Program-made: the position numbers and the translations under genes
Assembly (NCBI GenBank): GCA_051362555.1
Contig: CM120647.1
Location: 248,001 to 312,000 of the forward strand
DNA length: 64,000 bases
From: Lingula anatina
Lineage: Eukaryota > Animalia > Brachiopoda
Reading direction: 5' to 3'
The notes under the pieces: model-generated
Database searches by the model: none
Seen by the model: only the letters and a program-made list of their open reading frames with translations
Told to the model about the DNA's origin: nothing
In this document: in pieces, positions 1-64,000 of the stretch
Position numbering within the stretch: the stretch's first letter is position 1
How the letters are laid out: each line of letters starts with the position of its first letter

Positions 1-1166
1 CAATGCAGTCTGTTTGGTAAATTTTTCTGGCAATTTAACAGTTTTTTGTGAAAATTTAATTTTTCACTTATTGGCATTTTCAAGGTGCGACTTAGAACCT
101 CCACGGGCTTGAAGACCCATGCTAGTCACATTTTCTGAAAATCCATGACACATATATTTTAATATTAAAAATTGATGTATTATGCTGTTAAGCATTATGT
201 AATGTTGCATCAAAATAGACGAAAACACAATTTTTGGTGCTTCTGCCATGATGACCATTATGGGAAAACCGTGTTACTTATGATTGTCAAACTTTCAAAA
301 AAGAAACACAGGATTAAAATGCAGCCCGAGTTGGAAAAGCAGTCTTATTGGCTTCTTTTTCTGGAAGTTATACATTTTAGTGAAATATTCATTATCTTTT
401 TGGCATATTCATTGTGGGACTCGGAGCTCCCATGGACATGAAGCCGGATGGTAATCACATTTTCTACATGTTCATGCTATTTATAGTCAATAATCAAAAA
501 TTGGTGATAATTATTCTATAATTTATTATGTAATGTTACATCAAAATTGACAATAATCTTTTTGCACTGCTACTGCAAACATTATGAAAAGAAAACTGTG
601 TTATTTATTATTATATTTAACTTATGAGTATGATTTTTAGGATTGGCATGCAGTTCAAATTAGAAAGCCAGGTCAATTGGGTCATCATTTATTATTGAAT
701 TTTATGCAATTTTGTGTGAAATTTCATTTTTCTCATTCTGGCACTTTCTAAGTATAAACTTGAACTCTGATGGGCCTGAAGCCTTATGCTTTTACTTTCG
801 TTGGTGTTACCTGTTGTGCAAAATTAAAATTTGATGTTGACTGTGCAGTTAAACATAATGTATTATTGCATCAGAATTGGTAGTCTCCTATTTTGTGCAT
901 TATTGTTTTGTGTTTTTCTTAAGTTGTGACTTATGGGCCGGAAAGACCTTTGAGAGGGTCAGTCTGTAAATTTCCCTTGGGTATCACTTAGCTTATTTCA
1001 GTGTTGTAAAGTAATTTGCCTAATTAATCGGCCATTAAATGAGATTACATAAAGCACACTTGTTGATATTTCCCTGTAAACTCCCATAGGTTAAGCTCTC
1101 TGCTAGATTAATAATAAGGAAGCAGTGATAATTATGCAGGTGAATTTTGTTTAATATTGCAAATAA

Positions 1167-1173
<7 letters not shown>

Positions 1174-1237
<64 letters not shown>
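1174..1237. repeat. (TA)n microsatellite; others: (GA)n 5870-5906, (TA)n 39678-39738, (TC)n ~43800-43842, (CA)n 51694-51741, (TG)n 56249-56287
   Basis: Read directly. Confidence 0.95.
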
Positions 1238-1239
<2 letters not shown>

Positions 1240-1284
1240 AACTCAAAGATTAAAAGTTTGAATAGCAGCTTCATTGGAATTATA

Positions 1285-1466
1285 TTTACCTCTGCCAAGG
1301 AGGTTATATTTTCAACCGTTTGTCATCAACATAACTTAAAGTTATGGACCGATTTTGCTGAAATTTTCAGGAACTGTCGGAAGTGGGCCAAAGAGGACAA
1401 TAATCAATGATAATCAACAATTGCTACCTTGGCAGAGGTCTGCACTCTCGGAGCACTTTTCTAGTT
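1285..1466 (+). mobile_element. Small nested Helentron-type element (second copy ~39783-40017)
   Basis: 5' TTACCTCTGCCAAGGAGGT, 3' inverted CTTGGCAGAGGT, then a GCACTCTCGGAGCAC hairpin and CTAGTT. Confidence 0.55.
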
Positions 1467-3187
1467 TTGTTATGTTTTCCTTTATAATTTTTTCTCAAAC
1501 ACTTGCATTTGTGACTTTTAACTCTCATCCGCCTGAGGCTCTGACATTTCTGTATTTCCACATAAGCAGTTGTATTGTTTTTTATGTCTTTAAACATTAT
1601 GTTACTTATGTAATATTATTTTATGCACTGTCATCATTTTTCAAATATTGAGACTTTCATCATGTGAATTTAAACTCATGGTCCTGAAACTGTTATCTTA
1701 TTGAAAGGGTAGATTGAGACCATCTTCTGGGTCTTCCGGAAGACAGTCAGGTTATTAAGTTTATATTGCCTGGTATCTATTTTTTCTTCTGTTGGAAGAC
1801 CATCAAAATGGAGGATGGATCAAAATAGATACTTTGGAATACTGTCAGAAAATATCTCTGGGTCATGTTATTGACCATTTTACCTGTTGTGCATGATTAA
1901 AATTCAGTGTTGACTGACAGTGCTATTATAAGCATTATTTATTATTGCATCAAAATTGACAAAATGACCTATTTTGCATCTTTATTTTCTGTTTTTTGTC
2001 TGTACATTTGACAGCTTTGCTGCCTTGTTATAAAGACCAATCGACCAATTTTGATTTCACTGTCTTCAGACAGACTAAAGACATTAGACAGCCAGTGGGA
2101 CGAACATATACCTGATCTTGTGGCGTCTTTGATAGTAGTATTACGTATTACGCGCGATCGTAGATCTTAGTTTTACCAATTTGGATTGAAGCCAAGACAT
2201 TTCACCGAGTCAGCATCTTACCTGTAGCGTAGACTCAGACATTATACGCACACTTTCACGTACACAGGTGTGTTCATTTTAACAAACACTTAATAACACG
2301 ATACTGCGTGCCAATACGCATCATAAATAATTTCCTTTTCATTTATTTAGAGTATCTATCTTATAGATATTTTGTACATAACATCTTTTTTTATTTATTT
2401 TTATGTTTTCACTTTTGGAGTCAGAATTAGAGGAGTGGATACACTGTTATAAGGCTTGAAGCTCCTAATAAGTAACCCATATCTGGGAAGAGATCAAAGT
2501 AGAATGTTAACACTATCCCCGTGTAACTGCCGTTATACCTGTTCATTGATAAACTGCATGGTAGTGGTACTAACTGCCACCTGATACCAGGGCTTCTAAA
2601 ATAACAGACTACTAGCGCCCCCTGTGGTCAGAGAGTGGTACTAACCACGATATCTTAGTACTGCTGTGACATCAGATAGCAAACCGTGCCTAGGATGACA
2701 TCAGCTATATGTACAGTAGACTGGTTACACCCCATTCACTGCTGAAGTGGAGTGTTTACTGTTTATTTCATTGATAAACATTGTTACCTGTTGCTGACAG
2801 GTACAATACTACAAGATAATGCGAGGCAGAGATATTGTCGCCATCACAGTACTCTAAATGAGCACGTTTTTTATATATAGTACATGTCTAGACGGCGGTA
2901 AGGGGACGGGACGAAAAGTGGCAGGGCGGGGCAGGGGCGGGGTAGGGCCGGAACAGGGGCGGGATAGGGGCGGGGCAGGGGCGGGGCAAAGCTGTCAAGA
3001 CAGTGCGGGGCGGTGGCAAGAAGTCGGGGTATCTGTCAGAGAGTAACACCGTGACAGCCGGATATTGAGATATGGAGTCAAAATTATATTTATGTCCGAG
3101 ATTACCTCATATATTTGATGTGTTATGAAGATACAGGATGACTCAAGTTACTATAATAGTATATCAGCATCATCGGCTTACAGAAAC

Positions 3188-3330
3188 CAGGGGCGGATTC
3201 AGGCCGTCTTCTGGGTCTTCCGGAAGACGGTCAGATTTTCAAGTTTACATTGACGAGTATCTAATTTTTTCTGTCGGAAGACAGTCAAAAAATGGAGGAT
3301 GGATAAACAAATATAATATGTCCGCCCCTG
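3188..3330. mobile_element. MITE, CAGGGGCGGA TIR, 5-bp TSD (hAT5-like)
   Basis: TSD GAAAC at 3183-3187 and 3331-3335. The family recurs at ~1706-1865, ~40253-40415, 42888-43055 and 52420-52587. Confidence 0.8.
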
Positions 3331-3906
3331 GAAACATAGGCCACCGATAGGCACCAACCAAAGCGGATCTTTATCATGGGTCCTGACAAGGACACAGTTA
3401 ATTAGATTATCTGTAGGGAGGCAACTTACGAATCCCCAGACGTTAAAATGTTATCACCGCTGATTTTCCTGTCTTTTTTGGGTTGTGGTTGATATTTAAT
3501 AGAGCATCTGTAAATATATTTTCCACCTCTCTAAACGACGACTTAAGCATGTGTGTTAAAAGAGCTGTTGTTCACACTAGATGTCCCCGCTCTCCCTGTT
3601 GAGATAACTCTGATAACGTGACAATAATTATTTACTTCACTCGGTGTAAGTACGCAATCAGCAGCTCGTATCTTATCGCGGTGTTTTACACATTTGTGTG
3701 CCAGCTTAAGTCCGAGCTCAGCGATAAACAAACCTGTAAACAGGTAATAATTGTCGCCAGTTATTTGTTTGAAAAGTTGTAAAATAAATCCTGATTTTCT
3801 TATCGACATCACGACAGCTCTGCCCCCCCCCCCTCCCCTTCACTCAGGGTATATATACTGCAACTTTTACACTATAACAACAAAACAACTGTGCCACGCC
3901 GTCATT

Positions 3907-5866
3907 ATGGCTTGGACAGACGCTGAGAGCGAACTTGCAGACAAGTTAAACGGGTAGGTGTACGTGTGCTGTTGCAGCGTCTCTTTTTCTTCTTTTAATT
4001 AGTTAACATCATTAGTGAAACGATGTGGCAGGTACAGCTCATTTCACGGTTTCACATTTTTGGCAAATTTGAAAAAATACATTTTCACTTTGCAGCTTTA
4101 TAAGTTGACATACAGGTGTTGTAAATTTTGTCTGTGATTTGAAAAAAAGAAAGTTCTGGGTGTGCCCGTCCAGAGATGATGTGGTGAATTTTTTTTTTTT
4201 TTTTTTCGTAAGATTGAGTGGCATCTCTTATTGGATAAAAATGAGGCTGTTTGTTTGTTAACAGCTTTTAATGGTGGAAAGTTTGAGAGGTCGCCTTCCT
4301 CTACATCCTCTGGTTTTACTTTAATAAGGTCATATCAAGTTAAAGTCATCTTGCAAATACTATATTGATAATGCTTTTTATTTGAATGATATGACTGCGT
4401 AACACATATGTACTTTACTCAACACAGCGTATCTGTGGAGAAAATGTATATAAAAGTAGGCAGGCCCGTGGCCAGCAATTTCAGAGAGGGGGCTCGTTTT
4501 CTGAAAAAGTGGACCTTTACCATAAAATCGTCATGTACACGGATCAAATTTTACCCAGAGTGAACCTTTTCCCAGCAAAATAGAGTGCTTCTTTCGAACC
4601 CTCCCCCACCCCCACCCCCGAACGGTCCTGGCAGGTCATCTGCGTTATAGTACAATCCCTCCCAGCCCCCGGCTACTGTCTTGACTAATTGGCCTGATTA
4701 GATCACTATCCCAGTCACTTCCTGGGGAAGATTTCTTTCATTTCTAGCCCGAGGACGAAGCGGACTAACATTACAGAGAGACGCCGTCTCGCCTAAAGCA
4801 GCCTTATATACCGAGTTTAAAAATTAGGGGGAAGTCGTTGCTTCTTGATGAAGTTATATTTTCATGTACACATTTTCTGAGCGAACAGTGGTGAATATTT
4901 TCTCACAATAACCCCGTAGTACCAAATCTTATTGTTGTCTACGCCCATTTTGTAAACAGGTGGACTAACGAGACAGGAAAAATGCCAGCAGCGTTCCGCT
5001 TCATAGAATCCAATGAATGGTGCCGCTGTCATTTTCACACAATTATGTTCAAAAGAAATTTACATTTATTTTCAATAATATTTTGGAGATAAAAACATAT
5101 GGCTAAGGGAACTTCTTGGCGTCCTATAGGATTATGTTAAATAAGACGCGGGTAATTGTCACTGTGTGCGACTCCGCACTGACGACTGACGTAGATTTCT
5201 TTGAATATTTTGTTTACTATTTTACATACAGTGAATTAACGCACTCCGTCATACTACTGCAGTTACTGCTGATTACAGGGCAATTAAACATTATTATGCC
5301 TATCACGGACGTGCTCTCATCACATATGCAAATTAGGTGGTTATATTATGTGTGAGAGATTAAACATAGTGACACATGTGTGGTACAGTGTAAACGTTAA
5401 GGTGACAGGACGCAGTGTCAACTAAAGGTGCACAAGACAGCAGTTAATCCGACATTATTTGCGGGAATTCGGTGCTATAAAACGTGAGTTGTATATAAAC
5501 AAAGTAAGTTTAGTGAGGGAGCACTTAATGTGATCCACTGTCATGTTTCACATCCAGCTCTTTGTTATGGTCTAGAACTGTGGTACTGGTTTATATGGAA
5601 ATATTCACACACAAGCGCACGCGCACATACACACACCTACGCATGCACGGCGTCATTGTGACTTAAGTTCTTTATGACCATTTTTTTATAACCTTCTGCT
5701 TCAAAAGACGATCCATACTGTGGTATTCCTGAGACAGCGGTGTCAGCTGCTAATACTGTTAGTTCTAAACTGATGCTATCGTAAACCGCCCGCAGGAAGA
5801 CAAATGAGATATCCAGATAACCGCTAAGTAAATCAGCAGAAGATGATTTAACAACAGCTTCCTTAG

Positions 5867-5908
<42 letters not shown>

Positions 5909-8900
5909 CACAGTTTTATGATTAAAATGTATTCAGCGCTTGTGTTGTAGAATGTAAATGTTTAACCTGAAATTATTTCATGTCACTGACATTGTGTTAA
6001 GCTTAGTACACGCTATGCGTCGTATCTGGAGTATTTTTATCACTGAATTACGCTCCATTTTTGAATAGGCTCAAACAAATAAATGCTTGTGAAAATAGTG
6101 TTGTCAACATAAAGGTCGCATACTGAGGTTAATAGGCGCACCTGTCAGTTGTTACCTGTTTTGTAGACGCGTTTTTTACTAGTAGAATATCGTATTTCCT
6201 TGTCGCCACAGCCAAAAGAAGAAACAAAAAAATACTTATATTACGCTTTTGACGGTTTGCTACGAGTCGAAAATTCCTTGGGCTGTTTTGTTTTATTTAT
6301 TCATTTGAATAAAAATTACTCTTATCTTTGTTAGATAACTTGTGTCCCTATCTATGTCTTATTGTCAATGAATTCCCCAAGTTCTGTGTTTTATTTCCAG
6401 ACGCCAGAGTTCTGGTCAAGTCAACATGAAGGCTGTGAGTCTGATGCTGGCAGCAGTTTGTGTGGTGTTACTGGCTTCCATGGCAATAGCCTCGGCCTCG
6501 AAAGATACGATAGAGGAGGCCACAGTCGAGGTAGCTAGGTCACCTGATTTTATCCAGTGTTGCTATGACAACATGAGATATGTTATAGTTAATTAACATT
6601 TCGTGTTTTAAAACAAGACGAATGAATCAATACATCTTAGAACAATCTGATAAAAAAAACATTAAAATGTCAGTATTGCCACAGGTAAGAATTTGCTGTC
6701 CAGTCAATGCGAGCGTCCTATCTCGCCTTGTATATTTTAAATATTTATATTTGCATGAGTGTTTATGATGCTGGCCGTGCTGTACTCCGTGAATATTTGT
6801 ATATGAATATTTTATATATTTATATATATAAAAGTGTGTACGGTATCTCATGATTCTCTCTCCAGGTGGCGCTAGCTGTGCTGAACTCTATATCAGCACT
6901 GTGGATATTTGTATATTTTACATATTTATATATGTATTAGTGTGTATGGTATTTCATGATTCTCTCTCCAGGTGGCGCTAGCTTTGCTGTACTCTATATC
7001 AGCGCTGTGGATATTTGTATATTTTATATATTTATATATGTATTAGTGTGTATGGTATTTCATGATTCTCTCTCCAGGTGGCGCTAGCTGTGCTGTACTC
7101 TCTGTCAGCACTGTGGATATTTATTACACTGGTTCTGGGCTGGACCAAGAAGCTGACTGTGGACCCCAGATATCTCCATCGCAAGAATAACCGGTTGTCC
7201 TTCCAGAAGATCGGCGCTGCAAGTAAGAAACTGTTACCGACGTCTCCATCGGTTGGACTGTAGTATTAATATTTAATTTACCAAGTTAACACTCAGCCAA
7301 GCCATATCATTGTGTTATATGTGAGAAAGTGTGTTAGCTGTGACATTATAGTAAACCAATGCTGTCTGTGGACACATGTGAGCCATATCATTAGGTTAGC
7401 TGTGACAAAGTGCCTTAGCTGTGGCATAATAATCATAGTAGAAGACAGTAAGGTTTTACTTCGTGTATGTTGTAACAGTGTGTTAGATGTGACATTGTTC
7501 TTGTACAATGCACTCGTTCAATGTTGAGACAGTGTGTTAGATGTGACAGCAGGCGTACACAATATGTTCTACATTTCAGTCTTCGGTACCGGTGCTATGT
7601 TATACAACGCCCTGAGAATAGCGGAGTTTGTTGCTGAGGACGCAGCCTGCAGGACAGTGGAGTATGTAGTGGTATCTGTGATGTCAATCCTCTTCACTTC
7701 TCTGCAAGTTTACCTCATCCTCATCTATGCCAAGGTAAGTTATGCTAAAACAACTGAACTCACTACTAGTCCTAATCAGTACTACTGTTGGACTTGCAAG
7801 TTTTGCCATAATTTAAGTCCCCTTTATTGTAGTATTTGGCTTCCAAATATGCTGATACGAAGAATCGATCTTAATTAAGTTAGATCTTGAGCAGAAGAAG
7901 CCTTATCTGAATTTGATTTTAGCTGTTCACAGAAAAGTAAAACGCTTTACTCTCTCATGAACGCAATTCCCACATTTAACCCGGTTAATGTTGGTATTTA
8001 ATCTCCTAGGTAACCATCAATAACGGTAAGCTGGTGCCTGTATTATCCCGGTTCGGGCTGATGCTAGTCCTGGCCACCAATATCGCGGTTTGGATCATTA
8101 CCACCATCTCGGAGGCCAAACACACGATGGAGGTCGAGCTGAAGAAGTCATCTGTGAACTACGACAAGCCACCTGTACCTTACACGTACACCAGTCCACG
8201 CCCTTACCTGTATAATGACTCCAGCACCATATCTTATCATAACAGTAAGTGTTTGATACACCAGTCCACGCCCTTACCTGTATAATGACTCCAGCACCAT
8301 ATCTTATCATAACAGTAAGTGTTTGATACACCAGTCCACACCCTTACCTGTATAATGACTCCAGCACCATATCTTATCATAACAGTAAGTGTTTGATACA
8401 CCAGTTCACAACCCTTACCTGTATAATGACTCCAGCACCATATCTTATCATAACAGTAAGTGTTTGATACACCAGTCCACACCCTTACCTGTATAATGAC
8501 TCCAGCACCATATCTTATCATAACAGTAAGTGTTTGATACACCAGTCCACACCCTTACCTGTATAATGACTCCAGCACCATATCTTATCATAACAGTAAG
8601 TGTTTGATACACCACCCCACACCTGTATAATGACTCCAGCACCATATCTTATCATAACAGTAAGTGTTTGATACACAACCCCACACCTGTATAATGACTC
8701 CAGCACCATATCTTATCATAACAGTAAGTGTTTGATACACCAGTCCACACCCTTACCTGTATAATGACTCTAGCACCGTATCTTATCATAACAGTAAGTG
8801 TTTGATACACCAGTCCACACCCTTACCTGTATAATGACTCCAGCACCATATCTTATCATAACAGTAAGTGTTTGATACACCAGTCCACACCCTAACCTGT

Positions 8901-11900
8901 TTAATGACTCCAGCACCATATCTTATCATAACAGTAAGTGTTTGATACACCAGTCCACACCCTAACCTGTTTAATGACTACACCACCATATCCACCACGC
9001 CGACCATCAAAACGTTGGTGGTCTAATGTAATTGCAACCAACTATAATAATCGTTAGTCTACGGTATATTGCAAAAACGTTTCTGATAAATTTTCAGGTT
9101 CAACAGGAAACGCTAACCACTCTTCCCATGATTCCTCGTGTGACCACAGTGGCGCCTCCTACCAGAGTACGTTTGCGTCATACCTGTACCCGTGTGTCAT
9201 CGAGTACAGTTTAATCTCTGCTACCACCGTGTTCTTGATCTGGAGTAAGGTACGGCTAACTCTATGTGCTAGTATCTATGTTAAAATACACCCACCACCA
9301 CCGTGTTCTTGATCTGGAGTAAGGTACGGCTAACTCTATGTACTAGTATCTATGTTAAAATACACCCACCACCACCGTGTTCTTGATCTGGAGTAAGGTA
9401 CGGCTAACTCTATGTACTAGTATCTATGTTAAAATACACCCACCACCACCGTGTTCTTGATCTGGAGTAAGGTACGGCTAACTCTATGTGTTAGTATCTA
9501 TGTTAAAATACACCCACCACCACCGTGTTCTTGATCTGGAGTAAGGTACGGCTAACTCTATGTACTAGTATCTATGTTAAAATACACCCACCACCACCAC
9601 CGTGTTCTTGATCTGGAGTAAGGTACGGCTAACTCTATGTACTAGTATCTATGTTAAAATACACCCACCACCACCGTGTTCTTGATCTGGAGTAAGGTAC
9701 GGCTAACTCTATGTACTAGTATCTATGTTAAAATACACCCACCACCACCGTGTTCTTGATCTGGAGTAAGGTACGGCTAACTCTATGTGCTAGTATCTAT
9801 GTTAAAATACACCCACCACCACCGTGTTCTTGATCTGGAGTAAGGTACGGCTAACTCTATGTGCTAGTATCTATGTTAAAATACACCCACCACCACCGTG
9901 TTCTTGATCTGGAGTAAGGTACGGCTAACTCTATGTACTAGTATCTATGTTAAAATACACCCACCACCACCGTGTTCTTGATCTGGAGTAAGGTACGGCT
10001 AACTCTATGTACTAGTATCTATGTTAAAATACACCCACCACCACCGTGTTCTTGATCTGGAGTAAGGTACGGCTAACTCTATGTACTAGTATCTATGTTA
10101 AAATACACCCACCACCACCGTGTTCTTGATCTGGAGTAAGGTACGGCTAACTCTATGTACTAGTATCTATGTTAAAATACACCCACCACCACCGTGTTCT
10201 TGATCTGGAGTAAGGTACGGCTAACTCTATGTGCTAGTATCTATGTTAAAATACACCCACCACCACCGTGTTCTTGATCTGGAGTAAGGTACGGCTAACT
10301 CTATGTGCTAGTATCTATGTTAAAATACACCCACCACCACCGTGTTCTTGATCTGGAGTAAGGTACGGCTAACTCTATGTGCTAGTATCTATGTTAAAAT
10401 ACACCCACCACCACCGTGTTCTTGATCTGGAGTAAGGTACGGCTAACTCTATGTACTAGTATCTATGTTAAAATACACCCACCACCACCGTGTTCTTGAT
10501 CTGGAGTAAGGTACGGCTAACTCTATGTGCTAGTATCTATGTTAAAATACACCCACCACCACCGTGTTCTTGATCTGGAGTAAGGTACGGCTAACTCTAT
10601 GTGCTAGTATCTATGTTAAAATACACCCACCACCACCGTGTTCTTGATCTGGAGTAAGGTACGGCTAACTCTATGTGCTAGTATCTATGTTAAAATACAC
10701 CCACCACCACCGTGTTCTTGATCTGGAGTAAGGTACGGCTAACTCTATGTACTAGTATCTATGTTAAAATACACCCACCACCACCGTGTTCTTGATCTGG
10801 AGTAAGGTACGGCTAACTCTATGTACTAGTATCTATGTTAAAATACACCCACCACCACCGTGTTCTTGATCTGGAGTAAGGTACGGCTAACTCTATGTAC
10901 TAGTATCTATGTTAAAATACACCCACCACCACCGTGTTCTTGATCTGGAGTAAGGTACGGCTAACTCTATGTACTAGTATCTATGTTAAAATACACCCAC
11001 CACCACCGTGTTCTTGATCTGGAGTAAGGTACGACTAACTCTATGTACTAGTATCTATGTTAAAATACACCCACCACCACCACCGTGTTCTTGATCTGGA
11101 GTAAGGTACGGCTAACTCTATGTACTAGTATCTATGTTAAAATACACCCACCACCACCGTGTTCTTGATCTGGAGTAAGGTACGGCTAACTCTATGTACT
11201 AGTATCTATGTTAAAATACACCCACCACCACCGTGTTCTTGATCTGGAGTAAGGTACGGCTAACTCTATGTGCTAGTATCTATGTTAAAATACACCCACC
11301 ACCACCGTGTTCTTGATCTGGAGTAAGGTACGGCTAACTCTATGTGTTAGTATCTATGTTAAAATACACCCACCACCACCGTGTTCTTGATCTGGAGTAA
11401 GGTACGGCTAACTCTATGTACTAGTATCTATGTTAAAATACACCCACCACCACCACCGTGTTCTTGATCTGGAGTAAGGTACGGCTAACTCTATGTACTA
11501 GTATCTATGTTAAAATACACCCACCACCACCGTGTTCTTGATCTGGAGTAAGGTACGGCTAACTCTATGTACTAGTATCTATGTTAAAATACACCCACCA
11601 CCACCGTGTTCTTGATCTGGAGTAAGGTACGGCTAACTCTATGTACTAGTATCTATGTTAAAATACACCCACCACCACCGTGTTCTTGATCTGGAGTAAG
11701 GTACGGCTAACTCTATGTGCTAGTATCTATGTTAAAATACACCCACCACCACCGTGTTCTTGATCTGGAGTAAGGTACGGCTAACTCTATGTGCTAGTAT
11801 CTATGTTAAAATACACCCACCACCACCGTGTTCTTGATCTGGAGTAAGGTACGGCTAACTCTATGTACTAGTATCTATGTTAAAATACACCCACCACCAC

Positions 11901-14900
11901 CGTGTTCTTGATCTGGAGTAAGGTACGGCTAACTCTATGTACTAGTATCTATGTTAAAATACACCCACCACCACCGTGTTCTTGATCTGGAGTAAGGTAC
12001 GGCTAACTCTATGTACTAGTATCTATGTTAAAATACACCCACCACCACCGTGTTCTTGATCTGGAGTAAGGTACGGCTAACTCTATGTACTAGTATCTAT
12101 GTTAAAATACACCCACCACCACCGTGTTCTTGATCTGGAGTAAGGTACGGCTAACTCTATGTGCTAGTATCTATGTTAAAATACACCCACCACCACCGTG
12201 TTCTTGATCTGGAGTAAGGTACGGCTAACTCTATGTGCTAGTATCTATGTTAAAATACACCCACCACCACCGTGTTCTTGATCTGGAGTAAGGTACGGCT
12301 AACTCTATGTGCTAGTATCTATGTTAAAATACACCCACCACCACCGTGTTCTTGATCTGGAGTAAGGTACGGCTAACTCTATGTACTAGTATCTATGTTA
12401 AAATACACCCACCACCACCGTGTTCTTGATCTGGAGTAAGGTACGGCTAACTCTATGTGCTAGTATCTATGTTAAAATACACCCACCACCACCGTGTTCT
12501 TGATCTGGAGTAAGGTACGGCTAACTCTATGTGCTAGTATCTATGTTAAAATACACCCACCACCACCGTGTTCTTGATCTGGAGTAAGGTACGGCTAACT
12601 CTATGTGCTAGTATCTATGTTAAAATACACCCACCACCACCGTGTTCTTGATCTGGAGTAAGGTACGGCTAACTCTATGTACTAGTATCTATGTTAAAAT
12701 ACACCCACCACCACCGTGTTCTTGATCTGGAGTAAGGTACGGCTAACTCTATGTACTAGTATCTATGTTAAAATACACCCACCACCACCGTGTTCTTGAT
12801 CTGGAGTAAGGTACGGCTAACTCTATGTACTAGTATCTATGTTAAAATACACCCACCACCACCGTGTTCTTGATCTGGAGTAAGGTACGGCTAACTCTAT
12901 GTACTAGTATCTATGTTAAAATACACCCACCACCACCGTGTTCTTGATCTGGAGTAAGGTACGACTAACTCTATGTACTAGTATCTATGTTAAAATACAC
13001 CCACCACCACCACCGTGTTCTTGATCTGGAGTAAGGTACGGCTAACTCTATGTACTAGTATCTATGTTAAAATACACCCACCACCACCGTGTTCTTGATC
13101 TGGAGTAAGGTACGGCTAACTCTATGTACTAGTATCTATGTTAAAATACACCCACCACCACCGTGTTCTTGATCTGGAGTAAGGTACGGCTAACTCTATG
13201 TGCTAGTATCTATGTTAAAATACACCCACCACCACCGTGTTCTTGATCTGGAGTAAGGTACGGCTAACTCTATGTGCTAGTATCTATGTTAAAATACACC
13301 CACCACCACCGTGTTCTTGATCTGGAGTAAGGTACGGCTAACTCTATGTACTAGTATCTATGTTAAAATACACCCACCACCACCGTGTTCTTGATCTGGA
13401 GTAAGGTACGGCTAACTCTATGTACTAGTATCTATGTTAAAATACACCCACCACCACCGTGTTCTTGATCTGGAGTAAGGTACGACTAACTCTATGTACT
13501 AGTATCTATGTTAAAATACACCCACCACCACCACCGTGTTCTTGATCTGGAGTAAGGTACGGCTAACTCTATGTACTAGTATCTATGTTAAAATACACCC
13601 ACCACCACCACCGTGTTCTTGATCTGGAGTAAGGTATGATTAACTCTATGTACTAGTATCTATGTTAAAATACACCCACCACCACCGTGTTCTTGATCTG
13701 GAGTAAGGTACGACTAACTCTATGTACTAGTATCTATGTTAAAATACACCCACCACCACCACCGTGTTCTTGATCTGGAGTAAGGTACGGCTAACTCTAT
13801 GTACTACTATCTATGTTAAAATACACCCACCACCACCGTGTTCTTGATCTGGAGTAAGGTACGGCTAACTCTATGTACTAGTATCTATGTTAAAATACAC
13901 CCACCACCATCGTGTTCTTGATCTGGAGTAAGGTACAGCTAACTCTATGTACTAGTATCTATGTTAAAATACACCCACCACCACCGTGTTCTTGATCTGG
14001 AGTAAGGTACAGCTAACTCTATGTGCTAGTATCTATGTTAAAATACACCCACCACCACCACCGTGTTCTTGATCTGGAGTAAGGTACGGCTAACTCTATG
14101 TGCTAGTATCTATGTTAAAATACACCCACCACCACCACCGTGTTCTTGATCTGGAGTAAGGTATGATTAACTCTATGTACTAGTATCTATGTTAAAATAC
14201 ACCCACCACCACCGTGTTCTTGATCTGGAGTAAGGTACGGCTAACTCTATGTACTAGTATCTATGTTAAAATACACCCACCACCACCGTGTTCTTGATCT
14301 GGAGTAAGGTACGGCTAACTCTATGTACTAGTATCTATGTTAAAATACACCCACCACCACCGTGTTCTTGATCTGGAGTAAGGTACGGCTAACTCTATGT
14401 ACTAGTATCTATGTTAAAATACACCCACCACCACCGTGTTCTTGATCTGGAGTAAGGTACGGCTAACTCTATGTGCTAGTATCTATGTTAAAATACACCC
14501 ACCACCACCGTGTTCTTGATCTGGAGTAAGGTACGGCTAACTCTATGTACTAGTATCTATGTTAAAATACACCCACCACCACCGTGTTCTTGATCTGGAG
14601 TAAGGTACGGCTAACTCTATGTACTAGTATCTATGTTAAAATACACCCACCACCACCGTGTTCTTGATCTGGAGTAAGGTACGGCTAACTCTATGTACTA
14701 GTATCTATGTTAAAATACACCCACCACCACCGTGTTCTTGATCTGGAGTAAGGTACGGCTAACTCTATGTGCTAGTATCTATGTTAAAATACACCCACCA
14801 CCACCGTGTTCTTGATCTGGAGTAAGGTACGGCTAACTCTATGTACTAGTATCTATGTTAAAATACACCCACCACCACCGTGTTCTTGATCTGGAGTAAG

Positions 14901-17900
14901 GTACGGCTAACTCTATGTACTAGTATCTATGTTAAAATACACCCACCACCACCGTGTTCTTGATCTGGAGTAAGGTACGGCTAACTCTATGTGCTAGTAT
15001 CTATGTTAAAATACACCCACCACCACCGTGTTCTTGATCTGGAGTAAGGTACGGCTAACTCTATGTACTAGTATCTATGTTAAAATACACCCACCACCAC
15101 CGTGTTCTTGATCTGGAGTAAGGTACGGCTAACTCTATGTGCTAGTATCTATGTTAAAATACACCCACCACCACCGTGTTCTTGATCTGGAGTAAGGTAC
15201 GGCTAACTCTATGTACTAGTATCTATGTTAAAATACACCCACCACCACCGTGTTCTTGATCTGGAGTAAGGTACGGCTAACTCTATGTGCTAGTATCTAT
15301 GTTAAAATACACCCACCACCACCGTGTTCTTGATCTGGAGTAAGGTACGGCTAACTCTATGTACTAGTATCTATGTTAAAATACACCCACCACCACCGTG
15401 TTCTTGATCTGGAGTAAGGTACGGCTAACTCTATGTACTAGTATCTATGTTAAAATACACCCACCACCACCGTGTTCTTGATCTGGAGTAAGGTACGGCT
15501 AACTCTATGTACTAGTATCTATGTTAAAATACACCCACCACCACCGTGTTCTTGATCTGGAGTAAGGTACGGCTAACTCTATGTACTAGTATCTATGTTA
15601 AAATACACCCACCACCACCGTGTTCTTGATCTGGAGTAAGGTACGGCTAACTCTATGTACTAGTATCTATGTTAAAATACACCCACCACCACCGTGTTCT
15701 TGATCTGGAGTAAGGTACGGCTAACTCTATGTACTAGTATCTATGTTAAAATACACCCACCACCACCGTGTTCTTGATCTGGAGTAAGGTACGACTAACT
15801 CTATGTACTAGTATCTATGTTAAAATACACCCACCACCACCACCGTGTTCTTGATCTGGAGTAAGGTATGATTAACTCTATGTACTAGTATCTATGTTAA
15901 AATACACCCACCACCACCGTGTTCTTGATCTGGAGTAAGGTACGGCTAACTCTATGTACTAGTATCTATGTTAAAATACACCCACCACCACCGTGTTCTT
16001 GATCTGGAGTAAGGTACGGCTAACTCTATGTACTAGTATCTATGTTAAAATACACCCACCACCACCGTGTTCTTGATCTGGAGTAAGGTACGGCTAACTC
16101 TATGTACTAGTATCTATGTTAAAATACACCCACCACCACCGTGTTCTTGATCTGGAGTAAGGTACGGCTAACTCTATGTACTAGTATCTATGTTAAAATA
16201 CACCCACCACCACCGTGTTCTTGATCTGGAGTAAGGTACGGCTAACTCTATGTACTAGTATCTATGTTAAAATACACCCACCACCACCGTGTTCTTGATC
16301 TGGAGTAAGGTACGACTAACTCTATGTACTAGTATCTATGTTAAAATACACCCACCACCACCACCGTGTTCTTGATCTGGAGTAAGGTACGGCTAACTCT
16401 ATGTACTAGTATCTATGTTAAAATACACCCACCACCACCGTGTTCTTGATCTGGAGTAAGGTACGGCTAACTCTATGTACTAGTATCTATGTTAAAATAC
16501 ACCCACCACCACCGTGTTCTTGATCTGGAGTAAGGTACGGCTAACTCTATGTACTAGTATCTATGTTAAAATACACCCACCACCACCGTGTTCTTGATCT
16601 GGAGTAAGGTACGGCTAACTCTATGTACTAGTATCTATGTTAAAATACACCCACCACCACCGTGTTCTTGATCTGGAGTAAGGTACGGCTAACTCTATGT
16701 GTTAGTATCTATGTTAAAATACACCCACCACCACCGTGTTCTTGATCTGGAGTAAGGTACGGCTAAATCCATGTAGTTCAACGTTTAGGTGTTTGTATAA
16801 AAAACTATATACTTTTTCTCCTTTTTTCAGGTCAAAATACAAAACAGACGCAAATTTGGTCTGCACCAACGCCAAGATGTTCCGCGCAGTGTAAGTTTCT
16901 ATGGCAACCGTGGCAATTTTAAGAAGTCTTCGTCTTTGGCAAAGATGGAGCACCAGAGAAAGTGTTTCTCCATCGTACTACCTCAGATCCAGGAAGAGTC
17001 GTTCTCGGACGAAAGCACGGGAAACTGCGAGAATCCTAAGGAGTCCAGCACAGACCCGGAGACGGGGGCCGGGAGCATACCTCGCCCCAAGAGCTTGCCG
17101 CTCATTAAGAACCTCAACGAGAATCCCGAGCCGGAGTCACCTCTCGCCACAACTGAAAAGGTTCACTTCAATATCGGTTCAAGCGAGCTGGGCCCGGAGG
17201 CCGGTCACCCTGCGCGTGGCTATGACATCCAGGGAGGTGTCCACACCCCTGAAGAGCCGGTTAGTAATGGCAGCGCGTTCGTTGGTTTTAACAGGAACAA
17301 GCACGTGTCGTCGATACGGTCTGTGGCATCAGAGAGGTCTATAGCTACCACAGTGTTTGAACCTAACTGGTCTGAGGAGAGAGAGCATACGTACGTCAAC
17401 AACCACTGCGGGCTGTTTGTTGGAATGTTGGTTATCCTGGCGTCAGTGGCTGTCATCATTGTGTTCCTATATCTCATGTATAACGGCAAAAGTCCAGACC
17501 TGGCCAACTCACATCTCTTTGGTACAAAAATCTTCATCAACGCCCTCAGTATCTTAGTCACGATCGCCACTCATATTCAGATAAAGGGCTTGATGAAAAA
17601 GACAGATAATCTCAAAGAAATGGGCCGTCTTGGGCGTGACCCGCGGCGCCACGTGCCCTCTAGGGGGCAGCAGCATCAGCAGTCGATGGATAAAGCTCTG
17701 CTGGGGATCGCCACGCTGGGTCTCCTCACCTACTGCATGCTGACCATTATAGCGGGTCTGTCAACCGCGGGCATGGAGGCAGCCTTAACCACAGCAGACG
17801 CTTTTTGTACTAGCACACAGGCCATCATCCAGTCACTGTTCCTCGTGACGTCATTTCTGCCAAGACGAGCCACATTGAGGGAACACAGGGAGAAAAGACC

Positions 17901-18153
17901 TGGCCGGCAGGGGCTAGTATTCTTGCTCTGCTGCAACTTTTGCCTGTGGGCTTTGAACTCCTTCGGTCTACGAAATGAGATCGCAAACCACGTGCAAATA
18001 GAATTTTACTCTTTTAAAACGTGGATTATCTTGTCACACGTGTCGTTGCCTCTTCTGATCTTGTTTCGTTTTCACTCCCTTGTCTGTATTGCTGACGTCA
18101 TTTCTCACGCATATACAGCCAAATACATTGGCTTGGAGTCTCATGGGACGTAG
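3907..18153 (+). CDS. Otop: Otopetrin-family proton channel (Otop-like), 7 coding exons, ~728 aa
   Basis: Exons 3907-3953, 6401-6530, 7078-7222, 7580-7734, 8010-8244, 9098-9249 and 16831-18153 all have GT-AG introns and join in one frame. The product has many hydrophobic helices and the otopetrin motifs YLYPCVIEYSL (exon 6), GLFVG and LILFRFHS (last exon). Exon 1 (MAWTDAESELADKLNG) is phase-compatible but less certain. Confidence 0.9.
6790..7122 (+). repeat. 106-bp tandem repeat spanning the Otop exon 3 acceptor (3 copies)
   Basis: TCTCTCTCCAG|GTGGCGCTAGCT recurs with AG ending at 6865, 6971 and 7077. Confidence 0.92.
8188..8992 (+). repeat. 70-bp tandem repeat spanning the Otop exon 5 donor (11 donors plus a partial unit)
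   Basis: CATAACA|GTAAGT repeated from 8245 to 8934. Confidence 0.95.
9222..16766 (+). repeat. 74-bp minisatellite spanning the Otop exon 6 donor (~102 copies, 7.5 kb)
   Basis: Unit CCACCACCACCGTGTTCTTGATCTGGAGTAAG|GTACGGCTAACTCTATGTACTAGTATCTATGTTAAAATACAC. First donor 9250, last 16757; the 7507-bp span equals 101 x 74 plus eleven 3-bp CCA variants. Confidence 0.98.
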
Positions 18154-18610
18154 CCAGGATGTGTTTTGCTGCTGTTGATAACTGTTCAGAACTACGTGGG
18201 TCCTAAAACCCGCAACGTAAATGAACAAAATGAAAGTAAAACTCACAGTCAAGATAAGGGATTTTATAAGCAGTATCGTATAGGCCAGTGCATGTATTTT
18301 AGAAAACAACTTGAGTATTTTAATATTAATGCACATAACTATAAAACTGTAATCACGATTACTACAGGCTACATATAGGCCTACTGGGGTACACGCGCGA
18401 CATGCATTACAACAATGTAGTAGACAGATACTTTTAGTGCCTTTTAATCAACTACCTTTGAAATTCTCATATATTTTGAATATTTATTTATTTATTCATG
18501 AATTTATTTTACAATAAAATGTTACACTGATCTGGTCTGTAAGTGTCTCTGTGAAAATTTTCAAACTTGGATATTGTGGTGTATTTCGCCAAACCAGGGG
18601 AGCATGACCT

Positions 18611-21600
18611 TTATCCCACCAGCACGTCGCGTGGTTGTTTGTGAGCTGGCCAATCAGAATGCCCACCGCTGGAGTAGATGCCCCGGAAATAATGAATGCA
18701 AGGTCGCGCATGCTCAATATCTTTCGGATAGGAGTCAAAGAGAGCAAACATGGCAGCCTCCGTCTTCTCTCCCCAGGGACAAGACTGAGGGAAGTAGGTC
18801 GTCTGACACGCCGTCCCCTGGAAGGAATTGATCAACTATGTTTTCATAGTCGCCTACAACACTCCTCTTTATGTTAGCTAATAAATAAAAACACCCTGGA
18901 AAACATTTCTATCACGGGTGGGGCTAGGGGTAGGATTAAAATCAACCAAAAGGTTAAAGCTATACATATTAGATATATATGCGAGAAAAAAATGTTTTAA
19001 ATAGTACACATTAACTGAAATATATATCTCATTATTCCAAAAACAGGTTAAAATTGCAACAAACGTGGTGTAAAGATGGTGTAAAGATCTTTGGAGATCA
19101 GGGATACCTGTACATGCACAATAGATACTTGAACTGTTTTGATCACTGTGCAGAATCACTATTTTCCAAATGCACCATATTATCTAGCTGGTCGACTACA
19201 GGAGTGGGTGCACGTAGGTATAGCAGCACGGAAAAACTGAACTGTATTCAATTTCCAATTTCATAATTAACCAAAACAGTACTCATTGTGTTGTACTTTG
19301 ATATATACCTTGTTGGTGTAGATGGTGGTATAGAAAGGTTTGCCTACAGTCACTGCATAGTCATAGTATACGCCACCTAAATACACGCAGTTCCAAATAT
19401 TATTAGGATTGGATCTGGGCCTCTAAGGCATAGGACTAGATTAGGACTGGGCTTGTGACACATACCTTGTTGGTGTAGATAGTGGTATAGAAAGGTTTGC
19501 CTGCAGTCACTGCATAGTCGTAGTCGGCCCATTTGCTTCTCTCCACCACTTGGCTTGTACGAGTATACGCCACCTGAATACACGCAGTTCCAGCTATACT
19601 TTAATGGCGTACCAGTACAACGCGCATTTATAGGACAACATTAAATTTTCTGTAAATTTCAGCACATTTCCTTAAATTTTAATCACCACAATATACCATG
19701 TCCAAACCCAAGTACCAAATTATGAAATCTGTACGCTTGTTGAGGATGCTTTTGTTTTAAATTCTTTTTTCGTAATGCATCGCCAGAACTGACGGCCATA
19801 ACTGTGATCAGATTTTGTCGCACAGTCACAATTAGTATGGTAATTAACCTGGGCGTCCACGCTGTCAAATATGTCAATCATGTGGGTAGTGACCTTTGCC
19901 CTCTTGCCGCCCCAGCTGATCAGCCTCGATGTCGCTGGGCCAGTGGAACACTGTAGTCCCCAGTGCCAGCCAATGGAATAATGCGTCTTAAGCACGCCAT
20001 TGGCTTGCTTCTTGGCCTCTTTCTGAAATGCCACCAATGACAATTCAAGTCTTATACGTGACATGGCTTCTCTGATCCCCTGCGAAAATTTGTCTCATTT
20101 AACGGTCACTTACGATTCTCAATCTATTCTAGAACATTTGGTGTATTTTTTTACACTTCTAATGTTGTTCTGTAAAGAATGTAACAGTTCGAGAACTGTT
20201 TTTGGGGAAGTCCTTCAGAATGTCCTAGAACACATTAAGAACATTTTTCATTAAAAGAGAAAAACATTATGTAGAAAGAAGTTTGGTTTGGTGTTGATAT
20301 AAATGTTTTTACCTTGACAGCCATCAAGTTATCCAGATATGTCTTGATCGGCTTCTCCTTCCCACATTTGATTTTTGAGAAAGCCTCGTTGTTCACGGCA
20401 ATTCCGTCAAACCTCTCTGCTGCGCTCGCTGAAAAACCGTTGAAAAAATTGAGGTCTCGGATTTCTTAATTCTTTGTATCTTAAACATTCAGATTATTCT
20501 TTTAATGTGATAATGCTACTGGGTACTGCAGTTGTACAGGGGTGGATAGAGGATTATTTGAAAGGGGGGGTCTGACAGGCCTCGGATGCGAAACTGACCT
20601 ACTCCCCCTCCCTTGGCGTGGGGCTCGGGGCCCGCTGAGGGTCCCTCGAAATTTTTGGTACTTAATTAAGACTTGTTTCCCATAGCTAGATCGATCTAAC
20701 AGGATCAATCCATCTCCAAGGGTTTTTTCCCTAAATTGCAATCAACTTAAGCGGCTTAGATGTCTGACACGCCTACTGAAGCTACTTAAACGATAATAAG
20801 TTACCTCCCAGCAGCTTCAGTAGGGGTGACAAACATCTAAGCCGCTTAAGTTAATTTCAATTTAGCGAAAAATCCCCTTGGAGATAGATCGATCCACAGT
20901 TCGTACGAAAGGTTTTCGCCTTGTTTTACAAAACAAATATACTCATTACTAGTACATGTTCATACTACCTATACAGGACTAATGGCGTATGGACACATGC
21001 AGATCTCACATAGAAAGAAAATGGGGCGATACTCATCAAACAGACGCCTGTTAGTGATATACCCGTCTATCTCACCTGCACATATGTCGTTATACCACAC
21101 AACAAACTTGACCAGAAACTGCTCCGAGACTGGAAGGTCGCTTACAGCATATAGGGCGTAAATCTTGAGGTCGGGTACTCTAGCGTGACCCTCCGTGAGA
21201 GCGGTTTTGATGCGCTGGATTTCCGGCAGTGAGCAGTCGTTGCTGAGGTAGCCTCTCTCCAGAGGACGGTGAACATCTAGAGATCGACACAAGATAAAGT
21301 ATGAATGATATGCGCGTTTAAATGACAAGCCAAGTGTTTCCAGTCCATTTCGTACTCACATTACCGAATCAAATTTTTTGTAAAACAAATCATATATAAC
21401 CCCGTGTAAGATTCCTAACCTATTGACCTGGTTTACACCGTGACGGCAGCACGTGACTGTTGGCGTCTATCACCCGTCTTTTATGAACCCTGTACGGTAC
21501 TAGCTGTGGACACCTCAAGGTTTAAATACCAGTATTAAGTACAGCCTATCCACTAGTCCAGGTGTATTTTAACCATAGGAAGATCTTTATGAACCCTGTA

Positions 21601-24401
21601 TATAAATACCAGTATTAAGTACAGCCTATCCACTATTACAGGTGTATTTTAACCATAGGAAGATCTTTATGAACTCTGTATATAAATACCAGTATTAAGT
21701 ACAGCCTATCCACTATTACAGGTGTATTTTAACCATAGGAAGATCTTTATGAACCCTGTAAATAAATATCAGTATTAAGTACAGCCTATCCACTATTACA
21801 GGTGTATTTTAACCATAGGAAGATCTTTATGAACTCTGTATATAAATACCAGTATTAAGTACAGCCTATCCACTAGTACAGGTGTATTTTAACCATAGGA
21901 AGATCTTTATGAACCCTGTATATAAATACCAGTATTAAGTACAGCCTATCCACTATTACAGGTGTATTTTAACCATAGGAAGATTTTTATGAACCCTGTA
22001 TATAAATACCAGTATTAAGTACAGCCTATCCACTAACACAGCTGTATTTTAACCATAGGAAGATCTTTATGAACCCTGTATATAAATACCAGTATTAAGT
22101 ACAGTACAGCCTATCCACTAGTACAGGTGTATTTTAACCATAGGAAGATCTTTATGAACCCTGTATATAAATACCAGTATTAAGTACAGCCTATCCACTA
22201 TTACAGGTGTATTTTAACCATAGGAAGATCTTTATGAACCCTGCATATAAATACCAGTATTAAGTACAGCCTATCCACTAGTCCAGCTGTATTTTAACCA
22301 TAGGAAGATCTTTATGAACCCTGTATATAAATACCAGTATTAAGTACAGTACAGCCTATCCACTAGTATTTTAACCATAGGAAGATCTGCTATCGACTAA
22401 AGTATAAATAAATCACATTGCCTATTGTCCTGTGTACAGGGTTGTGTGTATATAGGCCTATGTAGTCCAATATGGTACTTAACACCAAGTGACATCCGGG
22501 ATGTGTGTGTGTGTGGGGGTTTACTATATGTCGTTCTTTATATGCATAAATCATAGTCTAAAATTTATTTGAAGAACAACTTAAAAAGTGCGGGTCTCTC
22601 CCTATAAAAATGACATTCACATTAGTGTCCCCTCCTCCTCCCCCTGTTGTTGACTTTCCGGCTAGGGCAGGTAATATTCCATAGAAACAACCAGTTGTCA
22701 TTGTTCTCTTTTGGAAAGCTAGAGGACCATCTGTGAATATTTACATGTATTGTTTCTCCATGTGGCCCTGGTAGAGTAAACTATTAACCTGACAAGAAGA
22801 TGAGGTCCACCCGCATGAAAATGCAGTAGTATCGAAGTAGCAAAGAAGCATTAACGCAGTAGTGGTGTGGAGCATATTTGCAGTAGAAATGCAGTATAGC
22901 CTACTGCAATTCTACTTCAAAAATTACATAGGGTTGTACAGAGGAGGAGCATTAATGCAGTAGATTAGCAGCATGATAGAAGCATGTTTCAAATATGCTA
23001 ATTAGCTCCCACATCGAAGCAGATTTGAAGCATGTTTGCAGTATGATTGCAGTAGTCTACTGCGCTGGAGCATCTACTTCGTTTTCGTGCGGGCCACCTC
23101 TCTCCCCGGCAGGTTACAAGTGTCCCACAACCACTGTCTCTTGGCTGGTGTGTCCCAGGTGTGTGACATGCACGTGCTGTCCCAGGTGAGGAACTTCCCC
23201 TCATCACAACCCGGTATGGAGGAGTCCCAGCCCGTGGTCCACACGTACATAGCGTAACGACTCCGCGAGATGACGCCGCTGACAGACACCATGGTGTCGG
23301 AGTTTTTTCCTTCCTCCACCTGGTCTGCTCTTCATGTACCAAGATAGGCCACCACAGGTGAGTGAGTTAGGCCAGGTGGGGACAGCACGCCCCCTGCCGG
23401 CGATCGTCAGTATTGTGACATCATAACTGTCAAGCATCCATTGTCTCGGATCTCCCACTCCGATTCGGACGTGCTACGATCGACGATCTCTACAATTCTC
23501 AAAGAGTCTAGCAATAGCAACAGCGATCACTCACCAATTCAGTAAGTAGACACAGTGAATACTTTATTGGCGACGAGGCATTCGTAACTTGTAAATTTGC
23601 GGGCCTAAAGCTTAGTTTTCGCTGCGATCTAGCTGAAAGTAGATTGCGCGGAAAATTCCTTTTGTCTAACATCCATTTGAATAATTGGGTGGAGCGGCGG
23701 TCAAAATTGTTATTTCAATTTTGGATCGTAAAGGTCACCGCATTAGGAGACTGATTTTCCTGCACATCTACGTTATTTTTCAGTACTTACGTGAAAAGGA
23801 CGGTGATATAAAGGAGACGTTGGTCTCATTATCCTGTGTATTGTTACGATCTCAACCGAAATTTTCCAAGACTAAGGTGCACACGTAATACTTTGGTTTC
23901 TTTGTTTATTTAGTTTATTTAAAGAATAAAATACTGACTTCTGTGTTGTTGTTGTTTATTCTTTTGTATTTTAGGCGGAATTCTGAACAATTTCTGTCTG
24001 ATTTCAATTTATTGCATTGTGTGCCGAAGGCTTTGTTTCCCAAATTTGAATTTATTGTACGTTTTTGGATTCTATCCAAATCCATAACCTTGGCAGTGTA
24101 TTGTGCTTTGATAGGTGAAATTATTTTGAATCAGTTTAGTTAACTATTTACCTGACAAGAAGATGAGGTCCACCTCTCTCCCCGGCAGGTTACAGGTGTC
24201 CCACAACCACTGTCTCTTGGCTGGTGTGTCCCAGGTGTGTGACATGCACGTGCTGTCCCAGGTGAGGAACTTCCCCTCATCACATCCAGGTATGGAGGAG
24301 TCCCAGCCCGTGGTCCACACGTACATAGCGTAACGACTCCGCGAGATAACGCCGCTGACGGACACCATGGCAACTATGAATAGCGCTGACGTGAAAGACA
24401 T
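18611..24401 (-). CDS. Uncharacterised, probably secreted glycoside-hydrolase-like (TIM-barrel) protein, 6 coding exons, ~351 aa
   Basis: Exons 24401-24152, 21276-21076, 20428-20313, 20022-19849, 19573-19466 and 18817-18611 are GT-AG flanked and give an uninterrupted 1056-nt frame. The N-terminus MSFTSALFIVAMVSVSG looks like a signal peptide. RFDGIAVNNE resembles the GH18-type FDGxDxDxE strand. The gene structure is solid; the function is inferred. Confidence 0.75.
21483..22387. repeat. 80-bp minisatellite (~11 copies); duplicate at 28708-29612
   Basis: Unit ACAGCCTATCCACTAGTACAGGTGTATTTTAACCATAGGAAGATCTTTATGAACCCTGTATATAAATACCAGTATTAAGT. Confidence 0.95.
22789..23292 (-). pseudogene. Second copy of the GH-like first coding exon (no signal peptide), disrupted here by a MITE
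   Basis: Nearly identical to 24152-24368. It starts ACCATGG (MVSVSG...) and ends TCAG|GTTAAT. An insertion at 22810-23093 introduces a stop (REVARTKTK*). Confidence 0.75.
22810..23093. mobile_element. 284-bp MITE, ~20-bp imperfect TIR starting CCCGCA, 3-bp TSD CCA (CMC/EnSpm-like)
   Basis: The left end CCCGCATGAAAATGCAGTAG matches the reverse-complemented right end CCCGCACGAAAACGAAGTAG. The empty site is visible in copy B (~30032) and in exon 1a. Confidence 0.9.
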
Positions 24402-24717
24402 GTCACACGAAACTAGAGCACGTGGAATTTTATTTTTGGATATTTGGCGTCCTCTCTGTGATGAATCGAGTGTCTTTTATCAGCCCAACCTTACCAGTCT
24501 CAGGTAAGCCTACAAGTGAAGATGCACAAACAACAGAAAATCAGACGCTGTTTTTTGTCTTAACCTGTCCTGTCGAACGTGTGATCTATGCCGCCTGCTC
24601 ACTAACGTACGGTGACCGGCGTCCTCGTGTGGAAGCCGACGGTCGGGAGAAACAGTTTGATACACGACAGCTGTTGATTACGCTTCGTCCTTGAGATTAA
24701 GTTGTTATCTGCGCGCC

Positions 24718-25318
24718 GTATTACAGTGGTATATATACTGGGGCATGTCCGGGTGATGTGTATTACAGTGGTATATATACTGGGGCATGTCCGGGTGATG
24801 TGTATTACAGTGGTATATATACTGGGGCATGTCCGGGTGATGTGTATTACAGTGGTATATATACTGGGGCATGTCCGGGTGATGTGTATTACAGTGGTAT
24901 ATATACTGGGGCATGTCCGGGTGATGTGTATTACAGTGGTATATATACTGGGGCATGTCCGGGTGATGTGTATTACAGTGGTATATATACTGGGGCATGT
25001 CCGGGTGATGTGTATTACAGTGGTATATATACTGGGGCATGTCCGGGTGATGTGTATTACAGTGGTATATATACTGGGGCATGTCCGGGTGATGTGTATT
25101 ACAGTGGTATATATACTGGGGCATGTCCGGGTGATGTGTATTACAGTGGTATATATACTGGGGCATGTCCGGGTGATGTGTATTACAGTGGTATATATAC
25201 TGGGGCATGTCCGGGTGATGTGTATTACAGTGGTATATATACTGGGGCATGTCCGGGTGATGTGTATTACAGTGGTATATATACTGGGGCATGTCCGGGT
25301 GATGTGTATTACAGTGGT
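24718..25318. repeat. 42-bp VNTR, 14 units
   Basis: Unit GTATTACAGTGGTATATATACTGGGGCATGTCCGGGTGATGT, homogeneous. Confidence 0.97.
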
Positions 25319-25858
25319 GAACAGGCAGCGGTATATAGGCTACACTGATGCTCATAAGTAAAGCAACAACCGATTTTTTCAGAAGTTTCTTCTATCATGA
25401 TCATTATTTCATTTGTTAGTGGGATTATGCATATTTCTTTCATATTTTATAAATGACATTCAAGTTGAATATTTCTGTTAAAGAAATACACCAAATAGCT
25501 TATTGTGATAATCAAAATAACTTTATTTAACCAAACAGTACCAAAATATGCTAAACCATTTATCTAAAAGGTATGCTTACACAGCAAAATGTACCTGCTA
25601 ATTAAAACAGCTCATCATGAAAAAATAAATTTCAATCATCTAAGAATTAGTTTTAATAAAAGAAGACTGTAGATAAAAGATGATTAATGCGGAAAATACG
25701 GAACCACACGAGACACACCAATATACGTCAACAATTAAAGAATTGTAACATTCTTAAATACAATTTTAGTATTCACTACTGGCTACTGCATCACTACTTG
25801 CATATAAGGGTGCGTTCACAATGAATATATCGTACTAGATACTGCACACTAAGGCTCT

Positions 25859-26061
25859 ATTCCCATAGATTTTAGATCGATCTATCCCCGCGGGGAGTCT
25901 CACTAGATTACTTTCAGATAATCCGACTTAAATGTCCGTCCCGCCTACTACAAGCTGTAAGGGGGTAATTAACTTTCGTGTCCGCCTGGCTGACAGCTAT
26001 TTAGCGTGAACCCCCAGGGAGTTAGGTCGATCTAAAGTAGATCGATCTAATCTCTGGGAAT
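25859..26061. mobile_element. ~200-bp MITE family with ATTCCCA(T/G)AG...AGATCGATCT ends
   Basis: Inverted ends. Copies or relatives at 33007-33209, ~34786-34966 plus 35923-35946 (split), ~20677-20895, ~27902-28120 and ~51248-51507. Confidence 0.7.
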
Positions 26062-26257
26062 GGGGTGTAAATCTATGGAGTCTATCGCTGAATGCAATCA
26101 GATTAACCAAATAACCCACAGACACAGGAGGTTTCCCGTCAATGAAAGATCTCCAGTCGTAAGCGTACAGTGTAGTTATGAACAATATGTCCATGACCCA
26201 AAGAAATCTGCCGTACGGAGACTGGTAAACGCGTGAGATTAAAAGTCACGTGTCTTC

Positions 26258-27307
26258 CTATTCTCTAGGCTCGATGACAATTTTCTGAGGCTTTGTTATG
26301 CAATCAAGTTGGTACATATCCGGCTCAAGGTCTAGTTTCTGTCCTGGCGGAACAGCCACTTTAAACTGACGGAAAAACATGGCCTGTAAAACAGGGAAAA
26401 CGATTTAAGAGAAAAATGGATACCACTGTGTAACAGCATTTTTAATAATTTGAATTACCATGTGAATTACAATCACACCTATACATACCATCACCTAACA
26501 AAAAGTATCAAAAGATACGGGCATGCTTGCCTTAGTTCACACTGTGCCATTATTTGATAAGGAAGGCAGGCATATGCCATACGTGTAGTTAATTAATTAA
26601 GGTAAACCTCACTTATGTAACCTAATCAAGCAAATCAAATTATGAAAATAGATAAATTATTTTTACTTAGCACCATTTGATATCATTTTATAACTTGCAG
26701 ACTACTGTGTCTCTGTTAAAAGTAAGCAAACAAGATCATATTAAAAACCTACAATGGAGATCAATAAGTTCGATCTAGCTACAGCTTCGCCAGGACACTT
26801 CCTTTTCCCAGCAGAGAAAGGTAGCCATATTTTATGGTCAATTTTCTTTGATGCGCCATCTTTCGAAAGAAATCTCTCTGGTTTAAATTCTTCTGGTGAC
26901 TCCCAATTTCTTGGGTCAAAATGGATCACCCAAAAGTTTGGATAAACGACTGTGTCCTTCGGAATATCATACCCACCTGGTTGGCATGCAAAAGATAAAT
27001 ATTAATTTTGTTAAATTTAAATGTTATTTTGAATTTCCATTAGAATTTTGAAAGTCATTTTTACAAGAATAAAACGCAACGTCTCGAGATACCTGTGCTG
27101 CTATAAAGGACATAAAAGTAACTTGAAATGTATGTCACTTTTTCTTTTCAATTGATGAAAATTAAGGCTCTTAATTACCAAGTGTCGTGTCACGCAGTGC
27201 CTTGTGTGCTATGGCACATGGTCCAGCAGGACGAAGTCTTAAGGTCTCTTTAAAAACCGCCTCACAGTATTTCATCCTCGCCTTGCTTTGATGGAGGTCG
27301 TTCACAT
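26258..27307 (-). pseudogene. Orphan duplicate of the last three cytochrome P450 exons (27307-27179, 26976-26753, 26383-26258)
   Basis: Identical to 34455-33406 at offset 7148. Encodes ETLR, PERF and FSAGKRKCPG, but this copy has no upstream P450 exons. Confidence 0.9.
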
Positions 27308-27537
27308 CTGAAGAATAATTTGTAAGATTGTCACTTACGATTCTCAATCTATTCTAGAACATTTGGTGTATTTTTTTACACTTCTAATGTTGTTCTGTAA
27401 AGAATGTAACAGTTCGAGAACTGTTTTTGGGGAAGTCCTTCAGAATGTCCTAGAACACATTAAGAACATTTTTCATTAAAAGAGAAAAACATTATGTAGA
27501 AAGAAGTTTGGTTTGGTGTTGATATAAATGTTTTTAC

Positions 27538-30500
27538 CTTGACAGCCATCAAGTTATCCAGATATGTCTTGATCGGCTTCTCCTTCCCACATTTGATTTT
27601 TGAGAAAGCCTCGTTGTTCACGGCAATTCCGTCAAACCTCTCTGCTGCGCTCGCTGAAAAACCGTTGAAAAAATTGAGGTCTCGGATTTCTTAATTCTTT
27701 GTATCTTAAACATTCAGATTATTCTTTTAATGTGATAATGCTACTGGGTACTGCAGTTGTACAGGGGTGGATAGAGGATTATTTGAAAGGGGGGGTCTGA
27801 CAGGCCTCGGATGCGAAACTGACCTACTCCCCCTCCCTTGGCGTGGGGCTCGGGGCCCGCTGAGGGTCCCTCGAAATTTTTGGTACTTAATTAAGACTTG
27901 TTTCCCATAGCTAGATCGATCTAACAGGATCAATCCATCTCCAAGGGTTTTTTCCCTAAATTGCAATCAACTTAAGCGGCTTAGATGTCTGACACGCCTA
28001 CTGAAGCTACTTAAACGATAATAAGTTACCTCCCAGCAGCTTCAGTAGGGGTGACAAACATCTAAGCCGCTTAAGTTAATTTCAATTTAGCGAAAAATCC
28101 CCTTGGAGATAGATCGATCCACAGTTCGTACGAAAGGTTTTCGCCTTGTTTTACAAAACAAATATACTCATTACTAGTACATGTTCATACTACCTATACA
28201 GGACTAATGGCGTATGGACACATGCAGATCTCACATAGAAAGAAAATGGGGCGATACTCATCAAACAGACGCCTGTTAGTGATATACCCGTCTATCTCAC
28301 CTGCACATATGTCGTTATACCACACAACAAACTTGACCAGAAACTGCTCCGAGACTGGAAGGTCGCTTACAGCATATAGGGCGTAAATCTTGAGGTCGGG
28401 TACTCTAGCGTGACCCTCCGTGAGAGCGGTTTTGATGCGCTGGATTTCCGGCAGTGAGCAGTCGTTGCTGAGGTAGCCTCTCTCCAGAGGACGGTGAACA
28501 TCTAGAGATCGACACAAGATAAAGTATGAATGATATGCGCGTTTAAATGACAAGCCAAGTGTTTCCAGTCCATTTCGTACTCACATTACCGAATCAAATT
28601 TTTTGTAAAACAAATCATATATAACCCCGTGTAAGATTCCTAACCTATTGACCTGGTTTACACCGTGACGGCAGCACGTGACTGTTGGCGTCTATCACCC
28701 GTCTTTTATGAACCCTGTACGGTACTAGCTGTGGACACCTCAAGGTTTAAATACCAGTATTAAGTACAGCCTATCCACTAGTCCAGGTGTATTTTAACCA
28801 TAGGAAGATCTTTATGAACCCTGTATATAAATACCAGTATTAAGTACAGCCTATCCACTATTACAGGTGTATTTTAACCATAGGAAGATCTTTATGAACT
28901 CTGTATATAAATACCAGTATTAAGTACAGCCTATCCACTATTACAGGTGTATTTTAACCATAGGAAGATCTTTATGAACCCTGTAAATAAATATCAGTAT
29001 TAAGTACAGCCTATCCACTATTACAGGTGTATTTTAACCATAGGAAGATCTTTATGAACTCTGTATATAAATACCAGTATTAAGTACAGCCTATCCACTA
29101 GTACAGGTGTATTTTAACCATAGGAAGATCTTTATGAACCCTGTATATAAATACCAGTATTAAGTACAGCCTATCCACTATTACAGGTGTATTTTAACCA
29201 TAGGAAGATTTTTATGAACCCTGTATATAAATACCAGTATTAAGTACAGCCTATCCACTAACACAGCTGTATTTTAACCATAGGAAGATCTTTATGAACC
29301 CTGTATATAAATACCAGTATTAAGTACAGTACAGCCTATCCACTAGTACAGGTGTATTTTAACCATAGGAAGATCTTTATGAACCCTGTATATAAATACC
29401 AGTATTAAGTACAGCCTATCCACTATTACAGGTGTATTTTAACCATAGGAAGATCTTTATGAACCCTGCATATAAATACCAGTATTAAGTACAGCCTATC
29501 CACTAGTCCAGCTGTATTTTAACCATAGGAAGATCTTTATGAACCCTGTATATAAATACCAGTATTAAGTACAGTACAGCCTATCCACTAGTATTTTAAC
29601 CATAGGAAGATCTGCTATCGACTAAAGTATAAATAAATCACATTGCCTATTGTCCTGTGTACAGGGTTGTGTGTATATAGGCCTATGTAGTCCAATATGG
29701 TACTTAACACCAAGTGACATCCGGGATGTGTGTGTGTGTGGGGGGTTACTATATGTCGTTCTTTATATGCATAAATCATAGTCTAAAATTTATTTGAAGA
29801 ACAACTTAAAAAGTGCGGGTCTCTCCCTATAAAAATGACATTCACATTAGTGTCCCCTCCTCCTCCCCCTGTTGTTGACTTTCCGGCTAGGGCAGGTAAT
29901 ATTCCATAGAAACAACCAGTTGTCATTGTTCTCTTTTGGAAAGCTAGAGGACCATCTGTGAATATTTACATGTATTGTTTCTCCATGTGGCCCTGGTAGA
30001 GTAAACTATTAACCTGACAAGAAGATGAGGTCCACCTCTCTCCCCGGCAGGTTACAAGTGTCCCACAACCACTGTCTCTTGGCTGGTGTGTCCCAGGTGT
30101 GTGACATGCACGTGCTGTCCCAGGTGAGGAACTTCCCCTCATCACAACCCGGTATGGAGGAGTCCCAGCCCGTGGTCCACACGTACATAGCGTAACGACT
30201 CCGCGAGATGACGCCGCTGACAGACACCATGGTGTCGGAGTTTTTTCCTTCCTCCACCTGGTCTGCTCTTCATGTACCAAGATAGGCCACCACAGGTGAG
30301 TGAGTTAGGCCAGGTGGGGACAGCACGCCCCCTGCCGGCGATCGTCAGTATTGTGACATCATAACTGTCAAGCATCCATTGTCTCGGATCTCCCACTCCG
30401 ATTCGGACGTGCTACGATCGACGATCTCTACAATTCTCAAAGAGTCTAGCAATAGCAACAGCGATCACTCACCAATTCAGTAAGTAGACACAGTGAATAC

Positions 30501-31339
30501 TTTATTGGCGACGAGGCATTCGTAACTTGTAAATTTGCGGGCCTAAAGCTTAGTTTTCGCTGCGATCTAGCTGAAAGTAGATTGCGCGGAAAATTCCTTT
30601 TGTCTAACATCCATTTGAATAATTGGGTGGAGCGGCGGTCAAAATTGTTATTTCAATTTTGGATCGTAAAGGTCACCGCATTAGGAGACTGATTTTCCTG
30701 CACATCTACGTTATTTTTCAGTACTTACGTGAAAAGGACGGTGATATAAAGGAGACGTTGGTCTCATTATCCTGTGTATTGTTACGATCTCAACCGAAAT
30801 TTTCCAAGACTAAGGTGCACACGTAATACTTTGGTTTCTTTGTTTATTTAGTTTATTTAAAGAATAAAATACTGACTTCTGTGTTGTTGTTGTTTATTCT
30901 TTTGTATTTTAGGCGGAATTCTGAACAATTTCTGTCTGATTTCAATTTATTGCATTGTGTGCCGAAGGCTTTGTTTCCCAAATTTGAATTTATTGTACGT
31001 TTTTGGATTCTATCCAAATCCATAACCTTGGCAGTGTATTGTGCTTTGATAGGTGAAATTATTTTGAATCAGTTTAGTTAACTATTTACCTGACAAGAAG
31101 ATGAGGTCCACCTCTCTCCCCGGCAGGTTACAGGTGTCCCACAACCACTGTCTCTTGGCTGGTGTGTCCCAGGTGTGTGACATGCACGTGCTGTCCCAGG
31201 TGAGGAACTTCCCCTCATCACATCCAGGTATGGAGGAGTCCCAGCCCGTGGTCCACACGTACATAGCGTAACGACTCCGCGAGATAACGCCGCTGACGGA
31301 CACCATGGCAACTATGAATAGCGCTGACGTGAAAGACAT
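27538..31339 (-). pseudogene. Duplicated 5' half of the GH-like gene (exons 1a 31339-31090, 1b 30230-30014 intact, 2 28501-28301, 3 27653-27538)
   Basis: Essentially identical to the exons in 20313-24401 at offsets 7225/6938. This copy has no exons 4-6 of its own. Confidence 0.85.
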
Positions 31340-31655
31340 GTCACACGAAACTAGAGCACGTGGAATTTTATTTTTGGATATTTGGCGTCCTCTCTGTGAT
31401 GAATCGAGTGTCTTTTATCAGCCCAACCTTACCAGTCTCAGGTAAGCCTACAAGTGAAGATGCACAAACAACAGAAAATCAGACGCTGTTTTTTGTCTTA
31501 ACCTGTCCTGTCGAACGTGTGATCTATGCCGCCTGCTCACTAACGTACGGTGACCGGCGTCCTCGTGTGGAAGCCGACGGTCGGGAGAAACAGTTTGATA
31601 CACGACAGCTGTTGATTACGCTTCGTCCTTGAGATTAAGTTGTTATCTGCGCGCC

Positions 31656-32466
31656 GTATTACAGTGGTATATATACTGGGGCATGTCCGGGTGATGTGTA
31701 TTACAGTGGTATATATACTGGGGCATGTCCGGGTGATGTGTATTACAGTGGTATATATACTGGGGCATGTCCGGGTGATGTGTATTACAGTGGTATATAT
31801 ACTGGGGCATGTCCGGGTGATGTGTATTACAGTGGTATATATACTGGGGCATGTCCGGGTGATGTGTATTACAGTGGTATATATACTGGGGCATGTCCGG
31901 GTGATGTGTATTACAGTGGTATATATACTGGGGCATGTCCGGGTGATGTGTATTACAGTGGTATATATACTGGGGCATGTCCGGGTGATGTGTATTACAG
32001 TGGTATATATACTGGGGCATGTCCGGGTGATGTGTATTACAGTGGTATATATACTGGGGCATGTCCGGGTGATGTGTATTACAGTGGTATATATACTGGG
32101 GCATGTCCGGGTGATGTGTATTACAGTGGTATATATACTGGGGCATGTCCGGGTGATGTGTATTACAGTGGTATATATACTGGGGCATGTCCGGGTGATG
32201 TGTATTACAGTGGTATATATACTGGGGCATGTCCGGGTGATGTGTATTACAGTGGTATATATACTGGGGCATGTCCGGGTGATGTGTATTACAGTGGTAT
32301 ATATACTGGGGCATGTCCGGGTGATGTGTATTACAGTGGTATATATACTGGGGCATGTCCGGGTGATGTGTATTACAGTGGTATATATACTGGGGCATGT
32401 CCGGGTGATGTGTATTACAGTGGTATATATACTGGGGCATGTCCGGGTGATGTGTATTACAGTGGT
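31656..32466. repeat. 42-bp VNTR, 19 units (copy B)
   Basis: Same unit; 210 bp longer than in copy A. Confidence 0.97.
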
Positions 32467-34966
32467 GAACAGGCAGCGGTATATAGGCTACACTGATGCT
32501 CATAAGTAAAGCAACAACCGATTTTTTCAGAAGTTTCTTCTATCATGATCATTATTTCATTTGTTAGTGGGATTATGCATATTTCTTTCATATTTTATAA
32601 ATGACATTCAAGTTGAATATTTCTGTTAAAGAAATACACCAAATAGCTTATTGTGATAATCAAAATAACTTTATTTAACCAAACAGTACCAAAATATGCT
32701 AAACCATTTATCTAAAAGGTATGCTTACACAGCAAAATGTACCTGCTAATTAAAACAGCTCATCATGAAAAAATAAATTTCAATCATCTAAGAATTAGTT
32801 TTAATAAAAGAAGACTGTAGATAAAAGATGATTAATGCGGAAAATACGGAACCACACGAGACACACCAATATACGTCAACAATTAAAGAATTGTAACATT
32901 CTTAAATACAATTTTAGTATTCACTACTGGCTACTGCATCACTACTTGCATATAAGGGTGCGTTCACAATGAATATATCGTACTAGATACTGCACACTAA
33001 GGCTCTATTCCCATAGATTTTAGATCGATCTATCCCCGCGGGGAGTCTCACTAGATTACTTTCAGATAATCCGACTTAAATGTCCGTCCCGCCTACTACA
33101 AGCTGTAAGGGGGTAATTAACTTTCGTGTCCGCCTGGCTGACAGCTATTTAGCGTGAACCCCCAGGGAGTTAGGTCGATCTAAAGTAGATCGATCTAATC
33201 TCTGGGAATGGGGTGTAAATCTATGGAGTCTATCGCTGAATGCAATCAGATTAACCAAATAACCCACAGACACAGGAGGTTTCCCGTCAATGAAAGATCT
33301 CCAGTCGTAAGCGTACAGTGTAGTTATGAACAATATGTCCATGACCCAAAGAAATCTGCCGTACGGAGACTGGTAAACGCGTGAGATTAAAAGTCACGTG
33401 TCTTCCTATTCTCTAGGCTCGATGACAATTTTCTGAGGCTTTGTTATGCAATCAAGTTGGTACATATCCGGCTCAAGGTCTAGTTTCTGTCCTGGCGGAA
33501 CAGCCACTTTAAACTGACGGAAAAACATGGCCTGTAAAACAGGGAAAACGATTTAAGAGAAAAATGGATACCACTGTGTAACAGCATTTTTAATAATTTG
33601 AATTACCATGTGAATTACAATCACACCTATACATACCATCACCTAACAAAAAGTATCAAAAGATACGGGCATGCTTGCCTTAGTTCACACTGTGCCATTA
33701 TTTGATAAGGAAGGCAGGCATATGCCATACGTGTAGTTAATTAATTAAGGTAAACCTCACTTATGTAACCTAATCAAGCAAATCAAATTATGAAAATAGA
33801 TAAATTATTTTTACTTAGCACCATTTGATATCATTTTATAACTTGCAGACTACTGTGTCTCTGTTAAAAGTAAGCAAACAAGATCATATTAAAAACCTAC
33901 AATGGAGATCAATAAGTTCGATCTAGCTACAGCTTCGCCAGGACACTTCCTTTTCCCAGCAGAGAAAGGTAGCCATATTTTATGGTCAATTTTCTTTGAT
34001 GCGCCATCTTTCGAAAGAAATCTCTCTGGTTTAAATTCTTCTGGTGACTCCCAATTTCTTGGGTCAAAATGGATCACCCAAAAGTTTGGATAAACGACTG
34101 TGTCCTTCGGAATATCATACCCACCTGGTTGGCATGCAAAAGATAAATATTAATTTTGTTAAATTTAAATGTTATTTTGAATTTCCATTAGAATTTTGAA
34201 AGTCATTTTTACAAGAATAAAACGCAACGTCTCGAGATACCTGTGCTGCTATAAAGGACATAAAAGTAACTTGAAATGTATGTCACTTTTTCTTTTCAAT
34301 TGATGAAAATTAAGGCTCTTAATTACCAAGTGTCGTGTCACGCAGTGCCTTGTGTGCTATGGCACATGGTCCAGCAGGACGAAGTCTTAAGGTCTCTTTA
34401 AAAACCGCCTCACAGTATTTCATCCTCGCCTTGCTTTGATGGAGGTCGTTCACATCTGAAGAATAATTTGTAAGATTGTCTAATGTATGATTTTTAGACG
34501 ACAAAATGCGTGAAATATAATGGCTGTCTTAATTATTAACAGATATGTATAAGCCGTGGAATTTGTTCTGAAATAATAGTAATAATAATAATAATAATGA
34601 CAATAATAATAATCTCCCAAAAGAGTATTTCATTAAAACAGTATGAGATTAACATGACAATAAGCGTTTTCCAATTAAATTAGTAAAATGGTCTATAAAA
34701 TAATGGCTCATACAGGAGTTGTGTTTAATGACAAATATCTTGTATCCAGTTATTTAACAGAAATATTAAAAGATAACTTAGGCTGTATTCCCAGAGCTTT
34801 TTGATCGATCTATCCCCGTGGGGAGTCTCACTAGATTACTGTCAGATAATCCGGCTTAAATGTCCGTCCCGCCTACTACAAGCTGTAAGGGGGTAATTAA
34901 CTTTCGTGTCCGCTCGGCTGACAGCTATTTAGCGTGAACCCCCAGGGAGTTAGGTCCATCTAAAGT

Positions 34967-35922
34967 ACTTTTTTTTTAAATAATAATATGTATTTATTTG
35001 CAACTTAAAAAAAGTTGGATTTTACAATAAAAACAAATAGTCGTGAGATGCACAATCTTAAAATATACTTGTAAGTGTTAAAATGATTCGATACACATTA
35101 AAAATTCATAAAAAAAACTCAGTTCTTAAAATTTGATAAAGCCCATGGGATTAAAGTTTTTGACGATCGTACAGTCCTCAATTTTGGCACAGTGTACTTA
35201 TAAACCCGGCGCAAAGTGTAGGAACTTTCATTTATCTCTGGTAGCAAATGATGGATTTTGTGTCCTTCAGAGTACATGTTATGCAATTATGTTTTAGATA
35301 GTTAATCTCTTCTACAAGCAAGAGTGATAAGTTTACATGTTTCAAGTGCCCCATCGTAGGACAGCTCTTGGAATATAATCTTACATGCCCTAATCTGGAT
35401 GGATTCAATTTGATCAATTTGTTGTTGTGTAAGACCTGGGTGCCACACCTGACATGCATATTCTAATGTAGGTCTGATTACTGATGTATAAAAGCTAACA
35501 AGTTCATTGGTTGGAATACCCGCTCTTTTCAGAAGCTTAAGATTGTGTAGCCTTTTACTTGCTTTTTTGCTTTTTTACAAATATCACAGATGTGACCTTC
35601 CCAGCTCAAATCACTACTGATCCTAACCCCTAAGAAGACAGCAGACCCCATGTGCCAAATCTCATATTTGATTTCTCCAAAAAAGGACACAAAACTACAC
35701 CCTTGTAGATAATCAAAGGATTGAGAGAGTGCACTCTCTCAATCCTTTGATTATCTACAAGGGTGTAGTTTTGTGTCCTTTTTTGGAGAAATCAAATATG
35801 ATCTCTTTGGTCTTGGTAGTATTTATTGTTAGTTTATTAGCATGGGACCAGAGAGTGAGTTCTGTTGTTGCATCAGGGAGATTGTCCTGCAGTTTGGTAT
35901 TCCCGTAGCTTAGAATTGTGGT
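34967..35922 (-). mobile_element. 5'-truncated non-LTR retrotransposon (CR1/L2-like) 3' fragment inserted into a MITE
   Basis: The minus-strand peptide ...LWSHANKLTINTTKTKEIIFDFSKK... followed by ...LSWEGHI...ASKRLHNLKLLKR is typical of the post-RT region of CR1/L2 ORF2. The T-run at 34967 corresponds to an A-rich tail. The flanks are the two halves of the GATCGATC MITE. Confidence 0.72.
35662..35801. repeat. Perfect 140-bp palindrome, no spacer
   Basis: 70-bp arms are exact reverse complements, centred on GTGCAC at 35729-35734. Confidence 0.95.
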
Positions 35923-37350
35923 GTAGATCGATCTAATCTCTGGAATTGGGTCTAAAACATCATTGTACGGCATTTTCTCAAGAATAATTTGCATTATCAT
36001 TGAATGGTACAACATGTCAATAAAGCAATACATTCCTATCTAAAGAATAATGTGATAATCTACTAACATACATTTTCCCGCGTGTGCGCCGTAAGTGTAA
36101 GTAACTTGTTATCGGGTGAATTAAGGTGAATGTGTTTGTGTCTATTTGTGGCTGCGAGAGAGAGTGAGAGAGAGAACGCCGCAAGGCGGTGTATGTGCTC
36201 AGGTGGCTGATATTTAAGTCCGTGTCAACTTGTTTGTATTTGTTTGATAGAGGTATAATTTTGTTTGAGAGAGGTATAATCTTACCAAAAACGTCCATAA
36301 TTTCTTGATACATCTTTTCTTGCACGTCTGGTTTGTCTGCTACGCACAGCAGAATCCATTTGAATGTTTCTGTTGATGAAACTGTTCCAGCTAGATACAA
36401 CCGGACAACTTGTTTTTAAGAAGGTGACAAAAGATGATTGCACATATTATCATCATTACCACGACAAATACCTTCAAATCATGCACAAAAGGGATTAGAA
36501 TAATTAAATTTACACTTTCATAATTGCTATCATTTTGTTTGAAATTCAAAAGAAATACATGTACTTTACACATAATGGTATGTTAGTCTTGAGTTCAGAC
36601 AATTTGCATTCCATATGGTAGTATATGAAACAAAATCCTTATAAATGACATGATGTTTGATGACACCTTGCACTGTCATACATGTATAAAATTGTTAATA
36701 ATTTAAGTTACAAAATATAATATTATGCAAAACTGTCTATTTCTACTAATTACACACAAAACGTTTTTGAAAACCCCGAAGTCGTTTTTTTTTCAAAAAT
36801 AAAAAAAAAAAAAACTTCTGGCAACCAGAAACTAAAACTGTTTATGCAGGGATAGGGAAAACGTTTGCGGAGAGGGCTCGGCAGTTAAATATGACAAGTG
36901 GGGGACGAATGCGTTGAGGCCCTGGGTGATTAAGCTTCGCTGGAATTAATTTACCCGATTCTGGCAACCAGAGAGGGAGAAGCTCTTGCTGTCGCACATA
37001 ATGATGGATTTCACTTGATTAATTAAAAAAAAAAACGATACCGGTAACTTACCAATAAAAGTGTTTGATACTATCTGTATGATGTGATCATCTGTTAAAA
37101 CTTCGTTGACGTCTCCATCGATGCTTTTGCCATACTCTTGTCGTGCCAACAACAGCTGGTCGGTGAGGTCCCTAACATTTTCTGTGAAAGAGTGAATTAT
37201 AAAAAGGAAATTTGTTATAAAATGCATTTACTAAGTTATTTGTATGTTGCTATTTTGTTAAATTAACCAAGTGACTATTCTTTAGGGCCTATACTACGTC
37301 AGAGTTTTATACCAAGGAATCACAGGACGTTTCAAAACATCACCATTAGG

Positions 37351-39675
37351 TTTTTTTTATGTACAGACACAGATGTGTCTGTACATATAGCCATCATCTG
37401 CGTCTGTCGTCGTCGCCGTCGTCGCCGTCGTGCACTTTTACCGATAACACGATAATTGGAAAACCCTTTTTGCTTTTGGCTTGAAACTTACAGAACTGAT
37501 GAACATTCAAAATACGCAGGTCAAGTTAGAACATCAGCTTGATCGGGCCATTTTTAGGGAAGTTATGCTGTTTTTTCACTTTTTTCAGCATATATGCAGC
37601 ACCGATAACACGATAAGTGGAAAACCATTTTACTTTTTGGCTTGAAACGTACAAAACTGATGAATATTCATAATCCGCAGGTCAAGTTCGAAAATCAGCA
37701 TGATCGTGTCATTTTTAGGGAAGTTACGCTGTTTTTTCACTTTTTTCAACATATATGCAACACTGATAAAACAATATAAGAAAAACAGATAGGCCAATTG
37801 TCATTTTACTCCCAGGGGTAGTCAAACTTACTAAAACGCAGGTTGAGTTCGAAAAATCAGCATAATCGGGCCTTTATTTTAGAAGTTAAGCTGTTTTTTC
37901 ACATTTCCTCAGATTCAATTCTTAGGCATGTTAACTGTCTCCTTATTTAACTAATAAGATACATAAATGTGTTTGTTTGATATTTCCTGCATCTTTACAA
38001 CATTGTTAGTTGATTATGTAAAAATGATGGTAAACTTGTTATCGTGTATTGTGTAATAAAGTGTCAAAAATGGAAATAAACTCATATCATTGCAGTTTGT
38101 CAGATTCAATCATCCACTTTGTTCAGAATCTCAGAATGGAGGAAATTGGACATTTAACACTGTTCTATTGATATTTTTCCCATCTCATCAATTTTCTTAG
38201 TTGGTCATATAAAAATGGCAGTAAAATGTTTATTTTGTTTTATGTTTAAAAAGTGTTAAAAATGGAAATAAACCCATTTCAGAACAGCGCTGTCTTGTTT
38301 ACATTTTGGCATTTTTAAGATGTGACTTTGAAGTTCCATGAACCTGCAGACCTTTGCTAGTCACATTTTCTGAATATCCATGATACTAATATTTTATTAT
38401 TAAAAATTGATGGTCATTATGCTGATAAACATTATGTAATATTGCAACAAAATTTGAAGAAACCCCTATTTTGGGCACTGCTCCCATGATGACCATTTAA
38501 GAAAAACCATGTCAATTACTGTTTTCAAACTTACAGGAAAGAAACATGGGGCTAAAATACAGCTTCAGTATGCAATGCAGTCTGTTTGGTAATTTTTTCT
38601 GGCAGTTAAACAGTTTTTTGTGAAAATATAATTTTTTCACATATTGGCATTTTCAAGGTGTGGCCTTGAAGTTCCATGAGCCTGCAGACCTTTGCTAGTC
38701 ACGTTTTCTGAATGTTCATGTTACTAATATTCTATTATTAAAAATTGATGGTCATTATGCTGTTAAACATTATGTAATATTGCATCAAAATTTGAAGAAA
38801 CCCCTATTTTGGGCACTGCTCCCACGATGACCATTTAAGAAAAACCATGTCACTTACTGTTTTTAAACTTACAGGAAAGAAACATGGGGCTAAAATGCAG
38901 CTTCAGTAGGCAATGCAGTCTGTTTGGTAATTTTTCTGGCAATTAAACAGTTTTTTTGTGAAAATTTAATTTTTCACATATTGGCATTTTCAAGGTGTGA
39001 CTTTGAAGTTCCATGAGCCTGCAGACCTTTGCTAGTCATGTTTTCTGAATGTTCATGTTACTAATATTCTATTATTAAAAATTGATGGTCATTATGCTGT
39101 TAAACATTATGTAATATTGCATCAAAATTTGAAGAAACCCCTATTTTGGGCACTGCTCCCATGATGACCATTTAAGAAAAATCATGTCAATTACTGTTTT
39201 CAAACTTACAGGAATAATTTTTTCTGACAATTAACAGTTTTTTGTGAAAATTTAATTTTTCACTTTTTTGCATTTTCAAGGTGTGACTTTGAAGTTCCAT
39301 GATCCTGAAGACCTTTGCTTGGCACGTTTTCTGAATGTCCTAATAGTGTTACTAATATGCTTTTATTAAAAATTGATGGTCATTATGCTGTTAAGCATTA
39401 TGTAACGTTGAATCAAAATAGAAGAAAACACAATTTTTGGTGTAGCTGCCATGATGACCATTATGGGAAAACTGTCATTTATGACTGTCAAACCTTTAAA
39501 AAAGAAACACTGGACTAAAATGCAGAATGAGTTGGAAAAGCAGTCTAATTGGCTTCTTTTTCTGGAAGTTATACATTTGAGTGAAATATTCATTATCTTT
39601 TTGGCATATTCATTGTGGGACTCGGAGCTCCTGTTACTGTTTTCAAACTTACAGGAAAGAAACATGGGTCAAAAA

Positions 39676-39741
<66 letters not shown>

Positions 39742-40586
39742 CGAAGATTAAAAGTTTGAATAGCAGCTTCATTGGAATTACATTTACCTCAGGCTCTGCC
39801 AAGGAGGTTATATTTTCACCCCTGTTTGTCTGTCATCAACATAACTCAAAAAGTTATGGACCGATTTTGCTGAAATTTTCAGGAACTGTCAGAATTGGGC
39901 CTAAGAGGACAATGATTAGTTTTTAGTGGTGGTCTTTCTCAATAATCAATCAATAATCAATAATAATCAACTATTGCTGCCTTGGCAGAGGTCTGCATTC
40001 TCGGTGGTTTTCTAGTTTTGTTATGTTTTCCTTTACAATTTTTTTCTCAAAAACTTGCATTTGTGACTTTTAACTCTCATCCGCTCAAGGCTCTGCACAT
40101 TTTCTGTATTTCCACATAAGCAATTGTATTGTTTTTTATGTCTTTAAACATTATGTAATATTATTTTATGCACTGTCATCATTTTTCAAATATTGAGACT
40201 TTCATCATGTGACTTTGGTCTCTCATGGTCCTGAAACTGTAATCTTATTGAAGGGGTGGATTGAGACCATCTTCTGGGTTTTCCGGAAGACAGCCAGTTT
40301 ATTAAGTTTATATTGACTGGTATCTATTTTTTTCTGTTGGAAGACCATCAAAATGGAGGATGGATCAACATAGATACTTTGGAATACTGTCAGAAAATAT
40401 CTCTGGGTCCACTCCTGTTATTGACCATGTTACCTGTTGTGCATGATTAAAATTCAGTGTTGACTGACAGTATTATATATATATACAAGCATTATTTATT
40501 ATTGCATCAAAATTGACAAAATGACCTTTTTTGCATCTTTATTTTCCGTTTTTTGTCTGTACATTTGACAGCTTTGCTGCCTTGTT
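37351..40586 (+). mobile_element. Non-autonomous Helentron/DINE-1/HINE-like element (~3.2 kb) in P450 intron 6
   Basis: 5' T-run followed by ATGTACAGAC...GTCTGTACAT inverted repeat and a (GTC)n microsatellite. Internal ~170-bp and ~340-bp tandem repeats follow. The 3' end has GTCTGTACAT, a short hairpin and TTGTT. Confidence 0.72.
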
Positions 40587-41379
40587 GTTATATAATGGTT
40601 ATGGTACCGTTGTAATAACATTGTGCGTTTGCTTGGTATAATTATCAAATTAAATTGATTAAAAAACAAGCGATGTTAATGGTTATAATAATTATGTATG
40701 TTTTTTTTTTTTTTTGTTATATATAAATTACAAAAAGCTAATTTTCAATAAACATGCTTTAATTCATAGTAAACATTTGTGAATAGATCATATTAACAGA
40801 ATTTCTAGATAAATGTTAGGAAAAGAAATCCACCTGTACCTGGATTTAGAGTGACTTCGTGCTCCTTTAACTTTTGTCTATGAAAATCTTCCAACTCATT
40901 GGCAATTGTTTTTGCTCTGAGGGTTGACGGAATAGGGACGTGCTTGAGAAATGGGATGAGGTCAGCAGGCAGACGACTTCCAAATAAAACGGTCATATTT
41001 TCCGAATACTTTTTTCTTAGCCACAAAAATTCTGGATCGTCGATTTCATAACTAAAGTTAAGATAAACGATGCACCCTACTATAGCATTGTCTTGGTTTT
41101 ACAATAAGGGAACACACTGGGAAGGGATTTTTAAGCAACATAACATCCTAGAGATACATGAATGCCCATTATGTGAAAACCAAGTGAACATAAGAAGTAC
41201 TAACGGTTACAACGCCTATCATTCTACAGACGTGTAGTTCGCGTACAGGTTTTGCATATGTTGTACGAATGCGATTTCTTCACTAAACTATATCATCATC
41301 GTAGAGTTATTTGAGATAGAAAAGAATGTGAAGTGCGAGTAATATATGGATGAATAGAAAGGCACTTGCATATATACTA

Positions 41380-41526
41380 CAGGTCCCCGTAACTCGAAAG
41401 CATGGCGCATTGCGACCGAGCGCAAGCAACTCGGTTCCATAACTCGCCCATAGTCGCCCATACATTGTAGCCCCTATGTGATATCGCTATTCGCAATACG
41501 CGATGCTTTCGAGTTGCGGAGCCCTG
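41380..41526. mobile_element. ~147-bp MITE with ~36-bp imperfect TIRs
   Basis: CAGGTCCCCGTAACTCGAAAGCATGGCGCATTGCGA versus the reverse-complemented right end CAGGGCTCCGCAACTCGAAAGCATCGCGTATTGCGA. Confidence 0.65.
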
Positions 41527-41701
41527 GTCTACAGGTAATTTCAATAAAATGGTCAAAATGACGGACACGTTACTAAACGGCCGAGTAAACATTGACAATA
41601 GTTTATGTAGCTTACCTCTTGCCAAAAGCAATCCTACAGATGATATTGTAAATTAGTAAATTGATGTAGAAATCGACATCTACGGGTTCTGATTGTTTCG
41701 C

Positions 41702-41845
41702 CAACAAAGGAGCAACAAAGGGCAACAAAGGGACAACAAAGGGACAACAAAGGGACAACAAAGGACAACAAAGGGGCAACAAAGGGCCAACAAAGGGGCA
41801 ACAAAGGGACAACAAAGGACAACAAAGGGACAACAAAGGGGCAAC
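41702..41845. repeat. 10/11-bp repeat (CAACAAAGGGA-like) inside P450 exon 5
   Basis: Expanded from the VAPLL codons; net +129 nt, frame preserved. Confidence 0.9.
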
Positions 41846-42819
41846 CACCTAGAATGCAGACTTCGCCAAACAATCTAATTTACCGCTAAAGACGTATGAC
41901 CTAAAATGGAAATTATTTTTGCTTTTTCATTAACGTATGTCTTGTGGATTGGAGACAATATGTTTATGTGTTCGTGGAGGAAGGGGGGCAGATTGCAACC
42001 CTTGTGTTTGTCTATTGGTAACCATATGTTTCTTCTCTTCGTGATACATGTCTCCATGGTTTTCAATAAACGAAATTTGAGACACTGAGTTTAAGGAGAA
42101 ACGTCGAGCTTTGTAGCAATAATGGGAGCTTTACAATCTTAAATAACCAGTAAAGGAGATTTATGTACAGAGCACTGAGTCAGTTTACCTGATGACCTTC
42201 ACTGCCATCTTTTTCTGTAATGTCCACACAGGTCCATGGTCAGAAAATGCAATATCCTTGTATCCACCGGATATCAGGTTAACTGCAACGGGGAAATACA
42301 TCTTTAAAAAACCAATTCCTTGCGTTATGCTTAAGATTAAGGAAGCAGTTAATATTTGTAATTTAAAATCTTGAAATAGATTCTTCGGGATACGGAGCTT
42401 ATGACTTATCTAAGCAACAGAGACCATAAAATGTTGCCTACATACGCGACCAAAGAGATGTGTCCCTGCCGGCAAATTCTTCTGACTTTTCCACCAATAA
42501 CTCATTCACCAAATCAACTGAGCTCACCACAATAGAGTTATGTCCAAAACCTGCCAATAGCCCATAAAAATGCTGTGTTAATTATGTCGTAAATTAACAT
42601 TCTTCTTGCCTCATACATTCTCAGATAACTGCTGCGGAAAGCCCAGATTTTCTGTGCCAGGTCGGTGTAATAGAAATAGTAGTCCTAGGAATGGAAGTCC
42701 GGGGTCCAATATGATAATTACAGGTTAGGGTTGGTCGGAGAATTGAGGTAAGTATATAAGACAAGTGTACTGTGAATATGTCTCCGTATTTCTTTTCCAT
42801 TTCTGCAAAAACCGTAAAC

Positions 42820-43483
42820 AGTAATGGGAAACGGACCTGTGCAAAGTAATGGGAAACGGACTTCGGTTCCTAGCGGACTACCATTCCCAGGGGCGGATTT
42901 AGGCCGTCTTCTGGGTCTTCCAGAAGACGGTCAGATTTTCAAGTTTACATTAAAAGGTATCTTTTTTTTTCTGTTGGAAGACGGTCAAAATTGGAAGATA
43001 GATCAATAAAGATAATTTGGAAGACTGTCAGAAAATAGCTCTGGATCCGCTCCTGATTCCTGTCACATCTGTACAAAGTAATGGGAAACGGACTACAGTT
43101 CCTAGCGGACTACCATTCCTGTCACACCTGTACAAAGAAATGGGAAACGGACTACAGTTCCTAGCGGACTACCATTCCTGTCACACCTGTACAAAGTAAT
43201 GGAGAACGGACTACAGTTCCTAGCGGGCTAACATTCCTGTCACACCTGTACAAAGTAATGGAGAACGGACTACAGTTCCTAGCGGACTACCATTCTTGTC
43301 ACACCTGTACAAAGTAATGGAGGACGGACTACAGTTCCTAGCGGACTACCATTCCTGTCACACCTGTACAAAGTAATGGAGAACGGACTACAGTTAATAG
43401 CGGACTACCATTCCTGTCACACCTGTACAAAGTAATGGAGAACGGACTACAGTTCCTAGCGGACTACCATTCCTGTAACACCT
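42820..43483. repeat. 59-bp minisatellite in P450 intron 2 (~8 copies, first one interrupted by a MITE)
   Basis: Unit ACACCTGTACAAAGTAATGGAGAACGGACTACAGTTCCTAGCGGACTACCATTCCTGTC. Confidence 0.9.
42888..43055. mobile_element. MITE of the same family, inserted into a 59-bp minisatellite unit
   Basis: CAGGGGCGGAT...ATCCGCTCCTG with TSD ATTCC. Confidence 0.8.
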
Positions 43484-43795
43484 GGTCACAAAAGTGACAA
43501 CAATTACCAAGCATCGTACCTTCCAAGCGTGTTCACAGCCAAGTCTTGTGTTTCTTTGACTGTGTATTTACACAACAATTGTTGTTATGTAATTTAGTTT
43601 AAAGTAAGACTTACCAAAATTTACTGTGAATATGTCTCCGTATTTCTTTTCCATTTCTGCAAAAACCGTAAACAGTCTCACATCTTTCGAAAAAGCTAAA
43701 ATAAAATAACATATGTCCAATACATAAATATCTTTCTGATAAAATATTTATCATTTACTTTGATTTATGACCATTATTTGCAAAACAATAGTAGT

Positions 43796-43852
<57 letters not shown>

Positions 43853-44699
43853 TATTGTATAATTTAAATACAATATCACAAAGACATCAGTAGCACCACT
43901 GAATCACTGCCTGGGTTTAAGCGTAAAGTAAAATAACAATAAAGAAAAATGCTTTAAAATCCACAATCCATCTCACCAAAATAATTCCCCAATATTGGTA
44001 GTTGTGGAGGACCTGGCGGCAGTCTGTATCTTTTCCGTCGAAGATATGTCATCACCAACAGGAATACAAATGTACCGACCAATGCAGTCTGCACATTAGG
44101 CCAGACATATACGTTTATAATGTCCATGTTTCCTAGAAATGCAAGAATGCCTTTATCTACCTAATGACCTGATATTAAACCATTGATCTTTAAAACTTAA
44201 AGGTATTGCAGGTGCTTCTTTATATTTGTATGTTAAAATATAGGTATATAGGAAATGTTACTAAAGTTGCCAGTTAACCTGCCCTTTGAATTAATGTTGT
44301 TTTATCAATACTGTTGTGTTTTGAGTAAGTGGTTAGAGGAAGAAGATAATTTCGTCTCATGGGATAAAATGGGTTCATGTACCATTTTACGTCAATTTTT
44401 TCTTTTACTAATCCTTGTAAACATGTAATTCAAACCCTTCGGCAACGCGTTACGTGCCCTGACCTGAAAACGGGTGTATGTACCGAGACAGTAAACAGGT
44501 TTTACGACAGGTTTTTAGTTACGTCCAACAGCACTGCATAATCTATATCAAATAAAATCACTATATCCTGTTCAAAAGTTCAATTTCCCCAGAGTAAAGG
44601 TACAAAGAATACAATTTCCGTCAGCGGCTTTTGCTTCCACCCAAGATAATATAAAGAACCGATTTCCTTGTCGCAGTGCATTTGGGTACTACTGTACAG

Positions 44700-45031
44700 A
44701 CTATCCACAGATTAAGAACTATCCACAGATTAAGAACTATCCACAGATTAAGAACCACAGATTAAGAACTATCCACAGATAAAGAACTATCCACAGATTA
44801 AGAACTATCCACAGATAAAGAACTATCCACAGATAAAGAACTATCCACAGATTAAGAACCACAGATTAAGAACTATCCACAGATAAAGAACTATCCACAG
44901 ATTAAGAACTATCCACAGATAAAGAACTATCCACAAATTAAGAACTATCCACAGATAAAGAACTATCCACAGATTAAGAACCACAGATTAAGAACTATCC
45001 ACAGATTAAGAACTATCCACAGATTAAGAAC
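44700..45031. repeat. 18-bp minisatellite
   Basis: CTATCCACAGATTAAGAA units with 14- and 17-bp variants. Confidence 0.92.
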
Positions 45032-45824
45032 AATAACACTACTATTAAAGGAATTGAATACCTTTTTTCTTTATCCGGAAGACAGAAATCCAGCTACTGC
45101 ATCAACACTTCTTCTCCATATATCCCAATTGTCGATATGGGGTTCAGAGAAAAAACGAGAGTTAAAAACTACACGTTTATTATCTACAGAGACTGATCAA
45201 AAACTACCCACTCAGTGAGCAGGGCGTGAATATATACAAAGTAGGCAACAGGAGGCGGAGCTAAAACTGTAAATACTGATACGCCTTCGTGGCCGAGTGC
45301 CTTATGAAGGTACAAAGAACACTATACTTACATTACTGGTGTCATTCAAGGATTCATAAGTAAGTACTGATAAATGTAAAACAGGTATGCAATAGATTGT
45401 CATTGAAACAAAAATCGAAGTCAATAACAGCACTAATTAGAAATATTCCAATAGTAAGATTAAATAAAATTGCTCATAGAGCAAAAAACATTGCAATGTT
45501 GTACATTTTTTTAAATTTCAATTTACTTTAAATTTTTATTCATTTTTGAATCTAGTTATACTTAGATTTAATTACAAATTAAACAAGAAAATGCAAGTTG
45601 TACTGGCAGCATATTTATTCTATCTCAATCTAACTTTGTTTTACACTGCATTATAATTGCATAAATGATTGCCATATTGTTTAGTCTGTTTCATAAGTAG
45701 ATATCTGATAATAATGTAACTATCTTTTCATATAAATAAATAAAACGATGTTAACATATGCTTAAATATGGAACAAAAAAAAAAAAAAAAAAGAAAGAAA
45801 GAAAGAAAGAAGGAAAAGTCACAC

Positions 45825-45900
45825 GTCAAACCAGGGATCGAACTCGGGACCTCCCGCTTACAATAAAGATCAACTGCTTTACCGCCTGAGCTATCTGACC
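45825..45900 (-). pseudogene. tRNA-derived sequence (pseudo-tRNA or SINE head)
   Basis: Minus strand has A box TAGCTCAGGCGG and B box GTTCGATCC, with GTCA...TGAC acceptor-like pairing. The anticodon arm is degenerate, and a T-rich tract follows. Confidence 0.55.
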
Positions 45901-45997
45901 CCCCTCCCCCATTCTAAATCCGCCACTGGCGGGGGTCGAGGCGCGTCTCGGCAATTTTATGACTTAAATAAACGCCTTTGAAGTAATGTAGTCATTG

Positions 45998-46191
45998 GGA
46001 CCATTCAGAATGAGCATGGGCACATAACAGTAAATAAATCTCGTCTCAATTTGACCGGTGGAAGGACGACGCGTGGGGAGGCATATTAGAGGAGAGATCA
46101 TAACAGGATTAAGCGGTCTTCCTTTCATGTAGGTCCGCCATATTTAGGCCGTGGCAAGCTAGCACTAGGCTCTTCTCATTCTGAATGGTCC
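45998..46191. mobile_element. MITE, 17-bp perfect TIR GGACCATTCAGAATGAG, 3-bp TSD TTG (PIF/Harbinger-like)
   Basis: TIRs and the TTG duplication can be read directly. Confidence 0.72.
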
Positions 46192-46208
46192 TTGTGACAT
46201 AAGTAAAC

Positions 46209-46276
46209 GCCTTGGTGGTTCAGTGGTAGAGTGCTCGCCTGCTACTTGGACGATCCCGATTCGATTCCCGGCATGT
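46209..46276 (+). pseudogene. Degenerate tRNA-Gly(GCC)-derived sequence
   Basis: GCCTTGGTGGTTCAGTGGTAGAGTGCTCGCCTGCTAC...GATTCGATTCCCGGC follows the eukaryotic tRNA-Gly-GCC pattern, with broken stems and an altered anticodon. Confidence 0.6.
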
Positions 46277-47110
46277 TTGGAAATAATATGGGCATGAATC
46301 TTTCAGCTCATCCTTCAGCAGTTCTCTTTAGATTATCTGTTTTCCTGAAAAGAAATTTTGAGGATACGGCAGCTGTGAACGCGTCTGCGAATAAATTACT
46401 GAGATCTTTTATAGTAGGGTTCGTAATGAATAATCTGATAGTACGTGTAGAGTGGGGAAAAATCGCATCTTGTTTTCACTAACAGAATCCCACACAGTTG
46501 TCAGACATATATACCTTCATTCTACACATGAAATCTGATTGCTTATTTTGAAGCCTTCTGCTGACCCAGCGAACCCTTTTATATTTTTTCGTTTATATTT
46601 CATTATTCCTTTTTGTTTTTCATATTTTCTGAGTGAGAAACTGGTAAAACAGATTTTATACGTTACATCACATTTCCTCTCGCTGCTTATCTCTAAACCT
46701 TATTGTGCTACACACTGTATTCCCTGTACATAACAGGTCTAGTGTACACTGTATTCCCTGTAAATAATAGGTTTCTTGTTTATAAATGGGGTTTCCTCTG
46801 ATTCATGCTATTAATTATAAATCTCTCCAATACCGATATCCAACAGTCTTAATAATATATTTTTAAAAATTGAACCATTGGATAGGATATGTTCATGGCC
46901 AAAAATGCTATATGCTTGTGACTTATTCGACATTAAATATGAGCATTGGAATTTATATTCAAGACACTTACAGTAAGTTATATTGCTGAGGGGGAGGGGT
47001 CTTGAAGGGGAATGTCCTTGTTAAATGAATAGGGTGACGTCGTCTTTGGTTGTGTGTTGGCTTAAAAGGTGGTAACTTCCCTGGCGATATCGATATTTAT
47101 CTACAGTCAT

Positions 47111-47625
47111 TTTTATATACAGACACTAAGTGTCTGTCGTTGCCGTCCGACACATGACGTTCACCCCGTAACTGCTAAACCATATTTTTTTTACTTTAAA
47201 TTTATTGTGTGGCTTTGTTTGGTAAACAGGCAGGTTGTTTTCTAGAAATAGCTTGATCAGTTTACAATTATGGTAATTATTCTGTTTTTTATGCACAATT
47301 TTGGTGACGGTTGCCTCATAACTGCCAAACCGTATTTTTGTGGCTTTGTTTGGTAAAGAGGCAGGTTGCTTTTGAAAATCGGCATGATTGGTTTACATTT
47401 ACTGTAATTATTCTGTTTTTTTTTTTGTTTGTAAAGAGGCAGGTTGCTTTTGAAAATCGGCATGATTGGCTTACATTTACTGTAATTATTCTATTTTTTT
47501 GTTTGTAAAGAGGCAGGTTGCTCTTGAAAATCGGCATGATTGGTTTACATTTACTGTTCTGTTTTTTTTTTTTGTTTGAATATTTTATTTTTTAAACAGC
47601 ACTTTCAGTGTCTGCTATACAGGTA
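47111..47625 (+). mobile_element. Possible short HINE-like element with ~78-bp internal repeats
   Basis: T-run plus CAGACAC...GTGTCTG inverted repeat and GTC repeats, tandem AGAGGCAGGTTGCTTTTGAAAATCGGCATGATTGG units, and a 3' AGTGTCTG. Confidence 0.45.
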
Positions 47626-47767
47626 GCCCATGGAACTGAATTACTTGCTGGTTTTTTAATATCCATGTTACCTGTAATACATAATGTAAGAGGATAAGAA
47701 TGATTATACTGTTTTAAAGCATGTAATATTGCATCAAAATTGGCCAAAACATTGGTGCACTCTTGGT

Positions 47768-48138
47768 GCAAACCTGGTGGTATCCATCTCAGAGGAATCA
47801 ATCCTGGTGGTATCCATCTCAGAGGAAGCAAACCTGGTGGTATCCATCTAGGAGGAATCAAACCTGGTTGTATCCATCTCAGAGGAATCAAACCTGGTGG
47901 TATCCATCTCAGAGGAAGGCAACCTGGTGGTATCCATCTCAGAGGAAGCAAACCTGGTGGTATCCATCTAGGAGGAATCAAACCTGGTTGTATCCATCTC
48001 AGAGGAATCAAACCTGGTTGTATCCATCTCAGAGGAAGGAAACCTGGTGTTATCCATCTCAGAGGAAGCAAACCTGGTGGTATCATCTAGGAGGAATCAA
48101 ACCTGGTTGTATCCATCTCAGAGGATGGAAACCTGGTG
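47768..48138. repeat. 30-bp minisatellite (~12 copies)
   Basis: AACCTGGTGGTATCCATCTCAGAGGAAGCA units. Confidence 0.93.
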
Positions 48139-48915
48139 TACAAATGAATATGAAGCGGACTCTCTGTCATGGTGGACTCTGTCACGTTACAACAGGTCTT
48201 GACAAATGGCAGTTTCATACACTTCAGTCATAAGTTACTACTGTCCAGGAAATGACCACTGAATTTTAGTGATATTAACTTCTGATGAAACTTCTTTGAA
48301 AGTAGATATCAAGTCACAAACAAATATTTGTACGTCACCATTCACCATTTATTGACAATCCTGTGAGTTACGCATGTCTTATGTCTTATCTCTGACAGGA
48401 ATAAGTTAATAATTTGAATTTTGTTTTGTTAACACAAAACATCTCCATGACTAAAACTTCATATTTTACAAGAAAATTCATTAACCATCCTGGTATACTG
48501 AGTCCACAGTTCTTCCATATTCAACATTACATCATTAACAAAACAGCCTCAAAATCTCCTGCTTCATTTGAAAAGAAAACTCTTCACCTTGCATGCTTTC
48601 TGCTACACTGACCACAAATACAAGGGTATTCAATATTTAGAAGTATTTACACTCTGACAATAGTTTGTCATAAACTACATTTATGTCTCCAGTTTTACTA
48701 AACAATAAATAGTTTTATATAAACATTCTACTATTACATCATATCCTGTGTCATGTCAATATCACACAGCACTTTGTCACCGTGTCATTGTCACAGAGTA
48801 CAATATCAGCTACAAATACATATCCTCTCTGCCAGTTTCCTTCAACTGTATGCCCAGGTAGTGGCCATGCTGTATCTTGTCATGCCAGGTGTAATGCCAG
48901 GTGTCATGCCAGGTG

Positions 48916-51691
48916 TTATGCCTTAGCAGGGACAACCCCAGGCCCTGAGGGTTTAGCTACCTCTTCCAGCTGTTTACCCAAATATTCCCTGCAGAATAAG
49001 AAAGAAAATCTCAGCTCTTGACAAACAACAGCAGTATCATGAACCTCAACACTCCCTGCACAACTGAAAAGAAATTATGAACTCTTCTCAGACAACAACA
49101 ATATCACAAACTTTAAGGCTAACCCATGAATAATGTGGAATATTTACGTAAGTTTGTCTAAAAGCAACTCATAATGTAGTTGTTGGTCAAAGTTGAAGGT
49201 ATGTCAAGATCTTCCTGAAAAATTCTGACCAATTTCCAGAAACTGTGATAACCCCCTGAATCCTCTCCCTGATTAGGGAATAGATTAAAGAAAACAAAAG
49301 CTCTTCTTACCAGTTGTGGACCATAAGTTTCTGCACTGCTAACAAAGCTTCATATCTGACGTTGGGGTCATCATGGGTGAGATGCTGCATCACAAGCTGC
49401 TTGCCTCCAAGTTGCTCTATAACACTGAAAATATAACAATATATCACAATATATCATTTATGGAATAATGGAAATATAACTCTATATCACAATATATCAA
49501 TTATGTAACTGGATATATCACAATATATCACTTATATAATACCAGAAATATAACAATATATCATTTATATAACACTGGAAATATTACAATATATCACAAT
49601 ATATCATTTATGGAATAATGGAAATATAACTCTATATCACAATATATCAATTATGTAACTGGATATATCACAATATATCACTTATATAATACCAGAAATA
49701 TAACAATATATCATTTATATAACACTGGAAATATTACAATATATCACAATATATCATTTATGGAATAATGGAAATAACTATATATCACAATATATCAATT
49801 ATGTAACTGGAAATATAACAATATATCACTTATATAATACCAGAAATATAACAATATATCACAATATATCATTTATATAACATTGGAAATATAACAATAT
49901 ATCACACTATATTATTTATAAAACACTGGTAATATAACATCACTACTATACTCCAGGTAACATAGAGGCATGCCACAAAAACAAATACTGTAATATAGCC
50001 AGCTTCATACTAACAAAGTATGGAGAACTGCTAGTATTTAAAATGTTAAAAAATATATATAAACTTGGTGTGTACCATTATGTAACATAAAATAGTGCTC
50101 ATGTTGCAAGATACTAACAGATCATGTAATTTTTTATTCAAGATGAACCCCTATTTCAACCCAGTACAAGTTACGTAGAGATCTTGTTGTAAAAAACTCA
50201 CTGTTTTCCTCTAGGGTAATGTCGAACATACTCCCCAATGTCGTGAGCGGCCACTGACAGCACCAGAGGATCTTTGCTGGTCTCCAAATACTTGATTAAC
50301 ATCCTGAGAATATAGCAAGTGCATAAGAATAAATATAGTTTATGTTACAAAAACAGTGTCAAATGTTCAAATGGCATTTTCTCTCCAGAACCTCTCAGAC
50401 TTGTGAACTGAACTCACTAACACAGACATCCCATACTTACTTGAGTAATTCATAATTCTTTTCATTCAATCTGATGGCATTTTCTCTCCAGAATCTCTCA
50501 GACTTGTGGACTGGACTCCACTCCATGCGGCCTGACTTTACCTCAGACTGGTACTCATCAAAGGAACTGAGGAAGAGAACAAAGTTTCATTCTGTGTAAT
50601 GATCCTATATATAAATTGACATACTTCATTTCTTGGCAACCCAAAATTATCCAACCGTCAGTCCAAAATGACAGGCATCGAATTTCGAGGCCGACCAGCG
50701 CCCTTTGGTGTGGGGTTCGGGGCCTGCTTAAGGGCCTGCAAATTTTTTTGGTGTTTTGGAGAGCAAACAGTGCCCTTTGGTACAGTTTAGAACTATCATT
50801 AAGCTAGTCAAAATTCCAATGTGAAGGGGGAATATTGCTGTGATATATTTTTTAGAAACCGAGGGGGGGGGGGGGGGGGTTCATGACTCCCCCTTCTCTA
50901 AATCTGCCACTGGTCTATTTAATGTCTTATAAGACCCCATCCTTCACCACTGAGTAAAACTTGCACACAGATGCCTTAAACTTCATATAAAATATCTTTA
51001 TTAAAAATGTCCACCAAATCCAAGATGGCAGCCATACCTAAGATCTTGCACACTGGCCTGAAGTTTTTCAGAGAGAAATTGCACATCATCCTCCAGGTCC
51101 GGGTCATCAAACTTTCTGCCTTCCATCAACTGAAGTTGCTTCAGTACCTTGCACTGCACCATGGAGAGGCTGTGGTCCTGGATGATTTCCCGGTCCTGGG
51201 GCTTCTCTAACAGGTTCTGGAACAATATCATAACTAACTGAGAGACCATTCCCAGAGTTCCAACTTTGGATCGATCTATCTCCAAGGGGATTCTCGCTAA
51301 ATTGCAATTAACTTAAACGGTTTAAATGTCTGTCACTCCTACTAAAGCTGTTAGAGGGTAATTAACTACCCGAGACAGAGCGTGAACGAAAGTTAATTAC
51401 CCCCTTGCTGATTCAGTAGGCCTGACAGCCGCCTAAGTGGATAGCAATTTAGAGCGACTCCCCATGGAGTTGGACTGATCCTCTTGGATTGAGCTAGGCA
51501 TGGGAACCCAGTTTGAGTTGACACTGACACATCTTGAATTGTGTATCAGCCATAGGACCTCAAACTACAGTATTTACTGAGATATGCACTGTCTTCCTTT
51601 CATAGCTTTTTGTCAGACATGAAGATAACTGAACTAGTCAAAGGTCACCTCTACAAATATGCATTAGTGAGTAAAAACAAATGCTTTAACT

Positions 51692-51742
<51 letters not shown>

Positions 51743-54700
51743 AGTGTTATATAAAACACAAAGGACTCACCCTAAATGTGGCCAAAATGATCCGGGTCAC
51801 CTTCTCCTTCACTGACTCTCCCAGTATGTCAGCCAAGATGGGGATGACATTGTATCTAAATGTATAAATATATGTCGAAGTATATCTAAATACAAATAGG
51901 CTGTAATTTAGTAGAATGTGAACATACAAATAACATTGTATAACATTATGAAGAGCAATGTATAGACATGTACAAACAAGTTGATATAAATGCTGAGCAC
52001 ACAGCTGCTATACTGAGGTACTGTACTCACTTGTTCATCTTCTCAGCCAGCTCAGGGTTGAAGGTCATACACCACAGACAGAAGGTCAACTGGTACTGAA
52101 TCTGGAAGCCAACCTTGCCAGGGAGAACTTGGATAATCCTGGGATAGAACACAATATGTTACTTAATAACCAACATGGCCAGGGAGAACTTGGATAATCC
52201 TGGGATAGAACACAATATGTTACTTAATAACCAACCTTGCCAGGGAGAACTTGGATAATCCTGGGAAAGATCACAATATGTTACATAATAACCAACCTTG
52301 CCAGGGAGAACTTGGATAATCCTGGGACAGATCAGGGGAAGAAGGATGTCACAATATGTCACTTCCTAGATCATTTTAACTATATGGCTACTACACTTTA
52401 TGATCTCACACACTCCCAACAGGGGCAGATTTAGGGCGTCTTCTGGGTCTTCCGGAAGACGGTCAGATTTTCAAGTTTACATTGACGGGTATCTAATATT
52501 TTCTGTCGGAAGACAGTCAAAAATAGAGGATGGACTAACAAAGATAATTTGGAAGACTGTCAGAAAATATCTCTGGATCAACCGCTGCCCAAGATACTAG
52601 TACTTCAAATATTCGTAACATCTAAAATTAAGTGTGCCTGTACTTATATACTAATACATTTCATATTGACAAAAGCATGCCAGTACTCACATACTTATGC
52701 CCTCCACATTGACAAAATCATGCCTGTACTTACATACTTATGCCGTCCACATTAACAAAAGCATGCCTGTACTCGTCGATTCTTAGCATCATCTGCAGAC
52801 AGCGACAGACGGTTTGTAAGTATTCATTGCTCTGGAAAATAAAGGAATAATTACACAACTGAGAATAAGTTTTAGATAACAGACTGAAATCAAATGCCAA
52901 AAAAGGATATTCCACATTAAAAAATGTATTTTTCAGATATTTCATGATTTTCATAACTTAAAATTGAAGTAGCAAGTTTGACCTGGTTCTGCTAAGTAAA
53001 TCTTTGATCCAGATTTAATCTAATGTCTTCACTGATGGCTGGTTTTCATATCAGTAAAACTTAAAACACAATATCTTTTCCAATCCTAAAGTACAGAAGC
53101 ATCCCTACACCATGGACTAAATATTTTCTAGGTAAGTATAATGAAGAATACCGTGAGTAATAAAGCATGCAGGCATTCAATATAACATCCTGTCCACCAG
53201 TTCTTATGCTGGTTATGAGGAAACCAGGCCAGTTGCACTGATTAGAGGCAGAATTATGTTATAAAAACACATGCAAATGACAACTGATTAAAACAATTCA
53301 ACCAGGCCCATAGCCAGGGGGGGGGGGGTTTCGGGGGTTAGAAAGAACAGCCCTTTTTGTGGGGAAAAGGTCCACTCTGGGTAGAATTTGATCTAGGTAC
53401 ATGAAGTTTTTATGGAAAAAGATCCACTTTTTCAGAAAAAGAACCCCCTTTTGAAATTGCTGGCTACGGGCCTGTCAACCCACCCAAAGTAAAGACACCA
53501 GAGAAGGAAAAGTGGCAGTCTAAACAGCATTAGCCAATTGTTTGTCAGCATTTAGGTTCACAAACAGACAATCAATCAAAAGATACAGTAACTATACTCT
53601 GTTTGACATAGATAATGTCAACATTACCAGGGACGGATCCAGAATGACAGGCCTCAGAGGGGTGAGGGGTTTGGGCCTGCTCAAGGGCCCCAAAAATTTG
53701 TGGTGTTTTGGAGAGCAAACAGTGCCCTTTGGTATGGTTTAGAACTATGATTTAGCTAGTCAAAATTCTAATTTCAAGAGGAAAATATTGGTGTGATATA
53801 TTTTTCAGAAACCAAAGATTACTGTCTTCTAGTACACCCTGACCCCACACATACTGGCAGTCTCATGTGTTGTCCTTAGATTGACTCCGCCTACTTAATC
53901 AATCTCTGGTGTAGTCATAAATTTCATCCTGCCCAAACTTTCAATCACTTAAACCTGGTCCCACCTACTCTGTCAATCACCAGTGTAGTCCTAAGCCTGA
54001 CCCCACCCAGTCTGTCAATCACCAGTGTAGTCCTAAGCCTGACCCCACCCAGTCTGTCAATCACCAGTGTAGTCCTAAGCCTGACCCCTCCCAGTCTGTC
54101 AATCACCAGTGTAGCCCTAAGCCTGACCCCACCCAGTCTGTCAATCACCAGTGTAGCCCTAAGCCTGACCCCACCCAGTCTGTCAATCACCAGTGTAGCC
54201 CTAAGCCTGACCCCACCCAGTCTGTCAATCACCAGTGTAGCCCTAAGCCTGACCCCACCCAGTCTGTCAATCCCATGTGTGAAGATAAATGTGTGTGTAT
54301 GTGTTTGTGGAGGTAAAACTGCCAACATATATCAGTTTCAATGAATTTTCATATCTAGAAATATAACTAACATTTTTCCACAACTAATTAGATCATATCT
54401 GCAGAGAGGACAGATGTGTTTTGTTAACTTCTACACATGCAGTGGCAGTTACATCAAGTTTGAAATACATCAAATAGAGAAAAATGTTTGGCCATGAGTT
54501 GAACAGTTTTAATCATCACTTTCAAAAAATTCTTCAAATAGAGAAAAGCAAAGTTCAGTGTTGCTAAGAGGGAAATAAAAGAATGAATAAAATATCTAGA
54601 GAAGGTGATCACAGCAAATTAAGAATACTGCAAAGTCATTCCATGTCTATATCACAAAAGAAGCTTGCATTAAGAGAGTTGGACAGAAAGTGTTAAAGTG

Positions 54701-56246
54701 TAAATTTGCAAACTCAACACTTGTGTACTTGGCACATTTTGATTCTTATATTTTTCTGGTGCTTTTCGCAAGTTAATATAATATTATACTACTTGGCATT
54801 GTGAGAGCTTACCACCCCCCGCCTCCACACACACACACACACACAGAATGGTCCCAAACTCACACTGGTCCCAGGTGTGTTCCTGGACTGCTGTTTCCAC
54901 AGCTGAAATCACAATGTTAGGTGAGACACTGGTAGGTGAGCCAGTGATGAGAGAATGTGTTAGATGTGACATTGATGACAGAATGTGCTGGACGTGACAT
55001 TGATGAGATGTGTTAGGTGTGACAGTGATGAGAGCATGTGTTAAATGTGACAGTGAGATGTGAATGTGTTAGATGTGACAGTGAGATGTGAATGTGTTAG
55101 ATGTGACAGTGAGATGCGAATGTGTTAGATGTGACAGTGAGGTGTGAATGTGTTAGATGTGACAGTGAGATGTGAATGTGTTAGATGTGACAGTGAGATG
55201 TGAATGTGTTAGATGTGACAGTGAGATGTGAATGTGTTAGATGTGACAGTGAGGTGTGAATGTGTTAGATGTGACAGTGAGATGTGAATGTGTTAGGTGT
55301 GACAGTGAGGTGTGAATGTGTTAGATGTGACAGTGAGATGTGAATGTGTTAGGTGTGACAGTGAGATGTGAATGTGTTAGATGTGACAGTGAGATGTGAA
55401 TGTGTTAGATGTGACAGTGAGATGTGAATGTGTTAGATGTGACAGTGAGGTGTGAATGTGTTAGGTGTGACAGTGAGATGTGAATGTGTTAGGTGTGACA
55501 GTGAGATGTGAATGTGTTAGATGTGACAGTGAGATGTGAATGTGTTAGATGTGACAGTGTTCTAAGACTGTTTCCAAAGCTTAAATCACAATATGTGGAC
55601 AACTGCTTTAATACCACACTTCTCCAATGTCTACGTGAGTGTGCACGCACGCACACACACACACACACACACATCAGGGGCTCCAACAGGACCTGATTTT
55701 AGTGAATTTTTTAGTTTTCATGTCATCACTCAATTTGTGTAGAAATAAACAAAGATAAACTTCATTATCTTTCGGCCAAGGTGAACCTAGTACCATTGAT
55801 TTAATGTTATTTTATTTCCTTTTTATATGTATTTTATCACATACAATGGCTGAATAAATAATATAACCACAGTCCTGGGATTGGCATGCTGGTTTGACTA
55901 TAAACACCCGAGACGTCACACAGACTACTTACTGCACAGAACAACACAAACATGCAGTAGTCTCCACATAACACACCGAATAAAAACATGCAAAACTAAA
56001 AAAAAAAAAAAAAAAAAAAAAAAAACTGACAGCTGCAGAGAAACAGAAACTGCACCTGAATGAAGTGCCAAGTAGGAGCAAGATGCAGACCCAGTATTAT
56101 CTATGCTGAAGCCAGCAGGGGTCCTGTTACAAGCAGCTTACCTCCTGGGAGAGACCGGAGACAGACAGGGGAGACACAGAGTGGACCCACCCAGCACACT
56201 CCAGCTTTAGTTCCACAGAAAATGACAACAGTGAAGAATTTAGAAA

Positions 56247-56291
<45 letters not shown>

Positions 56292-59200
56292 CAGAGAGAG
56301 AAACTGATTCAATGAAATTACTCTAAAAATACAGAAAAAGAAGGTACACGAGAACAGACAATGTTATTAGCCAAGGTGTTCTCTGGTTTCTTTTAGTTTA
56401 ATTAAATACTTTATTTCCACATAATCCAACACATTAACTAAGGTTCACAAAAATAGGAAGAAAGTAGAAGGGGAGGGGGTTAAAACACCTGACTTGGTAT
56501 CCATTAAAAAAATAAGGGTAATTGGGGTATATTGTAAAAATTAAAGGTGGAGTTTGGTTCTGTTGTTCTGTAGATTTAAGGCAATGATACTAAGTCAATA
56601 CTAAGAGCTCATGCAGAGACTAACATGGGGGTCAAGGTCAACAACAGACAAGGTTTTCCCCAGCAAACCGTCCAGCTGTCATTTGGGCAGCCGCCGGCAT
56701 CACTGGACAGTCATTATTTTCAAAGACAGCTGGAGGGCTTACACATTTTTTGATGAATGATGACTTGGACCCCATGGCCTTTAGTAGGAAATTACAGATG
56801 ATAATTTTGGATGACCTGTAGCCCCAATGCTGGGAAAAACCCTGACAACAGGTGTCCCTTAACCAGAGACTGAAGACACATTTCACAATAAATAATAAAC
56901 ATAAAAGTAAATATAACAAAATAAACAATGCAAAATAATATTTGAAACACTTTTTAAAAGCCATGCTTTCTACTATCATAAACACTTCTCCTCTCAACTC
57001 TACAGACATCTTGTTCAGCAGTTTTAAGAGGAAATGTGACGTCAGTAATTCCTACAATATTCACAACCAAATTGCCAGTTTTGTCAATGTTTCAAATTGT
57101 TTAAAAATGGTTTCCAAATACATCTCCAGGTTTAAAGTATTCAGACCAAGGCATCAATAATAGTAATGGCATAGTCCCTGCCCCTAACCTCCTTTTCAAA
57201 AGTACAAAGTTGTATCTTATCCCACTGCCTCCCCCAGACAAAGATGTTTACTGTTGCTATAGTTACCTGTCCTTTCATCAGCTGGTCCTTTAGCCAGTTC
57301 AGGTAGAACTGCAGATCTCGGCCGTCCATCAGCTCCTTGCTCCAACAGGCAATCTTGGCGATGACACGGCTACTCTGTAAACAGAAGCAGCAACATTAGA
57401 GTGAGCTGGATTTCACATCTCACTGTCATACCAAACACATTCACATCTCACTGTCACATCTAACACATCTCACTGTCACACCTAACACATTCACACTTTA
57501 CTGCCACATCTTACACAGTCACACCTCACTGTCACACCTAACACATTCACATCTCACTGTCACACCTAACACATTCACATCTCACTGTCACATCTAACAC
57601 ATTCACATGTAACACATTCACACCTCACTGTCACATCTAACACATTCACACCTCACTGTCACATCTAACACTGTCACATCTAACACATTCACACCTCACT
57701 ATCCCATCTAACACATTCACATCTCACCATCACATCAAACACAATCACACATCTACCTGTATCCAGAAGAAAGGCCACACAAACTTCTCCACCCTGCACA
57801 TACCTGGTTGACAATGAACCCATCTGGTCTGTTTAACATATTCAGGAATGGCTCCCACACAGAACATTTGTGATGCTTTGCGTACTGCCTGAACATCTCA
57901 ACTCGACTTTTGTCCTCCTGAAGATTATACATAAAATGATTATAAATCTGTTACTCATAGCCGACTTGTTCAATGCTTTACTTTAGGAATATAAATAATT
58001 CTAACATAGTGACACCTTCCACGGCAGAGCCATGCCTTTCTGTACAGAGTAGCAGTGTGGGTCTCCTGGTAGACTGGACACAGATGGCAGTGTAAATCAA
58101 GACAAGACAATATACAGAGTAGCAGTGTGGGTTATCCTGGCAGAGAGCTACAACTGGACAAGAGTACCCTCTACCAGGGACACAGATTGATATTCCACAA
58201 GATATTCACACGTCTTTAGATATATAGACAGATATTTGGTTCTCTGTCACCCTGTAATGAAATCTCAAGGATGACTACATGGTTGTTAATTGTCTACATT
58301 TCTGCTCAAGCGCTGCCACTTTACAGGCCCAAGCCAAGTCCACTTGACAACAATCAAGACAACTAATTGCTCTGATTTTAATCCTTTTGAATAGCTTGCT
58401 ACTTAAGATTGAAGTTAACTGAGGAATCTCCTGTAGTAACTCCCTACATAATGGGTACAATGCCATCTGTGCACCTGCAGATTTAATTGTTTCCATCTTA
58501 CCAAAAGTTACAGGGTGGCTTTTGGCAAAGCTGCCTATACAGTCTGCCACCCTGGTAGAGGGAAGGACAACAGATGGCAGTGTAAATTAAGACAAGACAA
58601 TTTACCTGTAATATATCATCCAGCATGGTGAGTATGTACTGCATGGTTTGGTCCTTGGAGATGTGGGACATCAGACTCACAAATGTGGTAGCCACCTGGT
58701 GGGAGTGAAAGATAATAAGATAAGAAGGATAATAATTTAATGAGCCAATAAAATACTGATGTACAAAATCGGGAAAAAGAAAAGGAAAAAAAAAAACATG
58801 ATAACAGATGTAAATTAACATTTGTTAAGACCAACAACTAGCAATTTTTTAAATTATCAATCAGGAGCACATCCATCAATTTATTTTCATAATTTGTATA
58901 CCTGTAGTGGGTGTTATATAGAAATAAATAGACTACATACCTGTACTGGATGTTCAGTTATCAGTTGTCTTCTAGTCTCTGGGTTCATGGAAGTGTTAGG
59001 GTCTAGTTTGGTAATGATGTTATACTCTTCTTGGTTGATCATTTGACCTCTGAAATATAAAGACCACATTTAAAGAAAACGAAAAACTTTCCTTCACAAA
59101 ACTAAAGTTATAATCTGAGTGCAATATTTGAAACTAGAAAAAATGATATTTTAACTCAATGAGACTATAATATACTAAGTGAACACAATTTAAAAGCACT

Positions 59201-59899
59201 TTATCCTCAATTATTGATATGGGAAAAGTTGGTAGCTTGGAAGGATAAGCTAATACACATACACATTATGACTTTGGGAAATTTTCAAATATGTACAATG
59301 TATATTTAAACACTCACTCACTACTAAAATACACTTATAAATAATATAATTCCAATAAAAGCATAGAAAGCCTGCTGATTCTCTACACTTACTGTAAGTA
59401 GGACTGCCAGTTTACTCTGTTCAGCCGTACATCATTGGCTCTCTGCATCAAGAGACTGGTTGCCACGGCAATACCTGGAACGTAACAACCCTGTCTAATT
59501 ATGTGACCTTAATGTTATCTACCTCCCACACATTTCTCAATACAAATCAGGAATTATAACACCATCAACAACAATAGTAAAACTACCCAATTTATTCCTT
59601 CAATTTTTAACACATTCTTTTACTCAAATGAAGTCAAATTTCATGCCAGTCGCGTGTACCTCAGTTTTACAAAAATACATCAGATTGTCATTAACCATGG
59701 TTTTGTGTTCATTAATAAAAACGTTGCTGTCACCGACTGCCAACTGAACCACAGTAAAACACAGGCAGTAATCTTGACAGTGACAGTCACTGCAGCTTGA
59801 GCCGGTCCTGTCACTCTGCTTACCAGACTTTTCCAGGTCGTCAATGCTAGATATAACCGCATCCAGACGATCACCAATTTTCTCCTTCAAATTGGACAT
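48916..59899 (-). CDS. ATP6V1H: V-type proton ATPase subunit H, 14 coding exons, ~487 aa
   Basis: Exons 59899-59824, 59474-59393, 59049-58941, 58695-58606, 57917-57804, 57374-57267, 52831-52734, 52138-52031, 51855-51771, 51216-51038, 50566-50441, 50303-50202, 49424-49311 and 48988-48916 join in frame. Diagnostic peptides: [66 protein letters not shown]. Confidence 0.96.
49418..49942. repeat. AT-rich compound repeat starting at the ATP6V1H exon 13 acceptor
   Basis: ATAACACTG(G/A)AAATATAACAATATATCAC subunits with a 150-bp higher-order period. They include copies of CAG|TGTTAT on the minus strand. Confidence 0.8.
52108..52328 (-). repeat. 61-bp tandem repeat spanning the ATP6V1H exon 8 acceptor (4 acceptors)
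   Basis: CCCAG|GATTATCCAAGTTCTCCCTGGC recurs with AG at 52139, 52200, 52261 and 52322. Confidence 0.92.
52420..52587. mobile_element. MITE of the same family
   Basis: Shared core TCTTCTGGGTCTTCCGGAAGACGGTCAG; TSD CCCAA on both sides. Confidence 0.78.
53303..53474. mobile_element. MITE, CAGGCCC TIR, 5-bp TSD (related copy 4461-4630 in the opposite orientation)
   Basis: CAGGCCCATAGCCAG...CTGGCTACGGGCCTG with TSD TCAAC. Confidence 0.78.
53950..54272. repeat. 42-bp minisatellite (~7.5 copies)
   Basis: CAGTCTGTCAATCACCAGTGTAGCCCTAAGCCTGACCCCACC units. Confidence 0.92.
54945..55559. repeat. 28-bp minisatellite (~20 copies)
   Basis: GTGAGATGTGAATGTGTTAGATGTGACA units. Confidence 0.93.
57412..57745. 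repeat. Inverted, more degenerate array of the same 28-bp unit
   Basis: TGTCACATCTAACACATTCACATCTCAC units are the reverse complement of 54945-55559. Confidence 0.9.
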
Positions 59900-60368
59900 T
59901 TTGTCACTTGAACTGTTTGTTTGATATTTGTGATATTTCAGATATATTTGATCTACTACTACTACTTCGACCAACTTTCTTTCATCACATGACACTATTT
60001 TGGTAACGCGAGAATGAGCGAGAGCGACCTTGACCCAGCAAATGACCTTGCAAACTTAAAGATGCTTAAGTTGTATAAAAACTTTAACATGGTAAAATAA
60101 ATGCTTATTCATGCTTTATATTTGAAAAGAAAGAACTACTGATATATTTTATGGTTATTTCGTCGAATTAAAAGGAGTAGAAACGATTTCGTAATATGGG
60201 CAGTGCATCATGGGACGGTGTGCAAAATGGCTGCGCCCTGTAGGAGCGAATGTGTTTTAATGCTAATCGGTAAAACTAGAATATCTGAGGTTGGAGTCAT
60301 ATCCTAGCAATGTCTCGTATTTGAACTTACCATACAATTATTACAACACGTGTACCTCAACTAAGAAG
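59900..60368. promoter_or_regulatory. Probable bidirectional promoter between ATP6V1H and SLC25A32
   Basis: The start codons diverge ~470 bp apart. A YY1-like CAAAATGGCTGC lies near 60223 and TGACCTTG nuclear-receptor-type half sites near 60026-60050. Confidence 0.6.
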
Positions 60369-61584
60369 ATGACATCTGGAAAAACGCCATCGGGAAAGAC
60401 AATCCTTCACCACATCAAGTTGGAGAATTTGGTCGGCGGAATGGCTGGCGGCATAGTTTCCACGGCCGCACTACATCCGTTAGATCTGGTGAAAGTGCGA
60501 TTTCAGGGTAAATATGGTGTTACTGGGGCATTCTTACTTGTATTTCGGTACAGATTTAATCTTGATGTCGTGCATCATTGACATTCTCACCTTTAGAGAC
60601 TTCAGAAGAATATTGTCGTCAAGTCAAACGTTATATCCTGATTGCGTAATCGCATTTGATTTATATTCGCTATGACATATTCTGTGTGAAATGATCATGA
60701 AGCTTAAAATTAAACCTTAATATAACATTGATTAGGACAATAAATCAGTGGTTGACACAGATGAAGTATCCCAGTAACTTTATGTACCTGTGTTAGCGAG
60801 CGCAGACGTCCCTAGGTGGCGTTAGTTGTTCTATTTCGAGAAGCGCCATTAAAACTGTCCCCAGAGTATCAGATTTCAACCCGCTCTTACAATGCACGGC
60901 GTATCTCAACTACTGCATCGGGAACAACCCTACCTTAACACGTGATAGAGAACAGCTGTTACTTCCTTTTGGGTATTGTTTTCGCGATCTACGAGAGGTC
61001 AGAAGTGAAAATTTTTAAGGGCAAACTTTTAAACTGATTTATTTTTTGAAGTCGGCAAAGGGCGGCAAGACAAAATATATGCCATGTAGAAGAACAAGGA
61101 CTAAGGTTTCTAACCAACATTTCAGATTTTTGGGCAAATTTGGGCAAATATTTTTTTTGTAATTTATTTCAACGCCCCCCCCCCCTCGCACACGCTTGTT
61201 GACCGCAGCCAGTCGAGGTCAATTTTTACTGCGTACGCTTAACAAAAATGTTACATCGCTTGCATACATCAGTTAGAAGTGATAATAACAGAGAAAATCC
61301 TGATTGTGATGAGTTTGTTGGGAATCATGGTGAAATGCACTAAAAAGTAAAAGCCTGAGTGGACTTTGACAAGCTACTTTGACATAATTATTTAACTCTG
61401 AGCAGGTGTTTTCATCCGTTTTGCGGCGTCAATACATTGAATAATCCTGACTCTTCTTCTTGGTTGTCTGGTTTAGCAAGGAGTTGTAACTTCTTGGGTT
61501 TAGCGTCTCTGACTGATTATAAAGGTCTTAATGGGGCCTTGACAGATTTATCATTGATTAATTAATTAACTTTTTTTTTTTTTT

Positions 61585-61616
<32 letters not shown>

Positions 61617-63392
61617 ATTTACGTATGCTGTTTACACATCTTTGCCAAGGGAAAGACTTCAAATGACCTGGAAGGTGTGAATATTGTTAAGTCCCTTTTG
61701 GAAATTTCTATGTACATGTAGGTATTTGTGTGAAGAACTTTAGATTTAAGTATATGTATATAATTATATTTATATCTAGAACTTTAGGAGATGGATGTAC
61801 ATTGAAATAAAATTAAAAAAAATTTTTTGAGGAAGCCAACAAGAGACAATAGGTTATCCATTTTTTTTTTTTTTTTTTTTTTGTGATTTACTAATGTTGT
61901 TTTTATATATCTCCGTGCCAAAGACTTAAAACAGCTCAAGTTCCCTTTTAAAACTTACTGTCATTTGTATTGATATATTATATTTACTTTTTATATATGT
62001 AGACTTCTGTAGTATAGTTGAACCAACAGCTTTTTAAAACTAAAATAATCAGTTTTGTGGTGCAAGAATTCCCTATAACAGAGGTTAAATCACATTTGTG
62101 TATTCTTTACTTAAATTGGTAGACAAATTGGAAGCACAAATATTGTTACAGATAATTCTTATACTTTTTCAATATAATCTTGGATCAGAAAACTCTGTTA
62201 AGTCACATGAATTAAAAAAATTAAGTCTATCATTCATACGTGGCAAGTTAATTTTCAATGATATTTAAGCTTTAAAACATTTATGCATTACTAGTAGGTT
62301 TAAATAGTAGTATCACAGGTGCTACATGTATATAGCTTGATTTATTTTCTTTCAAGCTCACCATATATTGTTTTCTGACATGAAATATATAATTAAATTT
62401 TGGTTTATACTAATATCAAGACAACTGCTGGAGAGAGAGAATTTTATTACAAACTGCCTTATCAGCATTTATAAGCAGGGGTGATGGAAATATGCATGGG
62501 GGTAACATCCTCAGAAGTGGGGGCATTTTTATTTTTTGCAGGAAGTTTATCATTAAAGAAAATTATGTGCCATGTACATACTATACATATGTGTTCGATA
62601 CTAAGGAGTAAGAGTACATATGCAAGAATAACCTTATGATCCCCAGGGTGTGGGTTGTTCCTAAGTTTGAATGATTGTTTTTTTTTTCACAATGACAATT
62701 TGCCACTTATACTATTAATTTTGTACTAATACTCATATGTAAGACAACTCTTCTGCCAAGAGTTTTAGTCTTGTTGATTAATAAAACCTAAGAAATGTGT
62801 ATTTTCTAGCATTTACCGTCAAAAAATCCTTCATTTTGCTTAATTCACATGCACATAACTCTGCTTAGGAAAATGCTAGAACCAAAATTTAAACTTTGGG
62901 TTAATGCCCAACTTCTATACTTCATGTGTGCCAAATTTCAAATGTCTGTGACAATATTAAGGGGATGAAAAATGATGGGGGCAACTTTTGTCTCATTTTT
63001 GAAAATGGCGCCTGAAAAAAAGAACAAACATGGTGTTACTAAAACTTGAATAACTTTTGATCTAAATGAGATAGATTAAAAATTTAAATTGATTATTCAT
63101 ACTCAAATGTGTGGCTATCTGTACACCAAATTTCAAGTCTCTAGCTCACTTAGAAAAATATCATGTGTGCACCCTACCTGTGTTGCATCATCTCTTTGAA
63201 GTCTCATGATTCACACGCTATATTTTCCTCTACAGTTGATGAAGGGATAGGCATCACAAACCGACCCAAGTATACAGGATTATGGCATGCATTTAAGACA
63301 ATTTTCAAGACAAGTGGACCACTGGGCTTGTATCAGGGTGCTGTACCAAATATCACTGGTGCTGGAGCTGCTTGGGGGTTCTACTTCCTATT
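60369..63392 (+). CDS. SLC25A32: Mitochondrial folate/FAD carrier (SLC25A32-like), first two exons; continues beyond the window
   Basis: Exons 60369-60507 and 63236-63392 encode [29 protein letters not shown] (carrier signature PxDxxKxR), then RPKYTGLWHAFKTIF...GLYQGAVPNITGAGAAWGFYF. Confidence 0.88.
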
Positions 63393-63525
63393 GTAAGTAC
63401 TAGGGGTGGAGGTGCTTGGGGGTTCTACTTCCTATTGTAAGTACTGGGGGTGGGGGTGCTTGGGGGTTCTACTTCCTATTGTAAGTACTGGGGGTGGGGG
63501 TGCTTGGGAGTTCTACTTCCTATTG
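63369..63525 (+). repeat. 44-bp tandem repeat spanning the SLC25A32 exon 2 donor
   Basis: TTCTACTTCCTATT|GTAAGTACT with GT at 63393, 63437 and 63481. A fourth copy ends ...CTATTGCAG. Confidence 0.92.
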
Positions 63526-64000
63526 CAGCGATTGCGAAAGCTGTCTGACCACGGCCATATGCCGGCAAAAATTCTGTGGGCTGGAAAACCCTTATAACTC
63601 ATCGGCCCACATGACCGACGGACTAAAGTTGATTTCTTTTACAGACACCGACTCATATCTAAATTTATCGTAAAGCTCTGAGTACGCACTAGGCGCAAGT
63701 AAAATTTTAACCTGCGCCATACTGGAGCGTACAAATACATGTAGCAAACACTATTTTTTGTAATAAAGATCTTCATACATTATGATGTCGCTCGAAGTGC
63801 GCATAGAGATGCTGTGAGGGCTGACATGTGACCCGTTTCACAAAAAAATTATCGAAACTGAAACAACTACAGGTCAATGAAAAACGTACTGCTCAAGACA
63901 CTGAAAACAGGCCGCTCAAACTGCTTACGACAGGCCGCGCACGGACCTCCAGTGATTGCGAAAGAGATTGAACACTTACCAGACATGTGGGCTGGAGCAA

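What the first reader, a model, noticed from the sequence alone, without database searches (positions are those of the whole stretch)
6790..63525. Splice-site-anchored tandem repeats recur across unrelated genes: a candidate intron-expansion / decoy-splice-site system
Seen: at least 8 exon-intron junctions in 3 intact genes carry tandem repeats whose unit includes the splice site plus flanking exon and intron sequence. Otop has a 106-bp acceptor x3, a 70-bp donor x11 and a 74-bp donor x102. ATP6V1H has a 61-bp acceptor x4, a 43-bp donor repeat (52663-52774), a 30-nt acceptor duplication (51851-51891) and a compound acceptor repeat (49418-49942). SLC25A32 has a 44-bp donor x3-4. The units are unrelated and each derives from its local junction. 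The copy adjoining the exon body gives the conserved protein, and the extra copies extend into the intron. Inference: either a mutational process is focused on junctions (for example transcription- or splicing-coupled slippage or repair), or a very active genome-wide local duplication process survives in genes only where splicing removes the extra copies. Either way the spliceosome must choose one site among up to 102 near-identical ones.
Basis: partly seen in the sequence, partly recalled or inferred. Interest (0 to 1): 0.9.

Follow-up and report, generated by a model that had tools for sequence, protein, structure and literature searches.

The report
Brachiopod splice-junction "mirage" minisatellites
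In a lamp-shell (Lingula) genome, short pieces spanning exon edges are copied head to tail up to 102 times into the neighbouring introns, and RNA reads show that splicing mostly uses the copy next to the exon, so this is a dense new example of a repeat type already described in lancelets and humans and is likely harmless.

Summary
The arrays are real. Seven of the eight claimed junction repeats hold (3, 11 and 102 copies in Otop; three arrays in ATP6V1H; one in SLC25A32). The 30-nt one is no better than chance. I found two more junction duplications. The spliced ATP6V1H model matches a Lingula anatina (brachiopod) protein at 487 of 487 residues. RNA reads use the exon-adjacent copy at the four real arrays with listed joints or loose ends. 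One run also holds about 26 reads inside the 70-bp array: either leak to downstream donors or unspliced RNA. This is the known 'mirage' minisatellite of amphioxus; human F7 intron 7 is the donor-side equivalent. This scan noted the same pattern on other DNA (41 findings, at least 14 genomes). My searches found no report for Lingula. In the three genes 7 of 11 arrays span a junction against 1.9 expected, but the genes were picked for this. At Otop exon 2, an allele in other animals' RNA matches the decoy copies at 4 of 5 variant sites, hinting at exchange between array and exon. No sign of a dedicated decoy system. New member of a known kind; modest interest.

The parts
6401..18153 (+). Otopetrin gene; coding exons 6426-6530, 7078-7222, 7580-7734, 8010-8244, 9098-9249, 16831-18153 (704 aa)
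   Evidence: Open spliced model; Pfam Otopetrin on three exons; RNA joints for introns 1-4 and loose ends into exon 6
6728..7122 (+). 106-bp acceptor-spanning array, 3 copies with AG; the last (7078) is spliced
   Evidence: 19 reads join 6530 to 7078, no joint listed at 6866 or 6972
8187..8992 (+). 70-bp donor-spanning array (58 exonic nt), 11 copies with GT; the first (8244) is the main donor
   Evidence: 36 reads join 8244 to 9098; 8 reads placed at 8933 with only 27 nt on the short side; about 26 reads lie inside the array in X14
9223..16775 (+). 74-bp donor-spanning array (27 exonic nt), 102 copies with GT, 11 unit types, one 26-unit block present twice; the first donor (9249) is used
   Evidence: 64 reads leave at 9249-9251 into exon 6 sequence (only 6300-9860 was laid)
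18611..24368 (-). Fourth gene (uncharacterised, six exons), not in the finding
   Evidence: Model identical to P0056 at 339 of 340 residues
19299..19522 (-). 157-nt-offset duplication of an exon end plus donor (19466 in the gene model, copy at 19309) in the fourth gene
   Evidence: not tested with RNA
48916..59899 (-). ATP6V1H gene, 14 coding exons, 487 aa
   Evidence: 487 of 487 residues identical to P0003, which has 21 further residues from one extra exon; Pfam V-ATPase H
49418..49939 (-). Compound AT-rich array (150-bp higher-order unit) ending in the exon-13 acceptor at 49424
   Evidence: 80 reads join 50202 to 49424; RNA depth about 0 at 49548-49909; DNA contig depth 193.8 inside against 66-83 on flanking contigs
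50371..50518 (-). 45-nt copy of an internal part of exon 11 lying 103 nt downstream, beyond the donor at 50441; the donor itself is not repeated
52109..52334 (-). 61-bp acceptor-spanning array, 4 copies with AG; last copy (52138) in the model
   Evidence: X18 molecules end at 52138 and bin depth fits the exon share; the joint itself was not among the rows shown
52635..52774 (-). 43-bp donor-spanning array, 3 copies, 2 with GT; first copy (52734) in the model
   Evidence: one DNA contig of X6 spans it without gaps; RNA joint not among the rows shown
51851..51891 (-). Claimed 30-nt acceptor duplication: not distinguishable from chance; acceptor 51855 is used
   Evidence: 74 reads join 52031 to 51855
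60369..63392 (+). SLC25A32-like mitochondrial carrier, first two coding exons (60369-60507, 63236-63392)
63355..63525 (+). 44-bp donor-spanning array, 3 copies with GT plus a truncated fourth
   Evidence: not tested with RNA

Best explanation
These are 'mirage' minisatellites in Lingula genes: tandem arrays whose unit holds an exon edge and its splice signal, likely formed by local DNA duplication and likely lengthened by slippage or unequal exchange, with RNA reads showing the exon-adjacent copy as the main splice site. Shown: the arrays, intact GT/AG in nearly all copies, open reading frames, and the main splice at the first donor or last acceptor. Inferred: the duplication happens in DNA, not through spliced RNA, since no unit holds an exon-exon joint and the exonic share of a unit runs from 0.05 to 0.95. 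Inferred: position, not site strength, decides the choice, since the copies are identical over the 14-nt context; this is what was shown experimentally for human F7. Inferred: the arrays persist because the extra copies always fall on the intron side, and any slip to the next copy would shift the frame and meet a stop codon, so it would be degraded.
For: Arrays and copy contexts. RNA: 19 reads to the last Otop acceptor, 36 from the first 70-bp donor, 64 from the first 74-bp donor, 80 to the last compound acceptor; one search listed only 5 joints and hid none. Use of the neighbouring copy gives a frameshift and a stop in 6 of 6 arrays tested. TRF arrays cover 18,000 of 64,000 bases, many far from junctions, so tandem duplication is common here. 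The 74-bp array holds a 26-unit block twice, and outer units are diverged or truncated, as expected of unequal exchange. A DNA run holds the ATP6V1H arrays. Same anatomy in amphioxus and human genes.
Against: A splice-blind process predicts 1.9 junction arrays among 11 TRF arrays in the three genes, and 7 are seen (P = 0.0004); 9 of 16 against 3.0 with all local duplications in four genes. The null already excludes wholly exonic placements, so the survival filter alone does not explain this; selection of the window might. About 26 sense reads lie inside the 70-bp array in X14 and some in X17, so choice may not be perfectly clean. The copy number 102 has no independent check.
Confidence: 0.72

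Rival explanations
1. Duplications arise preferentially at exon edges, for example because exons are the best-matching stretches between divergent alleles and repair or recombination tracts that start there slip at the intron edge, or through transcription-coupled damage. The arrays are still mirages, but their origin is junction-biased.
For: 3- to 4-fold excess at junctions in the window. At Otop exon 2 the other allele seen in RNA matches decoy copy 6972 at 4 of 5 variant sites (7102, 7104, 7110, 7123) where the window's own exon differs, which points to exchange between alleles at the array edge. Lingula heterozygosity is given as 1.6%. Two earlier AI notes also mention modest over-representation (unchecked).
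Against: The genes were selected for the pattern. Array lists were hand-curated. The shared alleles could be the ancestral state kept in the copies, with later change in this exon. Breakpoints are not at the splice sites.
Confidence: 0.17
2. The extra donors are functional: a share of transcripts uses downstream copies, gains a premature stop and is destroyed, so copy number tunes expression of Otop.
For: About 26 sense-strand reads within the 70-bp array in X14, while introns 1 and 3 have depth 0 and the unique 3' part of intron 4 is nearly empty; with an 11-copy allele this would be roughly 5-10% of transcripts. Human 6-16 and CBS use the second and third copies.
Against: No well-anchored joint from a downstream donor: the 8 reads at 8933 have at most 27 nt on the short side, inside the repeated exon part. 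A longer allele in that animal plus trace unspliced RNA would give the same pile. The 74-bp array shows about 0.1 depth per genomic base. Leak is not function.
Confidence: 0.07
3. The arrays are assembly artefacts.
For: A nearby 7-kb segment is duplicated at 99.9-100% identity, which can be an assembly error. No run spans the 7.5-kb array.
Against: Unit variants and block structure in the 74-bp array; diverged copies at 83-95% in others; a DNA run spans the 43-bp array without gaps and shows raised depth in the compound array; RNA reads lie across consecutive 70-bp units.
Confidence: 0.04

Closest known systems
Amphioxus 'mirage' minisatellites (Adh3, globins BflGb6 and BflGb9, troponin C, PGBD5). 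Seen: passages of PMC3087553 and PMC3902484. The original Adh3 paper (PMC117041, cited) was not held, so I know it only through these citations and recall.
   Same: Unit spans an exon-intron boundary; both donors and acceptors are duplicated; units of 10-160 bp; normal splicing kept; boundary units escape homogenisation.
   Different: Brachiopod, not cephalochordate; up to 102 copies against 2-7 in the globin and PGBD5 cases read; eight or nine junctions in 64 kb; instability between alleles or cells not tested here.
Human donor-spanning minisatellites: F7 intron 7 (37 bp), 6-16, CBS intron 13, LMNB2, PDGF intron 4. Seen: abstract, introduction and discussion of PMC1557585.
   Same: Identical donor copies run into the intron and the most upstream one is used; some genes leak to the next copies.
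   Different: Those are single loci with 5-26 copies and donors only; here several genes in a row carry them, acceptors included. The scanning mechanism was tested in F7 and not here.
Internal tandem repeats at exon-intron boundaries in human segmental duplications. Seen: passages of PMC2812944.
   Same: Tandem repeats at exon-intron boundaries that can alter splicing.
   Different: There the repeats are proposed to create new introns in young paralogs; here they lengthen existing introns of conserved genes and no new intron is shown.

Membership tests
Mirage minisatellite | Tandem unit spans an exon-intron boundary | tested here: met
   7 TRF arrays overlap modelled junctions, with 7-58 exonic nt; 4 of these junctions are placed by RNA joints or loose ends
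Mirage minisatellite | Extra copies keep GT or AG signals | tested here: met
   3 of 3, 11 of 11, 102 of 102, 4 of 5, 4 of 4, 2 of 3 and 3 of 3 context copies
Mirage minisatellite | Occurs at both donors and acceptors, unit about 10-160 bp | tested here: met
   Four donor and three acceptor arrays with units of 43-150 bp; ranges
Mirage minisatellite | Regular splicing is kept | tested here: met
   Main joints use the exon-adjacent copy; a minor unexplained read pile lies inside the 70-bp array; three arrays lack a direct joint
Mirage minisatellite | Concerted evolution inside the array with diverged boundary units | tested here: met
   Two unit types make up 81 of 101 complete 74-bp units; outer units diverged or truncated; qualitative only
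Mirage minisatellite | Length instability between alleles or somatic cells | tested here: inconclusive
   One other DNA run spans the 43-bp array with no gaps; its contigs break at the other arrays. No long reads were available
F7-type donor minisatellite | The most upstream of identical donors is selected | tested here: met
   8244 and 9249 carry the anchored reads
F7-type donor minisatellite | Downstream copies are functional and take over in order when upstream ones are mutated | not testable with these tools
   Needs minigene mutagenesis as in PMC1557585
Intron gain by tandem duplication (Rogers model as cited) | A new intron lies between duplicated proto-splice sites | tested here: not met
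   At the arrays with RNA evidence the copies lie inside an ordinary intron bounded by a non-repeated partner site; intron age was not tested

The most novel reading that the evidence does not exclude
In Lingula and other polymorphic marine invertebrates, tandem duplications are generated preferentially at exon edges by recombination between divergent alleles; the arrays then trade sequence with the working exon, feeding amino-acid variants into it, and leak a copy-number-dependent share of transcripts into decay. Mirages would then be a genome-wide mutational signature of exon edges with effects on protein variation and expression, not scattered curiosities.
Probability: 0.17. Interest if true: 0.6.

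Novelty: new member of a known kind. Interest (0 to 1): 0.27.

Why it matters
The type is known, so the find alone changes little. It extends mirages to a brachiopod and gives a natural test of splice-site choice among 102 near-identical donors and among repeated acceptors, where RNA already favours a positional rule. If the excess at junctions holds genome-wide, it would point to an unrecognised mutational bias at exon edges and make the mirage model of intron change testable. Such arrays can also mislead gene prediction and short-read splice mapping.

Tried and rejected
No whole genome is held for this window, so the genome-wide enrichment test could not be run. The original mirage paper was not held under DOI, PMC id or PubMed id. 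My first guess, amphioxus, was rejected by protein identity to Lingula. The 30-nt duplication was rejected. RNA-templated origin rejected: no unit holds an exon-exon joint. Rfam: 0 matches in the window. The run search listed no RNA holder among indexed runs; RNA came from raw-read runs added by species label, 7 of the 9 listed were laid. Adding a DNA run to crowded the joint table (29 rows hidden), so minor RNA joints in ATP6V1H cannot be excluded from that table. Frame bias: none of the six arrays tested has a unit length divisible by 3, too few to mean anything. Literature searches for a Lingula report: 'Lingula anatina + genome + minisatellite' 0 papers; 'Lingula + tandem repeat + intron' 37 papers, 25 listed, none on this by title; the 2015 genome paper's main text has no 'satellite' and no passage on this (supplements not read and may bear on it). 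A five-term search for genome-wide enrichment gave 0 papers. The library lacks most subscription papers. The scan index had no note holding Lingula and mirage words together and none for this genome.
Full report
Observation. Tandem Repeats Finder recovers the claimed arrays at the stated places. Exact gene models put them on splice junctions: Otop is open over 704 residues and ATP6V1H over 487; Pfam confirms Otopetrin, V-ATPase H and mitochondrial-carrier exons (13 of 15 pieces had a hit). Counting the 14-nt junction context gives 3, 11 and 102 copies in Otop, 5, 4 and 3 in ATP6V1H and 3 in SLC25A32, nearly all with intact GT or AG. The claimed 30-nt duplication is not convincing: 14 of 30 identity, and 1 of 10 other acceptors scores as well. 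Self-BLAST shows two further junction duplications, at ATP6V1H exon 11 and in a fourth gene.

Organism. ATP6V1H exon 10 is 100% identical to a protein named Lingula anatina, the next hits being 80% or less. The whole model matches it at 487 of 487 residues, and the fourth gene matches another Lingula protein at 339 of 340. The window is therefore from Lingula anatina or a very close relative, a brachiopod.

Which copy is spliced. On 6300-9860, four RNA runs gave five joints, all shown. Nineteen reads join 6530 to 7078, the last acceptor; none is listed for 6866 or 6972, and depth there is 0 to 0.4, though the tool skipped two short repeat stretches in that intron. Thirty-six reads join 8244, the first 70-bp donor, to 9098, with up to 75 nt on the short side. 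Sixty-four reads leave at 9249-9251, the first of 102 donors, into exon 6 sequence; two loose-end rows were not shown. On 48100-53500, 80 reads join 50202 to 49424 and 74 join 52031 to 51855; RNA depth in the compound array is about 0. For the 61-bp acceptor the evidence is indirect: molecules end at 52138 in one run and bin depth fits the exon's 0.31 share. The joints for the 61-bp and 43-bp arrays are not among the rows shown; 29 rows were hidden. The 44-bp array was not tested.

Against a perfectly clean picture. In run X14 about 26 sense-strand reads lie within the 70-bp array, while introns 1 and 3 are empty and the unique end of intron 4 nearly so. Eight reads are placed from the last donor (8933), but with at most 27 nt on the short side they cannot be assigned to a copy. 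With an 11-copy allele this would be about 5-10% leak to downstream donors; with a much longer allele it could be trace unspliced RNA. I cannot separate the two.

How it likely works. No unit contains an exon-exon joint, and the exonic share of the unit runs from 0.05 to 0.95, so the duplications look DNA-level and not cut at splice sites (inferred). Any tandem copy of a piece spanning a junction leaves one complete exon beside the first donor or last acceptor and puts the rest in the intron (follows from the geometry). Use of the next copy would shift the frame and meet a stop in 6 of 6 arrays tested, so leak would be removed by nonsense-mediated decay (established knowledge, not tested). Expansion by unequal exchange or slippage is suggested by a 26-unit block present twice in the 74-bp array and by diverged outer units. 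Since copies are identical around the splice site, position must decide; this was shown by mutagenesis for human F7 (abstract, introduction and discussion of PMC1557585).

Is there an excess at junctions? TRF arrays cover 28% of the window. After collapsing arrays and excluding wholly exonic placements, 7 of 11 TRF arrays in the three genes span a junction against 1.86 expected (P = 0.0004). With all local duplications it is 8 of 14 against 2.58, and with the fourth gene 9 of 16 against 3.04. I left out microsatellites, arrays in UTR or intergenic DNA, the P450 region and the rejected 30-nt case; one intronic entry (58030-58140) came from reading. The excess is suggestive only.

A hint of exchange. 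At Otop exon 2, RNA from X17 and X19 carries other letters at 7102, 7104, 7110 and 7123. All four equal decoy copy 6972 and differ from the window's exon; a fifth variant (7088) does not match. Two codons change (L/I and I/V). Either the copies keep the ancestral state, or alleles recombine at the array edge. Only the 40 best-supported variant rows were shown, 37 were not.

Reality of the arrays. A DNA run spans the 43-bp array in one contig without gaps and shows depth 193.8 in the compound array against 66-83 on flanking contigs. Its independence from the assembly is not known. The count of 102 rests on the assembly alone.

Comparison with what is known. Tandem repeats spanning exon-intron boundaries were named mirages in amphioxus Adh3 and reported for globins, troponin C and PGBD5, at both donors and acceptors and without disturbed splicing (passages). 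The original paper was not held. Human F7, 6-16, CBS, LMNB2 and PDGF carry donor-side equivalents. The arrays here meet every defining feature I could test; instability was inconclusive. I recalled the mirage name before searching and confirmed it. The scan's own notes list 41 findings with these words in at least 14 genomes, including annelid, abalone, urchin and elephant-shark-type DNA; these are unchecked AI notes and not support. Searches found no report for Lingula and no genome-wide test.

Verdict. A real, dense example of mirage minisatellites in a new phylum for the published record I could search, with direct RNA evidence for the exon-adjacent choice. No evidence of a dedicated decoy system. 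Interest 0.27. The open and testable part is whether duplications are biased to exon edges and trade sequence with exons (probability about 0.17, interest 0.6 if true).

Noticed in passing
window 20105-27332 and 27330-34480: A tandem duplication of about 7.2 kb at 99.9-100% identity (1 difference in 2707 nt). It repeats exons 1-3 of the fourth gene and the last exon of a P450. The 42-bp array inside has 14.3 copies in one and 19.3 in the other: fast array turnover or an assembly error.
   Followed up: partly
window 23088-23294, 24138-24370, 30000-30232, 31076-31308: The first coding exon of the fourth gene is present four times at about 97% identity; one copy lacks its 3' end.
   Followed up: partly
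window 33880-44127, minus strand: A cytochrome P450 gene (Pfam hit; heme motif in the last exon) with an 11-bp array at 41702-41845 in or at an exon, a 59-bp array in intron 2 and a stray partial copy of exon 2 near 42770-42820. Intactness unclear.
   Followed up: partly
   Followed up: partly
window 51856-52030: This 175-nt ATP6V1H intron splits 193 coding nt into 108 + 85. From recall, untested, the human gene has one 193-nt exon here, so the intron may be a gain or loss worth checking against the mirage model.
   Followed up: no
window 48878-48922, minus strand: A 12-bp repeat of 3.8 copies begins at the ATP6V1H stop codon.
   Followed up: no
window 7300-7550, 54953-55559, 57412-57750: A dispersed 28-bp minisatellite family occurs in introns of two genes and in both orientations; RNA loose ends at 7345-7549 show further copies elsewhere.
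   Followed up: partly
window 3900-6401: RNA loose ends at 6400-6401 show at least two different upstream 5' exons for Otop, one matching the stretch ending near 3953.
   Followed up: no
window 52420-52580, 53330-53475, 50700-50890, 51260-51490: Short high-copy dispersed elements inside ATP6V1H introns, with very high DNA contig depth; unclassified.
   Followed up: no

Follow-up and report, generated by a model that had tools for sequence, protein, structure and literature searches.

A splice-junction minisatellite of 101 units in an otopetrin intron, with only the first donor found in use

Tandem repeats that span an exon-intron boundary are known from human and lancelet genes. Intron 7 of human F7 carries a 37-bp VNTR of 5-9 monomers, the first of which spans the exon-intron boundary, and minigenes with up to 12 monomers used the most upstream donor alone (Borensztajn et al. 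2006, PMC1557585). That report also lists human 6-16 with 25 pseudo-sites, CBS intron 13 with 15-20, LMNB2 with 10-15 copies of 100 bp and PDGF intron 4 with 16-18 copies of 81 bp (PMC1557585). In lancelets, 'mirage' minisatellites occur in Adh3, the globin genes BflGb6 and BflGb9, troponin C and PGBD5; as described, they copy donor or acceptor boundaries, several per gene, with units of 10-160 bp and normal splicing, and they show concerted evolution that excludes the edge units, length differences between haplotypes and, for Adh3, somatic instability (PMC3087553, PMC3902484). The same first-site use is given for LMNB2, PDGF and lancelet Adh3, globins and TnC (PMC1557585, PMC3087553, PMC3902484). 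Satellite DNA monomers that are conserved between lineages beyond expectation have been reviewed as 'frozen' (PMC5615363).

The stretch of DNA analyzed here, 64 kb in length (the window), contains an otopetrin gene with such an array in its sixth intron:

3907..18153, + strand: gene for otopetrin, a proton channel; 728 aa in 7 coding exons (gene model and Pfam; exon 1 is the least certain)
9098..9249, + strand: exon 6; the repeat unit takes its exon-derived part from the last 27 nt (9223-9249)
9223..16775, + strand: minisatellite, 101 full units with 101 unused donor copies (TRF, donor-motif count)
9250..9255, + strand: authentic 5' splice site, the first donor (6.9 bits; used in RNA)
16757..16830, + strand: terminal 74-nt segment from the last donor copy to the acceptor, 19 nt unit-like and 55 nt not unit-derived; allele-dependent
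16831..18153, + strand: exon 7, the last coding exon, 440 codons plus stop (gene model, Pfam, RNA)

The seven-exon model yields one open frame, and Pfam Otopetrin matches were obtained in all three pieces scanned (exons 5, 6 and 7). The nearest named relative is XP_013382700.1 from Lingula anatina (57-59% across the exon-7 match); two Lingula isoforms differ N-terminally only, and their comparison gives no hint of repeat use. Intron 6 (9250-16830, 7581 nt, phase 0) has both ends confirmed by RNA (joint 16756>16831, GT..AG).

TRF reports the array at 9223-16775 with period 74, 101.6 copies and 98% matches, and intron 6 holds 102 donor motifs, the first GT lying at 9250 and the last at 16757. 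The initial annotation of this DNA had described an intron made of 74-bp units, which is accurate for the 101 units and 102 donors and slightly simplified in that 90 units are 74 bp and 11 are 77 bp (an extra CCA); there are 11 sequence variants. Its observations that each unit recreates the exon end before GTAC, and that read-through of the first donor meets TGA within one unit, are both borne out: the final 27 nt of exon 6 recur exactly at the end of every unit, whose remaining 47 nt are intron-derived or junction sequence, and the stop is codon 21 of the first unit. The units differ pairwise by 1.1% per site on average. A run of 23 unit variants occurs twice (units 6-28 equal units 32-54), against repeated runs of at most 13 in 500 shuffles, and the distal half of the array holds variants not found in the proximal half. 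No copies of the unit were found elsewhere in the 64-kb window.

Despite this supply of donors, RNA points to a single one. All listed exon 6-exon 7 junction reads in five RNA runs (118/118; X12 51, X13 44, X15 4, X18 10, X19 9) use the first donor, which places the 95% upper bound on downstream-donor use at 2.5%. The left sides of these reads are at most 27 nt long, and loose ends upstream of those 27 nt read true exon 6. Among the joints listed, none leads to an internal acceptor; an alternative donor 5 nt upstream (GA|GTAAG), which would shift the frame, is likewise absent from the junction reads. The first donor is of mid-strength, the 27 donors of the window ranging from -1.7 to 11.6 bits. 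The evidence covers 5 of the 9 listed RNA runs, with 6-26% of each run read, and the counts represent steady-state poly(A) RNA, in which products removed by decay are hidden, so that downstream donors may be used in nascent transcripts. Competition among about 100 donors that would alter splice choice is not supported by the junction reads.

The reading that best accommodates these results is that the array is a 'mirage'-type splice-junction minisatellite of which only the first donor is used, probably of local duplication origin and probably a tolerated, length-variable passenger; on balance we hold this view with good confidence. The array is likely to be unusually long but harmless. A short duplication may have caught the exon-intron junction, as duplications appear to have done throughout this repeat-rich DNA, and may have survived because the extra copies fall on the intronic side and do not disturb the reading frame. 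Unequal exchange and conversion would then have amplified and homogenised the array, including, to judge from the variant pattern, a single event that doubled a stretch of about 25 units. By analogy with the human F7 experiments, an upstream-first (oriented, exon-defined) choice of donor would silence later copies whatever their number, and any slip to a later donor would run into the unit's stop codon. For donor 2, this stop would be just 11 nt short of the exon junction and so be exempt from the 50-nt rule of decay established in mammals. Deletions or replacements at the 3' edge may have given allele-specific tails, which would make the equal length of unit and terminal segment a coincidence.

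Two further arrays lie at splice junctions of the same gene:

8187..8992, + strand: second array, 11.7 copies of a 70-bp unit across the exon 5 donor, with 11 donor copies (8245-8934) (TRF, gene model)
6800..7122, + strand: third array, 3 copies of a 106-bp unit across the exon 3 acceptor, with acceptors before 6866, 6972 and 7078 (TRF, gene model)

Arrays are thus present at 3 of the 12 junctions of the otopetrin gene, which counts against the plain passenger view. Across the 52 junctions annotated by hand in four genes of the window (CYP incomplete), local recurrence was found at 7, always on the intron side only. This is not an enrichment: random positions recur one-sidedly in 8.7% of cases (1500 samples, P = 0.17) and in any form in 18.8%. 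Therefore, no targeting needs to be invoked. Tandem repeats make up 18.5% of the rest of the window; a 59-bp array at 43056 was weighed as a junction-spanning candidate but not accepted.

The array is not merely an assembly artefact, as the initial annotation had allowed it might be: the head-to-tail joint ('goes back 74') appears in 6 of the 7 public runs examined out of 21 (RNA runs X12, X13, X18 and X19, contig runs X9 and X10) and is absent from X15, a low-depth run, the count of 102 being confirmed for this assembly only. Relative to its flanks, the unit has a contig depth about 9-12 times as high in X9 (789 vs 66.9 or 91) and some 17 times as high in X10 (542.8 vs 32.4). Such depth is no copy number but hints that two other animals carry roughly 9-17 copies; therefore, 102 copies probably represent one long allele, seen in this assembly only. 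The share of the 77-bp variant also varies (11/101 in the window, 9/20 in X12, 11/14 in X13, none in the X9 and X10 contigs). Inflation of the count by the assembly, with a real array that is much shorter in vivo, appears rather unlikely. These depth ratios would agree with it, as would the 23-unit block repeated within the array and a 7.2-kb tandem duplication of 99.9-100% identity 3 kb downstream; however, the ratios come from other animals, one unit at the start distinguishes the two 23-variant blocks, variants confined to the distal half are as in real minisatellite alleles, and several-fold differences between alleles are normal for the class (BflGb6: 6 vs 3 units).

A functional reading starts from the unit itself. 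The X10 unit is identical to variant 1 of the window, yet 32 of 470 nt differ in its exon 7. If the 39 free intron bases changed at the fixed synonymous rate (13/99 sites), about 5 differences would be expected and the probability of none is 0.004; at the overall rate it is 0.06, in a post hoc comparison at one locus. This identity counts against a purely neutral passenger, which does not predict it. The unit could be 'frozen' by selection, being the same base for base in two lineages about 13-22% apart synonymously while copy number seems to vary about tenfold, with the decoy-donor array acting as a copy-number-dependent brake on otopetrin pre-mRNA processing (through U1 loading, slower co-transcriptional splicing or a decay-coupled leak). 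The array reads of RNA runs X18 and X19 agree with the unit's identity, at low depth, and X12 contains sense-strand RNA from the array (depth 20, against about 65 for the exon). An association of repeat with activity in humans is reportedly known for the CBS VNTR, and a copy-number effect on output is not new as an idea. Nevertheless, we regard constraint of this kind as improbable: downstream donors were used in 0 of 118 reads, the unit lacks RNA structure (z 0.75 to 1.12) and an Rfam match (0 in a search of 9000-10000), a summed depth of 20 over many units is that of ordinary pre-mRNA, and animals seem to differ several-fold in copy number. Site choice in F7 was, moreover, reported as independent of monomer number (PMC1557585). 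The identity is also explicable by allele or lineage conversion, by homogenisation bias as in 'frozen' satellites, or by a hidden second haplotype in X10.

The terminal segment had been described as a unique 74-nt remnant that is a complete small intron, from which the intron grew about 100-fold. It does run GT...CAG with a polypyrimidine tract, and its acceptor (12.6 bits) ranks equal second among the 25 of the window; its first 19 nt are nevertheless not unique, matching the unit start at 16 positions. Expansion of a small intron by tandem amplification of exon end plus donor is supported, whereas a 74-nt ancestor is not. Survival of an intact ancestral intron that set the unit length is very doubtful, even though the segment is formally a complete intron and its last ~35 nt or so are recognisably common to the divergent run X10 (in a loose end). 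Simple duplication requires a source intron holding all intron-derived bases of the unit, and nothing in the segment corresponds significantly to unit positions 20-47 (P about 0.4-0.5 against shuffles). In DNA run X9, the distance from last unit donor to acceptor is 132 nt (42+68+22), of which the 68 unaligned letters could hide a decayed donor; the match in length thus holds for particular alleles and looks coincidental. None of the 19 introns listed for Otop and V-ATPase H in the window is shorter than 137 nt. A microhomology origin suggested by global alignment of unit and segment is not claimed, the similarity not exceeding that of shuffles. Candidate orthologous loci from a metagenome scan (4 loci among 96 candidates, all 30-aa matches, E = 3e-4) were judged to be chance and left unused.

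It is scarcely credible that the units are recursive-splicing (ratchet) points at whose AG|GT ends the intron is removed stepwise: every junction reads AAG|GTAC and units carry at positions 7-11 a CTAAC that we take to be branchpoint-like, but as an acceptor AAG reaches -2.3 bits, lower than each of the 25 real ones (minimum -0.2, median 8.4; all CAG or TAG), no polypyrimidine tract adjoins it, its AG comes from the exon end and is explained without selection, and the strong acceptor abutting a donor (pyrimidine tract plus YAG) that defines a ratchet point is absent from these units. An origin of the intron from a tandemly duplicated exonic AG|GT was also rejected, as intron start and exon 7 start have only GT in common and, besides a pyrimidine tract of its own, the intron carries 47 bases in each unit that are not exonic.

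The range of first-donor-only use, 5-25 copies in earlier arrays, is thereby widened to a non-chordate array with far more (101 in this assembly). Such repeats can turn a small intron into one of 7.6 kb, and donor arrays of this kind mimic exons, a point of concern for annotators. Were the frozen unit under selection, this would be a first functional invertebrate decoy-donor array, for which the present evidence falls short; if selection rather than conversion holds, the 100-copy allele would be a natural test of the limits of upstream-first 5' splice-site choice.

The otopetrin array belongs to the known kind of splice-junction minisatellite and is extreme in copy number. Its unit lies within about 10-160 bp and spans the exon-intron boundary (27 nt exon and 47 nt intron side), the outermost copy is the authentic site and the others are intronic (gene model, RNA joint, loose ends), steady-state mRNA is normal with the first site only, and homogeneous inner units (including the 23-unit block) adjoin a diverged edge unit (16/19). 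As in F7, a boundary-spanning first monomer is followed by identical donor copies and the first donor is used; F7 has 37 bp with 4 exonic bases and has been tested in minigenes, whereas the 74/77-bp units of the otopetrin array number 101, include 27 exonic bases each and are known from sequence and RNA reads. Like the lancelet mirages as described, the otopetrin arrays are tandem splice-boundary copies in an invertebrate, several per gene; the mirages so described have 2-7 copies in a cephalochordate, whereas the otopetrin array has 101 units and the protein's nearest named relative comes from a brachiopod. 'Frozen' satellites resemble the otopetrin unit in having monomers more conserved between lineages than expected but, according to the review, are heterochromatic and persist over long spans of time, in contrast to one intronic array compared in two close lineages. 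Arrays in 6-16, CBS, LMNB2 and PDGF span donors as the otopetrin array does, PDGF and LMNB2 matching it in unit size and first-donor-only use; 6-16 and CBS are described as also using the two nearest pseudo-sites, a use not seen in the otopetrin reads. Relative to these four, the otopetrin allele has about 4-10 times the copy number.

The minisatellite that fills intron 6 (9250-16830) of the otopetrin gene Otop is real and belongs, as an unusually long example, to a known class; its host intron is spliced normally. The host gene has seven exons and an open frame of 728 amino acids; all three of its exon pieces scanned match Pfam PF03189, and the closest named relative of its product is a Lingula anatina protein (57-59%). 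TRF reports a 74-bp period at 9223-16775 (101.6 copies), and counting the donor motifs directly gives 102, from the authentic exon 6 donor at 9250 to the last copy at 16757. They bound 101 units, of which 90 measure 74 bp and 11 measure 77 bp. The unit consists of 27 nt of exon 6 end and 47 nt of intron side. Eleven variants occur, the two commonest in 56 and 25 units, and the mean pairwise difference between units is 1.1%. No fold was found for the unit, and no Rfam match in 9000-10000.

Splicing from any later donor leads to a TGA at codon 21, in agreement with the initial annotation, which had placed a stop within one unit of the first donor. Use of a later donor would show as a read whose match to the unit exceeds 27 nt ahead of the splice to exon 7. 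Among 118 listed exon 7 junction reads from five public RNA runs of the same species label (X12, 51; X13, 44; X15, 4; X18, 10; X19, 9), 16 further reads being left out because their exon 7 part was too short to anchor, the short side reaches but never exceeds 27 nt in each run, and the upstream loose ends (61, 49, 11 and 9 reads) are true exon 6 sequence. Thus, later donors make less than 2.5% of steady-state RNA, a figure for mature RNA, from 6-26% of each run, in which decay could hide slips. None of the joints listed in the RNA runs leads to an acceptor inside the unit. Recursive splicing fails because the candidate internal acceptor scores -2.3 bits, unusable beside the minimum of -0.2 over 25 real acceptors.

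Seven of 21 listed runs, comprising the RNA runs and two public contig runs, X9 and X10, were compared with 16684-17283 (one unit, the terminal 74-nt remnant and the first part of exon 7). The head-to-tail joint, at which the sequence goes back 74, is present in X12 (20 reads), X13 (12), X18 (6) and X19 (2) and in both contig runs, and is absent only from X15, which totals 29 reads. Therefore, the array exists in other animals, which counters the alternative of a pure assembly expansion; in the stranded libraries its RNA is of the gene's strand. Contig depth of the unit relative to the flank, which does not equal copy number, is about 9-12 in X9 and about 17 in X10, a hint that these alleles are much shorter than the array in the window. 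A run of 23 unit variants occurs twice, in units 6-28 and 32-54 (at most 13 in 500 shuffles), and is compatible with a real block duplication but also with an assembly slip. The sequence favours a real allele, because a one-unit difference separates the two blocks and some variants occur in the distal half of the array alone.

The runs of this one species label form two lineages whose coding sequence differs by about 7% (16812-17281), which suggests a cryptic species or a deep population split. X10, X18 and X19 belong to the divergent lineage; in exon 7 of X10, 32 of 470 nt differ, and of the 26 differences listed, 22 are synonymous, over about 99 synonymous sites. The unit contig of X10 is identical to variant 1 of the window. 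At the rate given by the 13 synonymous differences common to X10 and X19 and absent from other runs, the 39 intron bases of the unit, donor excluded, should carry about five changes (P = 0.004 for none); at the overall rate of 6.8%, P = 0.06. The test was made post hoc on one locus, and rare variants are lost from contigs. Sequence constraint, conversion between lineages, a hidden second haplotype and homogenisation bias of the kind that the excerpted text of PMC5615363 treats for 'frozen' satellites are all possible explanations. The identity is the sole lead toward a function of the array.

The remnant (16757-16830) had been read as a surviving 74-nt ancestral intron. Its likeness to the unit is confined to the first 19 nt (16/19, P = 0.0002), and over unit positions 20-47 shuffled sequence matches it equally well. 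The remnant is thus unlikely to be the intact ancestor, since plain duplication requires a source intron that holds unit positions 20-47. The equal length of unit and remnant looks like chance rather than a mechanistic clue, as it is not fixed across alleles: the X9 tail has 42 nt of the last unit, 68 letters that align to none of the compared sequence even at 82%, and the last 22 intron nt, giving 132 nt from donor to acceptor. X10 and the window have roughly the last 35 nt of the intron in common. The ancestral intron may have been about 100-130 nt long.

Other arrays span splice junctions in the window:

Otop, exon 5 donor: second array, 70 bp x 11.7 (TRF and gene model)
Otop, exon 3 acceptor: third array, 106 bp x 3 (TRF and gene model)
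49418-49939, 52109-52331 and 52635-52774, minus strand: three V-ATPase H arrays, on two acceptors and one donor
63355-63525: mitochondrial-carrier array on the exon 2 donor, 44 bp x 3.9

The mitochondrial-carrier array and that of Otop intron 5 end in a partial exon copy, not in intron sequence. Local recurrence is found at 7 of 52 junctions, with copies on the intron side in every case. Within the gene spans that hold these junctions, one-sided recurrence affects 8.7% of randomly placed positions (1500 samples; junction excess P = 0.17), and tandem repeat makes up 18.5% of the rest of the window; therefore, there is no evidence that arrays target junctions. Short duplications are probably common here, and junction-spanning ones would persist when the copies land in the intron.

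Several further repeats were observed. P450 exon 2 and V-ATPase H exon 11 have, by eye, partial, non-tandem copies in the next intron (42770-42890 and 50370-50420). A 28-bp minisatellite family lies in both orientations in introns of two genes (7320-7550, 54953-55559 and 57412-57750). The long V-ATPase H intron also holds a short candidate alternative exon (54866-54905, minus strand), outside the junction count. A tandem duplication of about 7.2 kb (20105-27332 and 27330-34480, 99.9-100% identity) is either very recent or an assembly artefact; an approximately 280-bp block and a 42-bp repeat (14 versus 19 copies) distinguish its two halves. Each copy holds a cytochrome P450 3' exon together with exons of a minus-strand gene, whose first coding exon is itself duplicated inside each copy and which had no Pfam match in the two pieces scanned:

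20972-21355, 23077-23331 and 24147-24476, minus strand: exons of this gene; second copy near 28200-31400

Intron gain by exon duplication fails its test for Otop intron 6. The array would have originated by local duplication and grown by unequal exchange. It shows these defining features of splice-junction-spanning minisatellites: head-to-tail units across an exon-intron boundary, an authentic site as the outermost copy, normal steady-state mRNA made from the first site, and homogenised inner units beside a diverged edge unit. According to the excerpted text of PMC1557585, F7, 6-16, CBS, LMNB2 and PDGF carry arrays of the donor-spanning form. In lancelets such arrays, termed 'mirages', are described in Adh3, globins, troponin C and PGBD5; splicing is normal there, and the arrays are unstable in length and evolve in concert (excerpts of PMC3087553 and PMC3902484). 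As far as these excerpts go, the lancelet 'mirages' are the invertebrate counterpart of the human donor-spanning arrays.
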